A DNA stretch of 64,000 nt from an uncultured Gemmatimonadaceae bacterium. GTDB lineage: Bacteria > Gemmatimonadota > Gemmatimonadetes > Gemmatimonadales > Gemmatimonadaceae. The translations under genes were made by a program, and so were the position numbers. Each line of letters begins with the position of its first letter. Within the stretch, counting starts at the first letter, position 1. This document shows positions 1-64,000 of the stretch, piece by piece. Where the stretch lies: assembly GCA_963761305.1 (NCBI GenBank), contig CAVXGK010000001.1, positions 1,504,001 to 1,568,000 on the forward strand. The letters are read 5' to 3'. Under the pieces are notes generated by a model. It did no database searches. It had not been told where the DNA came from and saw only the letters and a program-made list of their open reading frames with translations.

Positions 1-1664
1 TCGTCGACACGTCGGTCGTCGTCGACGACTCGACGCGGCTCGCCGACGTGACGGTCACGCTGGCGCCCCACGCTGTGACGACGATCGGCGCGATCACCGT
101 CAAGGGCACGAATCGCGTGAACCCGGTCGTCGTGCTGCACGCGCTCGCGTTCAAGCCGGGCGACCTCTATCGGCAGACGACGCTGCTCGAGAGCGAGCGC
201 AATCTGTACGAATCGAATCTCTTCCGGCTCGCGCAGATCCAGGTGCCGAAGCAGCCGGACAGCGTGAAGAAGGTCACCGTCGACGTGACTGAGGCGCCGC
301 TGCACGAGGTGCGCGCCGGACCGGGTCTCGACAACGTGGACTTCGCGCAGTTCACGGCGAATTACACGAGCTACAACCTGTTCGGCGGCGCGCGCCGGCT
401 CGACATCAACACGACGGCCGGCAACCTGTTCGCGCCGACGCTCTCCGGGCACGGGATCTTCCGCGACGTCGCCGCGTTCGTGCCGGACAGCAGCGCCGTC
501 TCGCCGTTTCTCCAGCCGACGTTCAACGCGAGCATCGATCTCAAACAACCCTCGTTTCTCCAGCGGTCGAGCAACACGGCGGCAGTCGGCGTGTTCACGC
601 ACCGCTCGATCAATCCGGGCGTGTTCATCGACCGCGGGTACGGCAGTGAGGCGACGCTCACCAACGAAGTCGCCATCCGCGCACCGGTGAGCCTGAACTA
701 CCGCTACGAGATCAACCGGATCGAAGCGAGCGACGTGTACTTCTGCGTGAACTTCGGCGTCTGCGATCCGCTCACCATCAGCACGCTGCGGTCGCACCAG
801 TCGCTGTCGCCGATCGCGCTCTCGGCGCAGGTCGACCGCTCGAACGTTCCGCTCTCGCCAACGCGCGGGTACGTGGCGCGGATCGACTTCGAGCACGCGT
901 CGGAGTACACCGGGTCCGACTATCGGTACAACCGCGCGTTTCTCGACGCGGCGCTGTACTCCGGCCGCCGCCGCACGCGGCACGTGCTCTCGGCGCACTT
1001 GCGCGCCGGATGGGCCAAGGCGCTCGAGTCGGGAGACGTGGGCGGCGTGCTGCACCCTCGCAAGCGCTTCTACGCCGGCGGTGCCAGCTCGGTGCGCGGC
1101 TACGGCGAGAACGAGCTCGGTCCGCGCATCCTCACGATCGACGCGTCGACGCTCGTCGCGAACGCGGCCAGCATCGGCGGCGGCACGTGCGGGCGCACCA
1201 TCCAAACGATCGTCTTCTGCGATCCGAACAACGCCAAGCTGTCGCGGGCCGACTTCATTCCGCAGCCGCTCGGCGGCGTCACGCTGCTCGAGGGAAGCGT
1301 CGAGTATCGCTTTCCTGTGCCGGGCGGCCAGTGGGCGAACGATATCACGGGCGCGCTCTTTCTCGACGCGGCGACCGTTGGCCACGCCGACATCGGCGGC
1401 ATCCCGTCGATCGGCAATCGGGTGAATGGGACGGGGGCCGTGACGCCGGGCTTCGGCTTTCGCTACCAATCGCCGGTCGGTCCGATACGGCTCGACCTCG
1501 GCCTCAATCCCAACCGCGCGGAAGATCTCGCGGTCGTGACCGCGGTGCCCGACGCCACGGGACAGATGCGCATCGTGCCGCTGCCCAGGACGCGCAATTT
1601 CTCGCAGGCGTCGAATTTCCTGGGACGGTTCGTCTTTCACCTCTCGATCGGCGAGGCGTATTGA
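1..1664 (+). CDS. tamA: BamA/TamA (Omp85) family outer-membrane protein, 5'-truncated by the window
   Basis: Frame is open from the window edge. POTRA-like segment, then a barrel with FYAGGASSVRGY and GFGFRYQSPVGPIRLD, ending FHLSIGEAY. Stop overlaps the ATG of a tamB-like gene. Confidence 0.9.
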   Translation, partial: VDTSVVVDDSTRLADVTVTLAPHAVTTIGAITVKGTNRVNPVVVLHALAFKPGDLYRQTTLLESERNLYESNLFRLAQIQVPKQPDSVKKVTVDVTEAPLHEVRAGPGLDNVDFAQFTANYTSYNLFGGARRLDINTTAGNLFAPTLSGHGIFRDVAAFVPDSSAVSPFLQPTFNASIDLKQPSFLQRSSNTAAVGVFTHRSINPGVFIDRGYGSEATLTNEVAIRAPVSLNYRYEINRIEASDVYFCVNFGVCDPLTISTLRSHQSLSPIALSAQVDRSNVPLSPTRGYVARIDFEHASEYTGSDYRYNRAFLDAALYSGRRRTRHVLSAHLRAGWAKALESGDVGGVLHPRKRFYAGGASSVRGYGENELGPRILTIDASTLVANAASIGGGTCGRTIQTIVFCDPNNAKLSRADFIPQPLGGVTLLEGSVEYRFPVPGGQWANDITGALFLDAATVGHADIGGIPSIGNRVNGTGAVTPGFGFRYQSPVGPIRLDLGLNPNRAEDLAVVTAVPDATGQMRIVPLPRTRNFSQASNFLGRFVFHLSIGEAY

Positions 1665-4600
1665 TGGGCCGCCTCGCGAAATGGCTGACCGTTCTCGTCG
1701 CGTTCGTCGTGGCGGTGATCGTCGTCGACGTCGGCGTGCTCTGGGTCCTCACGAAAACGGACTGGGGTCACGAGCGGGTCCGCAGCGTCGCGGTCAGCGG
1801 TCTCGAAAAAGTGGTGCACGGCCGCGCGTCTATCGCCAAAGTGTCTGGCGGAATGCTGAGCAACATCACGCTGCAGAACGTGGTGATCACCGACAGCGCG
1901 GGCGCGCCGTTCGTCTCCGTCGACTCGATCACCACGAGCTACTCGATCTCCGATCTCTTCCACAAACGCATCCTGCTCGAGCACGCGGTGTTCGTGCGTC
2001 CGTACGTCGTGCTCGACAGGGCGCCGAACGGCGTGTGGAATTGGCAGCGCGTCCTTCCCTGGCTGGTCGACACGTCGAAGGTGAAGCCGCCGCCGTCCAC
2101 GGAAGCGCAGTGGGGCAACTGGATTCGCATGACCGACGGGCGGATCGTGAACGGCCGCCTCCTCATGCTCGGGCCCTGGGCGCCGGCGCCGAACCTGAGC
2201 CGCGCCGCCGCCGACAGCGCCACGCGCGACGCGTTGAGCGGCAATTCCCGAGTGTTCGTCGAGCGCGGCCCAACCGGTTTGCGCCGGCGAATCGCGATCG
2301 ACTCGATCACGGGAAAGATTCCGCTGCTTCGCCTCAGCCAGCCCGGGCAGCCGTCGAGCGTGGTCGAAGTGGCGTCGCTGGCGATGAACGCCTATTTCCT
2401 CCGTCCGCCCGCGGGAAGATTCCGCGACTTGCGCGGCACGTTCGCCTTCAGCGGCGACTCGATCTGGTGGGCGAGCGCGACGACGAGCTTTCCGCGAGGC
2501 ACGAAAGCGTCCGGCAGCGGCAGCTTCGTGTTCGGCTCCGGCAACATGACGCTCACGCTGCACGGCGACCCCGTCGTCTTCGACGACGTGCGATGGGCGT
2601 ACATGGCGCTGCCGCCCGACGCGCGCGGAAAACTCGACTTCGGGCTGCGGTGGCGGGGGCTGACGCAGGACTACGCGGTATCGGGCGCCGACGTCACGCT
2701 CCGTCAAGCTCGGGCGTTGGGTTCGTTCGGCATCACGTTCGACGATTCCGTCACGATACACGACACCGACCTCCGCTTCTCCGGCGTCGACACGCACGTG
2801 TTGTCGGACATCATCCCCGGCCTCAAGCTGCCGCGGACCGGCGTGTTCGCCGGGCGCGCGACAGTCCGCGGCGGCCGGCGCTCGATGAACGTGAAAGGCA
2901 ACATCTCGTTCGACGACCGCAGCGCCGGCATGAGCCGCTTCGTCGCCGAGGGACAGATCGGGGTTCTCGACCGCAACGTGGTCCGGGTGCGCGGCCTCCG
3001 CGTACAGATGCTGCCGCTGCAGGTCGCGATGCTTCGCACGTGGCGTCACGAGCCTGCCGATCGGTGGCACGGTCACGGGCACGACGACCATCAACGGCAC
3101 GACCGCCACGCAGTTCGCGCTGACGATGGACATCACGCACCGCGACGCGGCCGAGACGTCGGAGATCGCCGGCTCGGCGACGCTGCACGCGACCGGCCCG
3201 ACGCAGGTCGACGCCGACGTCGTCGCGTTTCCGATCTCGCTCGTGGAGGTCGGCCGTTTTTTTCCGTCGGCGGGTCTGCGTGGAACGGCCACCGGACCGA
3301 TTCACGCGCATGGCTTCTTGAACAATCTCAAAATCGACACTGACCTGCGGGTTCCGGACAGCGGCCGCGTCGTGGCGAAGGGAACGTTCGACGTAGCCGA
3401 CACGGCAAAGGGCTACGACGTCACGGCGACGCTCTCACGGCTGGACCTGCACTCGATCGTCACCAAGGCGCCGGTCACCTCGTTGACGGCCAAGCTGGCC
3501 GCTGTCGGCCGCGGAACGGATCCGGCCACGCTCTCGTCGAAAGTCGCCGCCGACTTCTCGACGTCGCACGTGATCGAGGGCGTGGACTCGATCTCGCTCG
3601 ACACGCTCTCCATTCGCGCGACCGCGGCGGACGGTGACGTACACGTCCAGAAGTTGTTCGCCGGCGGTGCGCAGACGCGGGCCACGGTCGCCGGCTCGTT
3701 CGGTCTCGTCGCCAAACACGTCGACTCGCTCACCTACGCGATCGTCGTCGATTCACTCGGCGCGTTGAATCGTTGGCTGCCGAAGTCCACCGACTCGACC
3801 GCCGTGAAGGCGCGGCCCGCGGTCGTCAGGCGGATCATGGCCAACGCGCGAGCCGACTCGGCGCGGACGGCAAAGCGCACCGAGATGGAGCGCTTGGTCC
3901 ACCGGCAGCCGGCGCCCAAACTGGTCGTGATCACACCGCAGCCGGTGCCGCGCGATACGATGTCGGGCCGGCTCTTTCTCGTCGGCACGCTGAGCGGCAA
4001 CATCGACCAGTTCGACCTGCGCGGCCGAGCCGAAGGCGACAGCATCATCGCGCGCGGCAACACGGTGCAACGCGTCGTGAGCTCGTACGCCTGGCGCGGC
4101 GGGCGGGCGACGCCGTCGGTGTTCGCGTTCGCGGCCGACGCCGACCGCGTGAGCGCGCTCGGATTCGCATTCGACACGGCCACGGCTCGACTCACGTACG
4201 CGGCCCCGGGACCCGAGGACGACGGCGGCCGCGGACACGTCGAACTGTCGGTCATCCAGCGCGACACCGCCGACCGCCGCGTGTACGAGGCGAAGGGCGA
4301 CTATTCGCTGCACCCCGACCGACGCGTGCTGCGCATCGCCGAGCTGTCACTGCAGTTCGATTCGGCGCTGTGGGCAATGCCGCACGCCGACACGGTGACG
4401 TGGGGCAAAGCCGGCGTGCAGTTCGCCAACTTCGAGCTGCGCAATCGCAGCGGTCGCGGGGCCGGCGGTCGCATTCGCGTGCGAGGCGAAATCACGGCGC
4501 GAGGATCGGACGGCGAGCTGGCGATCGACGTCGACAGCTTGCCGGTGACCGACGTCGTGAACCTGTTGCAGTCCGACGTGGTCGCCACCGGCGAGTTCTC

Positions 4601-6299
4601 GCTCCACGGCACGGTCCGCGGAACCATGAGCAGCCCGACGTTCTCCAGTCGGTTCGAGCTGACCGACGCCGAGTTCAACGCGGCACCGTTTCCGGGTGTG
4701 CGAGGGCGGGCCACGTACGCCGACCAGCGGCTCGTCGCGCACGCGGACGCGTTCCACGGCACCGGCGAACCGTTGATGACGCTCGACGCTCGGCTCCCGC
4801 TCAACCTGGCGTTCACCGACGTGAAGGGCGATCGCATGTTGAACGAGCCGATGTCGATCGACGTCGTCGGAGACAGCCTGCCGATCGATCTCATCCCGGA
4901 CGTGACGAGCCTCGTGAGCGACGTGCACGGCCGAGCGGCCGGCAAGCTCGCTGTTCGCGGCACCATCGAGCATCCGACGTTGAGCGGATTGGTCACGGTG
5001 GACCACGCCACGACGACCATCGTCTACACCGGCGCGACGGTCGAGAACATCACGGGATCGATTCGCATGGCCGGCGACAGCGTCTACATCGACTCGCTCA
5101 TCGGCAACGCGGTCGGGCCTGTGCGGCTTCAGGGATCGCTCGGCTTCGCCAAGTGGAGCGAGCCGTCGTTCGACCTGGCGCTGAAGTCCGACGCAGCGCG
5201 CCTGGTCAACAACGACGTCGGCGACCTGCGCGTGGACACCGACCTCACGCTCAAGGGTCCGTTCAAGGGCGCGACCGTCGGCGGCGACATCACGCTCGCG
5301 CGCGGCGTGGTGCGCGCCCCGGAGGGGAGTCAGCAAACGCTGGTCGGTCCGGGCGACCCGGGTCTGTTCAATGTGATCGACACGACGAGCGAGCTGGCGC
5401 GCCGCCTTTTTCCTCCGCAATCGCCCTTGCTGGAGCATCTCAAGATCAACGTCGCCGCGCGGGTCAATCCCAACACGTGGGTGCGCAATCGCGCCGCGAA
5501 CATCGAGATCTACACCGTAGAGCCGGTGTACATCACCGATTCGAGCCAGACGCTGATGGTCCGCGGCGTGATCTACACCGACCGCGGCGATTACACGCTG
5601 CTCACCAAGCGATTTCAGATCAGCCGCGGTTCGGCGACGTTCGTCGACGGTCCGGACCTGAATCCGACGCTGCAGATCACGGGCGAGTACCAGGTGAACG
5701 TGGCGACGCGCGGCACGGTGAACATTCAGGTTCAGGTCGGCGGCACGCTCAAGAACCCCAACGTGTCGCTGGAGAGCGACGCTCAGCCGCCGCGATCGCA
5801 GTCGGATTTGTTGACGCTGATCGCGTTCGGCCAGTCGACGTCGTCACTCATCGCGACGAGCGGTTCGAGCGTCGTCGCGACGGGCGCGTCGGACGTCGTC
5901 GGGTCGGGGACGCAGTTCGTGACGTGGCGCCTGGCGACCATCGCGACCGGCGTGCTCGCGGAGCAAGCGGAGTTTCAGGCGGCGCGTTCGCTCAACGCCG
6001 ACGTGTTCAGAATCACGCCGGCAGACACGCCCATCGAGGCCGGAGCCGGCGGCTTGTATGGGTTCCTCACGCAAACAAAGATCGAAGCGGGCAAGTACAT
6101 CACCCCGCGGACGTTCGTGGCGCTTCAGGAGCAGGCGCGAAACATCGGCGCCTCGATCGAACGTCGCACGCTGGACGGATGGCGGATCACGGCGACGTTC
6201 GAGCCGCAGGTCGTCTTGCTCGAGCCGCAGTTGAATTCGCAGCCCATTCGCGGGATTCGGTCGATCGGCGGATTCGTGATTCGGGATTGGCGGTTCTGA
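1664..6299 (+). pseudogene. tamB: TamB/AsmA-like translocation and assembly module protein, split by a +1 frameshift near 3044 (real lesion or sequencing error)
   Basis: ATG at 1664 (TGATG overlap) begins MGRLAKWLTV with an N-terminal TM anchor. Sensible protein runs to ...MLRTW (3043) and continues in the next frame as VTSLPIGGTVTG into ORF 3126..6299, which has a DUF490-like C-terminus. Confidence 0.8.
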
Positions 6300-6304
6300 G
6301 CGGG

Positions 6305-6499
6305 CCGGTGGACCGGTGGACCGGTGGACCGGTGGACCGGTGGACCGGTGGACCGGTGGACCGGTGGACCGGTGGACCGGTGGACCGGTGGACCGGTGGA
6401 CCGGTGGACCGGTGGACCGGTGGACCGGTGGACCGGTGGACCGGTGGACCGGTGGACCGGTGGACCGGTGGACCGGTGGACCGGTGGACCGGTGGACCG
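6305..6499 (+). repeat. Perfect tandem repeat (CCGGTGGA)x24; left arm of four-helix-bundle cassette 1
   Basis: Read directly: 24 units at 6305-6496 plus CCG, starting 5 nt after the tamB stop. Confidence 0.98.
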
Positions 6500-6520
6500 C
6501 ACTGCGAGGATGCGACAAAA

Positions 6521-6565
6521 CGGTACGCCTGGAAAGGATATGGTGGTGGAATTTCTGCGTGACCG
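6521..6565 (+). promoter_or_regulatory. Leader hairpin with ATGGTGGTG in the loop (cassette 1)
   Basis: CGGT/ACCG, ACGC/GCGT and GGAAA/TTTCT pair around loop 6536-6551. The motif is at 6540-6548. Confidence 0.45.
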
Positions 6566-6580
6566 CGCAACCGTTCCGCC

Positions 6581-6949
6581 ATGCGAAATCCTGCGGATCT
6601 TCGAGTTATTGCGGAGGCGCGAGAGGTGGCGATCGCCACCTACTCGGCGACGGCGCGATTCCCCAACGCCGAGCGATTTGGGTTGACGTCGCAAATGCGG
6701 CGGGCGGCGGTCTCGATCGGGTCCAACGTCGTCGAGGGCTGCCACCGCGCAGGCAACCGTGCGTTTGTGGTGTTTCTCTACAACGCGCTCGGTTCTGCCG
6801 CCGAGCTTCAGTTTCAGATTGAGCTAGCGCTAGAGCTCAGCTTTGGCGACCGCGGTGGGCTCGAGTCGCTGCATGGCCGCGCGCCACGGATTGTAAGAAG
6901 ATGCTTTCTCGACTCATCGCGAGCCTTCGCCGCCGCGACGAATAGCTAG
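6581..6949 (+). CDS. Four helix bundle protein (TIGR02436 / 23S rRNA IVS protein / Avd-like), probable 3' frameshift
   Basis: Signature FPxxERFGLTSQMRRAAVSIGSNVVEGCHR...FLYNALGSAAEL. A family-like last helix (CKKMLSRLIASLRR, stop 6943-6945) lies in another frame after ~6882. Confidence 0.9.
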   Translation: MRNPADLRVIAEAREVAIATYSATARFPNAERFGLTSQMRRAAVSIGSNVVEGCHRAGNRAFVVFLYNALGSAAELQFQIELALELSFGDRGGLESLHGRAPRIVRRCFLDSSRAFAAATNS

Positions 6950-6960
6950 ATCCCTTCGCC

Positions 6961-6991
6961 GTCCACCGGTCTACCGGTCCACCGGTCCACC
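6961..6991 (-). repeat. Inverted copy (~4 units, one with a substitution) of the CCGGTGGA repeat; right arm of cassette 1
   Basis: GTCCACCGGTCTACCGGTCCACCGGTCCACC is the reverse complement of the upstream array. It ends 1 nt before the dipeptidase stop. Confidence 0.95.
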
Positions 6992-6992
6992 T

Positions 6993-8363
6993 CTACTTCG
7001 CCAGTTCCTCCCAGAGTGCCGCCATCGCCCGCATGCCCTTGTAGAAGTTGTCCTCGCTCATCCACTCGTTCGGCGCGTGGGCGTTCTCACCGGGCAAACC
7101 GAATCCGACGAGCAGAACAGGGGCATTGAGGATTCGTTGAAAATCGCCGACGACCGGAATCGAGCCGCCTTCGCCGGTGATCACGGGCTCACGGTCGAAT
7201 GCGGTGGCGAGGGCGCGGCGAGCGGCGTCGAACAGCGGGCCGGCCAGGTCGGCGCGCCACGGGTTGCCGCCGTGCAGCGGACGCACCGTCGCTTCGACGC
7301 CCGGCGGACACACCTTCTGAACGTGGGCGCGCATGACTTGCTCGATCTTCTCCGGGCGCTGGTCCGGCACGAGGCGGCAGCTCACCTTCGCCATGGCCAC
7401 GGAGGGGAGGACGGTCTTGGCGCCTTCGCCGGTGTAGCCGCTGAGCAAGCCGTTCACTTCGCACGTCGGACGCATCCACAGGCGCTCGAGCGTCGTGTAC
7501 CCTTTCTCGCCAAACAGCTCGGGCGACCCGGTCTCGACGCGGAATGCCTTTTCGTCGAATGGCAGCTGTTTCATCTGGCGGCGCGCGACGTCGCCCCAGT
7601 CGCGCACGTCGTCGTAGAACCCGTCGATCGTGATATGCCCGTCGGCGTCGTGCATCGTGGCGAGGATTCGACCCAGCGCCATCGCGGGGTTCATCACCGC
7701 GCCGCCGTAGCTGCCCGAGTGGAGATCGGTCTCGGGGCCGCGCACGTCGATCTGGAAATAGGCGAGGCCGCGCAGCGACGAGAGAATCGACGGCAAGCCG
7801 GGCGCGAACATCGCCGAATCGGAAATGACCACCGCGTCGCACGCGAGCTCCTTGGCGTGCGCTTCGATGAACTCGGCGAGGTGTTCGCTGCCGACTTCTT
7901 CTTCGCCCTCGGCGAGTACGATGATGTTGACCGGCAGCGTGCCGCGCGTCGCGAGATGCGCCTCGAGCGCCTTCACGTGCAGGAACAGTTGCCCTTTGTC
8001 GTCGACCGAACCGCGCGCGAAGATCTTGCGGTCGCGCACCGTCGGCTCGAACGGCGGGCTGCTCCACAGCTCGAGCGGCTCGACGGGCTGCACATCGTAG
8101 TGGCCGTAGATCAGCACCGTCTGCGCACCGGGCGCGTTGCGCCATTCGCCGACGACGATCGGGTGGCCCTTGGTGCCGTGCACCTTCACGGTGAGTCCGA
8201 TCGAGCGCATCGAGTTGGCGACCCACTCGGCGGCGCGCGCCGTGTCCGCGTTGTGCTCTGAGCGCGCGCTCACGCTCGGAATGCGCAGCAGGTCGAACAG
8301 CTCGTCGCGCGCGCGCGACTGGTTCTTGTCGAAGAAGGTCGTGAGGTCGTTGGACAGTGGCAT
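6993..8363 (-). CDS. M20/M25/M40 family dipeptidase (ArgE/DapE-like)
   Basis: YGHYDVQP, ARGSVDDKGQ, EGEEEVGS, DLHSG and NAHAPNE motifs. Confidence 0.95.
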   Translation of the reverse strand: MPLSNDLTTFFDKNQSRARDELFDLLRIPSVSARSEHNADTARAAEWVANSMRSIGLTVKVHGTKGHPIVVGEWRNAPGAQTVLIYGHYDVQPVEPLELWSSPPFEPTVRDRKIFARGSVDDKGQLFLHVKALEAHLATRGTLPVNIIVLAEGEEEVGSEHLAEFIEAHAKELACDAVVISDSAMFAPGLPSILSSLRGLAYFQIDVRGPETDLHSGSYGGAVMNPAMALGRILATMHDADGHITIDGFYDDVRDWGDVARRQMKQLPFDEKAFRVETGSPELFGEKGYTTLERLWMRPTCEVNGLLSGYTGEGAKTVLPSVAMAKVSCRLVPDQRPEKIEQVMRAHVQKVCPPGVEATVRPLHGGNPWRADLAGPLFDAARRALATAFDREPVITGEGGSIPVVGDFQRILNAPVLLVGFGLPGENAHAPNEWMSEDNFYKGMRAMAALWEELAK

Positions 8364-8575
8364 TACCCGTGACCCGTTGGAATTCCGTTTTTTTGAGAAC
8401 GAATGCCCGAATGGGGAGAATGCTACACGCCGCCAGGCTTCGTCGCATGTCCGGGCGCCAACCAGCGGAGCCTGTCGGTGAGTCGGGCATCGCGCGCGCC
8501 ACGAGCTCGGTTGTCCGGCTTCGGGGCAGGACTTCGTAATTACGTCACGCGAATTCCTCCATCCGACAGGTACCC

Positions 8576-9946
8576 ATGTCCGCTTCTCCAGTCGCTTCCT
8601 CCAGCCTGTTCTCCGATCTCGCCGCGGATTTCGACGGCGAGCTGATTCTGCCCGGTGCTGCCGAGTACGACGCCACGCGAGCGGTGTGGAACGGGATGAT
8701 CGACCGCCGACCGGCGTGCATCGCCATCTGCAAGAATGTGCCGAACGTCCGACGCGCCGTTCAGTTCGCGCGCGCCAACGACATCACGCTCGGCGTGCGT
8801 GGCGGCGGACACAACGCGGCCGGCCTCTCGAGCGTGGACGATGGTCTGGTGATCGATCTGCGCGGCATGCGCGACGTCGTCGTCGACCCGGCGCGTAGGA
8901 TCGCGCGCGCCGGCGGCGGCGCGACATGGGCCGACTTCGACAAAGCGACCGCCGCACACGGACTCGCGACGACCGGCGGCGTCATCTCGTCGACCGGGAT
9001 CGCCGGGCTTTCACTCGGCGGCGGCCTGGGATGGCTGATGCGGAGCCACGGACTGGCCTGCGACAACATCGTCAGCGCGGAAGTCGTCACGGCCGACGGT
9101 CAGGTCGTGCGCGCCAGCGCGGACGAGAATCCTGATCTCTTCTGGGCGCTGCGGGGCGGCGGCGGGAACTTCGGCGTCGTCACGAGGTTCGAGTTCCAGT
9201 TGCACGAGGTCTCCACGGTGCTCGGCGGCATGCTCATCTATCCGATCTCCCGCGCGCGCGACGTGCTGCGGTTGTATCGCGACGTGACGCGCACCGCGCC
9301 CGACGCGCTCACCGTGTTCGCGGCGATGATGCACACGCCCGACGGCGTGCCGGTCATCGCGCTGGCGATGTGCTACAACGGTCCGGTGAACGACGGCGAG
9401 AGGGCGATCGCGGCGATTCGCGCCTTCGGTTCGCCGATCGCGGGCGAGGTGGGGCCGATTCCCTACACCGCGCTGCAGACGATGCTCGACGCCGGCTTCC
9501 CGTCGGGACTTCAGGTGCACTGGCGCTCGGAGTTCGCCGCGGCGCTTCCCGACGAGTTGATCGACACGCTCGTGACGGCATTCAAGGGCGTGCGGTCGCC
9601 GCTCAGCGCACTTCTCATCGAGCAATTCGGCGGCGCCGTGCGTCGCGTCGCGCCCGACGCGACGGCGTACGACCAGCGCGACGCGGACTACAACCTCGTG
9701 CTCGTCTCACGCTGGGCGACGCCGGCCGAGGCCGAGCCGAACGTGAAGTGGGCGCGCCAGACGTCGGATGCGGTGAAGTCATTCGGCAACGGACGGGTGT
9801 ACGTGAACTACATCGGCGCGGGTGAAGGCCCGGACCGAGTCCGCGCGTCGTTCGGCCCGGCCAAGTTCACGCGCCTCGCCGCGATCAAGCGGCGGTGGGA
9901 TCCGACGAACGTGTTCCGGATGAATCAGAACATCCTGCCTGGCTGA
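8576..9946 (+). CDS. FAD-binding oxidoreductase (VAO/berberine bridge enzyme family)
   Basis: VRGGGHN, LSLGGGLGWL, ALRGGGGNFGVVT, and C-terminal YVNY...KRRWDPTNVF. Confidence 0.95.
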   Translation: MSASPVASSSLFSDLAADFDGELILPGAAEYDATRAVWNGMIDRRPACIAICKNVPNVRRAVQFARANDITLGVRGGGHNAAGLSSVDDGLVIDLRGMRDVVVDPARRIARAGGGATWADFDKATAAHGLATTGGVISSTGIAGLSLGGGLGWLMRSHGLACDNIVSAEVVTADGQVVRASADENPDLFWALRGGGGNFGVVTRFEFQLHEVSTVLGGMLIYPISRARDVLRLYRDVTRTAPDALTVFAAMMHTPDGVPVIALAMCYNGPVNDGERAIAAIRAFGSPIAGEVGPIPYTALQTMLDAGFPSGLQVHWRSEFAAALPDELIDTLVTAFKGVRSPLSALLIEQFGGAVRRVAPDATAYDQRDADYNLVLVSRWATPAEAEPNVKWARQTSDAVKSFGNGRVYVNYIGAGEGPDRVRASFGPAKFTRLAAIKRRWDPTNVFRMNQNILPG

Positions 9947-10064
9947 TCGCGCCCGAACGGCTTCAATCGATAGTCGATCGCTAGATAGTCGATCGCTTCC
10001 AGCTCGAAGGCGGCGGCGGCGAGCTTGTCGTGCGCCGTCGTCAACACGACGGCCGGGCTGCAGC
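9944..10064 (-). pseudogene. Relic of a LytTR-type response regulator receiver domain
   Basis: Translates as PAVVLTTAHDKLAAAAFELEAIDYLAIDYRLKPFGRD, matching the TTAxD...AFE..A.DYLLKP pattern. It has an internal duplication and lacks both flanking parts. Confidence 0.7.
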
Positions 10065-10257
10065 TGATGCGGTGGTGAGCGCCGCCGTCTGGCGGCTGAG
10101 CGCGAACGTCACGTCGCCGGCGGTCCACCGGAACAATGACGTTGACCGCGCGGGGCTGCGGGAGGGAGCGGGTCAAAACCAGCCGTTTGGACCTCGCGCC
10201 TCCGCTGACAACGCTCTATCATCCGCTACGGCGCAACTGACGAAGGGGGGGCCGGAC

Positions 10258-10842
10258 GTGGCTGCAAGCGATCAAGACGGAAAGGGCGTGGCGGACGAGC
10301 GAGACGAAATCGCGCACGGCCTTCAGGCGGAGATCGCCCAGCGTCGGCCCTTCCATTCGGTCAAGGCGGAGGTCGCGGTCGGTATTCTGCGGACCGCGGC
10401 GCTCATCGAGCGGCACTTCGCGCAGGTCGTCGCGCAGACCGGCGTGACCGTGCAGCAGTACAACGTGCTGCGCATCCTGCGCGGCGCGGGCCCCGACGGA
10501 CTGCCGACGCTCGTCATCCGCGATCGCATGATCCACGCGGCCCCGGGCATCACGCGTCTGCTCGACAAGCTCGAGAAGGCCGAACTCGCGCGTCGCGAGC
10601 GCGCGTCGCCCGATCGGCGCCAAGTGTTCTGCTACATCACGCCGAAGGGACTCGACGTCCTCACGCTGCTCGACGAGGCGATGCGTCGCGCCGACGACCT
10701 CGCCGTCGGCAACCTCGACGAGTCGGAGCAGCGGCAGTTGATCAAACTGCTCGAGGGCGTGCGCGCCGTGCATCGCTCGGGCAACGCGCCGATCGACAGC
10801 GCGCTAGTTGGACGCGGGCCAATTCCCTCGCCAACCGACTAG
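10258..10842 (+). CDS. MarR family transcriptional regulator
   Basis: VTVQQYNVLRILRGA...ITRLLDKLE...DRRQVFCYITPKG. GTG start at 10258 follows a G-rich RBS (alternative start 10288). Confidence 0.9.
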   Translation: MAASDQDGKGVADERDEIAHGLQAEIAQRRPFHSVKAEVAVGILRTAALIERHFAQVVAQTGVTVQQYNVLRILRGAGPDGLPTLVIRDRMIHAAPGITRLLDKLEKAELARRERASPDRRQVFCYITPKGLDVLTLLDEAMRRADDLAVGNLDESEQRQLIKLLEGVRAVHRSGNAPIDSALVGRGPIPSPTD

Positions 10843-12327
10843 CGTCCATACGCGGCGGCGCCCGATCTCACCCGCGCCGCGCCGCAGCACCACCAGCGCT
10901 CCCCGCTCGACGGTCGTGAAGTATGGCGTGAGTCGCGCGATCGCCGCGTGCGGATCGGCGGATTCGTCCACGACCAACACCAACGCGTCACCAGCGCGGG
11001 CGACTTCGGGAAATCGCGGCCACAGGTCGTACTGGTTCGCGCGCCCCGACAAGTTCGTGGCGAACGCAGTCGGGTTTCCGGCTGAAAGGAGCGCCAACTC
11101 GGCGGCTTCCTGATAACGATCGGCGGCGATCCACGTCGTCGCGTTCGTCGACGCGTGCACCGCGCGGCTGGTGCTGTCGGCGGCGCGCGCCAAATCGCTC
11201 CAGCCGAACGCGCGTGCCACGGGATCGCGCGCCGGCGCTAGCGGCAAGACCGGCGTCAATCCCTGCACGTAAATCGCCAGCGACATCGCCGCCGCGAGAA
11301 CGACGCCCGCACGCAGCCACGCGTCGCGGGCGCGAGTGCGCGCGCCACACGCGAGCAGCACGATGGCCGGGATGTAGGCCGGAGCCGGCCAATTCGCCTC
11401 GACGCGCTGCCGAATGGCGCTGTACGCGAAGAACCCGAACGACACCAGCGCGACGACGCCCAGCACTCGCTCGGCGTCATCCGCCTGTTTGGTGAACGAG
11501 CGCCACACCACGACGCCCATCATCACGAACAGAATGGGCGAGACAAGCGCAGCCTGTCCGCCGAACAGATCTCCTTCGTGCTTCCACGCGGCCACGAGCG
11601 CCGAACCCTGTGGCGCCGAAAGTCCGTGCTTCAACTGAAACGCGAACGACACCCACTCGTGCCGCGCGTTCCACACCACGACCGGCATGAACACGAGCGC
11701 GGCGACGACGCACGCGACATACGGTCCCGGTTCGCGCAGCCGCGCGCGCAACGACGGTCGCGTCGCGAACGAGATCAACACGCCGAGCGGCAGCAGAATC
11801 GCGGTGTACTTGGAGAGAAACGCCACGCCGAGCGCGACGCCGGCGGCGAGCCACCAACGCAATGAACTCGAGGAGTCGACCTCGAGCGAGCGGACGACGA
11901 AATAGAGCGTCGCGGCGGTGCAAGCGAGCAACGGCGCATCGGGCGTCGCGAGCACGAGCCCGGCCGCGGCGAGCGGCAGCACGCTCATCACGACGGCCGA
12001 GCGCAGAGCGGTTCTCGCATCGCCGAGTCGAGCGGCGATCGCGATGGTAAAGAGCGACGCAACCCAGCCGGCGAGAATCGATCCCAACCGAATGCCGAGC
12101 GGTGTCGCGCCGAAGAACGTCGTCCCGAATCGAATCAGCAGCGCGACGACCGGCGGATGATCGAAATAGCTCGGCGCGAGCCGGCGAGACCATTCCCAGT
12201 AGTACGCTTCGTCGGGAAATACCGGCAACAGCGCGGCGAAGACGAGACGGATCACAGCCGCCACACTTACTACGAGCATAGCTCGCTTCCAACGGCCGTC
12301 GTGCTTCGCGGTCGCCCCGGTCGTCAC
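10804..12327 (-). CDS. Glycosyltransferase family 39 (ArnT/PMT-like) membrane protein
   Basis: DEAYYWEWS...YFDHPP, TPDAP and LSKYT motifs; multiple TM segments. GTG start overlaps the upstream stop (GTGA). Confidence 0.9.
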   Translation of the reverse strand: MTTGATAKHDGRWKRAMLVVSVAAVIRLVFAALLPVFPDEAYYWEWSRRLAPSYFDHPPVVALLIRFGTTFFGATPLGIRLGSILAGWVASLFTIAIAARLGDARTALRSAVVMSVLPLAAAGLVLATPDAPLLACTAATLYFVVRSLEVDSSSSLRWWLAAGVALGVAFLSKYTAILLPLGVLISFATRPSLRARLREPGPYVACVVAALVFMPVVVWNARHEWVSFAFQLKHGLSAPQGSALVAAWKHEGDLFGGQAALVSPILFVMMGVVVWRSFTKQADDAERVLGVVALVSFGFFAYSAIRQRVEANWPAPAYIPAIVLLACGARTRARDAWLRAGVVLAAAMSLAIYVQGLTPVLPLAPARDPVARAFGWSDLARAADSTSRAVHASTNATTWIAADRYQEAAELALLSAGNPTAFATNLSGRANQYDLWPRFPEVARAGDALVLVVDESADPHAAIARLTPYFTTVERGALVVLRRGAGEIGRRRVWTLVGWRGNWPASN

Positions 12328-13658
12328 GCCGGCGCCGGGGCGTGCGCTCGCCGGCGCACGACCGCGACGATTCCCACGATCGCCCACGTCCACACGATCC
12401 ACATCACGCGCTCGTCGGGCGACAAGGTCGTGAGCATCCGCCACGCGACCGCCGGCCCGGCGAGCACGACCGACGTCGGCGTGTTCGATTCAGCCGTGCG
12501 ACGCTCGGCGACGCGAGTCGCGTCCTTGCGGCCGTTGCGAATGACTTCTTCGATTCGGCGAGAGAGCGAGTCGCCGCTCATGCCGCGCCACCCCGGAATG
12601 CGCATCAGCGTCCATGCCGACGCGGCGCGTCCGTATCCATGGTTGTCGGATCCGGACACGACGGCGAGGTTGAGTTTGTTGACGAGCGTGTCGATGCGCG
12701 CGCGGTCGCGATGGCTCTGCGTGAGACCGCGCGGCGAGCCGTCGACGATTTCGATCGCCTGCACACCGCCGCCCGCGCCGAGATCCGGACCGGCGGCCGG
12801 CACCTTGTCGAGATTGCCCGGGATCGTTTCAATGAGCACCGGCGTCGTGGGAGGCAGGATGCTCGCCATCTGCAACGCTTGCTCGTCGACGTCGCCGAGG
12901 TCGGGCGACAGAAGTCCGTTGTAGCGGCGGCCGGCATTGAGAACGTTCACATGCTCGCCGTGGAACATCGCCTCGATGCCCTGCAGGAGCATCGTGCCCT
13001 GCCCTGCTTCCGGCGGATTCGACGCGACGCCGCGTTCCGCGCCGGCGAACGACCGATGGTCGGTGATGTACGCGACGTCGTAGCCGGCGTCGCGATGCCA
13101 ATCGCGAACGTCGTCGTCCGTCCATCCGCCGCGCGCGTCGTGCGATGCGTTCGTGTGCGAGTGGAAGTCGGCCGCGAGCACCGTTTCGTCGGAGACGGTG
13201 AGCGACGCCATCGGACGCGGCAGGAACGCGGCGGCGGCATACGTGACGAGTATCGCGCCGAGCAGCACTCCCGCGCCGACGATCTCTCGGCGCACGTCGG
13301 GTTTGGTGCTCGACGCCATCAGCCGCCAGACGGCGTACACGCCGATGATCCACAGGACCACTGAGATGTGTTGCGGAATCGTGAGCAGCGTGATCGTGTC
13401 GAGAATCGCCGAGAGCGGCGCGAGCGTGATGTAACCGGGCGAGACCTCGAGGCGCGCTTCGCCGACCGGCTCCAGGTTCAACGCATCGCGGATGGGGTCG
13501 GTGGCAAACGCCGCGGTGACGAGCACCGCGAGCGTGACGACGACGGCCCACCACGGAATTCGGCGGTGCCACGGCATCTTCGGCGCGTCAACCGGCGCCG
13601 TGTGCGCGTGCGGCGCTGTGTGCGCACCATGCGCCGTCTTGCGACTCGACTTGGCCAT
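12324..13658 (-). CDS. Membrane-anchored PHP-domain metal-dependent phosphoesterase
   Basis: DFHSHTNASHD, ITDH, GIE and GSDNHG motifs, flanked by TM helices. Confidence 0.8.
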   Translation of the reverse strand: MAKSSRKTAHGAHTAPHAHTAPVDAPKMPWHRRIPWWAVVVTLAVLVTAAFATDPIRDALNLEPVGEARLEVSPGYITLAPLSAILDTITLLTIPQHISVVLWIIGVYAVWRLMASSTKPDVRREIVGAGVLLGAILVTYAAAAFLPRPMASLTVSDETVLAADFHSHTNASHDARGGWTDDDVRDWHRDAGYDVAYITDHRSFAGAERGVASNPPEAGQGTMLLQGIEAMFHGEHVNVLNAGRRYNGLLSPDLGDVDEQALQMASILPPTTPVLIETIPGNLDKVPAAGPDLGAGGGVQAIEIVDGSPRGLTQSHRDRARIDTLVNKLNLAVVSGSDNHGYGRAASAWTLMRIPGWRGMSGDSLSRRIEEVIRNGRKDATRVAERRTAESNTPTSVVLAGPAVAWRMLTTLSPDERVMWIVWTWAIVGIVAVVRRRAHAPAPA

Positions 13659-13727
13659 CGCGGATTACCTTCTGTGGAACGCGTCGCGCATCTGTCGCAA
13701 AACTGACGAGCCGAGCCGCATCTCACA

Positions 13728-15782
13728 ATGCCCAACCGCCTGGCGAGCGAGACCAGTCCGTACCTGTTGCAGCACGCCGGCAACCCGGTGGACTGGTACC
13801 CGTGGTCGCCCGAAGCGCTCGCGCGCGCAAAGGCCGGGAACAAGCCGATTCTGCTGAGCGTCGGCTACGCGGCGTGCCATTGGTGTCACGTGATGGCGCA
13901 CGAGTCGTTCGAGGACGACGCGACCGCCGCGCTGATGAACGAACGGTTCGTCAACATCAAGGTCGATCGCGAGGAGCGGCCCGACATCGACTCGATCTAC
14001 ATGCAAGCCGTGCAGGCGATGACGGGGCACGGCGGCTGGCCGATGACGGTCTTCCTCACGCCCGACGGCGCGCCCTTCTACGGCGGCACGTACTACCCGC
14101 GCGAAGACCGTCACGGCATGCCGTCGTTCAAGCGAATTCTCACCGCGGTGTCGGAGGCGTATCGCTCGAAACCGGCTGAAGTCGCGGCGACGGTCGACGC
14201 GCTGCGGGATCTCTACGCCACCACACAGCCGGTGGCCGGCGAACCGATCGCCGCGCCTCTGCTGGACGACGCGTACCGCATGATGAGCCGCGCGTTCGAC
14301 GAGCAACTCGGCGGATTCGGCGGCGCGCCCAAGTTTCCGCAGACGATGTCGCTCGAGTTCCTGTTGTCGCATTGGGCGCGGCGTGGACCGGAGAACGCGC
14401 TGGCGATGGCCGAGCGTTCCTTCATGCAGATGGCGCGCGGCGGCATCTACGACCAGGTCGGCGGCGGATTCGCCCGCTACTCGGTCGATCGCATGTGGCT
14501 CGTGCCGCATTTCGAGAAGATGCTCTACGACAATGCGCTGCTCGTCCGGCTCGGCGTTCACCTGTGGCAGGCGACGAAGAACGCCGACGTGAAGCGCGTC
14601 GTCGCCGAGACGATTCGCTGGGCGGCTCGCGAGATGCGGTCGCCGGAAGGCGGATTCTACTCGAGCCTGGACGCGGACAGCGAAGGCCACGAAGGCAAGT
14701 TCTACGTCTGGGATGCATCGGAGCTCGACGCGGCACTCGGCGCGGATGCGCCGCTCGTGCGGGCGTACTGGGGCGTCAGCGACGGCGGCAACTTCGAGGG
14801 CAAGAACATTCTCTCGGTGGCCGCCGCCGATGCTCGCGCGCTCGCGCGGCAGTTCTCGGTGTCGGTCGATGAGCTGGCGTCGATCGTCGAACGTGCCAAG
14901 TCGGCGCTGTACGAGGTGCGGTCGAAGCGCGTGTGGCCCGGCCGCGACGACAAGCTTCTCGCGTCGTGGAACGGGCTCATGGTTCGCGCGTTGGCGGAAG
15001 CGGCGCGTGCGTTCGACGACGACGAGTATCGCGTGCTGGCCGTGGACGGCGCGACGTTCCTGTTCGATCACCTGGTGCGCGACGGTCGCGTGTTGCGATC
15101 CTACTCCGGCGGCCGCGCACGCATCGCCGGCTACCTCGAGGATCACGCGTCGGTCGCGCTCGCCACGCTCACCGTGTACGAGCTGACCTTCGACGACATC
15201 TGGCTCGAGCGCGCGCGAAGTCTCGGCGATTCGATGACGACGTGGTTCTGGGACGCCGGCGAAGGCGTGTTCTACGATACGTCGTCGGATCACGAGACGC
15301 TCATCACGCGTCCGCGCGATGCGTACGACAACGCCACGCCGTCGGGCACCTCGCTCGCCTGCGAGCTGCTGCTGCGCCTGGCCGAGTTGTTCGACGACGG
15401 TGACGCGCGCGACCGCGCGGCGCGCGTGGCGAATTCCATCGCGCCGGCCGTCGCGCGCTACCCGCTGGCGTTCGGTCACATGCTCGCGTGTGCGGACATG
15501 CTGGTGAACGGCGCGGTCGAGCTGGCGATCGCCGGCGACCCGTCGAGCGATTCGTTCCAGGCCCTAGCGCGGACCGCGGCCGAACGCTACCTGCCGTCGC
15601 TCGTGATTGCCGGCGGCGCGCCGCGCGAAGGGACGGAGGTCGTGTTGCTGCGCGATCGCCAAGAAACCGGCGGCGCGGCCACGGCGTACGTGTGTCGCAA
15701 CTACGCATGCGAATTGCCGGCGACTGACGCGGCGACACTCGGTCGGCAGTTGGACGAGGTCGTAGTCGCCGGCGTCGGTTGA
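13728..15782 (+). CDS. Thioredoxin domain-containing protein, YyaL/SPATA20 (DUF255) family
   Basis: [35 protein letters not shown] and [12 protein letters not shown]. Confidence 0.95.
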
Positions 15783-15804
15783 GTTGAGGTCTTTGTCTCC
15801 ACTC

Positions 15805-16377
15805 ATGTCCTTCGCGCACGCCTACCTGATTCTCGGCCTATGGCTGTTGTGGATGGCCATCTGGCTGCTGTCCGCCGGAGTCACGAAGAAGAACGTGCGC
15901 CGCGAATCGCTGGCGTCGCGCTTGTCGTACACGGTGCCGCTCTGGATCGCCGCGTGGCTGCTGGTCAGTCGCCGATTGCCGTGGGCGGCGCTCAACGAGC
16001 GCTTCGTGCCGCTGGCCGAGTGGCCGTTCGTCGTCGGCACGGCGTTGGTGGTGCTCGGCCTCGCGTTCGCCGTGTGGGCCCGCGTGTTCCTCGGCCGCAA
16101 CTGGTCGGCGGCGGTCACGCTCAAGCAGGGTCACGAATTGATTCGGTCGGGCCCGTACCGCTGGGTTCGGAACCCGATCTACACCGGCATCCTCATCGCG
16201 ATTGCCGGCAGCGCGCTGGCTCGCGGCCAGCGGGGCGCCGTGCTCGCGCTGCTCTTCGCGTTCGCTTCGTTCTGGTACAAGGCGCGGATCGAGGAGCGCG
16301 TGCTGCACGACGCATTCGGGGCGGAGTACGACGTATACCGGGGCGAAGTGAAGTCGTTGATACCGTTCGTTCTGTGA
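15805..16377 (+). CDS. Isoprenylcysteine carboxylmethyltransferase (ICMT/Ste14) family protein
   Basis: LGRNWS...HELIRSGPYRWVRNPIYTG...EERVL; hydrophobic. Confidence 0.9.
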   Translation: MSFAHAYLILGLWLLWMAIWLLSAGVTKKNVRRESLASRLSYTVPLWIAAWLLVSRRLPWAALNERFVPLAEWPFVVGTALVVLGLAFAVWARVFLGRNWSAAVTLKQGHELIRSGPYRWVRNPIYTGILIAIAGSALARGQRGAVLALLFAFASFWYKARIEERVLHDAFGAEYDVYRGEVKSLIPFVL

Positions 16378-16392
16378 GCAGTGCTGCGCCGA

Positions 16393-17721
16393 TCACGGCA
16401 GAGCAGGTGCGACGGACGCGCTCTTGTAGACATAGCCGTTCTTCATCACGAACACGGGATGCTCCATGACGTGAATGTCCTGGAGCGGATCGCCCGGCAC
16501 GGCGACGATGTCGGCCCACTTCCCCGTCGCCAGCGATCCGATCTGCTTGTCCCAGCCGAGCAGCTTCGCGCCGCTCATCGTGCCGGCGACGATCGATTGC
16601 ATCGGCGTCATGCCGCCCCATTCGACCATCAGCGTGAACTCGTGGCCGTTGGTGCCGTGCGCGCCCACGCCGGCGTCGGTGCCGAGCGCGATCGGCACGC
16701 CGTCCTTCACGGCGATCTTGACGGCGTTCTTCATCGCCGCCGCCGCGGCGCGGGCCTTCTGTGCTCGGAGGCCCTTGAGAATGCCCACGTCAGCCGCATG
16801 CGCCGCGGCTTCGCCCGCGCTCAGCGTCGGTACGAGGTATGTGCCGTGCTGCACCATGAGCCGCGCGCCTTCTTCGTCGAGAAAAGAGCCGTGTTCGATC
16901 GACGCGACGCCGGCGCGCACCGCGGTCTTGATGCCTTCGGTGCCGTGCGCATGCGCGGCGACCTTTCGCTCGAGCTTCGTCGCTTCGTCGACGAGCGCTT
17001 TCATCTCTTCGTAGGTGTACTGCTGCACGCCGACCGCGTCGCCTTCCGAGAGCACGCCGCCCGTCGCGCACATCTTGATGACGTCCGCGCCGTACTTCGC
17101 CTGGTAGCGCACCGCGGCGCGGATCTGATCGGCGCCGTCGGCGATGCCCAGCATCGGATTGCCGTCCATCAACCCCGGACGAAAGCCGTTTTCGTCGCAG
17201 TGGCCGCCGGTGATTCCGATCGCGTGTCCGGCATTCTGCATGCGCGGGCCGATGACGTTGCCTTCGTTCACGGCTTTGCGCAGCGCCATGTCGTCGAAGT
17301 TCGGCGCGCCGACGTTGCGAATCGTGGTGAATCCCGCGAGCAGCGTCTTCTGCGCATTGGAGACGCCGATGATCGCCGCCGTCCCCTCGTAGTCGCGCAC
17401 CGCCGCGTCGTTCTCCTGCGGATCAGCGAGGTCACGGCCGATGATGTGCGTATGCGCGTCGATGAATCCCGGCAGGAGGGTGACGTCGCCGAGATCCACG
17501 AGCTTGGCGCCGGCGGGAATCGTCACCGAGCCTTGCTTGCCGACCGCGACGATCTTGTCGTCGGTCACGACGACGACGCCGTTCGGGGTCGCCGCCGCAC
17601 CGGTACCGTCGATCAGCCGCGCGGCGCGAAGGGCGACGGTGCCGGAGCCCTTGAGCTCCTGGGCGTGAAGCGAGACGGCGGTGAGGAGGAGAGCGGCTGC
17701 GGGGACGATGCTGGTGCGCAT
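16393..17721 (-). CDS. Secreted amidohydrolase family protein (Xaa-Pro dipeptidase-like)
   Basis: Signal peptide; PGFIDAHTH, AAHAHG, SIEHG and GTDAG motifs. Confidence 0.9.
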   Translation of the reverse strand: MRTSIVPAAALLLTAVSLHAQELKGSGTVALRAARLIDGTGAAATPNGVVVVTDDKIVAVGKQGSVTIPAGAKLVDLGDVTLLPGFIDAHTHIIGRDLADPQENDAAVRDYEGTAAIIGVSNAQKTLLAGFTTIRNVGAPNFDDMALRKAVNEGNVIGPRMQNAGHAIGITGGHCDENGFRPGLMDGNPMLGIADGADQIRAAVRYQAKYGADVIKMCATGGVLSEGDAVGVQQYTYEEMKALVDEATKLERKVAAHAHGTEGIKTAVRAGVASIEHGSFLDEEGARLMVQHGTYLVPTLSAGEAAAHAADVGILKGLRAQKARAAAAAMKNAVKIAVKDGVPIALGTDAGVGAHGTNGHEFTLMVEWGGMTPMQSIVAGTMSGAKLLGWDKQIGSLATGKWADIVAVPGDPLQDIHVMEHPVFVMKNGYVYKSASVAPALP

Positions 17722-17816
17722 TGTTTTTCACGGAAGGGGGGGACGTGAAGAACCTTCCGGCGGGGACCCGGCCGCACAAGGGTACGGGCGTTCTCAGTTA
17801 CGAGGACGTCAGCCCC

Positions 17817-18581
17817 TCAGACCTCCAGCCGATAGCCGGCCTTCCACACGGTGAGAATGTGCCGCGGCTGCGACGGATCGTCTTCGATCTTCCGGCGAAG
17901 CTCCGCGATGTGAATGTCCACCGTCCGCGTCATCACCTCGACCCGGTGTCCCCACACTTCGCGCAGCAGCTCCACTCGCGACGCCACCGCGCCGCGCCGG
18001 CGCACGAGCGCCAGCAACAAGTCGAACTCCTTCGGGCTGAGACCGACCGGCGTTCCGTGTTTCGTCACCGTGCGCGACGCCGGATTGATCTCCACGCCGC
18101 CGAACTTCTCGACCGACTCGGACGAGTGCGAGCGCTGGTCCGCCAGACGCGACCGCCGCAGCAGCGCCCCGACGCGCGCCAGCAGCTCGAGCACGCCGCA
18201 CGGCTTCGTCACGTAGTCGTCGGCGCCGAGCCGGAAGCCGAGCACCTTGTCCGCCTCTTCGCCGCGCGCGGTGAGGATCAGCACCGGAATGTCCGAGCCG
18301 CCTTCGCGCAGCGACTTGAGCACGCGATAGCCGTCCATGCCGGGCAGCATCAGGTCGAGCATCAGCAGGTCCGGACTCCAACTCCGCGCGCGCTCGAGTC
18401 CCGTTTCGCCATTCTCGGCCACCTGCACGTCGTAGCCTTCGATCTCGAGGCCCGTGCGAAGACCGTAGGCGAGGTTGACGTTGTCTTCGACGATGAGGAT
18501 TCGTGCCATAGGCGTCGGGAGTGGGGCCGCGAAGCTGTCGGTCATCGTCGGCCGTTTCTCTGCCACGGTAGCGTACGTCAT
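17817..18581 (-). CDS. OmpR-family response regulator
   Basis: ILIVEDN, LDLMLP, GADDYVTKP and a winged helix (TRTVDIHIAELRRKIE). ATG at 18581 overlaps the kinase stop; alternative start 18509. Confidence 0.95.
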   Translation of the reverse strand: MTYATVAEKRPTMTDSFAAPLPTPMARILIVEDNVNLAYGLRTGLEIEGYDVQVAENGETGLERARSWSPDLLMLDLMLPGMDGYRVLKSLREGGSDIPVLILTARGEEADKVLGFRLGADDYVTKPCGVLELLARVGALLRRSRLADQRSHSSESVEKFGGVEINPASRTVTKHGTPVGLSPKEFDLLLALVRRRGAVASRVELLREVWGHRVEVMTRTVDIHIAELRRKIEDDPSQPRHILTVWKAGYRLEV

Positions 18582-20377
18582 GGGACCACCTGAAGTTGCG
18601 AGTTGGGGGGTGCTGGTGGGGGCGGCTGGGACTGATCGGTGGAAAGCGGCGTGGACTCGGGCGACTCCGGCTGAACGAGCGGCAGCTCGACGACGACCCG
18701 TGCTCCGCCCCCGGGCGCGCTCTCGGCGCGCGTGCGTCCGCCATGCAGGACCACGAGTTCGCGCACGACGGAGAGGCCGATGCCGCTGCCGCCGGTGGAC
18801 GATTCCGCGTCGCGATTGAGGCGGACGTACGGCTCCCAGACGCGCACGCGGTCTTCACGCGGTATGCCCGGACCTTCGTCCTCGACCCAGATGCGCGCGC
18901 GGTCGCCGACGATCTGCGATCCGACGGTGATCGTCTGACTCGACGGGCCGTATTTCGCGGCGTTGTCGAGGAGGTTGAGCAGAATCTGGCGCAGCGCGTT
19001 TCGATCGACGCTCACGATGCCGTTGATCCCGAGCGACGGACGAATCGTCATGCTACGCGCGCGGGCGAGCGGCGCGAACAGGTCGAGCGATTCCTGAATC
19101 TCCTGGTCGATCTCGGCGGCCTCCGGCGACACGCGGTTCGTTCCCTTCTCGGCGCGCGAGAAATTGAGCACGTTCTCGACGAGATACGTGAGACGCCGCG
19201 CCTCCTGATCGATGATGCCCGCCGAGCGTTCGCGTTCGTCGTCCGTGCGCAGCTTGCCGAGGTGGAGCAGCTCGGCGAACCAGCGAATTTGCGCCAGCGG
19301 CGTGCGCAGCTCGTGCGAGACGCCGGAGACGAATTCCGTGCGCAGCCGCGCGAGCTGCTGCTGCCGCCGCAGCTGGATCACGGCGACGGTCAGCAGTCCC
19401 GCGGCGAGCACGAACAGCGCGACGAGGATCGGCAGCCGAGAGTCCGGCAGGCCGCCGACCACGAGCATCGGCGCGAACTCTTTATTCAGGCTCACCTTCA
19501 TCTTGAGCCGCCCGAAGTTCGGCTCGACCATCGACGCCGCGCTGTACGTCGTCGCGATCCATCCCGGGGAGTGATACACCTCTTTCCCGTTCGCCGTCGT
19601 CACGGAGATCGACATGATCGAATCGATCGAGAGTCCGTGAATGAGCGCTTCGGGCAAGAGCGAGCTGCCGCTGCCGTTCGTGCCGCGAATCTCGGCGAAG
19701 ACAGGGCGTAGGAACTGCCCGGGATCCGTCACGTAGCCGTACAGCTCTACCGGCAACCCGCGGCGGACGTCGCGCGCCACGACGAACACGACGAGTTGCA
19801 GATGCTTGCTGTTGTGCTCGTCGAACAACATGACGTACGAGTCGTTGGTGAGAATCACCGCCGACTGCCGCATCGAGCCGCCGTCGGGCGTCACGAAATG
19901 GACGACGCCGCGATTCGTCGGCGGCGGCGCCATGTCGTTCACGTACGCGACCATCGTGTCGCGCACGCGCGCGAGGTCGGCGTCGGCGAGATCGGTGTCG
20001 GTCGTGCGGAACGTCGAGTCCTTCCAGTCGTAGCGAAAGTAGTACTGGACGCTGTCCAGGCAGTCGCACGACCCCGCCATCATGTAGCGCGCGATGTCGC
20101 CGACTTCGGCCGGCGTGTAGAGCGTGCGCGCCAGCGAGTCCGGCTTGAGACGCGAGGCCTGCTGGATGAGCGACGTGACCACCTGGGAGAGCAGCGCGTT
20201 CTTCGCCTGCTGCGTCAACTGCCAATCGGCGATCTTGGCGTAGTCCTGCAGCGTCCGCTCGGCCATGACCCGCTGCGAGCGGGCGGCGTCCCACGCCTGA
20301 TACGTGAGCGCCGCGCACACGACGAGCGCGAGGACCAGGAGAGCGACCGTGCCGACTAGGCGGGGGGAGCGACGCAT
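18578..20377 (-). CDS. Membrane sensor histidine kinase
   Basis: Two TM segments, SHELRTPL, NLLDNAAKY, DEGPGI and GSGIGL. Start is uncertain (20377-20401). Confidence 0.93.
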   Translation of the reverse strand: MRRSPRLVGTVALLVLALVVCAALTYQAWDAARSQRVMAERTLQDYAKIADWQLTQQAKNALLSQVVTSLIQQASRLKPDSLARTLYTPAEVGDIARYMMAGSCDCLDSVQYYFRYDWKDSTFRTTDTDLADADLARVRDTMVAYVNDMAPPPTNRGVVHFVTPDGGSMRQSAVILTNDSYVMLFDEHNSKHLQLVVFVVARDVRRGLPVELYGYVTDPGQFLRPVFAEIRGTNGSGSSLLPEALIHGLSIDSIMSISVTTANGKEVYHSPGWIATTYSAASMVEPNFGRLKMKVSLNKEFAPMLVVGGLPDSRLPILVALFVLAAGLLTVAVIQLRRQQQLARLRTEFVSGVSHELRTPLAQIRWFAELLHLGKLRTDDERERSAGIIDQEARRLTYLVENVLNFSRAEKGTNRVSPEAAEIDQEIQESLDLFAPLARARSMTIRPSLGINGIVSVDRNALRQILLNLLDNAAKYGPSSQTITVGSQIVGDRARIWVEDEGPGIPREDRVRVWEPYVRLNRDAESSTGGSGIGLSVVRELVVLHGGRTRAESAPGGGARVVVELPLVQPESPESTPLSTDQSQPPPPAPPNSQLQVVP

Positions 20378-20496
20378 ATGTCTATACATACGTTCTGACA
20401 CGGCCGGGGCCAGTGGCGGAAATCGGGTTTACGGATTCCTTTCAGCGCGTCGGGCGACGCCGCCGGTCTTGCAACCTTTTTTGCTCCCCCCCCCAA

Positions 20497-21126
20497 ATGT
20501 CGACCATATACGATGTCTCGCTGCCGATCGTGAACGGGGGCCTCGTTTACCCCGGCAACCCCGACATCACGATCACGCCGCAGCAGGAAATATCGAAGGG
20601 GGCCAGTGCGAACGTTTCTCTGCTCACGTTCGGGTCTCACACAGGGACCCACGTCGATGCGCAGAAGCACATCATCGACGGCGGCCTAGCGATCGACGCG
20701 GTCCCGCTGGACGTCCTCATGGGACCGGCCATTCTCATCGCCATTCCGGACGACGTCATGGCGGTCGGCGAGAAGGAGCTGCGTGCCCATGATCTTACCG
20801 GCCAGCAGCGCGTTTTGATCCGCACGCGGAACTCGGCGTTCATCCGCCAACGCGACTTCGTGCGCGACTATACCTACCTCGCGCCCGACGGCGCGACATA
20901 CCTCGCGGACCTCGGCGTGAAGCTCGTCGGGATCGACTACCTGTCCATCGAGCAGTTCCACTCCGGGCACCACATGACGCATCGTACGCTGCTCGGCCGG
21001 AACATCGTGATCGTCGAAGGGCTCGATCTGTCGGTGCCACCGGCCGGCACGTACGACCTGCGCGTCTTGCCGCTACGACTCGCCGGGCTCGACGGTGCAC
21101 CGGCGCGTGCCGTGCTCGTCGCATGA
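20497..21126 (+). CDS. Cyclase family protein (kynurenine formamidase-like metal hydrolase)
   Basis: HTGTHVDA, GIDYLS, H..LL, IVEGL and DGAPARA motifs. Confidence 0.92.
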   Translation: MSTIYDVSLPIVNGGLVYPGNPDITITPQQEISKGASANVSLLTFGSHTGTHVDAQKHIIDGGLAIDAVPLDVLMGPAILIAIPDDVMAVGEKELRAHDLTGQQRVLIRTRNSAFIRQRDFVRDYTYLAPDGATYLADLGVKLVGIDYLSIEQFHSGHHMTHRTLLGRNIVIVEGLDLSVPPAGTYDLRVLPLRLAGLDGAPARAVLVA

Positions 21127-21734
21127 CGGCCACGCTCGACTGGGTTCTGTTCGACGTCGGCGGGGTGCTCGGCACGAACGCGTGGGATCGCGAGCAGCGC
21201 GCCGAGGCCATCGCGAAGTTCGGTCTCGAGCAGGAGGACTTTCAGTACCGGCACGAAGAGATGGTCGGCGCGTTGGAGGCCGGCCAGGTCACGCTCGACG
21301 AGTATCTCGCCGTAACGGTGTTCTGCGAGCCGAGATCATTTTCGCCGGAGGACTTCAAGAAGTTCATGTTCGCGCAGAGTGTCGCGTGGCCGGACTCGAT
21401 CGCCATCGCGCGCGAGTTGGCGAAGTCGGGCGCCGTGCGATTGGCGACGCTCAACAACGAGAGCGAAGCGCTCAACGAGCATCGGATCGAGCTTTTTGGG
21501 CTGCGCGACATCTTTCCGACGTTCTTCACGTCGTGCTGGCTCGGCGCGCGCAAGCCCGTGCGCCACACGTACACGCGCGTGCTCGGCATGACGCAGGCGG
21601 AACCGGCGCGAACGCTGTTCATCGACGACCGGCTGCAGAATTTGGCGCCCGCCGCGTCCCTCGGCATTCAGACGCTACAATTCACGACTGCTCAACGACT
21701 GCGTGATGATTTGAAGCGGATGCAGGTGCTGTAG
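21123..21734 (+). CDS. HAD family hydrolase/phosphatase
   Basis: FDVGGVL, LNN, RKP and FIDDR motifs. ATGA overlap with the cyclase gene. Confidence 0.92.
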   Translation: MTATLDWVLFDVGGVLGTNAWDREQRAEAIAKFGLEQEDFQYRHEEMVGALEAGQVTLDEYLAVTVFCEPRSFSPEDFKKFMFAQSVAWPDSIAIARELAKSGAVRLATLNNESEALNEHRIELFGLRDIFPTFFTSCWLGARKPVRHTYTRVLGMTQAEPARTLFIDDRLQNLAPAASLGIQTLQFTTAQRLRDDLKRMQVL

Positions 21735-21744
21735 CCTCGAAAGA

Positions 21745-21866
21745 GGGACGAGTGCGGGGGCGGGGTGCGGAGAACTGGGACGAGTGCGGGGGCGGGGTGC
21801 GGAGAACCTGGAACGAGTGCCGGGGGGCGGGGTGCGGGGAGCTGGGACGAGTGCTGGGTGCGGGGA
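21745..21866 (+). repeat. G-rich ~32-bp tandem repeat (~3.7 copies, GGGACGAGTGCGGGGGCGGGGTGCGGAGAACT); left arm of cassette 2
   Basis: Units start at 21745, 21777, 21810 and 21844 and are progressively degenerate. Confidence 0.93.
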
Positions 21867-21876
21867 TTTGATTGCG

Positions 21877-21917
21877 CACGCGCTCGAATGGTGGTGATCC
21901 CGGGAAGTCGAGCGGTG
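21877..21917 (+). promoter_or_regulatory. Leader hairpin with ATGGTGGTG in the loop (cassette 2)
   Basis: CGCTCGA (21881-87) pairs with TCGAGCG (21908-14), extended by CAC/GTG. The motif is at 21888-21896. Confidence 0.45.
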
Positions 21918-21927
21918 ATCTTCGCGC

Positions 21928-22374
21928 ATGACTCAGACTTCAGTTCCGGCGGATCAGCTCGAGTGGGAGCGCGGGTACCCCGCCGCGATCACGAGCGACA
22001 CGATCTGGAAGCTAAATGTGTATCGCGCCGCGCTCTATCTGCTCGACCTCACAAGGGCGGGTGTTCGACTGGGCATGAAGCGCGGACTCGATCGCGAGTT
22101 GGCGGGGCAACTGCTTCGTTCAGTGGCCTCGATCAGCGCCAACATCGCCGAAGGCTACAGCCGGTCAACGCGCGGCGACCGGCTTCGATTCTACGGATAC
22201 TCCCTCAGCTCTTTGCGCGAATGCCCTTCATGGTGTCGCGCCGCGAGCGACTACCTACTGCCCGACACCTGCGACCATCGCCTCACCGTTGTCGCACAAA
22301 TTCGCCCGCCGCTTCTCGGGCTGATCCGCTCGACTCGCACGCGAAATCACCCGCGCAACGAATTCGAGCCGTAG
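21928..22374 (+). CDS. Four helix bundle protein (TIGR02436 / Avd-like), second divergent copy
   Basis: WKLNVYRAA...LAGQLLRSVASISANIAEGYSR...RFYGYSLSSLRE...LLGLIRS. Confidence 0.9.
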   Translation: MTQTSVPADQLEWERGYPAAITSDTIWKLNVYRAALYLLDLTRAGVRLGMKRGLDRELAGQLLRSVASISANIAEGYSRSTRGDRLRFYGYSLSSLRECPSWCRAASDYLLPDTCDHRLTVVAQIRPPLLGLIRSTRTRNHPRNEFEP

Positions 22375-22396
22375 CCAACTCACCGCATACCGTCTC

Positions 22397-22471
22397 GGCA
22401 CTCTCGTTCCAGTTCTCCGCACCCCGCCGCCGCACTCGTTCCAGTTCTCCGCACCCCGCCGCACTCGTTCC
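22397..22471 (-). repeat. Inverted copy (~2.4 units) of the ~32-bp repeat; right arm of cassette 2
   Basis: Its reverse complement reads GGAACGAGTGCGGCGGCGGGGTGCGGAGAACT. It abuts the stop codon at 22471. Confidence 0.93.
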
Positions 22472-23778
22472 TACGCGCCGTGCGGCGCCACGTACTCCTT
22501 CGTAATCCGTTTCACCGAGACCGTCCCCATCTGCCTCATCGTCATCTCGAACTCCTTCCGTAAAATCGCCAGCACCGTCTCCACGCCTTCCTGCCCGAAC
22601 GCAGCCAATCCCCAGATGTACGGCCGTCCGATTCCCGTCGCCGTCGCGCCGAGTGCGAGTCCTTTGAAGATGTCGGTACCGCGACGAATCCCGCCGTCGA
22701 GAAACACCGGCACGCGGCCGCGCACCCCGGCGACCACCTCCGGCAGCGTCAGCACGGTCGCGCGTGTGCTGTTCTCGGCGCGGCCACCGTGGTTCGAGAC
22801 GAAGATCCCGTTGATGCCCTGGTGCATCGCCAGCTCGGCGTCCTCGCGCGTGACGATCCCCTTGATGAACACCTTCATCGGCGTCGAGTCCTGAAGCCGC
22901 TTCACCCAGTCCCACGTCGGCGTTCCCACCTCGGGGCTCAGCGTGTCGGGCTTGAGATCGGCGATCGCCGGCTTGCGCCGGTTGTCGCGCATCTCGTTCA
23001 CGCGCCCGGTGGCGCCGGGCATCGGGGCGCCGCCGAGGTGGCAATTCGTGCATGTGCGCGTGTCGGTCGCGCGCGAGCGAACCATCGTCTCGCGGTTGCT
23101 GCCGCCGATCAGATCGACCGTGAACACGACGACCGGCGCGCCCGCGTGCTCGGCGCGCTTCACCATCTGTTTCGTCTGATTCCAGTCGTCCTGGTGATAG
23201 AGCTGGAACCAGACCGGCGCGCCGCGCGCGGCGATGCAGTCCTCGATGCTCGTCGTGGCCACCGTGGACAACACCTGCAGATGGTTCTTCGCCTTCGCCG
23301 CGCGCGCCACCGCCAGCTCGCCCTCCGGATGAAACGCCCGCTGGCTGCCGACCGGATTGATGACGATCGGCGTCGGCCATTTGACGCCCAGGATCTCCAC
23401 CGACGGATCGATATGGCTCACGTCGACGAGCCGTCGCGCGCGAAGATCCCAGTGCGCGTAGCCCTCGCGGTTCGCGCGAATGGTCGCGTCGTCGTCAGTC
23501 CCGGTCGCGAGATAACCCCAGTGGGCTGGCGGAAGCTTCTTCCTCGCGACGGGCTCGAAGTCGAAGACGTCCAGCGCGTCGGCGGCCGACGCGATGAGGT
23601 CGGGCTCCTGCGTGGCCTGTTGAAGAAGCGCGAGTCCCTTCGCCCGATCGCGCGGCCCTCCGCCGAGCATTCGGGCCAGCGCCCCGAGCTCGATGCCGGC
23701 GACGGCGAGAAGCGGACTGCCGGCGGCGAATCTCAAGAACCGGCGTCGCGAAAGCTGGTCGTCTGAGCGGGGCGGCAT
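22471..23778 (-). CDS. FMN-dependent alpha-hydroxy acid oxidase/dehydrogenase with Tat-like signal and CxxCH insert
   Basis: SRRRFLRF signal; WFQLY, FTVD, IKGI, VSNHGGR and DGGIRRGTD motifs; CTNCH at 23038-23052. Confidence 0.92.
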   Translation of the reverse strand: MPPRSDDQLSRRRFLRFAAGSPLLAVAGIELGALARMLGGGPRDRAKGLALLQQATQEPDLIASAADALDVFDFEPVARKKLPPAHWGYLATGTDDDATIRANREGYAHWDLRARRLVDVSHIDPSVEILGVKWPTPIVINPVGSQRAFHPEGELAVARAAKAKNHLQVLSTVATTSIEDCIAARGAPVWFQLYHQDDWNQTKQMVKRAEHAGAPVVVFTVDLIGGSNRETMVRSRATDTRTCTNCHLGGAPMPGATGRVNEMRDNRRKPAIADLKPDTLSPEVGTPTWDWVKRLQDSTPMKVFIKGIVTREDAELAMHQGINGIFVSNHGGRAENSTRATVLTLPEVVAGVRGRVPVFLDGGIRRGTDIFKGLALGATATGIGRPYIWGLAAFGQEGVETVLAILRKEFEMTMRQMGTVSVKRITKEYVAPHGA

Positions 23779-23957
23779 CGTCGGACCTCTTGGGAAGGGT
23801 GGGCTCGCAAGCAGTCTGAAGCGTAGTGCTCGCGGCGGCAAGATAGCCGCGCTCGCACGAAACCTGTATGGAGTACGCTCTCGACTTTAACGGCCGGTCC
23901 GGGGAGCTTTCGAGTCCGGCGGCTGGGGTTGACTGGCACCCTCACGATAGATCTGAA

Positions 23958-24860
23958 ATGCAACTCGCGATGATTGGGCTGGGCCGCATGGGCGGCAACA
24001 TGGTCGAGCGCCTCATGCGTCACGGCCACAAGCTGGTCGTCTTCGACCGCAGCGCGGAAACGGTCGCGAAGTACAAATCGATGGGTGCGACGCCGGCCGC
24101 CGATCTCGCGGCGGTCGTCGCGGCACTGGCGAAGCCGCGCGTCGTCTGGATCATGGTTCCGGCGGGCGATCCGGTCGACCAGACCATCGCTACGCTCCAG
24201 CCGCTGCTCTCCGCCGGCGACATCATCATCGACGGCGGCAACTCGAACTTCCATGACTCGATGCGCCGCGGCGCCGAGCTCGCGAAGTCGAAGATCGAAT
24301 TCATCGACTCGGGCACGAGCGGCGGCATCTGGGGACTCGAGAATGGCTACTGTCTCATGGTCGGCGGCAGCGACACGGCGGTGAAGACCTGCGAGCCGAT
24401 CTTCACGGCGCTCGCACCGGCCGACGGCTTCGCCCACGTCGGTCCCGTCGGTGCAGGCCACTACGTGAAGATGGTGCACAACGGCGTCGAGTACGGGCTG
24501 CTTCAGGCCTACGCCGAGGGCTACGAGATCCTGCACGGGTCGAAGACGTTTCCGAAGCTCGACCTCGAGCAGATCGCGAACGTGTGGCAGCACGGCAGCG
24601 TGGTGCGGTCGTGGCTCAACGAGCTCGCGGCCACCGCGTTCTCGCGCGACGCCTCTCTCTCGGCGCTCAAGGGGTGGGTCGCCGACTCGGGCGAGGGCCG
24701 CTGGACGGTGCAGGAGGCGATCGACATCGACGTGCCGGCGCCGGTGATCACGCTGTCGTTGCTCACGAGGCTGCGATCGCGGCAAGAGGACTCGTTCGGC
24801 GCGAAGGTCATCGCGGCGCTGCGCAACGAATTCGGCGGACACGCGGTGGAACGCGCATGA
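23958..24860 (+). CDS. gnd: 6-phosphogluconate dehydrogenase (decarboxylating, short type)
   Basis: GLGRMGGNM, IDGGNS, AGHYVKMVHNGVEY, DSGEGRWT and LRNEFGGH. Confidence 0.97.
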   Translation: MQLAMIGLGRMGGNMVERLMRHGHKLVVFDRSAETVAKYKSMGATPAADLAAVVAALAKPRVVWIMVPAGDPVDQTIATLQPLLSAGDIIIDGGNSNFHDSMRRGAELAKSKIEFIDSGTSGGIWGLENGYCLMVGGSDTAVKTCEPIFTALAPADGFAHVGPVGAGHYVKMVHNGVEYGLLQAYAEGYEILHGSKTFPKLDLEQIANVWQHGSVVRSWLNELAATAFSRDASLSALKGWVADSGEGRWTVQEAIDIDVPAPVITLSLLTRLRSRQEDSFGAKVIAALRNEFGGHAVERA

Positions 24861-26482
24861 CGACGACCGCGCACCCGTCGCACACGCCTCATCCGCCGGT
24901 CATTCCGGCGCGTCCTGCCGGGCAAACGTCGCCGCACGACCAGCAGCGTGCGAAGGCCGACCCGTGTACGATGGTCATCCTCGGCGCACTCGGCGATCTG
25001 AGTCGCCGCAAGCTGCTCCCGGCGATCTACCAACTGCTCAACGAGCATCTGGTCGACGACCGGTTCCAGGTCATTGGCGTCGGGCGCGACGCCAGCCAGA
25101 CTGACGACACGTTTCGCGCGCAGATGGGCAAAGCGCTCGCCGAATCGGACGAAGTCGGCAAGTTCGATGAGGCGGTGTGGCAGGACGTCTGCAAGCGTCT
25201 GCACTTCGTCTCGGCCGATTTCACCGACGCGTCGGGATACCAGGCCATCGGCAAACGGCTCACCGAACTGGAGCAGGGGCGTGCACCGGGCGAGTGCAAT
25301 CGGCTGTTCTATCTCGCGGTGCCGCCGAGCGTGTTCGAACCGATCGTACGAAATCTCTCATCGAGTGGATTGGCGCCGCGCTCGCGCACTCCCGAGGACC
25401 GGCCGTGGACGCGCATCGTCGTCGAAAAGCCGTTCGGCCACAGCCTCGAGAGCGCGCTGGCGCTCAACAATCTCGTGCTCGGACTGTTCGCGGAGCATCA
25501 GACGTACCGCATCGATCACTACCTCGGCAAAGAGACGGTGCAGAACGTGTTGGTGCTCCGCTTCGCCAACTCGATCTTTGAACCGATCTGGAACCGCCAG
25601 TGGATCGACCACGTGCAGATCACGGCGGCGGAGACGGTCGGGGTCGAGGACCGCGGGTCGTACTACGAGGAAGCGGGCGTCGTGCGGGACATGTTCCAGA
25701 ACCATCTGCTGCAGCTCCTCTCGCTCACGGCGATGGAACCGCCGGCGCAGATGACGGCCAACGCCGTGCGCGACGAGAAGGTGAAGGTGTTCAAGTCGAT
25801 GCGCATGTTCGACCCCGAGACGATTCCCGACAACGCCGTGCGCGCGCAGTACACCGCCGGGACGATTGGCGAGAAAGCGGTGCCCGGCTACCGGCAGGAG
25901 CCGAACGTCTCGCCGACGTCGACAGTACCGACGTTCGCCGCGGTTCGCCTGTACGTCGACAACTGGCGCTGGAACGGAGTGCCGTTCTATCTGCGATCCG
26001 GTAAACGGATGGCGCGTCGCGTGTCGGAGATCGCCGTGCAGTTTCGCACGCCGCCGCACCTGATGTTCGGCGAGTCGAGCCAGTTGATGCGCTCGAACAC
26101 GCTGGTGATGCGCGTGCAGCCGAACGAAGGCGTGTCGCTCGACTTCGAGGTGAAGGTCCCCGGGGCCGCGGTGGCGCTCACCTCGGCCATCGAGATCGCG
26201 CCGGTCGACATGGAATTCAGCTACGCCGAGGCGTTTGGGGGTGAGGTGACGGCGCCGGCATACGAGACGTTGCTGCTCGACGTGATGATCGGTGAGGCGA
26301 CGCTCTTCACGCGCAGCGACGAAGTCGAGGCGGCGTGGCGAGTGGTGGATCCGCTCATTCAATACTGGGAAGCGCACCCGCCGCGCCGCATGCCGACATA
26401 CGCGGCGGGGAGCTGGGGACCTCGCGAGGCCGACGAGCTCATCGAGCAGGACGGCGCGGCATGGCGAGAGCCGACGGGCTAG
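24857..26482 (+). CDS. zwf: Glucose-6-phosphate 1-dehydrogenase
   Basis: GALGDLSRRKL, EKPFG, YRIDHYLGKETVQN and DMFQNH. ATGA overlap with gnd. Confidence 0.97.
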   Translation: MTTTAHPSHTPHPPVIPARPAGQTSPHDQQRAKADPCTMVILGALGDLSRRKLLPAIYQLLNEHLVDDRFQVIGVGRDASQTDDTFRAQMGKALAESDEVGKFDEAVWQDVCKRLHFVSADFTDASGYQAIGKRLTELEQGRAPGECNRLFYLAVPPSVFEPIVRNLSSSGLAPRSRTPEDRPWTRIVVEKPFGHSLESALALNNLVLGLFAEHQTYRIDHYLGKETVQNVLVLRFANSIFEPIWNRQWIDHVQITAAETVGVEDRGSYYEEAGVVRDMFQNHLLQLLSLTAMEPPAQMTANAVRDEKVKVFKSMRMFDPETIPDNAVRAQYTAGTIGEKAVPGYRQEPNVSPTSTVPTFAAVRLYVDNWRWNGVPFYLRSGKRMARRVSEIAVQFRTPPHLMFGESSQLMRSNTLVMRVQPNEGVSLDFEVKVPGAAVALTSAIEIAPVDMEFSYAEAFGGEVTAPAYETLLLDVMIGEATLFTRSDEVEAAWRVVDPLIQYWEAHPPRRMPTYAAGSWGPREADELIEQDGAAWREPTG

Positions 26483-26498
26483 ACGTTTCGCGAGTCGG

Positions 26499-26776
26499 CA
26501 CAAGCAACCGCCACTGCAACTGCTCAACGCAGAGGCGCGGAGAAACGCAGAGGGTTCCCGGATCGGACTGAGGCCCGCTCGCAACGAGCCGGGAGGAATG
26601 CTTTTGTTAGAGCCGCTCGGGAAGCTTCCCGCCATGCACCTGCCTCCTTCACAGCAGGAGCTTCCCGAGCGGCTTTAACAAACAATCCCGTGGCGACGCC
26701 GATCTCGAGTTCGTGTGCAGTTCTCTGCGTTCTCCGCGCCTCTGCGTTGAGCAGTTGCTGTTGTCGTTGCCGTTGC
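26499..26776. repeat. ORF-less nested inverted-repeat element (REP/MITE-like) between convergent zwf and the RNase gene
   Basis: Outer arms 26516-26552 and 26723-26758 match apart from a 1-nt indel. Inner arms 26603-26626 and 26659-26682 match at 23/24. Confidence 0.9.
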
Positions 26777-26795
26777 GGAGCAGCGACCGGGAACC

Positions 26796-28313
26796 TCAGC
26801 TCCGTCCCTCGAAATCGATGAAGCCCTTGTACGGATCCGCGCCGACGAGTTTCACCTTCACCTTGTCGCCGACGTCGAACTTCTCGCCGTTCCGAATGAC
26901 CATCCCTTCCGCCGGCGGGTGCAGCGTTCGCACGAACGTTCCTTTCGGGTTCACTCCCGTGACGATCGCGTCGAACGTCTGGCCGATCTTGTCGTGCAGC
27001 AACAGCGCGGCGACGGTCTTGCGGACGGTTCGCTCGACCTTGTTCTCGGCGTCCTCGCGCTCGGTGCAGCGCGCGGCGATGTCGGTCAGCTCGTCATTCG
27101 AGTAGGGCGCCGGCTGGTTGGCGAGCACCGCTTTCACCAGACGTTGCGTGACCACGTCGGCGTAACGCCGGTTGGGCGCGGTGGCGTGCGTGTAGTCGTG
27201 GATCGCCAGGCCAAAATGCCCGCCGGGATCCTTGCCAGGAAGGTCGAGCGCGTAGATGCCGGGCCCCATCAGTTTTACGATCGTCAATGAGAGATCCGGA
27301 AAGCGATCCGGATCGGCCGTCTGTCGCGCGGCCAGGAACTTCGCCAGCGAGAGCGAGTCGGGATCGTTCGGCAGCGTGGTGCCGTACTGCTTGGCCAGCT
27401 CCACGATGCGCGCCCACCGCTCCGGCTCCCGCACCACGCGACGAATGCCGGACCGGCCGTGCGCCTCGAGATACTTCGCGATCGCCACGTTGCTCGCGAT
27501 CATGAAATCTTCGATCAGGTTTCGCGCTTCGTTCTTGTGCACGACCGTGAGGTCGACGACGCGGCCGTTCTGCGTGACCGGCGTCGCCTCGATCGTCTCG
27601 AGCTCGAGCGCGCCGGAGCGCAGACGCTCGGCTTTCAAGCGCTTCGAGGCTTCGTTCTGCAGCTTCAGCTGGTCGATGAGCGTCTTGTTGTTGGCCACCT
27701 TGGGCGGCGCGTCGCCGCCGTCGAGCCATGCACCGACCGGCTCGTACGCCAGCTGCGCCTGGTTGCGCACCATCGCGCGGTAGACCTCGTACGACACGAC
27801 GTCGCCCTGCTCGTTCACCACCGTCTCGATCGCGATGGCGAGCCGGTCTTCGTTCTCGTTGAGCGACGTGAGGCCCGTCGACAGCTTGACCGGCAGCATC
27901 GGGAAGACGTCGACGCCCGTGTAGACGGACGTGCAGTTCGCGAACGCGTGCTCGTCGAGCGGCGAGCCCTTCGTCACCAGCGCGTCCACGTCCGCGATGG
28001 CGACCACCAGACGAATGTTGCCGTTGTCCATCGACTCGGCGATCTCGATCTGGTCGAGATCCTTCGACTCGGTGTTGTCGATCGACGACCACGGACGGTC
28101 GCGCATGTCGCGCACGCCGGCGGGCGCGGACGCGGGCTTGGTCAGCCCGTCGAGCTGCTGCTTGGCCGGTCCTTCGTATTCAGGCTCGAAGCCGTTCGCC
28201 ACGAGGATGCGGCGCGCCGCGGCGTGGAGGTCGAAGCCATGGCTCCCGGTGGGTTGGCTGCCGTGGTCGCTTTGCGAAGGTCCCGGAGGTTGTCCGATCT
28301 GGCCGCTGGTCAT
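26796..28313 (-). CDS. RNB domain ribonuclease (RNase II/R family)
   Basis: SIDNTESKDLDQ, IEDFMIASN, GHFGLA..YTHATAPNRRYAD, and a C-terminal S1-like domain. Confidence 0.93.
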   Translation of the reverse strand: MTSGQIGQPPGPSQSDHGSQPTGSHGFDLHAAARRILVANGFEPEYEGPAKQQLDGLTKPASAPAGVRDMRDRPWSSIDNTESKDLDQIEIAESMDNGNIRLVVAIADVDALVTKGSPLDEHAFANCTSVYTGVDVFPMLPVKLSTGLTSLNENEDRLAIAIETVVNEQGDVVSYEVYRAMVRNQAQLAYEPVGAWLDGGDAPPKVANNKTLIDQLKLQNEASKRLKAERLRSGALELETIEATPVTQNGRVVDLTVVHKNEARNLIEDFMIASNVAIAKYLEAHGRSGIRRVVREPERWARIVELAKQYGTTLPNDPDSLSLAKFLAARQTADPDRFPDLSLTIVKLMGPGIYALDLPGKDPGGHFGLAIHDYTHATAPNRRYADVVTQRLVKAVLANQPAPYSNDELTDIAARCTEREDAENKVERTVRKTVAALLLHDKIGQTFDAIVTGVNPKGTFVRTLHPPAEGMVIRNGEKFDVGDKVKVKLVGADPYKGFIDFEGRS

Positions 28314-28427
28314 GAGAAGTTTGCGAGTTGAATGACTGGGAACCGAAATGTGGCGAGGCAGGCCCTACAACGTGAGGCGCCCAGGAAACCCTTGTACGGA
28401 CAGAGGCGTATCAGGTTGATTGGAAGC

Positions 28428-28622
28428 ATGCGCGAACCGAAATCGTCCGTCGCCGTCGAACGTTCGGCCGCCGAGGCGATGTTGCCAAGCGAGGCGCCGC
28501 GCCTCGACAGCGCTGCTCTGGGGTCGTGCGACTACTGCGGTTCTGCCCAGTTGGAATGGCGCAAGTGCAAGTTGATTTGCGCCGACTGCAGGCAGATCAA
28601 CAAGAGTTGCGCGGATCTGTGA
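28428..28622 (+). CDS. Small Cys-rich putative zinc-finger protein (64 aa)
   Basis: CDYC-x8-CKLICADC-x6-CADL, six Cys; lies directly upstream of the Clp-N genes. Confidence 0.7.
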   Translation: MREPKSSVAVERSAAEAMLPSEAPRLDSAALGSCDYCGSAQLEWRKCKLICADCRQINKSCADL

Positions 28623-28665
28623 CCGACAGGAGGTTCTCGTGCTCAGAGCCTTTCTCAGACGTCCG

Positions 28666-29376
28666 ATGAATGGGTACAACTTCACCGAACGCGTTCGGAA
28701 GTCGCTCGCCTTGGCCCGCGAGGAGGCGGCACGGCTCAAGCACGAATACATCGGAACGGAGCACATCCTGCTCGGCCTGATGCGCGACGACGACAGCGTC
28801 GCGCTGACGGTCGTCCAGAACCTCGGCGTGAAGCCGGACGACCTGATGGTGAAGATCGATGAGACCGTGAAGCGCGGTCTCTCGGGCCCCGTCAGGGGCC
28901 CCGACCTGCCGTTTACGTCGCGGGCGAAGAAGGTCCTCGAGCTGTCGATGAGCGAGGCGCGCAGCGCCGGCCACGACTACGTGGGCACGGAGCACGTCCT
29001 GCTCGGGCTGCTGCATGAAGGGAAAGGAATAGCGGCGCAGGTACTGGTGGGCTCGGGAATCACGCTCGACCGGGCGCGCGAGGAGGTCATCCGGATTCTC
29101 GGCAGAGGACCGCTTGGTCGGCGGCCGGGTTCTGCGATCGGAGATCACGACGGTGGCATCGCGGAGATGGCGGTTTGGAACGAGCGCGATTCGGCCGCCG
29201 GCGAGTCAATCGTGAGCTCGAGCGCGATGGCCGCATCGATCATCGAGATGCTGGCCCGAGATTCCGGCGTCGACGCTGTCTTCGCCGACCAAGGGATCGA
29301 CGTCGCGGCGCTGGTCGCCGCGCTTCGCGCGTTCATACCACCCGTTTCTGCCCCCGACTCGACGCCCGCTTCCTGA
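28666..29376 (+). CDS. Stand-alone Clp protease N-terminal domain protein 1
   Basis: MNGYNFTERVRK...YIGTEHILLGL and FTSRAKKVLE...YVGTEHVLLGL; no AAA+ domain. Alternative GTG start at 28639 has AGGAGG. Confidence 0.9.
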   Translation: MNGYNFTERVRKSLALAREEAARLKHEYIGTEHILLGLMRDDDSVALTVVQNLGVKPDDLMVKIDETVKRGLSGPVRGPDLPFTSRAKKVLELSMSEARSAGHDYVGTEHVLLGLLHEGKGIAAQVLVGSGITLDRAREEVIRILGRGPLGRRPGSAIGDHDGGIAEMAVWNERDSAAGESIVSSSAMAASIIEMLARDSGVDAVFADQGIDVAALVAALRAFIPPVSAPDSTPAS

Positions 29377-29383
29377 CCAATCG

Positions 29384-30127
29384 ATGCACGGATACAACTT
29401 CACTGAACGCGTCCGCTGGGCCCTCGGCCTCGCCAGAGAGGAAGCGGCGCGGCTGCACCACCCGTACGTGGGGACCGAGCACGTTCTCCTCGGACTTCTC
29501 CGCCAGGATTCCAGCGTCGCGCTCAGCGTGATCGAATCGTTCGGCGTCGCGCCCGGCGAATTGAGAGCGCGAATAGAACAACTCGCCGGACGCGGCCGCG
29601 ACGACTTCGAGGCCCGGACAGACCTGCCGTATGACTCGCGCGCAAAGAAGGCGCTCGAGCTCGCCATGGCGGAGGCGCGGCGTCTCGATCACGCGTACGT
29701 CGGCACCCAGCACCTCTTGCTCGGTCTCATTCGTGAGGAAAACGGCATCGCGGCCGCGGCCCTCGTCGAGTACGGCCTCACCCTCGACGCGACCCGCCAA
29801 CGAACCCTCGAAGTCCTCGACGCAGGCAAGCAGGATGACGATGGAATCCGCGGTCGCGATGCAAGTATCGCCGCGTCGCGCGCATGGGCCAGGAAGCGGG
29901 CTTCGTCCGTGGCCGGATCCGAGTTCGCGTCCCGATCGCTCGCCGCCTCGGTCATCGAAGCCCTGGCCACACACAGCGATGTCGCCGCTGTGTTTTCGGC
30001 TCAAGGAATCGACATCGCGAAGTTGACGGCGGCCCTGCGCGCCGTATCACGACCCGCGCCGCTCGGCGATGCGCCGAGCAGCTCCGCTGGCGACTCGCCG
30101 CCCGAGACGTCGCCGCCAGCCGCCTAG
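29384..30127 (+). CDS. Stand-alone Clp protease N-terminal domain protein 2 (tandem paralog)
   Basis: MHGYNFTERVR...YVGTEHVLLGL and YDSRAKKALE...YVGTQHLLLGL; shares a C-terminal module with copy 1. Confidence 0.9.
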   Translation: MHGYNFTERVRWALGLAREEAARLHHPYVGTEHVLLGLLRQDSSVALSVIESFGVAPGELRARIEQLAGRGRDDFEARTDLPYDSRAKKALELAMAEARRLDHAYVGTQHLLLGLIREENGIAAAALVEYGLTLDATRQRTLEVLDAGKQDDDGIRGRDASIAASRAWARKRASSVAGSEFASRSLAASVIEALATHSDVAAVFSAQGIDIAKLTAALRAVSRPAPLGDAPSSSAGDSPPETSPPAA

Positions 30128-30130
30128 CGA

Positions 30131-31069
30131 CTACTCGAAGTCGAGCGCGAGGTCCATCGACGGCGCGGAATGCGTCAGCCCGCCGATCGAAATCCAGTTC
30201 ACACCGGTCTCGGCGATGCGACGCACTGTGCCGAGCGTGACGCCGCCGGATGCCTCGATGATCGCCGCGCCGTCCACCACGCGCACGCACTCGGCCATCA
30301 CCTCGAGCGGCATGTTGTCGAGCAGCACGATGTCCGCGCCGGCAGCGATCGCGCGCTCCACCTGCTCCAGCCGGTCGCACTCGACCTCGATCCTCACGCC
30401 CTTCGGCGAGAGCTCGCGCGCGCGCTTCACGGCCTTCCCGACGTCGCCGTCGAGCGCGGCGAGGTGGTTGTCCTTGATCAGCACACCGGTCGACAGGTCC
30501 ATCCGATGGTTCGTCCCGCCGCCCGAGCGCACCGCGTACTTCTCGAGCGTGCGCCAGCCGGGGAGCGTTTTTCTCGTGTCGAGGATCTTGGCGCCGGTGC
30601 CCTTCACTTCGTCGACATAGCGCGCGGTGAGCGACGCGATGCCGGAAAGGTGTTGCATGTAATTCAGCGCGACGCGTTCAGCCGAGAGCAGCGCGCGCGC
30701 GTGACCGGTGACGAACAGGATGGGGTCGCCCGGCCGCACGCGCATGCCGTCTTCGTGCTCGACGCGAATGGAGACCTTGCCGTCGAGCAGACGGAACGAC
30801 TCGAGCCCGAGCGGAACGCCACAGACGACGCCGCTTTGACGGGCGACGAGCCGGGCCCGAGAGCGGCGGGTGGAGACGACGGTCGCGATCGTCGTGATGT
30901 CGTTGAACGCGCCGTCCTCGACGAGTGCCGCTTGAACCAGCGCGTCGAGTGCGTCGCGCGTGAGCGGAAAACGGAGCGCGGCGGTGCTATCGAGAGCCGG
31001 CACGGAGAGTGGCGTGATGGTTCGCGGGACTGCCCTGCGTTCACGTTGGGGAAGCTCGGGGGTTTCCAT
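30131..31069 (-). CDS. nadC: Nicotinate-nucleotide pyrophosphorylase (quinolinate phosphoribosyltransferase)
   Basis: ERVALNY, DTRKTLPG, NHRMDL, LIKDNH and EASGG motifs. GGAGG precedes the ATG at 31069. Confidence 0.97.
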   Translation of the reverse strand: METPELPQRERRAVPRTITPLSVPALDSTAALRFPLTRDALDALVQAALVEDGAFNDITTIATVVSTRRSRARLVARQSGVVCGVPLGLESFRLLDGKVSIRVEHEDGMRVRPGDPILFVTGHARALLSAERVALNYMQHLSGIASLTARYVDEVKGTGAKILDTRKTLPGWRTLEKYAVRSGGGTNHRMDLSTGVLIKDNHLAALDGDVGKAVKRARELSPKGVRIEVECDRLEQVERAIAAGADIVLLDNMPLEVMAECVRVVDGAAIIEASGGVTLGTVRRIAETGVNWISIGGLTHSAPSMDLALDFE

Positions 31070-31093
31070 CGGCACACCTCCGCCCATTGTCGC

Positions 31094-32092
31094 TTACTCG
31101 CCTGGATCTACTCCGTTTGCTGCTGGAGACAAGGGCTGCGTCGCGCCGCCTCCGATAGATACCATGCGTTCGATCGCCAATCGCGCCCGGGCAGCCACGT
31201 CCGGGTCGACCGTAATTCGGTGCTGTAGGAACTCTAGTGAATCACGGACCTTGGGAAGTGTCGTGACCTTCATGTAGGCGCACGAGGCCCGCTCGTTGGC
31301 TGCAAAGAAGCGCTTGCTTGGATTCTCGCGACGTAGTCGATGCAAGATTCCGACCTCGGTCGCCACGATGAACTCGTCGGCGTCGGATTTCGCCGGGCGC
31401 TTGATCATCCCCTCGGTCGAGAGAATCTGGACGCCCTGCGGGTCGATGTCACCGGCTGACATCGCCTCGAGCACGCTCGTGGAACAGCCGCACTCGGGGT
31501 GAATGAGGAACTCGGCTTCGGGGTGCAGGCTGCGCTGCAATCGAATGTTCTCGGGGTCGATGCCGGCGTGGACGTGACACTCGCCCATCCACACGTGCAT
31601 GTTTTCGCGACCCGTGCTTCGACGCACGTGCGCGCCGAGGAACATGTCGGGCAGGAAGAGAATTTCCTGGTGGGCGGGAATCGAGTTCACGACCTCGACC
31701 GCGTTGCCCGACGTGCAGCAGTAGTCGCTCTCGGCCTTCACCTCGGCCGACGTGTTGACGTAGGAGACGACGACGGCGCCCGGATACTCCGACTTCCACG
31801 TACGAAGCGCGGCGGCGTCGATCGTCGACGCGAGCGAGCAGCCGGCGGCGAGATCCGGCAGGAGCACTTTTTTTTGCGGCGACAGGATGGCGGCCGTCTC
31901 CGCCATGAAGTGCACGCCGCAGAACACGATCACGTCGGCGTCGGTCTTGGCGGCTTCGCGCGACAGACCCAGCGAGTCGCCGACGAAATCGGCGATGTCC
32001 TGCACCTCGGCCCGCTCGTAGTTGTGGGCCAGGATGACGGCGTTGCGGTCGCGGGCGAGACCCTTGATCTCGGCGCTTAGGGCGTCATGCAT
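31094..32092 (-). CDS. nadA: Quinolinate synthase
   Basis: ILAHNY, GDSLGL, FCGVHFMAETA, YVNTSA, CHVH, HPEC and CAYMK. Confidence 0.97.
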   Translation of the reverse strand: MHDALSAEIKGLARDRNAVILAHNYERAEVQDIADFVGDSLGLSREAAKTDADVIVFCGVHFMAETAAILSPQKKVLLPDLAAGCSLASTIDAAALRTWKSEYPGAVVVSYVNTSAEVKAESDYCCTSGNAVEVVNSIPAHQEILFLPDMFLGAHVRRSTGRENMHVWMGECHVHAGIDPENIRLQRSLHPEAEFLIHPECGCSTSVLEAMSAGDIDPQGVQILSTEGMIKRPAKSDADEFIVATEVGILHRLRRENPSKRFFAANERASCAYMKVTTLPKVRDSLEFLQHRITVDPDVAARARLAIERMVSIGGGATQPLSPAANGVDPGE

Positions 32093-32141
32093 CCGAGAAA
32101 GATATGAGCTTCAGCGGAGCGTGGACTGATGGGGATCGCGT

Positions 32142-32969
32142 CTATCGCTCGCGCGTCCAGAGCAGCAGCACACCACACGGGTTGTTCATCTGGCTGATCC
32201 ACGCCGGATAAGTCGCGGGACCGGCATAAAACTCGACTCCGGCGTACGCGTCGACCTGGAGCCTGTCGAAATCGGGAGGCGGCATCTTCCCGCCCGTTTG
32301 ATAGAGAAGCACTCCGTTCTCGTAGACCGAGGCATTGCAGTTCAAGCCGGGCTTGGCGGACCGCAAGACGGGGCCGCTCGACGACGTCCTGGTCGAAACG
32401 AATCGACCGTCCCTGAGCGTGCCTCCCGGCAAGCGTCGGAGAGCAATCGACAGAGGATCGGCGTCCATCTTTCGAAGCGTGGAATCGTCGATGAAATAGC
32501 CGCCGCGTCCCGCATGCATGCGTTCTTCGAACCCGTTCAATGCGGGCGAGATGTAGCGGCGCGCCGAGTCCTTGGTGATCACCGCCGGCAGCTCCTGCGC
32601 GTTTCGCTTCATCACGACGGTGATCGGGATCGTGTCGATCGGCGAGATCGTGACGTTCATCGTGAGCGGGGTGAATCCGAGCTTGCGGAGGCGCAGCAGC
32701 GACACGCCGTCGGGCAGGAAGAAAAGCGGCAGCGTGCCCGCCCTCGTGGTCAGCGCCGTGGTACCCGACGCGACGTCCATCACCTCCACTCCGTCGATCG
32801 GATCGCCGCTCTGCTCGTCGAACGTCCCGAGCAGTCGGAGCTTGTAGCGCGCGATCGGCGCCGACGGCTGTTTCGAGGTCGCAGAATCCTGCGCGCTCGC
32901 GGCGGTTGCCGCCAGCAAGGCCACCGCGGCGCTCCATCGCCACAAACGTGCGGCAACGACGTTCCTCAT
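32142..32969 (-). CDS. Secreted hypothetical protein (carboxypeptidase-regulatory-like N-domain plus plug-like C-domain)
   Basis: Signal peptide; LRLRKLGF, GFEER...GYFI and GVEFYAG..PA...CGVLLLWTR pattern. Confidence 0.65.
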   Translation of the reverse strand: MRNVVAARLWRWSAAVALLAATAASAQDSATSKQPSAPIARYKLRLLGTFDEQSGDPIDGVEVMDVASGTTALTTRAGTLPLFFLPDGVSLLRLRKLGFTPLTMNVTISPIDTIPITVVMKRNAQELPAVITKDSARRYISPALNGFEERMHAGRGGYFIDDSTLRKMDADPLSIALRRLPGGTLRDGRFVSTRTSSSGPVLRSAKPGLNCNASVYENGVLLYQTGGKMPPPDFDRLQVDAYAGVEFYAGPATYPAWISQMNNPCGVLLLWTRER

Positions 32970-32978
32970 GCGAGAACG

Positions 32979-34487
32979 CTACAACTCGATGTGCCGCCCC
33001 CGCCAGCTCGTCTTCGCGCGCGGGTAGTCCACGCGGTAGTGCCCGCCGCGAGACTCGCGCCGCCGCACAGCCGCTTCAGCCACGAGATGCGCCGTCTGCA
33101 GCATGTTCGCCTCCTCGGTCGCGCCGACTGGAAGTCGCGCGCCGATCTCGTCGAGCCGCTCTATCGCTTCGCGCAGCCCGCGCGCCGTGCGCACGATGCC
33201 GGCGAAGTACCACATCACCATCCGAATCGAATCCGCGCCCACCTGCGCCGCGCCGCGATCGGTGAGACGCGGCACGTTCCACGTCTTCTTGGGCGGCAGC
33301 GCGGTGAGGCGCGGGTTCTCCGACAGATCCCGCGCCACGCGCTCGGCGAACACGAGACCCTCGAGCAGCGAGTTCGACGCGAGACGATTCGCGCCGTGCA
33401 CACCCGTGCGCGCCACCTCGCCGACCGCGTACAACCGCTTGGCACTCGACTGCCCGCGTAGATCGGTGACGATGCCGCCCATCATATAGTGTGCGGCCGG
33501 CGTCACCGGGATGAGATCCTTTCGCGGATCGATGCCGCGCGCCGAGCACAGCGCGAAGATCCCCGGAAATCGCTTGGCAAACCGCGGACCCAAACGCCGA
33601 GCGTCGAGCGACACGGGGCCGAGCCGCTGCTCGCGGAAGATCGCGCGCGCCACGACGTCGCGCGGCGCCAGCTCGGCGAGCGGATGCACGCGCCGCATGA
33701 ATCGCACGCCGCGCGCGTTGACGAGAATCGCTCCCTCGCCGCGCACCGCCTCCGACACGAGCGCGAGCGGATTCTCCGGGGTCGCCAGCGCCGTCGGATG
33801 AAACTGAACGAACTCCATGTCGGCGAGCGTCACGCCGGCGCGGTGCGCGATCGCGTAGCCGTCGCCCGTCGCCACAACGGGATTTGTAGTATACCTATAA
33901 ATCTGGCCGCAGCCGCCCGTCGCCAGTACCGTCGCGTCGGCGATGATGTCCGTCGCGCGACCCTTCACGCTGGCGCGCACGCCGACGCACGCGCCGCGCC
34001 ACATGATCAGCTCGAGCACGCGCGTCTTCTCGAGCACGCGGATCTGTTTCGCGGCGCGCACGCGCGCGATGAGTGTGCGCGCGACCTCGGCACCGGTCTG
34101 GTCGCCGTGCGCGTGCACGATGCGGTTCTTCGAGTGCGCCGCCTCGCGGCCGAGCGACAGCCGCCCGTGCGGATCGAGATCGAAATGCGCGCCGGCCGTC
34201 TGCAGCTCGCGCACGCGGGCCGGCCCTTCCTCGACGAGCACTTCGACCGCCGCCGCGTCGCACAACGCGGCGCCGGCGGCGAGCGTGTCCTGCCGATGCA
34301 GCGCCGGCGAGTCGCCCGCGCCGAGCGCCGCGGCGATGCCGCCTTGCGCGTACGCGGTGGCGCTGTCGAAGAGCGACTGTTTCGTCGCCAGAATGACGTC
34401 GCCGCGCTCCGACGCGCGCCACGCCGTGTGCAGCCCCGCCACGCCGCTGCCGATGACGAGAAAGCGGGTGCGAATGCGATCGGTCAT
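32979..34487 (-). CDS. nadB: L-aspartate oxidase
   Basis: GSGVAGL, AQGGIAA, REAAHS, EFVQFHPT, AHYMMGG and GVHGANRLASNSLLE. Confidence 0.97.
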   Translation of the reverse strand: MTDRIRTRFLVIGSGVAGLHTAWRASERGDVILATKQSLFDSATAYAQGGIAAALGAGDSPALHRQDTLAAGAALCDAAAVEVLVEEGPARVRELQTAGAHFDLDPHGRLSLGREAAHSKNRIVHAHGDQTGAEVARTLIARVRAAKQIRVLEKTRVLELIMWRGACVGVRASVKGRATDIIADATVLATGGCGQIYRYTTNPVVATGDGYAIAHRAGVTLADMEFVQFHPTALATPENPLALVSEAVRGEGAILVNARGVRFMRRVHPLAELAPRDVVARAIFREQRLGPVSLDARRLGPRFAKRFPGIFALCSARGIDPRKDLIPVTPAAHYMMGGIVTDLRGQSSAKRLYAVGEVARTGVHGANRLASNSLLEGLVFAERVARDLSENPRLTALPPKKTWNVPRLTDRGAAQVGADSIRMVMWYFAGIVRTARGLREAIERLDEIGARLPVGATEEANMLQTAHLVAEAAVRRRESRGGHYRVDYPRAKTSWRGRHIEL

Positions 34488-34550
34488 GAGGCGTGAAAGC
34501 TATCAGCCATCGGCCTTGCCGCGCCCGCGTACCATGGGACAGGTTTGCGC

Positions 34551-35588
34551 ATGCGAAAGTTGATGATCCTCGTGGGCGCGCTCCTCGCTGCCCACGTGGT
34601 GCTTCTATTCGTTCGTCCCGCAGCCGTCGGACACGCCGCCTCCGCCGATGCCGTCAAAGTCGGCATCGTGCTCGACGTCGGCGGTTTGGGCGACAAGTCG
34701 TTCAACGACGGCGCCTATCACGGCGCCCAACTCGCCGAGCAGAAGCTCGGCGCAACGATCCGGCTCATCGAGCCCGGCGAAGCCACGGATCGCGAGGCCG
34801 GGCTCCGCGTTCTCGCCGCCGAGCACATGGATCTCGTGATCGGCGTCGGCTTCATCTTCACCGACGACATCACGCAGCTCGCCGAGGAATATCCGAACAC
34901 GAACTTCGCCGACGTCGACTACGCGCTGTCGACGGACAAGGAAGGGCGCCTGATTCCGCCGCCCCCCAACGTCGCGGCGCTCAAGTTCAAGGAAGAAGAG
35001 GGCTCGTTCCTCGTCGGCGCGATCGCGGCGATGGTCGGAAACTCGAAGAAGGTCGGCTTCGTCGGTGGCATGGACGTGCCGCTCATCCAGAAATTCGAGG
35101 CGGGCTACAAGGCCGGCGTGAAGAGCGTCTGCGCGGACTGCGAGGTCATCGTGCAGTACGCGGGCGTCACGCCCGAGGCCTTTCGCAACCCCGGCAAGGG
35201 AAAAGAGCTCGCGCTCAACCAATACCAACAAGGCGTGAACGTCATCTATCACGCATCCGGATCCACGGGACTCGGCGTGTTCGAGGCCGCGCGACAGACG
35301 GGAAAGTACGCGATCGGCGTGGACGCGGACCAGTACAGCGAAGCGCCAGGGCGAATCGTTACCTCCATGGTCAAAGGCATCGACGTCGCGGTCTTCGACA
35401 TGATCAATCGCGTGAAGCACGGCACGTTCAAGGGCGGCGTCTACACCTACGGGCTCCCGGAGAACGGCGTGGGATACGTCTACGACGAGCACAATCGCGC
35501 GCTCATCCCCGACAGCGTGCGCGCGCGGGTCGAACGACTCAAAGCCGAGATCATCGCCGGGCGCATCGTCGTGCCGAGCACGAGGTGA
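34551..35588 (+). CDS. BMP family ABC transporter substrate-binding protein (nucleoside type)
   Basis: GGLGDKSFND, FKEEEGSFLVG, AIGVDADQ and TSMVK. Confidence 0.93.
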   Translation: MRKLMILVGALLAAHVVLLFVRPAAVGHAASADAVKVGIVLDVGGLGDKSFNDGAYHGAQLAEQKLGATIRLIEPGEATDREAGLRVLAAEHMDLVIGVGFIFTDDITQLAEEYPNTNFADVDYALSTDKEGRLIPPPPNVAALKFKEEEGSFLVGAIAAMVGNSKKVGFVGGMDVPLIQKFEAGYKAGVKSVCADCEVIVQYAGVTPEAFRNPGKGKELALNQYQQGVNVIYHASGSTGLGVFEAARQTGKYAIGVDADQYSEAPGRIVTSMVKGIDVAVFDMINRVKHGTFKGGVYTYGLPENGVGYVYDEHNRALIPDSVRARVERLKAEIIAGRIVVPSTR

Positions 35589-35590
35589 GC

Positions 35591-37165
35591 ATGGCGGAGC
35601 CGACGCGGTCTCCCGCCGTCAAACTCACCGACATCCATAAATCGTTCGGCCCCGTGCTCGCGAATCGCGGCGCGTCGCTCGAGGTCGCGCGCGGCGAGAT
35701 CCACGCGCTTGTCGGCGAGAATGGAGCCGGCAAGTCGACGCTCATGCGCGTGCTCAGCGGGATGTACTCGTTCGATGCCGGCCGGATGGAAGTAAACGGT
35801 CGCGACGTCACCGGCTGGTCCACCGCCGACGCCATCGCCGCCGGACTCGGCATGGTGCACCAACACTTCATGCTCGTGCCCACGCTCACCGTCGCCGAGA
35901 ACATGATGCTCGGCCGTGAACGCACGAGGGGCGGGCGGCTCGATCTTGCGCGCGCCGAGCGGGAAGTCGCCGAGTTGAGCGCCACGACCGGACTGGCCGT
36001 ACGGCCGAAGGCGATCGTCGCCGATCTGTCGGTCGGCGAAGCGCAGCGTGTGGAGATTCTCAAGACGTTGTACCGCGGCGCGACGACGCTCGTGCTCGAC
36101 GAACCGACGGCCGTGCTCTCGCCGCCGGAGATCGACGAGCTGTGGACCGTCTTGCGCGGGATGCGCTCGCGCGGCGGAACGATCGTTCTCATCACGCACA
36201 AGCTCGACGAAGTGATGGCGATCTCCGATTCGATCACCGTCATGCGGCTCGGCCGCACCGTCGACCGCCTGCGCACGGCGAACACGAGTCCAGCCGAGAT
36301 CGCGAAGGCGATGGTCGGCCGCGACGTCCGCCTGGCCATGGAGTTCGTCGTCGACGAGCAGGGCGGCGCGCCGGACGGCGTGATGGGAAAGAAATCGCCG
36401 CTGCCGGCCACGCCGCTCCTCGAGATCCACGACCTCACCGTCGACGACGCACGGCGTCTCACCGCGGTGCACGGCGTCACGTTTTCCGTCGAGCCGGGCG
36501 AGATCCTCGGCATCGCGGGCGTCGAAGGCAACGGACAAACCGAGTTGATCGAAGCGATCGCCGGCTTGCGACCGGCGCGCGGCGGGACCGTGAACGTCGC
36601 CGGCCGCGACGTGACGCACGCGTCGGTGAAGACGCGCGGCGACGCTGGGCTGTCGCACATTCCGGAGGACCGTCACGCGCGCGGACTCGTGCTCGACTAC
36701 AGCGTGGCCGAGAATCTCATTCTCGGCCAGCAGCACCACTTCACGCGTGGCATGCGCCTGGATCAGGACGAGATTCGCGCCAACGCGGCGAAGCAGATCG
36801 AAGCGTTCGACATCCGCCCCGCCGATCCCGCCCGCGCCGTGCGCGCGCTGTCGGGTGGCAACCAGCAGAAGGTCGTCATCGCGCGCGAAATGCAGCGCAC
36901 GTTTCAGGTGCTGCTCGCCGCGCAACCGACGCGCGGCGTGGACGTCGGCGCGATCGAGCTGATTCACGGACGCTTGCGCGAAGCGCGCGACTCGGGCAAA
37001 GCGATTCTCCTCGTCTCGGCTGACCTGGCGGAGATTCTCGCGCTCTCCGATCGCATCGCGGTGATGTACGGCGGCCGGTTCGCCGCGGTGATGCCGCGTG
37101 CCGAAGCGAACGTGGACGTGCTCGGCCGGCACATGACGGGCGCCGCCGGCGCCAGCGCCGCGTGA
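35591..37165 (+). CDS. ABC transporter ATP-binding protein (CUT2/nucleoside, two NBDs)
   Basis: GENGAGKST, VHQHFMLV, LDEPT, LSGGNQQK and QPTRGVD. ATG is 2 nt after the BMP stop. Confidence 0.95.
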   Translation: MAEPTRSPAVKLTDIHKSFGPVLANRGASLEVARGEIHALVGENGAGKSTLMRVLSGMYSFDAGRMEVNGRDVTGWSTADAIAAGLGMVHQHFMLVPTLTVAENMMLGRERTRGGRLDLARAEREVAELSATTGLAVRPKAIVADLSVGEAQRVEILKTLYRGATTLVLDEPTAVLSPPEIDELWTVLRGMRSRGGTIVLITHKLDEVMAISDSITVMRLGRTVDRLRTANTSPAEIAKAMVGRDVRLAMEFVVDEQGGAPDGVMGKKSPLPATPLLEIHDLTVDDARRLTAVHGVTFSVEPGEILGIAGVEGNGQTELIEAIAGLRPARGGTVNVAGRDVTHASVKTRGDAGLSHIPEDRHARGLVLDYSVAENLILGQQHHFTRGMRLDQDEIRANAAKQIEAFDIRPADPARAVRALSGGNQQKVVIAREMQRTFQVLLAAQPTRGVDVGAIELIHGRLREARDSGKAILLVSADLAEILALSDRIAVMYGGRFAAVMPRAEANVDVLGRHMTGAAGASAA

Positions 37166-38292
37166 CGGCCATGCGAACGACGGGGCGACCAACGCTGCGC
37201 GCGAACATCGAAGAAGCCGTGCTTCCCGCCGTCGTGGCGCTGCTCGTCGCCGCCGTCGTCGGCGATGCGTTGATCCTGATGTTCGGTCAGAACCCGGGCA
37301 CTGTGTATCGCTTGCTGTTCGAGGGCACGTGGGGCAACGCGTACGGCCTCGGCCAGGTGCTGTACAAGACGACGACGCTCACGTTCACCGGACTCGCCGT
37401 CGCGATGGGACTGCGCGCCGGCTTGTTCAACATCGGCGCCGAGAGCCAGCTCGCTGCGGGCGGATTCGCCGCGGCGCTCGTCGGACTCATGCTCCCGGCA
37501 GGGCTCCCGGCGGTCGCGACGCTGCCGGTGTACATCGTGGCGGCGGCGCTCGGCGGCGGCGCCGTCGGTGCTCTTCCCGGCGCACTCAAAGCGAAATTCG
37601 GCGCGCACGAAGTGATCACGACGATCATGCTCAACTTCATCGTCCTCGCGCTGCTGAACTATCTCACGGTCTCGTACTTCAAGGTCGAAGGCACGCTGCA
37701 CACGGCGGAGATTCACGCCGGCGCGCTGCCGCGACTCTCGCAGTTCGTGTCCGCGTTCCACGGCTCGGCGGCCAACGTCGTGCTCTTTCTGGCGATCGCC
37801 GCCGCGCTGGTCGCGTGGTGGTTTCTCTTCCGCACGCGCGCCGGATTCGAGCTGCGCGCGACCGGCCTCCAACCCCGCGCCGCCGAGTACGGCGCGGTGA
37901 GGGTGACGAGCGTCTGGTGGCGGGCGATGTCCATTTCCGGCGCCATCGCCGGGATCGGCGGACTCAATTTCGTGCTGGGTTACAAACACTACTATGAGGA
38001 ATCTTTCGCGTCCGGCGCCGGATTCCTCGGCATTGCCGTGGCTATCGTGGGGCGCAACGATCCCATCGGCGTCATTCTGGCCGCCATCGTGTTCGCGACG
38101 ATCTCGCAGGGCGGCTTGGCGGTGAACGCGGTCGTTCCCAAGGAGATCGTCGACGTGCTGCAGGCCGTCGTCATCATTGCCGTCGCCGCGTCGGTGCCGG
38201 GTGTTCGCGCCGCGTTGCGCAAGGCGCGCGCGTCGGCCGGCCATGCGCCGGCGACGACGGTCGCCGCCGCGCAGGAAGGAGTGACGGCGTGA
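37162..38292 (+). CDS. Nucleoside ABC transporter permease 1
   Basis: GLFNIGAESQ, HEVITTIMLN and GFELRATG; hydrophobic. Confidence 0.93.
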   Translation: MTAMRTTGRPTLRANIEEAVLPAVVALLVAAVVGDALILMFGQNPGTVYRLLFEGTWGNAYGLGQVLYKTTTLTFTGLAVAMGLRAGLFNIGAESQLAAGGFAAALVGLMLPAGLPAVATLPVYIVAAALGGGAVGALPGALKAKFGAHEVITTIMLNFIVLALLNYLTVSYFKVEGTLHTAEIHAGALPRLSQFVSAFHGSAANVVLFLAIAAALVAWWFLFRTRAGFELRATGLQPRAAEYGAVRVTSVWWRAMSISGAIAGIGGLNFVLGYKHYYEESFASGAGFLGIAVAIVGRNDPIGVILAAIVFATISQGGLAVNAVVPKEIVDVLQAVVIIAVAASVPGVRAALRKARASAGHAPATTVAAAQEGVTA

Positions 38293-39170
38293 TCCTGCTG
38301 GCCTTCCTCGTCCAGACGCTGCGGATCGCGATTCCGTATCTGTTCGCGGCGAGCGGTGGCGTCGTATCGGAGCGCGCCGGCCTCATCGGACTCGGCCTCG
38401 AGGGCTACATGCTCGGCGGTGCGTTCTGCGCCGCGCTGGCGAGCTACTACAGCGGCAGTCCGTGGATCGGGTTGCTCGGCGCGCTCGCCGGTGGAGGAGC
38501 GCTCGCGCTGCTCTACGCGGTGACCGCCATTCGCTACCGCGCCGATCAGGTCGTCGTCGGGATCGCGGTGAACCTGCTCGTCATCGGCGCGACTCGATTC
38601 TTTCTGCGGCTCGCCTTCCATAGTTCGGCCAACTCGCCGCGTGTGCCCGGCTTCGGCGCCGAGCAGTCGGGCACCGGACTCGCGTCGCTCGTGGCGAACC
38701 CGCTGGTGCCGATCGGCGTGATCACGGTCGCATTCACCGCATGGCTTCTCTATCGAACGCCGTTCGGACTGCGTGTGCGCGCGGTCGGAGAGCATCCGGC
38801 CGCCGCGATTTCGGTCGGCGTGCCGGTGGGGCGCGTGCGATACACGGCGGCTGCACTCTCCGGGATGCTCGCCGCGCTCGGCGGCGCGTATCTGTCGCTC
38901 GACCAGCATCAGTTCAGCGCGGAGATGACGGCGGGTCGCGGGTTCATCGCCCTGGCGGCGACGATCTTTGGCCGTTGGGATCCACTACGCGCCGCGCTTG
39001 CTTGCCTGTTGTTCGCCGCCGCGGAGACGCTTCAGATCCAGTTGCAAGGGTCGCAGGCGATTCCGTCGCAATTCGTCGAGATGATTCCGTACGCGCTCAC
39101 CATCATCGCGCTGGCGGGCGTCGTCGGGCGGGCTGTTCCGCCCGCGGCACTCGGCCGGGTTGCCGAGTAG
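38289..39170 (+). CDS. Nucleoside ABC transporter permease 2
   Basis: SERAG..LEG, DQVVVG, GLRVRAVGEHP and GRGFIALAA. Confidence 0.93.
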   Translation: MILLAFLVQTLRIAIPYLFAASGGVVSERAGLIGLGLEGYMLGGAFCAALASYYSGSPWIGLLGALAGGGALALLYAVTAIRYRADQVVVGIAVNLLVIGATRFFLRLAFHSSANSPRVPGFGAEQSGTGLASLVANPLVPIGVITVAFTAWLLYRTPFGLRVRAVGEHPAAAISVGVPVGRVRYTAAALSGMLAALGGAYLSLDQHQFSAEMTAGRGFIALAATIFGRWDPLRAALACLLFAAAETLQIQLQGSQAIPSQFVEMIPYALTIIALAGVVGRAVPPAALGRVAE

Positions 39171-39237
39171 GCCGTTCCACCGTTTGGATTTGATCAGGGG
39201 CGTTGCCAGTCCGGTTGGCGCGCTCGCTATTTAGGCT

Positions 39238-39338
39238 GGTCGCGACCACGCCGGGAACGCGTTCTTTGGGTGGGGACAGAAGTTGGTCCCCAGACGAGAT
39301 TTCGAGGCGCGTGACGTCAGGCGTTTCCGCGCGCGACC
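39238..39338. other. Predicted ~100-nt rod-like structured RNA upstream of the MFS gene
   Basis: Four nested helices: 39238-44/39332-38, 39248-52/39320-24, 39257-62/39307-12 and 39271-77/39286-92. Confidence 0.35.
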
Positions 39339-39368
39339 CTCGCTTCGTAAACGGCTTCTCCTCTCCTC

Positions 39369-40661
39369 GTGCCGAATCGCAACAGCGCCGACATCGCAAA
39401 ACTGATCGTTCTGATGATCACCGCGTTCATCGACATGGTCGGAACGCTGATGATCATTCCTCTGCTGCCGTTTTACGCCAAGAATTTCGGCGCGAACGGG
39501 CTCGTCGTCGGCTTGCTGGTCTCGTCGTTCGCCGTGGCGCAGCTCCTCAGCGCGCCGATGTGGGGACGGTTCTCCGACCGCTACGGGCGGCGGCCGGCGC
39601 TGATCGTCGGCATGTCGGCGTCGGCGATCGCGTACGTGGTCTTCGCGTACTCGAACACGCTGTGGCTGCTGTTCCTCTCGCGCCTCATTCAGGGATCGGG
39701 CGGCGGCACGGTGAGCGTGATTCAAGCATACGTCGCCGACGCGGTCGAACCGGAACAGCGGGCCAAGGCGTTGGGCTGGCTGTCCGCGGCGACCAACGCC
39801 GGCGTGGCGCTCGGTCCCGTGATCGGATCGCGTTTCGTCACGTTCGGGCCTCACGCGCCGGGCCTCGCCGCGGCCGGACTTTGCGTGCTCAACATCCTTT
39901 TCGCGCTCCGCTATCTGGTGGAGTCGCGCGACATGGTCGAAGCCCGTTCGAGTGTCCACAGGAAAGGCAGGTCGCGGGACGCGGTGCTGCGGGTGATCAC
40001 GCGATCGAGCGAAGCGCCTTCGCGTTTGGTTTGGATCTACGCGATCGGCATCGGGGCTTTTCAGGGTTTGAATGCGATTCTTGCGCTGTTCCTGGCGTCG
40101 CGCTTCGGTGTGACGTCCAACACGATCGGATATTTCTACACGTACATCGGCGTGATCTCGGTGTTGACGCGGGCGGTCATTCTCGGGTGGGCGGTCGATC
40201 GTTTCGGCGAGGCCAAGCTGTCGCGCGTGGGACAGTTGCTGCTCGCGACGGGGCTCGCGACGATGCCGTTCATTCATCGCCTGCAGGATCCAGCGTCGGT
40301 GGCGGCGAGGTTGGGGGGCCTGCTTCCGGTCTCAGCCGTAGCGCTGCTGCCGTTCCTGCCGCTCGCGTTGGCGGTTGCGCTCTTGCCCCTCGGCACCGCC
40401 TTCACGTTTCCTTGCGTGACTGCGCTGCTGTCCCGGGTAATTCCGAGCAGCGAACGCGGTTTGTACATGGGCGTCCAGCAGACGTTCGGCGGAACGGCGC
40501 GGGTGGTGTTTCCGATCCTCGCGGGCCTGGCGTTCGACCGGAATCAGGCGCTGCCGTTTCTGGGTGCGGCCACCCTCGTGGCCGGCACGATTTTCTTGGG
40601 GCTGGGTATGGAGGAATTCACCCGCCCAAAGCACGAACCTGAGCCTGCGGCGGCGGCTTAG
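39369..40661 (+). CDS. MFS transporter (TetA/DHA1-like)
   Basis: IPLLPFYA, motif A (WGRFSDRYGRRP), QAYVAD; about 12 TM segments. Confidence 0.92.
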   Translation: MPNRNSADIAKLIVLMITAFIDMVGTLMIIPLLPFYAKNFGANGLVVGLLVSSFAVAQLLSAPMWGRFSDRYGRRPALIVGMSASAIAYVVFAYSNTLWLLFLSRLIQGSGGGTVSVIQAYVADAVEPEQRAKALGWLSAATNAGVALGPVIGSRFVTFGPHAPGLAAAGLCVLNILFALRYLVESRDMVEARSSVHRKGRSRDAVLRVITRSSEAPSRLVWIYAIGIGAFQGLNAILALFLASRFGVTSNTIGYFYTYIGVISVLTRAVILGWAVDRFGEAKLSRVGQLLLATGLATMPFIHRLQDPASVAARLGGLLPVSAVALLPFLPLALAVALLPLGTAFTFPCVTALLSRVIPSSERGLYMGVQQTFGGTARVVFPILAGLAFDRNQALPFLGAATLVAGTIFLGLGMEEFTRPKHEPEPAAAA

Positions 40662-40713
40662 TCGTCAGTCCAGGTGGGCGCTTCGTCGCGAAACCATTGG
40701 GAGGGGAAATACA

Positions 40714-42744
40714 ATGTTGGTTGGTCGTTCTCGGGCAGTTCTCGTGTTGGCGGCCGGCCTTTGGGGGGCGGCTTGTGGCGGGTCGGACTCCACGGGCACC
40801 ACTAGCACGACCACCCCGTCCGGTCTGACGATCGTCAGCGGAAACGGGCAGGTCGGGCTGATTGGGACGGCGCTCGCCCAACCGCTGGTGGTAAAGGTGA
40901 CGGGTGCAACGGGCGCTCCACTCTCCGGCATCGCGGTGCAATTCAGCGTCGCGAGCGGCTCGGCGACAGTCTTGCCGTCGACGGCGGCGACTGACGTCAC
41001 GGGCCAGGCCAAGGCCGTGGTGACGCTGGGCACGTCGGCCGGAAACGTCTCGGTTCTCGCGGCGGTGGTCGGCACGAACCTCGCGGCGTCATTCGTCGTG
41101 ACCGCGGGGACCACATCGCAGACCCTCGCGTGCACGAGCAACGCCGCCCAGACGCCGGCGGTCGGAGGAGTTCTGCCAGGCATCAGCGGGACCGGCATTT
41201 GTCTGGGTGCGGGCGCCGGAGGGTCGGACTACGCGCTCGTTGCCTTCTTCGGCAATCCTGATCCGAGCATTCTCGGCCAGGTGAATGTCACGGCGAGCGG
41301 GGCGACGGCGTTGTCGACGCCCGACGTGGCGCCGCTAGCCAACGTCTTCGCCACGGCGCCAAAGCCGGGCTTCTCGATGCGGACGTCAGACGTGCAGGAG
41401 CAATTCGACCTCAAGCTCCGCCGCATCGCGCAGAAGGAGCTCGCTCCGCTCGTGCCCGGCGCGCGCGCCGCCATGCGCAGCCATGCGCTGTTCAACGCGA
41501 TTCCGAGTTCGCTCACGGTGGGGCAGATCGTCACGCTTAACGCCAACGGGACGGATGGCTGCACGAACGCGATCAACGTCGGCGCGCGCGTCGTGACGAT
41601 CTCGAATACGACGTATATCCTGGCCGACACGGCCAACCCGACCGGCGGATTCGCCGACTCGGACTACGCAGCGTTCGCGACGATGTTCGACACGCTGATC
41701 AATCCGCTGGACGTGCAGACCTTCGGGCAACCGACCGACATCGATCACAACGGCAAGGTCGTCATCCTCTTCACGAAAGAGGTGAACAAGCTCACGCCGC
41801 GCGGATCGAACGGCGTGGTGGGCGGTTTTTTCTTCGACCGCGACTTGTTCCCGACGACGTCCAACGCCGAGTTCGAAGGATGTCCGACGAGCAACGTCGG
41901 CGAGATGTTCTACGTGCTGGTGCCCGACCCCAACGCCGTGTTCAGCGACAAGCGCACGGCGTCGGACGTGCTCTCACTCACGCCGGGCACGCTCGCGCAC
42001 GAGTATCAGCACCTGATCAACGCCGGCCGGCGCCTCTACGTGAACACGACCGCCGACTACCCGGAAGTCGTGTGGCTCAACGAAGGACTTAGCCATATCG
42101 CCGAAGAGCTGTTGTTCTACAAGGCGACGCAACTCGCGCCGCGGCAGAACATCGACTTGAACGCGGCGCGCAATGTGTCGGCGCAGTTCTCTCAGTACCA
42201 GGGGAGCAACTTCGGACGCTTCAACGAATTCATCACGAATCCGCCGCAGACGTCGCCGTACGCCGACAACGACGACCTGAACACGCGAGGCGCGACGTGG
42301 TACCTGCTTCGCTATCTCGCGGATCATCATGGCACGAGCGACGGCCAGACGTTTTTCCAGCTGACCAACGGCCCGGACACCGGCCAGGTCAATCTGTCGC
42401 ACGTCTTCGGCCCCGATTATCTGACGCAAATCCGCGACTGGGCCACGGCGGTATTCAGCGACGACGTCCCCGGCGTGACCGACGCGCGATTCCTGGCGCC
42501 GAGCTGGAACATGCGCAGCATCTTCCCGGGACTGGCGAACAGCAGCGGCGGAGCGTTGGGCAAGTACCCGCTCGCGGTCGTTCCGCTGTCCGACGCGACT
42601 CCCGCGAGTCTCCTCGTGAACGCGGGCGGCGTGGCGTATCTGCGGTTCACGGTTCCGACGGGAAGTCAGGCGTCGATCGACTGGACGTCATCCGGGTTGC
42701 CGGTGAGTCCGTTCTTCCAGTTCACCATCGTTAGAACTCGCTAA
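40714..42744 (+). CDS. Lipoprotein with Ig-like (Big_1) domain and zinc metallopeptidase domain (M30/hyicolysin-like)
   Basis: Lipobox WGAAC; VSGNGQ.G...L..PLVVKV Ig motif; HEYQH...WLNEGLSHIAEE. Confidence 0.8.
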   Translation: MLVGRSRAVLVLAAGLWGAACGGSDSTGTTSTTTPSGLTIVSGNGQVGLIGTALAQPLVVKVTGATGAPLSGIAVQFSVASGSATVLPSTAATDVTGQAKAVVTLGTSAGNVSVLAAVVGTNLAASFVVTAGTTSQTLACTSNAAQTPAVGGVLPGISGTGICLGAGAGGSDYALVAFFGNPDPSILGQVNVTASGATALSTPDVAPLANVFATAPKPGFSMRTSDVQEQFDLKLRRIAQKELAPLVPGARAAMRSHALFNAIPSSLTVGQIVTLNANGTDGCTNAINVGARVVTISNTTYILADTANPTGGFADSDYAAFATMFDTLINPLDVQTFGQPTDIDHNGKVVILFTKEVNKLTPRGSNGVVGGFFFDRDLFPTTSNAEFEGCPTSNVGEMFYVLVPDPNAVFSDKRTASDVLSLTPGTLAHEYQHLINAGRRLYVNTTADYPEVVWLNEGLSHIAEELLFYKATQLAPRQNIDLNAARNVSAQFSQYQGSNFGRFNEFITNPPQTSPYADNDDLNTRGATWYLLRYLADHHGTSDGQTFFQLTNGPDTGQVNLSHVFGPDYLTQIRDWATAVFSDDVPGVTDARFLAPSWNMRSIFPGLANSSGGALGKYPLAVVPLSDATPASLLVNAGGVAYLRFTVPTGSQASIDWTSSGLPVSPFFQFTIVRTR

Positions 42745-42771
42745 CGCCGCCCGACAGGATTCAACGATGAA

Positions 42772-42802
42772 AACGGGGCGCCACAGTGAGTGGCGCCCCG
42801 TT
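42772..42802 (-). terminator. Rho-independent terminator hairpin between convergent genes
   Basis: Perfect 13-bp stem AACGGGGCGCCAC/GTGGCGCCCCGTT with a 5-nt loop. Short U tract on the minus strand. Confidence 0.75.
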
Positions 42803-42825
42803 CGGCATTCAGACTCGCGGCTTGG

Positions 42826-43449
42826 TCAGGCCTTCTCGCGCGCCGGCTCGCCCGCCAGACTCGGTTCGCTCGCCAGCACCGCGCGCGCGATGTCGACCAT
42901 CGGCACCGACCGGTCCTGACTCGTGCGTTGCAGGATGCGATACGCCTCCTGCTCCGACGAACCCGTGCGCCGCATGAGAATTCCTTTCGCGCGCTCGATC
43001 GTCTTGCGATTCTCCAGCGCCTGTCGCGCCGACTCGGCGTCGTGCCGCGCCGACGCGAGCTCCTTGGCGCGCGTGGCGGCGAGACGAATCGTCGAGTCGA
43101 GCACCTTCGGCGGTGCCGGCTTCGGCAGGAACGCGATCGCCGCCGTCGACGTCACCTCGCGATCGCTCAGCGTCAACGTGTGATCGCCGCTGAACAACAC
43201 GACGGCGATGCCGGGAATCGCTTGCGTGATCGCCTCGGCGGCTTCGATGCCGGAACCGTCGGGCATGTGCACGTCGAGCAGCACCACGTCCGGTGCGACG
43301 TCCTTCGAGCGTTCAAAAGCCTCGCGGCCAGTCGACACCTCGGCGACGACGGTGTGACCGAGCGTGCTGAGAAGGTCGGTGAGGAGCGAGCGGGCGTTGT
43401 CGTCGTCTTCAGCAACGAGCAACCGGATTCGCGGAGCGGCGTCTGTCAT
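42826..43449 (-). CDS. ANTAR domain response regulator (REC + ANTAR, AmiR/NasT/EutV-like)
   Basis: VAEDD, LLDVHMP and LPKP; C-terminal RKTIERAKGILM...EQEAYRILQRTS. Confidence 0.93.
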   Translation of the reverse strand: MTDAAPRIRLLVAEDDDNARSLLTDLLSTLGHTVVAEVSTGREAFERSKDVAPDVVLLDVHMPDGSGIEAAEAITQAIPGIAVVLFSGDHTLTLSDREVTSTAAIAFLPKPAPPKVLDSTIRLAATRAKELASARHDAESARQALENRKTIERAKGILMRRTGSSEQEAYRILQRTSQDRSVPMVDIARAVLASEPSLAGEPAREKA

Positions 43450-43501
43450 CGGAAGCAATTTGGGGACGCGTCAGAGGTGGCGCCAGCGGCGAACGGGGCT
43501 G

Positions 43502-45520
43502 TCAGCTCTCGGCAGCCACGTGCGCGAGCAATTCGGATGTTCTAACGGGCTTGCGCAAAATGAAATCTCCGTCGTTGCCGCCGCCGACACCGCTCGGTTC
43601 CCAGCCGGTCACGACTCCGATTCGAATCGACGGCCACCGTTCACGGACGGCGGCGATGAGCTCCCAGCCGCTTCCATCCGACAATCCGATGTCCGTCACC
43701 AGTACCTCGTAATTCGCGTCCGAATGCTCGAGCCGCCGCAGTGCCTCACCGACGCCCGCCGCCGCGTCCACGCGATGTCCGTCGGACTCGAGCAGCGCCT
43801 GCATGAACTCGCGACTGTCGATGTGATCTTCGACCAGTAACACGCGGCGCGGCGTCCGTCTTCGGACGTCAACAGCCGAGCCCGCCGGCGACGTAGCCAT
43901 CTGCGACGACGCGACCGGGAAGATCAGACGGATGGTCGTTCCCTTCCCCAACTCGGACGAGATCTCGGCACGCCCGCGATGGCGTTTCACGATGCCGTAC
44001 ACTTCGGCGAGCCCCAGTCCGGTGCCCGCGCGCCCTTTCGTCGTGAAGAACGGCTCGAACGCGCGTTCGCGAACCTCCGCCGTCATGCCGGTCCCCGAGT
44101 CGCTCACCTCGAGCCGCGCCTCGGCGTTCTCGAGCGCCGTACGAAGCCCGAGCGTGCCGCCGTGCGGCATGGCGTCGAGCGAATTCTGCACGAGGTTGAG
44201 CAGCGCCTCGCGGATCTCGCCGCCGAGTCCGCGGATGACCGCGCCGCGTCCGAGCTCGCGCTGCAGCTTGACCGTGCCGCCGCGGGCGCGTTCCGCCCAC
44301 AAGGGCCGCGTCATCGCCACGACCTCGTCGCAGACGAGCGAGAGATCCACGACTTCCTCACGGCCCGGTTGCAGCGGCTCCTGCCGAATGAACCGGCCGA
44401 CGCGCGCCGCGGTCGCCGCGCCGGTCTCCGCCGCCTTGGCGATGCGCACCGCATAGTCGCGCACGGCAGCGGGGTTGTCCGCGTTCGTTTCGAGCAGATA
44501 CGCGGCCGCCATGATCGGATTGAGCGCATTGTTCACGTCGTGCATCACGCCGGCGGCGAGTTGGCCGACGGCGGCGAGCCGGCGCTCGCGCGCGCGCGCT
44601 TCCTGGAGCGCGAGCAGCTCGGCGGTGCGCTCCTGCACCATGCGCTCGAGCCGCTCGGCTTCCGTCGAGACGCGCTCGAACAGCTCGGCCGTGCGTCGCG
44701 CTTCTTCCTCGAGGGCCTTGGCGAGCTGCGTCTTGGCGGTGACGTCGCGCTCCACGGTGACAGCGCCGCGAATCTTTCCCTGCTCGTCGTAGAGCGGATT
44801 CGAGTTGACCTCGATGATCACCGACGCGCCCTCGACGCCGCGACGCACCGACAGCGTCTCGCCGCGCACGCGTTCGCCGCGCAGCGCTCGCGCCGTCGGA
44901 TGCTCGTGCATGAAGAGACTCGTGCCCTGCATGGTGCGCGGGCGGTCGAGCTGCCACACCTCGCGAAGCGTGGACGGCTGCATTCCGCCGTCCGCGTGGT
45001 CCTGCAGCGCCTGCGTATTCGACCGCACCGTGCGGCCGTCGATGTCCACGACGCGCACCGAGTCCGGAATGACGTCGAAGATCGACTCCAGCTGCGCGAC
45101 GCTGCGCCCCAACGTGCCGCGCAGCTCTTCGCGTTCGCTGACGTCGGTTCCCGCGAACAGAATCGAGCGGCTGCCGGCGTCCTCGCCGATCGCGGTGAAC
45201 GTCGTCTCGATCAGCCGCCGCCCGCTGCGATAGTGAAACGGCACTCGCTCGGCGGCGCGCCCGGTCACGCCTCGAACGGCGGCGTCGATTTGCTCCGTGA
45301 GGTCGGCGAGCGCGTTGGGAAACGCGTCGTAGATCGACAGACGGGTGGATGCGGGTGCATCGACCCCGGTGAGCTCGCGATAGCGCGTGTTCGCGCTCAA
45401 CAGACGAAGCTCGCCGTCGAAGATCGCGATCGACAGCGGAATCGCCTCGAACAACGCCTCGAATCGCACACCGGTCAGCCCGATGTGCGCAAACTCGACG
45501 CCGGTCGATTGCTCCGTCAT
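43502..45520 (-). CDS. Cytoplasmic hybrid PAS-PAS histidine kinase with C-terminal receiver
   Basis: GVMHDVNNAL, NLVQNSLDAM, FEPFFTTKG.GTGLGL, then VEDH..TDIGL..RKP; no TM segment. Confidence 0.92.
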   Translation of the reverse strand: MTEQSTGVEFAHIGLTGVRFEALFEAIPLSIAIFDGELRLLSANTRYRELTGVDAPASTRLSIYDAFPNALADLTEQIDAAVRGVTGRAAERVPFHYRSGRRLIETTFTAIGEDAGSRSILFAGTDVSEREELRGTLGRSVAQLESIFDVIPDSVRVVDIDGRTVRSNTQALQDHADGGMQPSTLREVWQLDRPRTMQGTSLFMHEHPTARALRGERVRGETLSVRRGVEGASVIIEVNSNPLYDEQGKIRGAVTVERDVTAKTQLAKALEEEARRTAELFERVSTEAERLERMVQERTAELLALQEARARERRLAAVGQLAAGVMHDVNNALNPIMAAAYLLETNADNPAAVRDYAVRIAKAAETGAATAARVGRFIRQEPLQPGREEVVDLSLVCDEVVAMTRPLWAERARGGTVKLQRELGRGAVIRGLGGEIREALLNLVQNSLDAMPHGGTLGLRTALENAEARLEVSDSGTGMTAEVRERAFEPFFTTKGRAGTGLGLAEVYGIVKRHRGRAEISSELGKGTTIRLIFPVASSQMATSPAGSAVDVRRRTPRRVLLVEDHIDSREFMQALLESDGHRVDAAAGVGEALRRLEHSDANYEVLVTDIGLSDGSGWELIAAVRERWPSIRIGVVTGWEPSGVGGGNDGDFILRKPVRTSELLAHVAAES

Positions 45521-45535
45521 CGAACTGCCGCCCCG

Positions 45536-46774
45536 TCAGTCATGCGAAATGAGACGCGCGCCGCGTTGATACGTGAAGAAGGAATACGCCCACTCCAGCA
45601 GGACGACCGCCCGGTTGCGGAATCCGGCCAGATACATGATGTGCACGAAAAGCCATGTCCACCACGCCAGCCAACCCCTCAAATGCTTGCCAGCGACGAC
45701 CCCGACCGCCTTGTACCGCCCGATCGTGGCCAGCTCGCCCTTGTTGACGTACCGAAAGCGCTCCCGCCCCTCGCGCCGAATGGTGTGGAGGACGTTGCGC
45801 GCCGCCGCCTTTCCGCTCTGGATTGCGGCCGGGGCGATGGCCGGCACCGGCCGCCCCTTGGTGTGCAGTACAGCCAAATCACCCACGACGAACACGTCGG
45901 GCAAGCCGGGGACGCTCAAGTCGTCCGCCACCTGGACTCGTCCCATCCGGTCCATCGGCGCGCCGAGCGACTTGCCGAGCGGCGAGGCGGCATTGCCCGC
46001 GGCCCAGAAAATCGTTCGCGCCTCGATTCGCTCCCCTTCCGCCTCCACCCAGCCGTCGCCGACGTTCGTGACGCGCACACTTGTGCGCACCTCGACGCCG
46101 AGCTCGATCAGGTCGCGGCGTGCCCGTTCTCCGAGGTCCTCGGGCATATAGGGCAGGAGCCGCGGTCCCGCCTCGAGCAACAGTACGCGCGCGGTGGCCG
46201 TGTCGATGTGACGGAAGTCTCTTGGCAGCGCGAACTTCGAGATCGTGGGCAGCATGCCCGCCAGTTCGACGCCGGTCGGCCCGCCCCCCACGATGACGAA
46301 CGTGAGTTGGGCGCTTCGTTCGGCTTCATCGGTCGTCCGGTCGGCCCGCTCGAACGCGAGCAGCCACCGGCGCCGCAGCTCGATCGCGTCGGTGGCGCTC
46401 TTGAGGCCCGGCGCGAACCGCTCCCACTCCGGATGGCCGAAATACGAATGGCTGGCCCCGGCGGCGACGATGAGGTAGTCGTACTCGAGATCCTGACCGT
46501 CGTCGCAGTGCACGATTCGGCGCGCCGGGTCGATCGATTCGACTTCGCCGAGGATGATGTCCGTGTTGCGCTGCTTGTGCAGGAGCCAGCGAATCGGCGT
46601 GCAGATGTCGGTCGGCGCGAGCGTTGCCGTCGCGACCTGATAGAGCAGCGGCTGAAAGACGTGGTGATTCGTGCGGTCGATGATGGTGACGTCGACGGAC
46701 GCGTCCTTGAACGTCCGCGCGGCATACAGGCCGCCGAATCCGGCGCCGATGATGACGACGCGCGGGCGAGTCAT
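45536..46774 (-). CDS. ndh: Type II NADH dehydrogenase (NAD(P)/FAD-dependent oxidoreductase)
   Basis: GAGFGG, FQPLLYQVAT, VGGGPTGVELAG, NKGELATIGR and LAGFRNR. Confidence 0.9.
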   Translation of the reverse strand: MTRPRVVIIGAGFGGLYAARTFKDASVDVTIIDRTNHHVFQPLLYQVATATLAPTDICTPIRWLLHKQRNTDIILGEVESIDPARRIVHCDDGQDLEYDYLIVAAGASHSYFGHPEWERFAPGLKSATDAIELRRRWLLAFERADRTTDEAERSAQLTFVIVGGGPTGVELAGMLPTISKFALPRDFRHIDTATARVLLLEAGPRLLPYMPEDLGERARRDLIELGVEVRTSVRVTNVGDGWVEAEGERIEARTIFWAAGNAASPLGKSLGAPMDRMGRVQVADDLSVPGLPDVFVVGDLAVLHTKGRPVPAIAPAAIQSGKAAARNVLHTIRREGRERFRYVNKGELATIGRYKAVGVVAGKHLRGWLAWWTWLFVHIMYLAGFRNRAVVLLEWAYSFFTYQRGARLISHD

Positions 46775-46778
46775 CGGC

Positions 46779-48386
46779 TCAGCGCGATTCGGGAACCGGC
46801 GGGCGCTCCGGTTCGGAACCGAACACGCTCAGGACGAGCCCCACGGCGAGCACGACGACGACGGCGATCAGGTTGTGCCAGAGGAACGACACGGCCGGCG
46901 CTCGGAAATTCACGAGACTCACCGCCGCGAGTCCGGTGATCATTCCGACGAACGCGCCGAACGCCGTGGCGCGCGGAATCATCGCCAGCAAGAAGACGCC
47001 GAGAATCGACCCATAGAAGAACGATCCGAACCGGTTCACGACCTCGATGAGCGATCCGAGGTTGACGGCGTAGTGCGCTACGATGCACGCGAATATCCCC
47101 CAGAATACGATCGACGCGCGCGACACGACCATATAGTGGGCGTCGGTCGCCTCGGGCTTGATCCATCGTCGATAGATGTCGATGACCGACGCGCTCGACA
47201 ACGACGTGAGCTCGCCGGAGATGGCGTTCATCGCCGCGGCGATGACGGCGGCGATGAAGATCCCCGCCAACCCGAGCGGGAGATGATCGACGACGAAGCG
47301 CGGGATGATGTAGTTGGCGTCGCTGCCCGACGTGTGCGTCAATCCGCGCGCGTACTCGAGCGCCTGGCCCCGCAGCGCCTCGCGGAGAAGCGGTGAGCTC
47401 GCCGTGTCGTAGCGCGCCTGGAGGTCGGCGAGAAACTGCGGGAACGCCGCGCGCATGGCGCGCTCGTGCTCCGGATTGAAGAGGATCGGACCCGTGTGGT
47501 ACTGGTAGTACACGAACACGAGCACGCCGACCAGCAGCACGAGCGCCTGGAGAGGAATCTTCCAGTAGGCGCTCATGAGAAGCGACGATCGCGCTTCGTC
47601 CACCGACTTGGCGGCGAGGTATCGCTGCACCTGGCTCTGGTCCGTTCCGAAGTACGAGAGCATGAGGAACGTGCCGCCGATCATCCCCGACCAGAACGTG
47701 TACGTGTTGGTGAGACTGAACGAGAAATCGAACACGCGCAGGTGGCCCGCCGCGCCGGCGACATGCAGCGCCGCCGATGGCGACACCGGAATCTTGATCA
47801 GCAGCGTGATGACGACCGCGAGCAGCGCGCCGACGATGAGGAACATCTGCTTGACGTCCACCCACGTCACCGCCTGCACGCCGCCGACCATCGCGTAGAG
47901 CACGGCCGGCACACCGATCAGCGCCACGCACCACCAGAGATTCCATCCGAAGATCGTCGAGAAGACGACCGCCGGCGCCGCGATGATCGTGCCGCACGAC
48001 ATGCCGCGCGACAACAAAAAGAGAAAAGCCGTCAGCGAGCGCGTGCGCGCGTCGAAGCGCCGCTCAAGGTACTCGTAGGCGGTGTACACGCCGGCGTTCT
48101 TGAGCAGCGGCACGAGCGTCACGCCCAGGATCACCATCGCCAGCGGCAATCCGAAGTAGAACTGGATGAACCGCATGCCGTCGGTCGCGCCCTGCCCCGT
48201 GGTGCCGATCATCGTCACGGCCGAGAGCTGCGTCGCCATCACCGACAACCCGACGGCCCACCACGGCAGGCTGCGGTGGGCGAGGAAGTAGCCGTCCATC
48301 TCGGACGTGCCTGTCGAGCGGCGCAGCCCCGTGGCCACCACGTAGGCCAGCCACGCCACCACGATCACCCAATTCAGTGGATTCAT
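46779..48386 (-). CDS. Sodium:solute symporter family protein
   Basis: YFLA.R.LPWWAVGLSVMATQLSA, TAYEYLERRF and YFGTDQSQVQRYL. Confidence 0.95.
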   Translation of the reverse strand: MNPLNWVIVVAWLAYVVATGLRRSTGTSEMDGYFLAHRSLPWWAVGLSVMATQLSAVTMIGTTGQGATDGMRFIQFYFGLPLAMVILGVTLVPLLKNAGVYTAYEYLERRFDARTRSLTAFLFLLSRGMSCGTIIAAPAVVFSTIFGWNLWWCVALIGVPAVLYAMVGGVQAVTWVDVKQMFLIVGALLAVVITLLIKIPVSPSAALHVAGAAGHLRVFDFSFSLTNTYTFWSGMIGGTFLMLSYFGTDQSQVQRYLAAKSVDEARSSLLMSAYWKIPLQALVLLVGVLVFVYYQYHTGPILFNPEHERAMRAAFPQFLADLQARYDTASSPLLREALRGQALEYARGLTHTSGSDANYIIPRFVVDHLPLGLAGIFIAAVIAAAMNAISGELTSLSSASVIDIYRRWIKPEATDAHYMVVSRASIVFWGIFACIVAHYAVNLGSLIEVVNRFGSFFYGSILGVFLLAMIPRATAFGAFVGMITGLAAVSLVNFRAPAVSFLWHNLIAVVVVLAVGLVLSVFGSEPERPPVPESR

Positions 48387-48432
48387 TCAGGGCGAAAGCG
48401 CAGAGGAAGACGTCGCCGCCGAACGCGCGGCG

Positions 48433-48594
48433 TCAGTGCGAGAAGTGCGACTGCAGCAGCCAGAGCAGCACGAGCGTGACGACTTGAACTGCGAGCACGC
48501 GGACGAGCGTCTTGCCGAATTGCCCGCTCGCGCCCGTCGCCGCGGGCTGGCGAGTCTGGCGTTGCGCGCCGCGCGATTCCTTCGGCGGACTCAT
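48433..48594 (-). CDS. Small 53-aa single-TM protein (absent from the ORF track)
   Basis: Hand translation: MSPPKESRGAQRQTRQPAATGASGQFGKTLVRVLAVQVVTLVLLWLLQSHFSH. Its ATG overlaps the PIG-L stop (ATGA). Confidence 0.75.
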   Translation of the reverse strand: MSPPKESRGAQRQTRQPAATGASGQFGKTLVRVLAVQVVTLVLLWLLQSHFSH

Positions 48595-51236
48595 GGACGC
48601 ACCGGCTCCGAGGGCGGATGCGGCGGACGATTCGCCGCCGCGGCCGTGGCCGACAACAGATTCACGAACAAGCGCGCCGCTCCCGGATTGCCGGCCGGCA
48701 GCTCGCGGAAGAACGCGAACGTCGTGTAGACGTACGTTCCCTTGCCCACCGCCGCGACGAGCACGGCGCCGTCCTGCGGCGGATCACCCTTGTCGTTCAT
48801 CGAGAACACGGTGCGATACGCGGGATCGAACGTGCGCGGCATGTACAGCGCGCGCTCTTGCACCCAGTTCGCAAAATCCTCCTGGCCGATCTTGTTCGGG
48901 CGCGAGAGCAACGGCGAACCGGGATCGAGAACGCGCACTTGCGCCGTCTCGTCGGTCACGCGATCGGTGGTGCGCGGCGCGGTGAGCGGGAACGGCAGAA
49001 TGCCGGGCCGGCCGTACGCGCCCTGACCGTACTGCGTGACGATCGTGCCGCCGTTGCGCGCGAACGCCATCAGTACGCCGTTGTTGGCGACGAGCGCGGG
49101 ATTCGCCTCGTACGCTCGCGGCCCGACGACGATCGCCGAGAATCCAGAGAGCTTGATCTGCGGCAGCGTGAGCGGGTCGAGTTCCGCCACCGGGATGCCC
49201 AACTCCTCGAGCATCGGCATCACGTTGTCGCCGACGCCCTTGATGTAGCCGACCTTGATGTTCGCATAGGTGACGTTCACCGCCTGCAGGGTCACCGTCG
49301 AGCTCCTGTAGAAGCGCAGCGGCCGGATGTGCGAGTACTCGACCGGCACGAAGCCGAGGGCGAACGTCCGCACCGCGTCGTTCTCGCGCAGGCTGGCGGT
49401 CGCCTTGATCTCGTGGCGTCCCGCCGCGAGCACGCCGCGCACTCGGAAATACAGATGCGCGTCGCCGAACGGTTCGAGCGACACGTGTCGCGTCGCCGTG
49501 TCGGCGTGGAGCCCTTCGGGCACCTGCAGCGCGACGTCCACCTGCCGCGGCACGCCGTCGGCCGAATGGACGTACACGAGCATCGTCCGGTCGAACGGCG
49601 CGCCGGCGCGCGCGTACTCGACTTCGTGTTGCAGGAGAACGGAAATCTCTGGCACGACGGCGATCGGCCGGCGCACTTCACCGCGCGCCGGATCGGCGAA
49701 CCGGTAGACGATCGGCCCGTCGCGCACCACCACCGGCACGTCGTCGATGCGCAGCCCGACCTCGGCGCCCGACTCGAGCCGCCGGTCCTCGCCTTCGATC
49801 ATCTCCGCGCGCGGCTGCACGAACATGTCGCCGGCGGGCTGCTTCCGAAGCCACCACGGCAGCGAGAGCACGATCGGCGCGCGATACGTGAGCTGCTCGA
49901 CCGCGCTGCTGTCCGGCGGAATCACGTGCGGCCGCCGCGACACCATGCCCAGCGCGTTGATGAAGGCGATGCGGCCGAGGTCGACGGTCGACTTGCCGCC
50001 GTTGTACACGCGCACGGTGACCGGCACCGTGTCGTTCTGCGCGATGAGATCGCGCGGCGCCGTGATGTCGATCGACACGCCGGCCGCGGTGAGCAGCGCG
50101 TGCGTCACGCGATCATTCGTCGTCGACAACGACGACCACAAGTCGCGCTCGGCGGCCGAACACGAATGATCGTCGACGCCTTCAGCCGGAGAAAATCCGC
50201 ACGCCCTTCCGCTCCACGCGCGTGTCACGAGTCGCTGGTACGTCGCGAGCGGCGCGACCATCGCCGACGGGTCGACCAGATTCTCGACGGCGCTCACGGC
50301 CGCTTTCGCGCCGCGCAGCGAATCGACCGCGCTGCGGATCGAATCGGCGAGCGGCACTGACTTGAAGCGCGACCACGTCGTGTCGATGCCGTCGAACAGC
50401 CCGGTCTCGGGCGCGTTCACGTCGGACACGCGCGAGACCTCGAGGCGCACGCCGCTGAACACGGGTCCCTTGCGCGGCAACGCGCCCTGTCCCTGCGAGC
50501 GGTGCTGCGAACGGCTTTCCGTGGCGATCTCGGAGTACGACTCGCCGAGCAGCGGCGAATACTCGCCGGCGTCGAAGGCGAGCGTCGAACCGGCGCCGTT
50601 GCGCCGCAGCCGGTAGAACTTGAGCGGCGCCCAGGCGTCGAGGCCGGACAGCCGATTCGGCGGAAAGCGAACCGTATCGGCGGCCGCGTCGAACGCCTCG
50701 CGCGAGACGACGCCCGAGTATTGATGATGCCCGTGTCCGTCGGCCGGCGTCCCCGACCACACGGAGATGATGACGTGCGGGCGGAACGCGCGAATCACCG
50801 ACACGACGTCGGAGAGAATCGAATCCTTCGGCCAGTGCTCGAGCGTTTCCTCGAGCGTCTTTGAAAATCCGAAGTCGTAGGCGCGCGTGAAGTATTGATG
50901 TCCGCCGTCGATGCGGCGCGCGGCCAGCAGCTCTTCGGTGCGGATCATCCCGAGCGCGGGACCGAGCTCGTTGCCGATGAGATTCTGGCCACCGTCGCCG
51001 CGCGTGAGCGACAGATACGCGACGTCGACGTGCCGCGCCTTGGCCAGCCACGCGATGAGCTGCGTGTCTTCGTCGTCGGGATGCGCGCCGATCATCAGCA
51101 CGCGCGCCGTCGTGCCGAGTCCGGCGATCTCCTCGCCGAGCGTCGCGGCGTCGGGGCGTTGCGCGAACGCGCTCGACGCCGGGATCCGCAGCGCCAGACA
51201 CATGCAGGAGACCAGCGCGAGCGTTCGTTTCATCAT
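48591..51236 (-). CDS. Secreted PIG-L/LmbE family deacetylase with C-terminal accessory domains
   Basis: Signal peptide; AHPDDED, TRGDGGQN, DFGFSK, GHGHH and SQHRSQGQG. Confidence 0.92.
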   Translation of the reverse strand: MMKRTLALVSCMCLALRIPASSAFAQRPDAATLGEEIAGLGTTARVLMIGAHPDDEDTQLIAWLAKARHVDVAYLSLTRGDGGQNLIGNELGPALGMIRTEELLAARRIDGGHQYFTRAYDFGFSKTLEETLEHWPKDSILSDVVSVIRAFRPHVIISVWSGTPADGHGHHQYSGVVSREAFDAAADTVRFPPNRLSGLDAWAPLKFYRLRRNGAGSTLAFDAGEYSPLLGESYSEIATESRSQHRSQGQGALPRKGPVFSGVRLEVSRVSDVNAPETGLFDGIDTTWSRFKSVPLADSIRSAVDSLRGAKAAVSAVENLVDPSAMVAPLATYQRLVTRAWSGRACGFSPAEGVDDHSCSAAERDLWSSLSTTNDRVTHALLTAAGVSIDITAPRDLIAQNDTVPVTVRVYNGGKSTVDLGRIAFINALGMVSRRPHVIPPDSSAVEQLTYRAPIVLSLPWWLRKQPAGDMFVQPRAEMIEGEDRRLESGAEVGLRIDDVPVVVRDGPIVYRFADPARGEVRRPIAVVPEISVLLQHEVEYARAGAPFDRTMLVYVHSADGVPRQVDVALQVPEGLHADTATRHVSLEPFGDAHLYFRVRGVLAAGRHEIKATASLRENDAVRTFALGFVPVEYSHIRPLRFYRSSTVTLQAVNVTYANIKVGYIKGVGDNVMPMLEELGIPVAELDPLTLPQIKLSGFSAIVVGPRAYEANPALVANNGVLMAFARNGGTIVTQYGQGAYGRPGILPFPLTAPRTTDRVTDETAQVRVLDPGSPLLSRPNKIGQEDFANWVQERALYMPRTFDPAYRTVFSMNDKGDPPQDGAVLVAAVGKGTYVYTTFAFFRELPAGNPGAARLFVNLLSATAAAANRPPHPPSEPVRP

Positions 51237-51258
51237 TCTGGAATCGGAAAAGCGCGCG

Positions 51259-54027
51259 CTATCGCGCGGCCGGCGTTTTGCGCCGGCCGGCCGGCGAATA
51301 GGTGAGCGCATCCTTGAGGATGCGCGTCTGCTCTTCGTCGTGCGCCGGCTTGTGTCCCTCGGCCGGGCTCGACCGCTCGGGTCGTCCGATGTAGCGCATC
51401 GTCGTCACGGTCCCGATCGACGCGCGCAGGCGCGGTTGCACGAACGTCCACGCTCCCATGTTCTTCGGCTCTTCCTGTGCCCACACGACTTCGTCCACGT
51501 TCGGGTATTGGTCCACGATGTCGCCGACCTCGCGCGGCCACGGCGCGATCTCTTCGATGCGGATGATCGCCACGTTCGACGGGTGCTCACCCGCGGCCAC
51601 CAGGTCGTAATACAGCTTTCCGGTACAGAAGACCAGACGCTGCACCGCATCCCGCTGCTGCGACGCGACCGGGTCGTCGATCACTCGGCGGAACGTGCCG
51701 CCGGCCAGGTCCTCGAGCTTGGAGAGCGCGGCGGTGAGGCGCAGCAACGACTTGGGCTGCATGAGCACGAGCGGCCGCCTGGGCCGCTTGAGCGCCTGGC
51801 GCCGCAGAATATGGAAGTACTGGGCGGGCGTCGACGGGTAGGCGACGACCATGTTTTCTTCGGCGTACAGCTGGAGGAACCGCTCGAGCCGCGCGCTCGA
51901 GTGCTCGGGGCCCTGTCCCTCGTACCCGTGCGGGAGGAGCAGCACGAGGCCCGACTCGTGGCGCCACTTGGCGCGCCCCGCCGAGATGAACTGGTCGAAG
52001 ATCGGCTGCCCGACGTTGGCGAAGTCGCCGTACTGCGCTTCCCACAGGACGAGCTCGTTCGGCGTCGCGATGCTGAAGCCGTACTCGAACCCGAGTACGG
52101 CGGTCTCCGACAGCGGGCTGTTATAGATCTCGAATTCGCCGCCGGCCTGCGGCAGGTGCGCGAGCGGTGTGAACGTCTCGCCGGTTTCCACGTCGTGCAG
52201 CACCGCCTGGCGATGCGAGAACGTTCCGCGCTCGGCGTCCTGGCCCGTGACGCGTACGCTCACGCCCTCGGTGAGCAGCGACGCGAACGCCAGTGCTTCG
52301 GCGTGGCCCCAGTCGATGCCGCCGCTGTTGATCGCGCCGCGGCGGCGCGGCACGGTGCGCTGCAGCGTCGGATGAAGCTTGAACGTCGACGGCCACGCCA
52401 ACAATTGCTCGTTGAGCGCGACGAGTCGCTCCGGGCGCACGGCCGTCGCGGCCTCGCGCGCGTTCGAGCGGGTCGCGTCGCCCTTCGCTGTTGCCGGGGG
52501 CGCCGCCGGCGCGGCCTCGTGCTTGAGGTCCTGATAGATCTGCTGCAGCCGAGCGCCGACCGCGGCGTCGGCGGCCTTGACGTCGTCCTCGGTCATCACG
52601 CGCTCGGCGACGAGCCGCGCGCCGTAGACTTCGCGCGCCGTGGGATGCGCCGACACGACCTTGTACATCATCGGCTGCGTGAACGCCGGCTGGTCCGCCT
52701 CGTTGTGTCCGTGGCGCCGGTAGCCGACGAGGTCGATCAGAAAATCCTTGTTGAACCGCTGGCGATACGCGATCGACAGGCGCACCGACTGGACGCACGC
52801 CTCGGCGTCGTCGGCGTTCACGTGCACGATCGGAATGTCGTAGCCCTTCGCCAGGTCGCTCGCGTAGTGCGTGGAGCGGCCGTCGATGGCGTCGGTCGTG
52901 AACCCGACCTGGTTGTTGACGATGATGTGCAGCGTGCCGCCCACGCGATACCCGCGCAGCAGCGACATGTTGATCGTCTCGGCGACGATTCCCTCGCCGC
53001 TGAACGACGCGTCGCCGTGGACGACGACCGGCAGCACCGACGACTCGGCGCGCGTGTTGGGCGCGGTGCCGTTCACGCGCTGGCGCGCCCGCGTCACGCC
53101 CTGTGCGACCGGATTCACCAGCTCGAGGTGGCTCGGGTTCGACATCAGCTCGACATCCACCAAGCCGCCGCCGGCGACGTCCACCTTGGCGGTTAAGCCC
53201 ATGTGGTACTTCACGTCGCCCGTGTCCGACTCGTTCGCCATCGGCACGGGACGGTCTTCGAATTCCTCGAACAGCAGGCGGTACGGCTTCCCCATCACGT
53301 GCGACATCACGTTCAGGCGTCCGCGGTGCGCCATGCCGATCACGACGTGCCGCGCACCGGCATCCACTCCGCGCGCGATGGCTTCGTCGAGCATGGGGAC
53401 GAGCGCGTCCACGCCCTCGATCGAGAAACGCTTCACGCTTACGTACGCGCGGCCGAGGAACCGCTCGAGCGCGTCGACGGCGGTGAGTCGTTCGAGCAGA
53501 GTCTTGCGCTCGTCGGCGTCGAGCGGTGCGGACGCCACGCCCGACTCGATCGTCGTGCGCAGCCACTCCCGCTCGGTCTCGTCGCTGACGTGGTCGAACT
53601 CGTAGCCCATCCCGCCGCAGTAGAGCTCGCGCAGGCGGCGCACGACGTCGGCCGCGGTTCCGCCGCCCCGGCCGAGCGCGCCGGCGGGAACGTCGGCCAG
53701 ATCGGCTTCCGAGATGCCGTGGAATTCTGGCTCGAGCTCAGCGGCGCCCGGAGGCGCAGTACCCAGCGGATCGATTTGGACGGCGAGATGTCCCAACCGC
53801 TCGATCGCGGCGACCAGACCTATCGCGCCGGCAGTCTTGCGGAGAATGCCGGCGTCGTACGTGCCGGAGGGGGAGCTCGGCGCGGCATCGGCGCGCCCCA
53901 GCGACTCAGCGAAACGAAAAAACTGGCGCCACGACTCATCGACCGACGACGCGTCGCGTCGATAGGCATCGTAGAGCTCGGCGATGTAGCCGTCGTTGAA
54001 CGCACTTGTAGTGGGAAGTCCAGACAT
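51259..54027 (-). CDS. sucA: 2-oxoglutarate dehydrogenase E1 component
   Basis: KRFSIEG, GMAHRGRLN, GDVKYH, NPSHLE, HGDASF, GHNEAD, WEAQYGDF and QEEPKNMG. Confidence 0.97.
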   Translation of the reverse strand: MSGLPTTSAFNDGYIAELYDAYRRDASSVDESWRQFFRFAESLGRADAAPSSPSGTYDAGILRKTAGAIGLVAAIERLGHLAVQIDPLGTAPPGAAELEPEFHGISEADLADVPAGALGRGGGTAADVVRRLRELYCGGMGYEFDHVSDETEREWLRTTIESGVASAPLDADERKTLLERLTAVDALERFLGRAYVSVKRFSIEGVDALVPMLDEAIARGVDAGARHVVIGMAHRGRLNVMSHVMGKPYRLLFEEFEDRPVPMANESDTGDVKYHMGLTAKVDVAGGGLVDVELMSNPSHLELVNPVAQGVTRARQRVNGTAPNTRAESSVLPVVVHGDASFSGEGIVAETINMSLLRGYRVGGTLHIIVNNQVGFTTDAIDGRSTHYASDLAKGYDIPIVHVNADDAEACVQSVRLSIAYRQRFNKDFLIDLVGYRRHGHNEADQPAFTQPMMYKVVSAHPTAREVYGARLVAERVMTEDDVKAADAAVGARLQQIYQDLKHEAAPAAPPATAKGDATRSNAREAATAVRPERLVALNEQLLAWPSTFKLHPTLQRTVPRRRGAINSGGIDWGHAEALAFASLLTEGVSVRVTGQDAERGTFSHRQAVLHDVETGETFTPLAHLPQAGGEFEIYNSPLSETAVLGFEYGFSIATPNELVLWEAQYGDFANVGQPIFDQFISAGRAKWRHESGLVLLLPHGYEGQGPEHSSARLERFLQLYAEENMVVAYPSTPAQYFHILRRQALKRPRRPLVLMQPKSLLRLTAALSKLEDLAGGTFRRVIDDPVASQQRDAVQRLVFCTGKLYYDLVAAGEHPSNVAIIRIEEIAPWPREVGDIVDQYPNVDEVVWAQEEPKNMGAWTFVQPRLRASIGTVTTMRYIGRPERSSPAEGHKPAHDEEQTRILKDALTYSPAGRRKTPAAR

Positions 54028-54085
54028 GATGTGTGAAAGTTAGCCGCGGCCCCCTAGTACGAGAGCGCCGCGAAAGCGCGCCGGA

Positions 54086-55495
<1,410 letters not shown>

Positions 55496-56037
55496 GGTAA
55501 CACGTTCGGCGGGTTGATACGGCCGCGCCGCTGCCGCACGGCGGAGAGCAGTCGCTGAGCGTCTTCGCGCTCGAGGGTTGGCAAATACAGGAATCCGGCG
55601 ACGCCGTTCGTGTCGAGCAGATGCGCATCGCCGGGGTGGCGCGTGAGGCTCACGGCGATCAGCGGAATGCCCGAACGCAACGGGTCGCTCTCCCAGCCGG
55701 CGAGCGGCGTGGCCGCCAGCAAATCGTAATCACAGATCACAGCGTCGAGATCGCTCGTCGCGACCAGAGTCATCGCTTGCTCCATGCCGACGCACGGAAC
55801 CGTTTCGGCGCCGAGGTCGTCAAAGTAGCGGCACAAATGCTCGGTCAAAAACGGATGTCTGGCGACGCACATCACACGCATGGGTCGAATATACCGAACG
55901 CGGCTCGCGCTCATCAGAGGGCATCGAAACACAACAGGTGCGTGATAGGTGTCACCGCATGAACCGCTCGCGATACCACGCCGAACAGCGTACTGTTCGA
56001 GCCGCCATGACCCTTCGTCCAACGAGCAAGGCCGCCG

Positions 56038-56853
56038 TTGCCGAGTAACCCGTTCGATCTCACGGGAAAAACCGCGCTCGTCACCGGCGGCTATGGCGTG
56101 CTGGGCGGCACGATCGCCACCGGACTCGTCGCGGCCGGCGCGCGCGTCGCGGTGCTCGGCCGCCGCCACGACCTCGCGGCCGCGAAGGCCGACGAGCTGC
56201 GACAAACGGGTGGCGACGCGATGCCCGTCGTCGCCGACGTGCTCGAGCGCGACGCGGTTGGCCTGGCGAGCGACGAAGTGCAGCGGGCGTGGGGGCGGAT
56301 CGACATCCTCGTCAACGCGGCCGGCGGCAACGTCGCGCGCGCACGCAACGATTCGCGCAGCATCTTCGAGGTGCCGATCGACGCGTTCGACGAAGTGTTG
56401 CGGTTGAACCTTCACGGAACCGTGATACCCTCGCTGGTCGTCGGCGAGGCGATGGCGCGCGTCGGTCGCGGATCGATCATCAACATCTCGTCGATGGCGG
56501 CGATTTCGGCGATCAGCGGCACGCTCGGATACTCGGTGGCCAAGTCGGGCGTCGACTCGTTCACGCGATGGTTGGCGATGGACCTCGCGCGCAAACATGG
56601 CGACGGCGTGCGCGTGAACGCGGTCGCGCCGGGTTTCTTTGTGTCGGCACAAAACCGCGCCGTGCTGGTGGACGACGCGGGCCAGCCGACGCTCCGCGCC
56701 CGCACCATCATCCAACGCACGCCGATGGGCCGTTTCGGCCGGCCCGATGAACTCGTGGGCGCGGTCCGGTGGTTGGCGAGCGACGCGGCTTCCTTTGTAA
56801 CGGGCGTCGTGATTCCCGTGGACGGAGGATTCAGTTCGTTCAGTGGGGTCTAG
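56038..56853 (+). CDS. SDR family oxidoreductase (D-mannonate oxidoreductase/fructuronate reductase-like)
   Basis: TGGYGVLG, VNAAGGN, YSVAK, VNAVAPGFF..QNR and TPMGRFG. TTG start. Confidence 0.85.
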   Translation: MPSNPFDLTGKTALVTGGYGVLGGTIATGLVAAGARVAVLGRRHDLAAAKADELRQTGGDAMPVVADVLERDAVGLASDEVQRAWGRIDILVNAAGGNVARARNDSRSIFEVPIDAFDEVLRLNLHGTVIPSLVVGEAMARVGRGSIINISSMAAISAISGTLGYSVAKSGVDSFTRWLAMDLARKHGDGVRVNAVAPGFFVSAQNRAVLVDDAGQPTLRARTIIQRTPMGRFGRPDELVGAVRWLASDAASFVTGVVIPVDGGFSSFSGV

Positions 56854-56966
56854 TCGGGCCACTCGTGCCGCTCATATCGATGGGGCACTTCGACTTGCTG
56901 TCACCGGCGCCCCGTTCGCGGTTCGTCCGCTCGCCATCGTCGGTCGCGCAAAACGATGACGAATGC

Positions 56967-57021
56967 TTGACAGACCGCGGTGAGAGCGGCCAACATAGCA
57001 GAGATAAGGTCAATTGATCTT
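56967..57021 (+). promoter_or_regulatory. Candidate sigma70 promoter and palindromic operator for the sugar operon
   Basis: TTGACA at 56967-72, weak -10 CAACAT at 56991-96, and imperfect palindrome AAGGTCAATTGATCTT at 57006-21. Confidence 0.4.
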
Positions 57022-57071
57022 TCGCTAAACCTTCAGGCGAGAGGCATTCCATTGCTCGCCCGCGCCGCCGC

Positions 57072-58316
57072 ATGAAGATCATCGACGTCCGGACTACGCC
57101 GGTCAGTGTCCCCCTGGCCGCGCCCCTTCGCCACGCGAACGGGTGCCACTGGGGTCGCTTCGTGCGCACCATCGTCGAGGTAGAAACCGACGACGGTCTC
57201 ATCGGGCTGGGCGAGATGGGCGGCGGCGGCGAAAGCGCGTCGGCGGCCTTCGCGGCGCTCAAGCCCTACGTCATCGGACACGATCCCGCAAAGCTCGAAG
57301 AGCTTCGCTTCAAGATCTCGAACCCCACGGCGTCGCTCTACAACCATCGCACGCAGATGGTCGCGGCGCTCGAGTTCGCGTGCCTCGACATTCTCGGCCA
57401 GGCGTGGGGCGTCCCGGTCTCGGAAATTCTCGGCGGCCGGCTGCGCGATCGCGTGCCGTTCGCGTCGTACCTCTTTTTTCGCTACCCAAGCTCGGCAGAC
57501 GGATCGGGCGAGGTGCGCACGTGCGAGCAGCTCGTCGCCGAAGCCAAGGCGCTCAAGGCGAAGCACGGCTTCACGACGCACAAGCTCAAGGGCGGCGTGT
57601 TCCGCCCGGAGTACGAGCTCGAATGCTACCGCGCGCTCGCCCACGAGCTGGCCGGCGATCGTTTTCGCTTCGACCCGAACGGCGTCTGGTCCACCGAACA
57701 GGCGATCTGGTTCGGCCGGCATATCGAGGATCTGAATAACGATTATCTCGAGGATCCGGTGTTCGGGCTTCACGGCATGCGGCGCGCGCGCGAAAAGCTG
57801 CGCCTGCCGCTGGCCACGAACACGGTCGTGGTGAACTTCGAGCAGCTCGCCGCCAACGTGCTCCAGACGGCGGTCGACGTCATTCTCCTCGACACGACGT
57901 TCTGGGGCGGCATCCGCTCCTGCGTGAAGGCCGCCGCCGTGTGCGACACGTTCCAGCTGGGCGTCGCGGTGCATTCGTCCGGCGAGTTGGGCATCCAGCT
58001 CGCCACCATGCTCCACCTCGGCGCGGTGATTCCGAACATCACCTTCGCGGCCGACGCGCACTACCACCATCTCGCCGACGACGTGATTCAAGGCGGGAAG
58101 ATGTCGTACTGCCGCGGCAGCATTCCGGTCCCGAAAGGCCCGGGCCTCGGCGTGAAGCTCGATCGCGACCGGCTCGGCATGTATCACGAGGCTTTCTGTC
58201 GGCTCGGCAACTATCCGTACGATCAGGATCCGCTGCGCCCGGGCTGGGCGCCGTTGGTGCCGAACACGGATTGGGCCGACCCTCTCGACGCGCGGGCCCC
58301 CCAGATTCCGTTCTGA
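57072..58316 (+). CDS. Enolase-superfamily sugar-acid dehydratase (glucarate dehydratase-related)
   Basis: KLKGGV, DPNG.W, LEDP, ATNT and VHS motifs of the GudD-like subgroup. Confidence 0.85.
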
Positions 58317-58329
58317 GTCGAGCGCCTTC

Positions 58330-60579
58330 GTGCGACGAACTCCCGTGTCGCGTGGCGCCGCCGTTTGGCGGGCTGTGGCGTCGCTCGCGCTCGTCGCGTC
58401 GTCGGCCGCGGCGCAGCGCACACCGCCGTCCGAAGACGGGTACGACCTGTGGCTCCGCTATCGCCTCGTCGCCGACGCGCCGCGTCTCGCCGAGTATCGC
58501 GCTGCCATCAGCGCGATTTACATCGACGGCGACTCGCCGACGCTCCAGGCGGCGCGCGACGAGCTGACGCGAGGACTGACCGGTCTCCTCGGGCGCACGA
58601 TTCCCGTTTCGCAGGGAGTGACCGGCGACGGTGTCGTCATCGGCGGCACGCCGAGCAGCTCAGCGGTCGTGAAATCGATGGCGCTCGACGCCGCACTCCG
58701 GCCGCTGGGCGCCGAGGGATTTCTGTTGCGCGCCACGACCGTGCATGGAAAGCGCGCGATCGTGATCGCCGCGAACAGCGACGTGGGCGTTCTGTACGGA
58801 GCGTTCGCGTTGCTGGCGCGACTCCAGCAGTCGATGCCGGTCGCGCGGCTCGACGTGTCGAGCGCGCCGCGCATTCAGTTCCGTCTGATCGACCACTGGG
58901 ACAACCTCGATCGCAGCATCGAGCACGGCTACGGCGGACTATCGCTGTGGGAATGGGCCGCCCTCCCCGATTCGATCTCGCCGCGCTATCGCGATTATGC
59001 GCGCGCCGAAGCGTCAATCGGCGTCAACGGCGTTGCGCTCACGAACGTCAACGCGAACGCCAAGGCGTTGACGGCCGAATACCTGAAGAAAGTGGCGGCG
59101 CTCGCCGGCGTCTTTCGTCCGTACGGCATTCGCGTGTACCTCACGGCGCGCTTCAGCGCGCCGATCGAGATCGGTGGACTCAAGACGGCGGACCCTCTCG
59201 ATCCCGCGGTGCGCGCGTGGTGGAAGGCCAAGGCCGACGAGATCTACTCCGCGGTTCCCGACTTCGGCGGTTTCCTCGTCAAGGCGAACTCGGAAGGACA
59301 GCCGGGTCCGCAGGACTACGAGCGCTCGCACGCCGACGGCGCCAACATGCTCGCCGACGCGGTGGGTGCGCACGGCGGCATCGTCATCTGGCGCGCGTTC
59401 GTCTATAGCAACGAGGTGCCGACCGACCGCGTGAAACAGGCGTACGAGGAGTTCACGCCGCTCGACGGACAGTTCCGCGACAACGTGATGATTCAGGTGA
59501 AGAACGGCCCGCTCGACTTCCAACCGCGCGAACCGTTCTCACCGCTCTTCGGCGCGATGCCCAAAACGCCGCTCATTCTCGAATTCCAGATCACGAAAGA
59601 GTACCTCGGCGAGGACACCCATCTCGTATTCCTCGGCTCGCTGTTTTCTGAGGTACTATCGGCTGACACGTGGGTCCACGGCAAAGGCTCGACGGTCGCC
59701 AACGTGATCGACGGCTCGCTGCACGGTTATCAGCGCACGGGAATCGCCGGCGTCGCGAACACGGGTACGGATCGCAACTGGACCGGATCGCATTTCAACC
59801 AGGCGAACTGGTACGCGTTCGGCCGGCTCGCGTGGGATCCGAGCTTGAGGCCGGGGACGATCGCCGAAGAGTGGGCGCGCCGCACGTTCTCGAACGATCC
59901 GAAGGTCGTCGCGCCGATCGTGCACATGATGCTCGTGTCGCGCGAAGCCGTCGTGAACTACATGGAGCCGCTCGGGCTCGCACACATGATGGGCACGGAC
60001 CACCACTACGGTCCAGCGCCGTGGGCCCGTCTCGCTCGCGCGGACTGGATGCCCTCCTACTACCATCGTGCGGACAGCGTCGGCATCGGGTTCGAACGCT
60101 CGCCCAAGGGGAGCGACGCCGTCTCACAGTATGCGCAGCCGCTGCGCGAGCTTTTTGGCGTCCGTGCGCAAACACCGGACTCGCTGCTGCTCTGGTTCCA
60201 CCATGTCGGCTGGACGGAGCGCACGAAATCGGGACGCACGCTGTGGGAGGATCTCTTCTACCACTACGGCAAGGGAATCGACACCGTCCGCTCGATGCGT
60301 CGCACGTGGCAGTCGCTGGGGGGAAAGATCGACAGCGCTCGTTTTCACGACGTCGACGATTTCCTCGCGATCCAGGAGCACGAGGCCGTGTGGTGGCGCG
60401 ACGCCGTGCTCTCGTACTTCCAAACGTTCTCGAACCTACCAGTGCCGAATGGCTACACGCCGTTCGCGCATCCGCTCTCGTTCTACCGCGCGCTTCGCTG
60501 CCCGGCCGGTCCCCCCGGAGATGTTCGCGCCTTTACGGCACTCGATGCGCGCAAGCCGCGCTGCCCCGCCGTTTACTGA
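58330..60579 (+). CDS. aguA: Alpha-glucuronidase, glycoside hydrolase family 67, secreted
   Basis: EDGYDLWLRY, HWDNLDR, KANSEGQPGP, QVKNGPLDFQPREP and EFQITKEYLG. Confidence 0.95.
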   Translation: MRRTPVSRGAAVWRAVASLALVASSAAAQRTPPSEDGYDLWLRYRLVADAPRLAEYRAAISAIYIDGDSPTLQAARDELTRGLTGLLGRTIPVSQGVTGDGVVIGGTPSSSAVVKSMALDAALRPLGAEGFLLRATTVHGKRAIVIAANSDVGVLYGAFALLARLQQSMPVARLDVSSAPRIQFRLIDHWDNLDRSIEHGYGGLSLWEWAALPDSISPRYRDYARAEASIGVNGVALTNVNANAKALTAEYLKKVAALAGVFRPYGIRVYLTARFSAPIEIGGLKTADPLDPAVRAWWKAKADEIYSAVPDFGGFLVKANSEGQPGPQDYERSHADGANMLADAVGAHGGIVIWRAFVYSNEVPTDRVKQAYEEFTPLDGQFRDNVMIQVKNGPLDFQPREPFSPLFGAMPKTPLILEFQITKEYLGEDTHLVFLGSLFSEVLSADTWVHGKGSTVANVIDGSLHGYQRTGIAGVANTGTDRNWTGSHFNQANWYAFGRLAWDPSLRPGTIAEEWARRTFSNDPKVVAPIVHMMLVSREAVVNYMEPLGLAHMMGTDHHYGPAPWARLARADWMPSYYHRADSVGIGFERSPKGSDAVSQYAQPLRELFGVRAQTPDSLLLWFHHVGWTERTKSGRTLWEDLFYHYGKGIDTVRSMRRTWQSLGGKIDSARFHDVDDFLAIQEHEAVWWRDAVLSYFQTFSNLPVPNGYTPFAHPLSFYRALRCPAGPPGDVRAFTALDARKPRCPAVY

Positions 60580-60595
60580 TTTCTCTCGCTGTTTG

Positions 60596-60614
60596 ACCGG
60601 TCTACCGGTCCACC
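60596..60614 (-). repeat. Solo 19-bp copy of the cassette-1 right arm (ACCGGTCTACCGGTCCACC)
   Basis: Identical to 6965-6983, including the variant unit. Confidence 0.85.
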
Positions 60615-60623
60615 ATTTTTCTC

Positions 60624-61790
60624 ATGACATCAGACGCGTACACCCCGCAGCCCGAGCATCATTTCACCTTCGGCTTGTGGACCGTCGGCAACGTCGGCCG
60701 CGATCCGTTCGGCGATCCCGTGCGGCCGCCCGTGCCGCCGACGCGCATCGTGCGTGAGCTCGCCAAACTCGGCGCCTACGGCGTGAACCTGCACGACAAC
60801 GACCTCGTGCCGCGCGACGCGAGCGCCGCCGATCGCGATCGCATCGTCCGCGAGTTCAGGGCGGCGCTCGACGAGACGGGCATGAAGGTCCCGATGGCGA
60901 CGACGAACCTGTTCGGCGATCCGGTCTTTCGCGACGGCGCGTTCACCAGCAGCGACGCCCGTGTGCGCGACTACGCGCTCCAGAAGACGATGCACGCGAT
61001 CGACCTCGGCGTGGAGCTCGGCGCCGAGACGTACGTGTTCTGGGGCGGACGCGAAGGCGTCGAGACGAACGCGGCGAAAGATCCGCAGGAAGCCGTGAAG
61101 TGGTTCCGCGAAGCCATCGACTACCTCTGCGAATACGTCCGATCACAGAAATACGCGCTGCGGTTCGCGCTCGAGCCGAAACCCAACGAACCGCGCGGCG
61201 ACATCTTCTTCCCGACGATCGGACACATGCTGGCGTTCATCTACACGCTCGCGCATCCGGACATGGTCGGGCTCAACCCGGAGATCGCGCACGACACGAT
61301 GGCCGGCCTCGATTTCTCGCACGGCGTGGCGCAGGCGCTAGAGGCGGGCAAGCTCTTTCACATCGACCTCAACGCGCAGAAGCCCGGCCGGTTCGACCAG
61401 GACTTGCGGTTCGGCAGCGAGGACGTGAAGGGCGCGTTCTTTCTGGTGAAGCTGCTCGAGGACGCGAAGTGGCCCGGCATGCGGCACTTCGACAGCCACG
61501 CCTATCGCACCGAAGACGACGCCGGCGTGTGGGACTTTGCGCGCGGCAGCATGCGCACCTATCTCATCCTCAAAGAAAAGGTGGCGCGCTTCAACGCCGA
61601 CGCCGAGGTTCAGGGAATGCTCAACGCGCTCGAGTCGCGCGGCGGTGCGGGGACGCGGCCGCGTTTCTCGCCGGAGGGCGCGCGCGAGCTCAAGACGCGC
61701 GCCTTCGACCTCGACGCGATGCGCAGCCCCGGCTACGCGTACGAACGGCTCGATCAGCTGACGATGGAGATTCTGCTCGGAGTGCGTTGA
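60624..61790 (+). CDS. xylA: Xylose isomerase (short class I type)
   Basis: [36 protein letters not shown] and FDQDLRFG. Confidence 0.96.
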
Positions 61791-61791
61791 C

Positions 61792-63297
61792 GTGACGCGC
61801 TCCACCTTCCTCGGCGTCGACGTCGGCACGAGCGGCGTCAAGGCGATTCTCGTCGACGCTTCGGGCGACGTGCTGGCGTCGGCCGTCACGCCGCTCCAAC
61901 TCTCGACGCCGCAGCCAGGATGGGCCGAGCAGGATCCGGACGCATGGTGGGCGGCGACCGCGGCGGCGATTCGAACCGTGCTTGGCGCGCGGCCGGGTGA
62001 GTACCCCGACGCGGTCGGCGTGTCCGGCCAGATGCACTCGTCGGTCTTTCTCGATGCGCGCGGCGACGTCATTCGGCCCGCGCTCCTGTGGTGCGACGGC
62101 CGCACGACCGCCGAGTGTCGCGAGATCACCGAGCGCGTGGGCGGCGAGCGTCGCTTGCGCGAGCTGGCATCCAATCCCGCGCTCGAGGGCTTCACGCTGC
62201 CGAAGGTCCTCTGGCTGCGACGGCACGAGCCGAACGCGTTCGCGCGCCTCGCGACGGTGATGCTGCCCAAGGATTTCATTCGCTACAAGCTCACCGGCGT
62301 CATCGCCACGGAACCGTCGGACGCGTCGGCGACGTTGATGTACGACACGGCGCGCCTGCGCTGGAGCACCGAGATCCTCGACGCCGTCGGTCTTTCGCAC
62401 AGCATCGTGCCGAACGTGGGTGGATCGTCCGAGGTGCTCGGACGCGTCTCGGTAGAGGGTGCCGGCGCAACGGGCCTTCGGTCCGGCACTCCGGTGGTCG
62501 GCGGCGGCGCCGACAACGCCTGCGGCGCGGCCGGCGTCGGTGCGATTGCGCCGGGTGAAGCGGTGTCGAGTTGGGGGACGTCGGGCACCGTGCTCGCGCC
62601 GATGTCGGAACCGCGCGTCGATCCGACGCTCCGCGCGCACACGTTCTGCCACGTCGCGCCGGGCGTGTGGTATATCATGGGCGTCGTCCTCTCGGCCGGC
62701 GGCGCATTCGCCTGGTATCGTGACCAGCTCGCGCGCGACCTCGCCAGCACCGGCGAAGCGAACGAGCGGCTCAACGCCGAGGCGATGGCGATTCCGCCGG
62801 GCGCCGAGGGCGTGACGTTCCTGCCGTATCTGCAGGGCGAACGCACGCCGCATCGCGACGCGTCGGCGCGCGGCGCCCTCCTCGGCTTGAGCCTCGCGCA
62901 TTCGCGCGCGCACGTCACGCGTGCGGTGATCGAAGGCGTGTGTTTCGCGCTCCGCGACTCGGTGACGATCCTCCAGGAGCTCGGCGTCACGACCGACCAG
63001 ATGTTGTTGACCGGCGGCGGTGCGCGTGTGCCGTTCCTGCGGAAGATGCAGGCCGACGTGTTCGGGCTGCCGGTGTGCACGGTGAATCGCGAGGAAGGGC
63101 CGGCGTACGGCGCGGCGCTGTTGGCGGCCGTCGGGGCCGGCGCGTTTCCCGATGTGGCCTCCGCCGCCGCCGCGACGCTGCGACGGGCGCCGGTCGAACA
63201 GCCGGCGCCTGGCGCGCACGCGGCGTACGACGAGCCGTATCGCCGTTTCCGCGAGTCCTTCCACGCGGCGCATACGGGCGCAGATTCAAGGCGCTGA
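61792..63297 (+). CDS. xylB: Xylulokinase
   Basis: GVDVGTSGVK, SGQMHS, WCDGRT, GGADNA and PYLQGERTP. Confidence 0.95.
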   Translation: MTRSTFLGVDVGTSGVKAILVDASGDVLASAVTPLQLSTPQPGWAEQDPDAWWAATAAAIRTVLGARPGEYPDAVGVSGQMHSSVFLDARGDVIRPALLWCDGRTTAECREITERVGGERRLRELASNPALEGFTLPKVLWLRRHEPNAFARLATVMLPKDFIRYKLTGVIATEPSDASATLMYDTARLRWSTEILDAVGLSHSIVPNVGGSSEVLGRVSVEGAGATGLRSGTPVVGGGADNACGAAGVGAIAPGEAVSSWGTSGTVLAPMSEPRVDPTLRAHTFCHVAPGVWYIMGVVLSAGGAFAWYRDQLARDLASTGEANERLNAEAMAIPPGAEGVTFLPYLQGERTPHRDASARGALLGLSLAHSRAHVTRAVIEGVCFALRDSVTILQELGVTTDQMLLTGGGARVPFLRKMQADVFGLPVCTVNREEGPAYGAALLAAVGAGAFPDVASAAAATLRRAPVEQPAPGAHAAYDEPYRRFRESFHAAHTGADSRR

Positions 63298-63316
63298 TTC
63301 GCTCTCGCCAGATCAC

Positions 63317-64000
63317 ATGCGACGTGTCCTTCGACATCTGCTCGGCCTCCAGGAGGCCGGCCTCGTTCTCGTCCTCGTCGCGCTCGCGATCGCATTGACC
63401 GCGCTCGCCGGGTCGCACGTCGATCCGTTGTCCGGGCAGACGGTCAACAACTTCTGGAACTCGTACACGCTGATTCAAACCGCGACCGACGCGACGTTCT
63501 TCGCCATCATGGCGATCGGCGCGACGGTCGTCATCATCTCGGGCGGCATCGATCTCTCGGTCGGTTCGGTCTACGCGCTGTCGGGCGTGTCGATGGCGCT
63601 GCTCCTGCGCGCGCTCGGCCCGATGAGCCCCGGCACGACGACGATCGTCGGCCTCGTGGCGTGCGTCGGTGTCGGGTTGTTGAGCGGGCTGCTGAACGGC
63701 ATGCTCGTCGTCGGGCTGCGCGTGCATCCGTTCATCGTCACGCTCGGCACGATGTGGATCCTGCGCGGCATCGCGTTCGTCGCCACGCGCGCGCTCAGCA
63801 TTCTGGTGCCGCCGGCGCTCACGCACGTCGCCAAAGCGTCGCTCGGATTGCGCGGCGGCCTGTATCCGGTGCCGATGCTGGCGATGCTCGTGTGCGCCGT
63901 GATCGGCACGATCTACCTCACGCGCACCGTGATGGGCCGGCACATCTTCGCGTTCGGCGGCAACATCGAGGCGAGCCGGTTCGCCGGACTCTCGCTGCGC
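63317..64000 (+). CDS. Sugar ABC transporter permease (RbsC/XylH-like), 3'-truncated by the window
   Basis: Hand translation: MRRVLRHLLGLQEAGL...IISGGIDLSVGS...HPFIVTLGT...GRHIFAFGGN. No stop before the window end. Confidence 0.9.
   Translation, partial: MRRVLRHLLGLQEAGLVLVLVALAIALTALAGSHVDPLSGQTVNNFWNSYTLIQTATDATFFAIMAIGATVVIISGGIDLSVGSVYALSGVSMALLLRALGPMSPGTTTIVGLVACVGVGLLSGLLNGMLVVGLRVHPFIVTLGTMWILRGIAFVATRALSILVPPALTHVAKASLGLRGGLYPVPMLAMLVCAVIGTIYLTRTVMGRHIFAFGGNIEASRFAGLSLR

What the first reader, a model, noticed from the sequence alone, without database searches (positions are those of the whole stretch)
6300..22471. Recurrent cassette: four-helix-bundle (Avd-like) genes caged by inverted tandem-repeat arms at convergent gene junctions
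Seen: the same layout occurs twice (6305-6991 and 21745-22471) as G-rich tandem repeat > ~60-80 nt leader > four-helix-bundle ORF > C-rich inverted copy of that repeat. The repeat units are unrelated (8 bp vs ~32 bp) and the proteins are divergent, so the architecture is conserved rather than the sequence. Each cassette fills nearly the whole gap between two convergent stop codons. Known: this fold includes proteins encoded in excised 23S rRNA intervening sequences and the RNA-binding Avd protein of diversity-generating retroelements. Inference: this may be a transposase-less mobile or selfish module, or an RNA-level element whose arms pair into a long stem that loops out the ORF (RNase III-type excision, stabilisation or circularisation) while targeting harmless 3'-3' junctions.
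Basis: partly seen in the sequence, partly recalled or inferred. Interest (0 to 1): 0.85.

Follow-up and report, generated by a model that had tools for sequence, protein, structure and literature searches.

The report
Repeat-armed four-helix-bundle mobile cassettes
Two small genes of unknown function each sit between mirror-image runs of short repeats, and related bacteria show these units changing place, flipping and leaving gene-less copies in a lineage where the RNA-cutting enzyme proposed to excise them was not found, so they are likely a slow, DNA-level mobile element with no recognisable jumping enzyme.

Summary
Both ORFs are PF05635/TIGR02436 four-helix-bundle (S23p/Avd-fold) genes between inverted tandem arms. 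This packaging is a family trait: 72 of 124 loci versus 24 of 3628 other genes of this genome, and 35 of 78 loci from at least ten phyla versus 0 of 71 controls. Close relatives show movement: cassette 1's lineage, with its octamer-type arms, sits at four different junctions; cassette 2 is flipped in two genomes and one metagenome contig, and a gene-less hairpin stands there in another. A 97%-identical pair sits at two sites of this genome, and about 200 gene-less arrays match cassette 1's arm. The protein is under purifying selection. Movement is slow: most lineages keep one junction. RNase III was found in 0 of 42 genomes of this class, so RNase III excision is not supported here. RT (8 of 31) and Y1 transposase (7 of 31) do not track the cassettes. 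Convergent junctions are favoured, not required. Best reading: a REPIN-like DNA cassette copied through its arms; the protein's role is inferred. This scan noted the layout before (371 notes, at least 352 genomes); I found no paper describing it outside rRNA.

The parts
3126..6299 (+). host gene, TamB-domain protein (left neighbour of cassette 1)
   Evidence: PF04357 160 bits; NF047952
6305..6499 (+). cassette 1 left arm, 24.4 x CCGGTGGA (G-rich), starts 6 nt after the tamB stop; member of the genome's dominant octamer family
6500..6580 (+). cassette 1 leader; ATGGT motif at -41 (6540-6544) and a -10-like hexamer AACCGT 6 nt before ATG; conserved in orthologous cassettes at other junctions; promoter role inferred
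6581..6949 (+). ORF1, four-helix-bundle S23p/Avd-fold protein (PF05635/TIGR02436); 2 extra bases near 6876 put the last helix out of frame relative to orthologues
   Evidence: fold of intact orthologue
6958..6991 (-). cassette 1 right arm, inverted copy (about 4 units), ends 1 nt from the dipeptidase stop
6993..8363 (-). host gene, M20 dipeptidase (right neighbour of cassette 1)
   Evidence: NF006053 580 bits
21123..21734 (+). host gene, HAD-family hydrolase (left neighbour of cassette 2)
21745..21865 (+). cassette 2 left arm, 3.7 x ~32-mer (G-rich)
21866..21927 (+). cassette 2 leader; ATGGT at -40 (21888-21892), -10-like GATCTT 5 nt before ATG; promoter role inferred
21928..22374 (+). ORF2, divergent four-helix-bundle protein; the orthologue at the same junction points the other way in G019, G022 and a metagenome contig
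22375..22471 (-). cassette 2 right arm, inverted copy (2.3 clear units at 22403-22471 plus a diverged inner part)
22471..23736 (-). host gene, FMN-dependent alpha-hydroxy-acid oxidase (right neighbour of cassette 2)
   Evidence: PF01070 372 bits
26516..26758 (.). gene-less inverted doublet at the convergent zwf / RNB-gene junction; arm type resembles the flanks of GxxExxY genes of this genome
60596..60614 (-). single gene-less arm of the cassette-1 octamer family just before a start codon

Best explanation
Each unit is a small DNA cassette (inverted tandem-repeat arms, a short leader and an S23p/Avd-fold gene) that relocates, flips and leaves gene-less copies over the time scale of speciation, likely by being copied between arrays of its own repeat family through recombination at the arms. 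Shown: the packaging, relocation between junctions with the arms and leader attached, both orientations at one junction with the switch point inside the arms, a near-identical pair in one genome, gene-less doublets of each arm family, and purifying selection on the protein. Inferred: (1) the arms fold back in single-stranded DNA and in read-through RNA, and arm-to-arm conversion keeps the two arms matched while the unit drifts (GGTGGACC, GGTAGGCC, GGTGGAAC, GACGGCTT in one protein clade); (2) host recombination copies the cassette into, or out of, pre-existing arrays of the same family, which already sit next to stop codons, so coding sequence is spared; (3) the leader is a leaderless-type promoter, so the gene is expressed wherever it lands; (4) the protein forms a five-subunit ring like Xcc0516 and bAvd, binds single-stranded tandem units (paired arms have a median of 45 nt, about five or six units) and acts as an annealing or protecting chaperone that favours spread of its own repeat family. 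Step 4 is the weakest.
For: Packaging: (35 of 78 loci in at least ten phyla; 0 of 71 shifted controls). Relocation: ORF1 lineage (74-84% aa identity) at the tamB/dipeptidase junction in G000, at another junction in G005, G017 and G019, after a different gene in G022, and at a further junction in G015; its dS (0.52-0.64 from G000) is in the range of host genes (0.53-0.81), so it moved within the lineage, not by distant transfer. ORF2 lineage at another junction in G024. Empty sites: family gene in 2 of 21 genomes where tamB and dipeptidase are adjacent, 10 of 21 with a gap of 70 nt or less; both sites of the ORF1 lineage keep same-family arm remnants when empty. Inversion: G019, G022 and a contig whose strand switch lies at 21825/22459. 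Pair about 97% identical over about 655 nt at C2:78332 and C1:30863. Gene-less arrays: 204 octamer arrays, neighbours inward-facing 31 versus outward 3; 83 of 109 arrays that follow a stop begin within 30 nt; arm patterns of seven cassettes all recur elsewhere. dN/dS 0.09-0.23 (ORF1, 15 pairs) and 0.04-0.13 (ORF2, 3 pairs). Leader: TANNNT 4-8 nt before ATG in 16 of 62 versus 114 of 1364 control genes and 0-2 of 62 at six shifted offsets; RATGRT in 19 of 62 versus 57 of 2118. Fold: TM 0.92 to 2GSC, 0.77 to bAvd 4DWL. No dedicated enzyme tracks the cassettes.
Against: Most lineages stay put: among six congeners several lineages hold one junction in five or six genomes, and one conserved lineage is uncaged in five of six, which fits a host function. 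52 of 124 and 43 of 78 loci do not reach the cage threshold. Arm remnants at empty sites can be left by loss rather than be landing pads, and the octamer family is common in this genome. No target-site duplication or sharp end was seen. No binding or movement has been shown; core net charge is only +1 at the median; a residue-to-repeat covariation test gave p=0.085. Neither window cassette has a perfect TANNNT. GxxExxY nuclease-fold genes also have inverted flanks (3 of 6 reach the threshold), so an enzyme in trans, of that or an unknown family, could be the real mobiliser. Kin are not independent, so counts across relatives overstate.
Confidence: 0.5

Rival explanations
1. Passenger model: repeat doublets are host-tolerated junction hairpins (3'-end stabilisers or terminators) spread by some other agent; the four-helix-bundle protein does a host job and merely rides inside doublets.
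For: Most lineages fixed at one junction, one conserved uncaged lineage, arm units turning over at fixed sites; GxxExxY genes and one small HTH-like gene also sit in inverted flanks; arrays hug stop codons; purifying selection fits a host role too.
Against: About 80-fold enrichment of cages on this one family over other genes, kept across at least ten phyla; arm type and leader travel with the gene between junctions; 3 of 9 copies in this genome carry small indels against about 3 host frameshifts in 35 kb, as expected of dispensable elements.
Confidence: 0.25
2. Retro-mobility: the arms close an RNA hairpin that the Avd-like ring presents to a reverse transcriptase in trans, and the cDNA integrates at junctions.
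For: Fold match to bAvd, which is required for DGR reverse transcription (10.1101/2023.10.23.563531, passages); strong RNA fold; one RT in this genome (its sequence looks like a group II intron RT to me).
Against: PF00078 found in 8 of 31 genus genomes and not in G005, G017, G019 or G015 (90-98% complete), which hold 9-12 family matches each; an RT motif near 1 of 52 viral loci; an internal promoter would leave the left arm out of the cassette's own transcript.
Confidence: 0.1
3. RNA-level intervening sequence: the arms pair and RNase III excises the ORF loop from read-through transcripts, as for the Coxiella 23S IVS, which makes insertion harmless.
For: Coxiella IVS has an S23p ORF, a 28-bp terminal stem, three tandem heptamers before the ORF and RNase III excision (PMC4990558, passages); stems here are 34-49 bp or longer. 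It may hold in other phyla.
Against: RNase III not found in this genome (PF14622, PF00636), in 0 of 31 genus genomes (TIGR02191) or in 0 of 42 class genomes, while present in 18 of 19 genomes of other classes; TIGR02436 is in 38 of those 42 and 7 of those 19. Excision alone does not explain relocation or inversion.
Confidence: 0.08
4. Invertible switch: the arms exist to flip the ORF and so vary its expression.
For: Cassette 2 occurs in both orientations at one junction.
Against: At a convergent junction both orientations are co-directional with a neighbour, and leader and ORF flip together; no recombinase gene is adjacent in the window; both orientations were seen only between species, never within one population.
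Confidence: 0.05

Closest known systems
ORF-bearing 23S rRNA intervening sequence (S23p; Coxiella burnetii, Leptospira; PMC4990558, passages read)
   Same: Same protein family (PF05635), ORF in the loop of a terminal stem, tandem heptamers just upstream of the ORF.
   Different: Here the inserts lie between protein-coding genes, are multi-copy with many unrelated arm units, have tandem arrays on both sides, relocate and invert, have gene-less copies, are under purifying selection, and occur in a class where RNase III was not found.
REPIN-RAYT systems (PMC3116915, abstract and outline read; 10.1101/2022.05.22.493013, search listing and abstract start only)
   Same: Inward-facing extragenic doublets that fold into hairpins, several families per genome each linked to its own gene, mostly vertical inheritance with slow spread.
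   Different: The linked gene is an Avd-fold protein with no known catalytic role, not a Y1 HUH transposase (none in this genome or its five closest relatives); arms are tandem arrays, not single palindromes; the gene-bearing unit itself relocates.
Intergenic heptamer repeats of Xanthomonas and Nostoc (PMC4692102, passages read)
   Same: G-rich tandem arrays close to upstream stop codons, many as inverted pairs (70 and 75 cases in two Xanthomonas genomes).
   Different: That paper links them to G-quadruplexes, finds no link to mobile elements and never mentions a four-helix protein (0 occurrences); arms here are often 8, 13, 16 or 32 nt and need not contain G-tracts.
DGR accessory protein bAvd (PDB 4DWL, 8UB7; 10.1101/2023.10.23.563531, passages read)
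   Same: Same fold (TM 0.77, 15% identity); pentameric nucleic-acid-binding barrel.
   Different: No adjacent RT; closer to Xcc0516 (TM 0.92, 37% identity) than to bAvd.

Membership tests
PF05635 / TIGR02436 four-helix-bundle (S23p) proteins | HMM score above curated cut-off | tested here: met
   ORF1 94 and 87 bits, ORF2 51 and 61 bits; cut-offs 33.8 and 24
PF05635 / TIGR02436 four-helix-bundle (S23p) proteins | antiparallel four-helix fold like Xcc0516 | tested here: met
   model of the intact G019 orthologue of ORF1, pLDDT 96, four helices, TM 0.92 to 2GSC; the window's ORF1 has its last helix out of frame; ORF2 was not folded
PF05635 / TIGR02436 four-helix-bundle (S23p) proteins | homopentamer | not tested
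23S rRNA intervening sequence | located inside a 23S rRNA gene | tested here: not met
   flanks are protein-coding genes; no Rfam match in 5500-27500
23S rRNA intervening sequence | ORF enclosed by a terminal stem | tested here: met
23S rRNA intervening sequence | excised by RNase III | tested here: not met
   RNase III gene not found in 0 of 31 genus and 0 of 42 class genomes; RNA processing itself could not be tested
REPIN-RAYT | over-represented inward-facing extragenic doublets | tested here: met
   31 inward versus 3 outward; 28 versus 1 among intergenic arrays
REPIN-RAYT | linked Y1 HUH (RAYT) transposase | tested here: not met
   PF01797 absent from G000 (93% complete) and found in 7 of 31 genus genomes, none of G005, G015, G017, G019, G022
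Diversity-generating retroelement | adjacent RT gene | tested here: not met
   single RT about 690 kb away on C1; none in four close relatives
Diversity-generating retroelement | template and variable repeat pair with adenine mismatches | not tested
   not searched
Insertion sequence / MITE | transposase gene, or fixed terminal repeats with target-site duplication | tested here: inconclusive
   no transposase in the cassettes; no duplication seen at the 97% pair or at four empty sites, but relatives are too diverged to exclude short ones

The most novel reading that the evidence does not exclude
These are the autonomous members of an undescribed class of bacterial selfish DNA that has no transposase, RT or RNase III partner: each Avd-fold pentamer binds its own tandem repeat, one unit per subunit, and drives annealing-based copying of repeat doublets, which would make this protein family the engine behind the unexplained 7-8-mer intergenic arrays of many phyla and the ancestor-like free-living form of both the rRNA IVS ORF and DGR Avd.
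Probability: 0.25. Interest if true: 0.9.

Novelty: new variant of a known kind. Interest (0 to 1): 0.7.

Why it matters
It ties a very common family of unknown function (3-13 copies per genome in most relatives) to the long-unexplained intergenic tandem arrays, and gives direct tests: does the ring bind its own repeat, and does the cassette move without a transposase. This window adds three facts that narrow the mechanism: relocation within a genus with arms attached, inversion at the arms, and abundance in a class where RNase III was not found, which removes the obvious explanation borrowed from rRNA intervening sequences.

Tried and rejected
Literature: nine searches found no paper describing four-helix-bundle genes in inverted tandem arms outside rRNA; one search was swamped by unrelated hits for one term; the library lacks most subscription journals, and no supplements were read. 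RNA: no RNA holder listed, so expression and processing stay untested. Contigs of soil runs cover the dipeptidase and stop at its stop codon without covering ORF1; no contig joins across, so this is not counted. Covariation of one residue with the repeat unit: 32 dereplicated heptamer loci, best mutual information 0.28, permutation p=0.085, not corrected for kinship: inconclusive. Automatic unit calling gave many spurious 5-6-mers; units quoted were checked by eye. In one search locus C1:796595 scored low through a misplaced gene end (7 of 9 caged); it scores 74 (8 of 9). Six of ten dipeptidase dS pairs were misaligned and not used. Target-site duplications: none seen. Strict convergent targeting: rejected. 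RAYT, DGR, rRNA IVS membership: rejected as above. Assembly artefact for the arms: rejected, as orthologous cassettes in other genomes have the same arms. Complex prediction not run (pentamer not possible).
Full report
Setting. The window is G000:C1:1504001-1568000 of a 5.2-Mb, 66% GC, 93% complete genome. Earlier AI notes on this genome call it Gemmatimonadota; I did not verify the name. Gene calls for controls come from my own codon-model caller.

Observation. Both ORFs pass the cut-offs of TIGR02436 and PF05635. The intact orthologue of ORF1 from G019 folds into four helices and matches Xcc0516 (TM 0.92), BT_0352 and bAvd (TM 0.77) (sequence match to 2GSC). The window's ORF1 has two extra bases near 6876. 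Host genes show about 3 frameshifts in 35 kb against relatives and the tamB gene itself is split near 3100, so an assembly error is possible.

More than chance. The genome has nine family loci; eight have inverted arms with unrelated units. Of 156 distinct family hits, 124 had full flanks; 72 reached the inverted-flank threshold, against 24 of 3628 genes of this genome, 12 of 1008 with wide flanks, 5 of 201 small genes between convergent neighbours, 18 of 2000 mismatched pairs and 14 of 124 in direct orientation. In named genomes 35 of 78 loci (80 fetched, 2 with short flanks) from at least ten phyla passed, against 0 of 71 shifted windows; 33 of 52 viral-contig loci passed (53 of 67 given to the script). 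The family occurs in 39 of 41 relatives.

Empty, moved and flipped. TamB and the dipeptidase are adjacent in 21 of 29 loci examined; a family gene lies between them in 2 (G000 and an unrelated copy in G011), 10 have gaps of 70 nt or less, and the rest hold single arms or gene-less doublets of various repeat families. HAD and the oxidase are adjacent in 4 of 30 loci: G000 has ORF2 one way, G019 and G022 the other way, G015 a 107-nt gene-less hairpin. A metagenome contig joins the oxidase to the left arm with the strand switch inside the arms. ORF1's orthologous cassette (79-82% DNA identity with leader and octamer arms) sits at another junction in G005, G017 and G019, after a different gene in G022, and a 74% relative sits elsewhere in G015. 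The matching sites in G000 are short and empty, some with octamer remnants. Synonymous distances match host genes, so the move happened inside the lineage. Two copies about 97% identical lie at two sites of G000 and share an outer inverted motif with roughly 220-nt gene-less elements. Against this, a map of 59 loci from six congeners shows most lineages staying at one junction, arm units changing at fixed sites, and one conserved lineage without a cage in five of six genomes. Movement is real but slow.

Gene-less relatives. The cassette-1 octamer family has 204 arrays (1 match in a shuffled C1; 0 in shuffled genome). Neighbouring arrays face inward 31 times and outward 3 times, and arrays that follow a gene start a median of 5-6.5 nt after its stop. 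Doublets of different families are often nested. Arm patterns of seven cassettes recur elsewhere, from 3 to 204 arrays; the cassette-2 pattern is loose (47 arrays, 21 in shuffles). Three of six GxxExxY (PF13366) genes also have inverted flanks.

Junction choice. Among 41 caged high-GC loci 18 are convergent, 21 co-directional and 2 divergent (crude caller, orthologues counted separately), against 355 of 2404 convergent gaps in G000. In G000 only the two window cassettes of nine are convergent.

Expression signals. A TANNNT hexamer lies 4-8 nt before the ATG in 16 of 62 related leaders (control 114 of 1364; 0-2 of 62 at shifted offsets) and RATGRT, mostly near -41, in 19 of 62 (control 57 of 2118). 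Both window cassettes have ATGGT at -41/-40 and an imperfect -10. I infer a leaderless promoter inside the cage. dN/dS is 0.04-0.23.

Which enzyme. Y1 transposase: none in G000, 7 of 31 in the genus. RT: one in G000, 8 of 31 in the genus, none in G005, G015, G017, G019, which hold 9-12 family matches. RNase III: none in G000 with two Pfam models, 0 of 31 in the genus, 0 of 42 in the class but 18 of 19 in other classes of the phylum; the family is in 38 of those 42 and 7 of those 19. These are samples of draft genomes, so the result is 'not found in those searched', but the split by class is clean.

Mechanism. The inversion shows that the arms act as recombination partners. With hundreds of same-family arrays beside stop codons, host recombination can copy or remove the cassette without harming genes, and arm-to-arm conversion keeps the mirror symmetry as units drift. 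Selection on a protein that changes address suggests it serves the element; a five-subunit ring reading tandem units is the simplest link between fold and repeats (paired arms median 45 nt). That role is inferred; my covariation test was inconclusive. I give this 0.5, the passenger model 0.25, retro-mobility 0.1, RNase III excision 0.08, a switch 0.05.

Comparison and novelty. The Coxiella IVS already shows an S23p ORF in a stem with tandem heptamers upstream (PMC4990558, passages); REPINs show doublets linked to a gene (PMC3116915, abstract and outline); Xanthomonas heptamer pairs were described without this protein (PMC4692102, passages); 10.1101/2021.01.26.428298 (passages) added nothing. 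The cassettes work like REPIN-type elements and look like IVSs but fail a defining test of each. Nine searches found no description outside rRNA. This scan has noted the layout 371 times in at least 352 genomes; those notes are not independent support. Verdict: real, new variant of a known kind, interest 0.7.

Noticed in passing
G000 and its class: No RNase III gene found in 42 of 42 sampled genomes of this class, but in 18 of 19 genomes of other classes of the phylum: an apparent class-wide loss, in genomes full of long intergenic hairpins.
   Followed up: partly
G000 C1:1120087, C2:2302118, C2:151842, C2:2215378 (loci L012-L017): GxxExxY (PF13366, PD-(D/E)XK fold) genes have their own inverted flanks and gene-less relatives; two of six look broken. 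A candidate nuclease partner or parallel element class.
   Followed up: partly
window 26516-26758: Gene-less nested doublet at the convergent zwf / RNB-gene junction, arm type like the flanks of GxxExxY genes.
   Followed up: partly
window 1664-6299: The tamB-like gene appears split into two ORFs (1681-3123 and 3126-6299) by a frame change near 3100; possible assembly error.
   Followed up: no
G000 C1:1727003-1731445, C2:1702748, C2:3366941-3379785, C1:1277189: Another dispersed family of about 290-nt elements with 47-nt inverted ends containing an internal palindrome, clustered in tandem; one encloses a small HTH-like ORF.
   Followed up: no
G000 C1:821086-824489 (L011): An RT gene that looks like a group II intron RT (my reading) next to an IS-like element with 22-nt inverted ends.
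   Followed up: partly
L116, L122, L109, L111: The first repeat unit supplies or overlaps the stop codon of the upstream host gene.
   Followed up: no
G000 C2:2381411 (L005) and L268-L270, L279, L280: A divergent, highly conserved, mostly uncaged four-helix-bundle gene at one fixed junction in six congeners: a possible domesticated member.
   Followed up: partly
L025, L027, L286 versus L259, L261: One junction (upstream of what I recall as rplU) holds two different cassette lineages in different species; G000 has none there.
   Followed up: partly
window 9969-9997: Two copies of a 15-mer containing palindromes after a stop codon; not examined.
   Followed up: no
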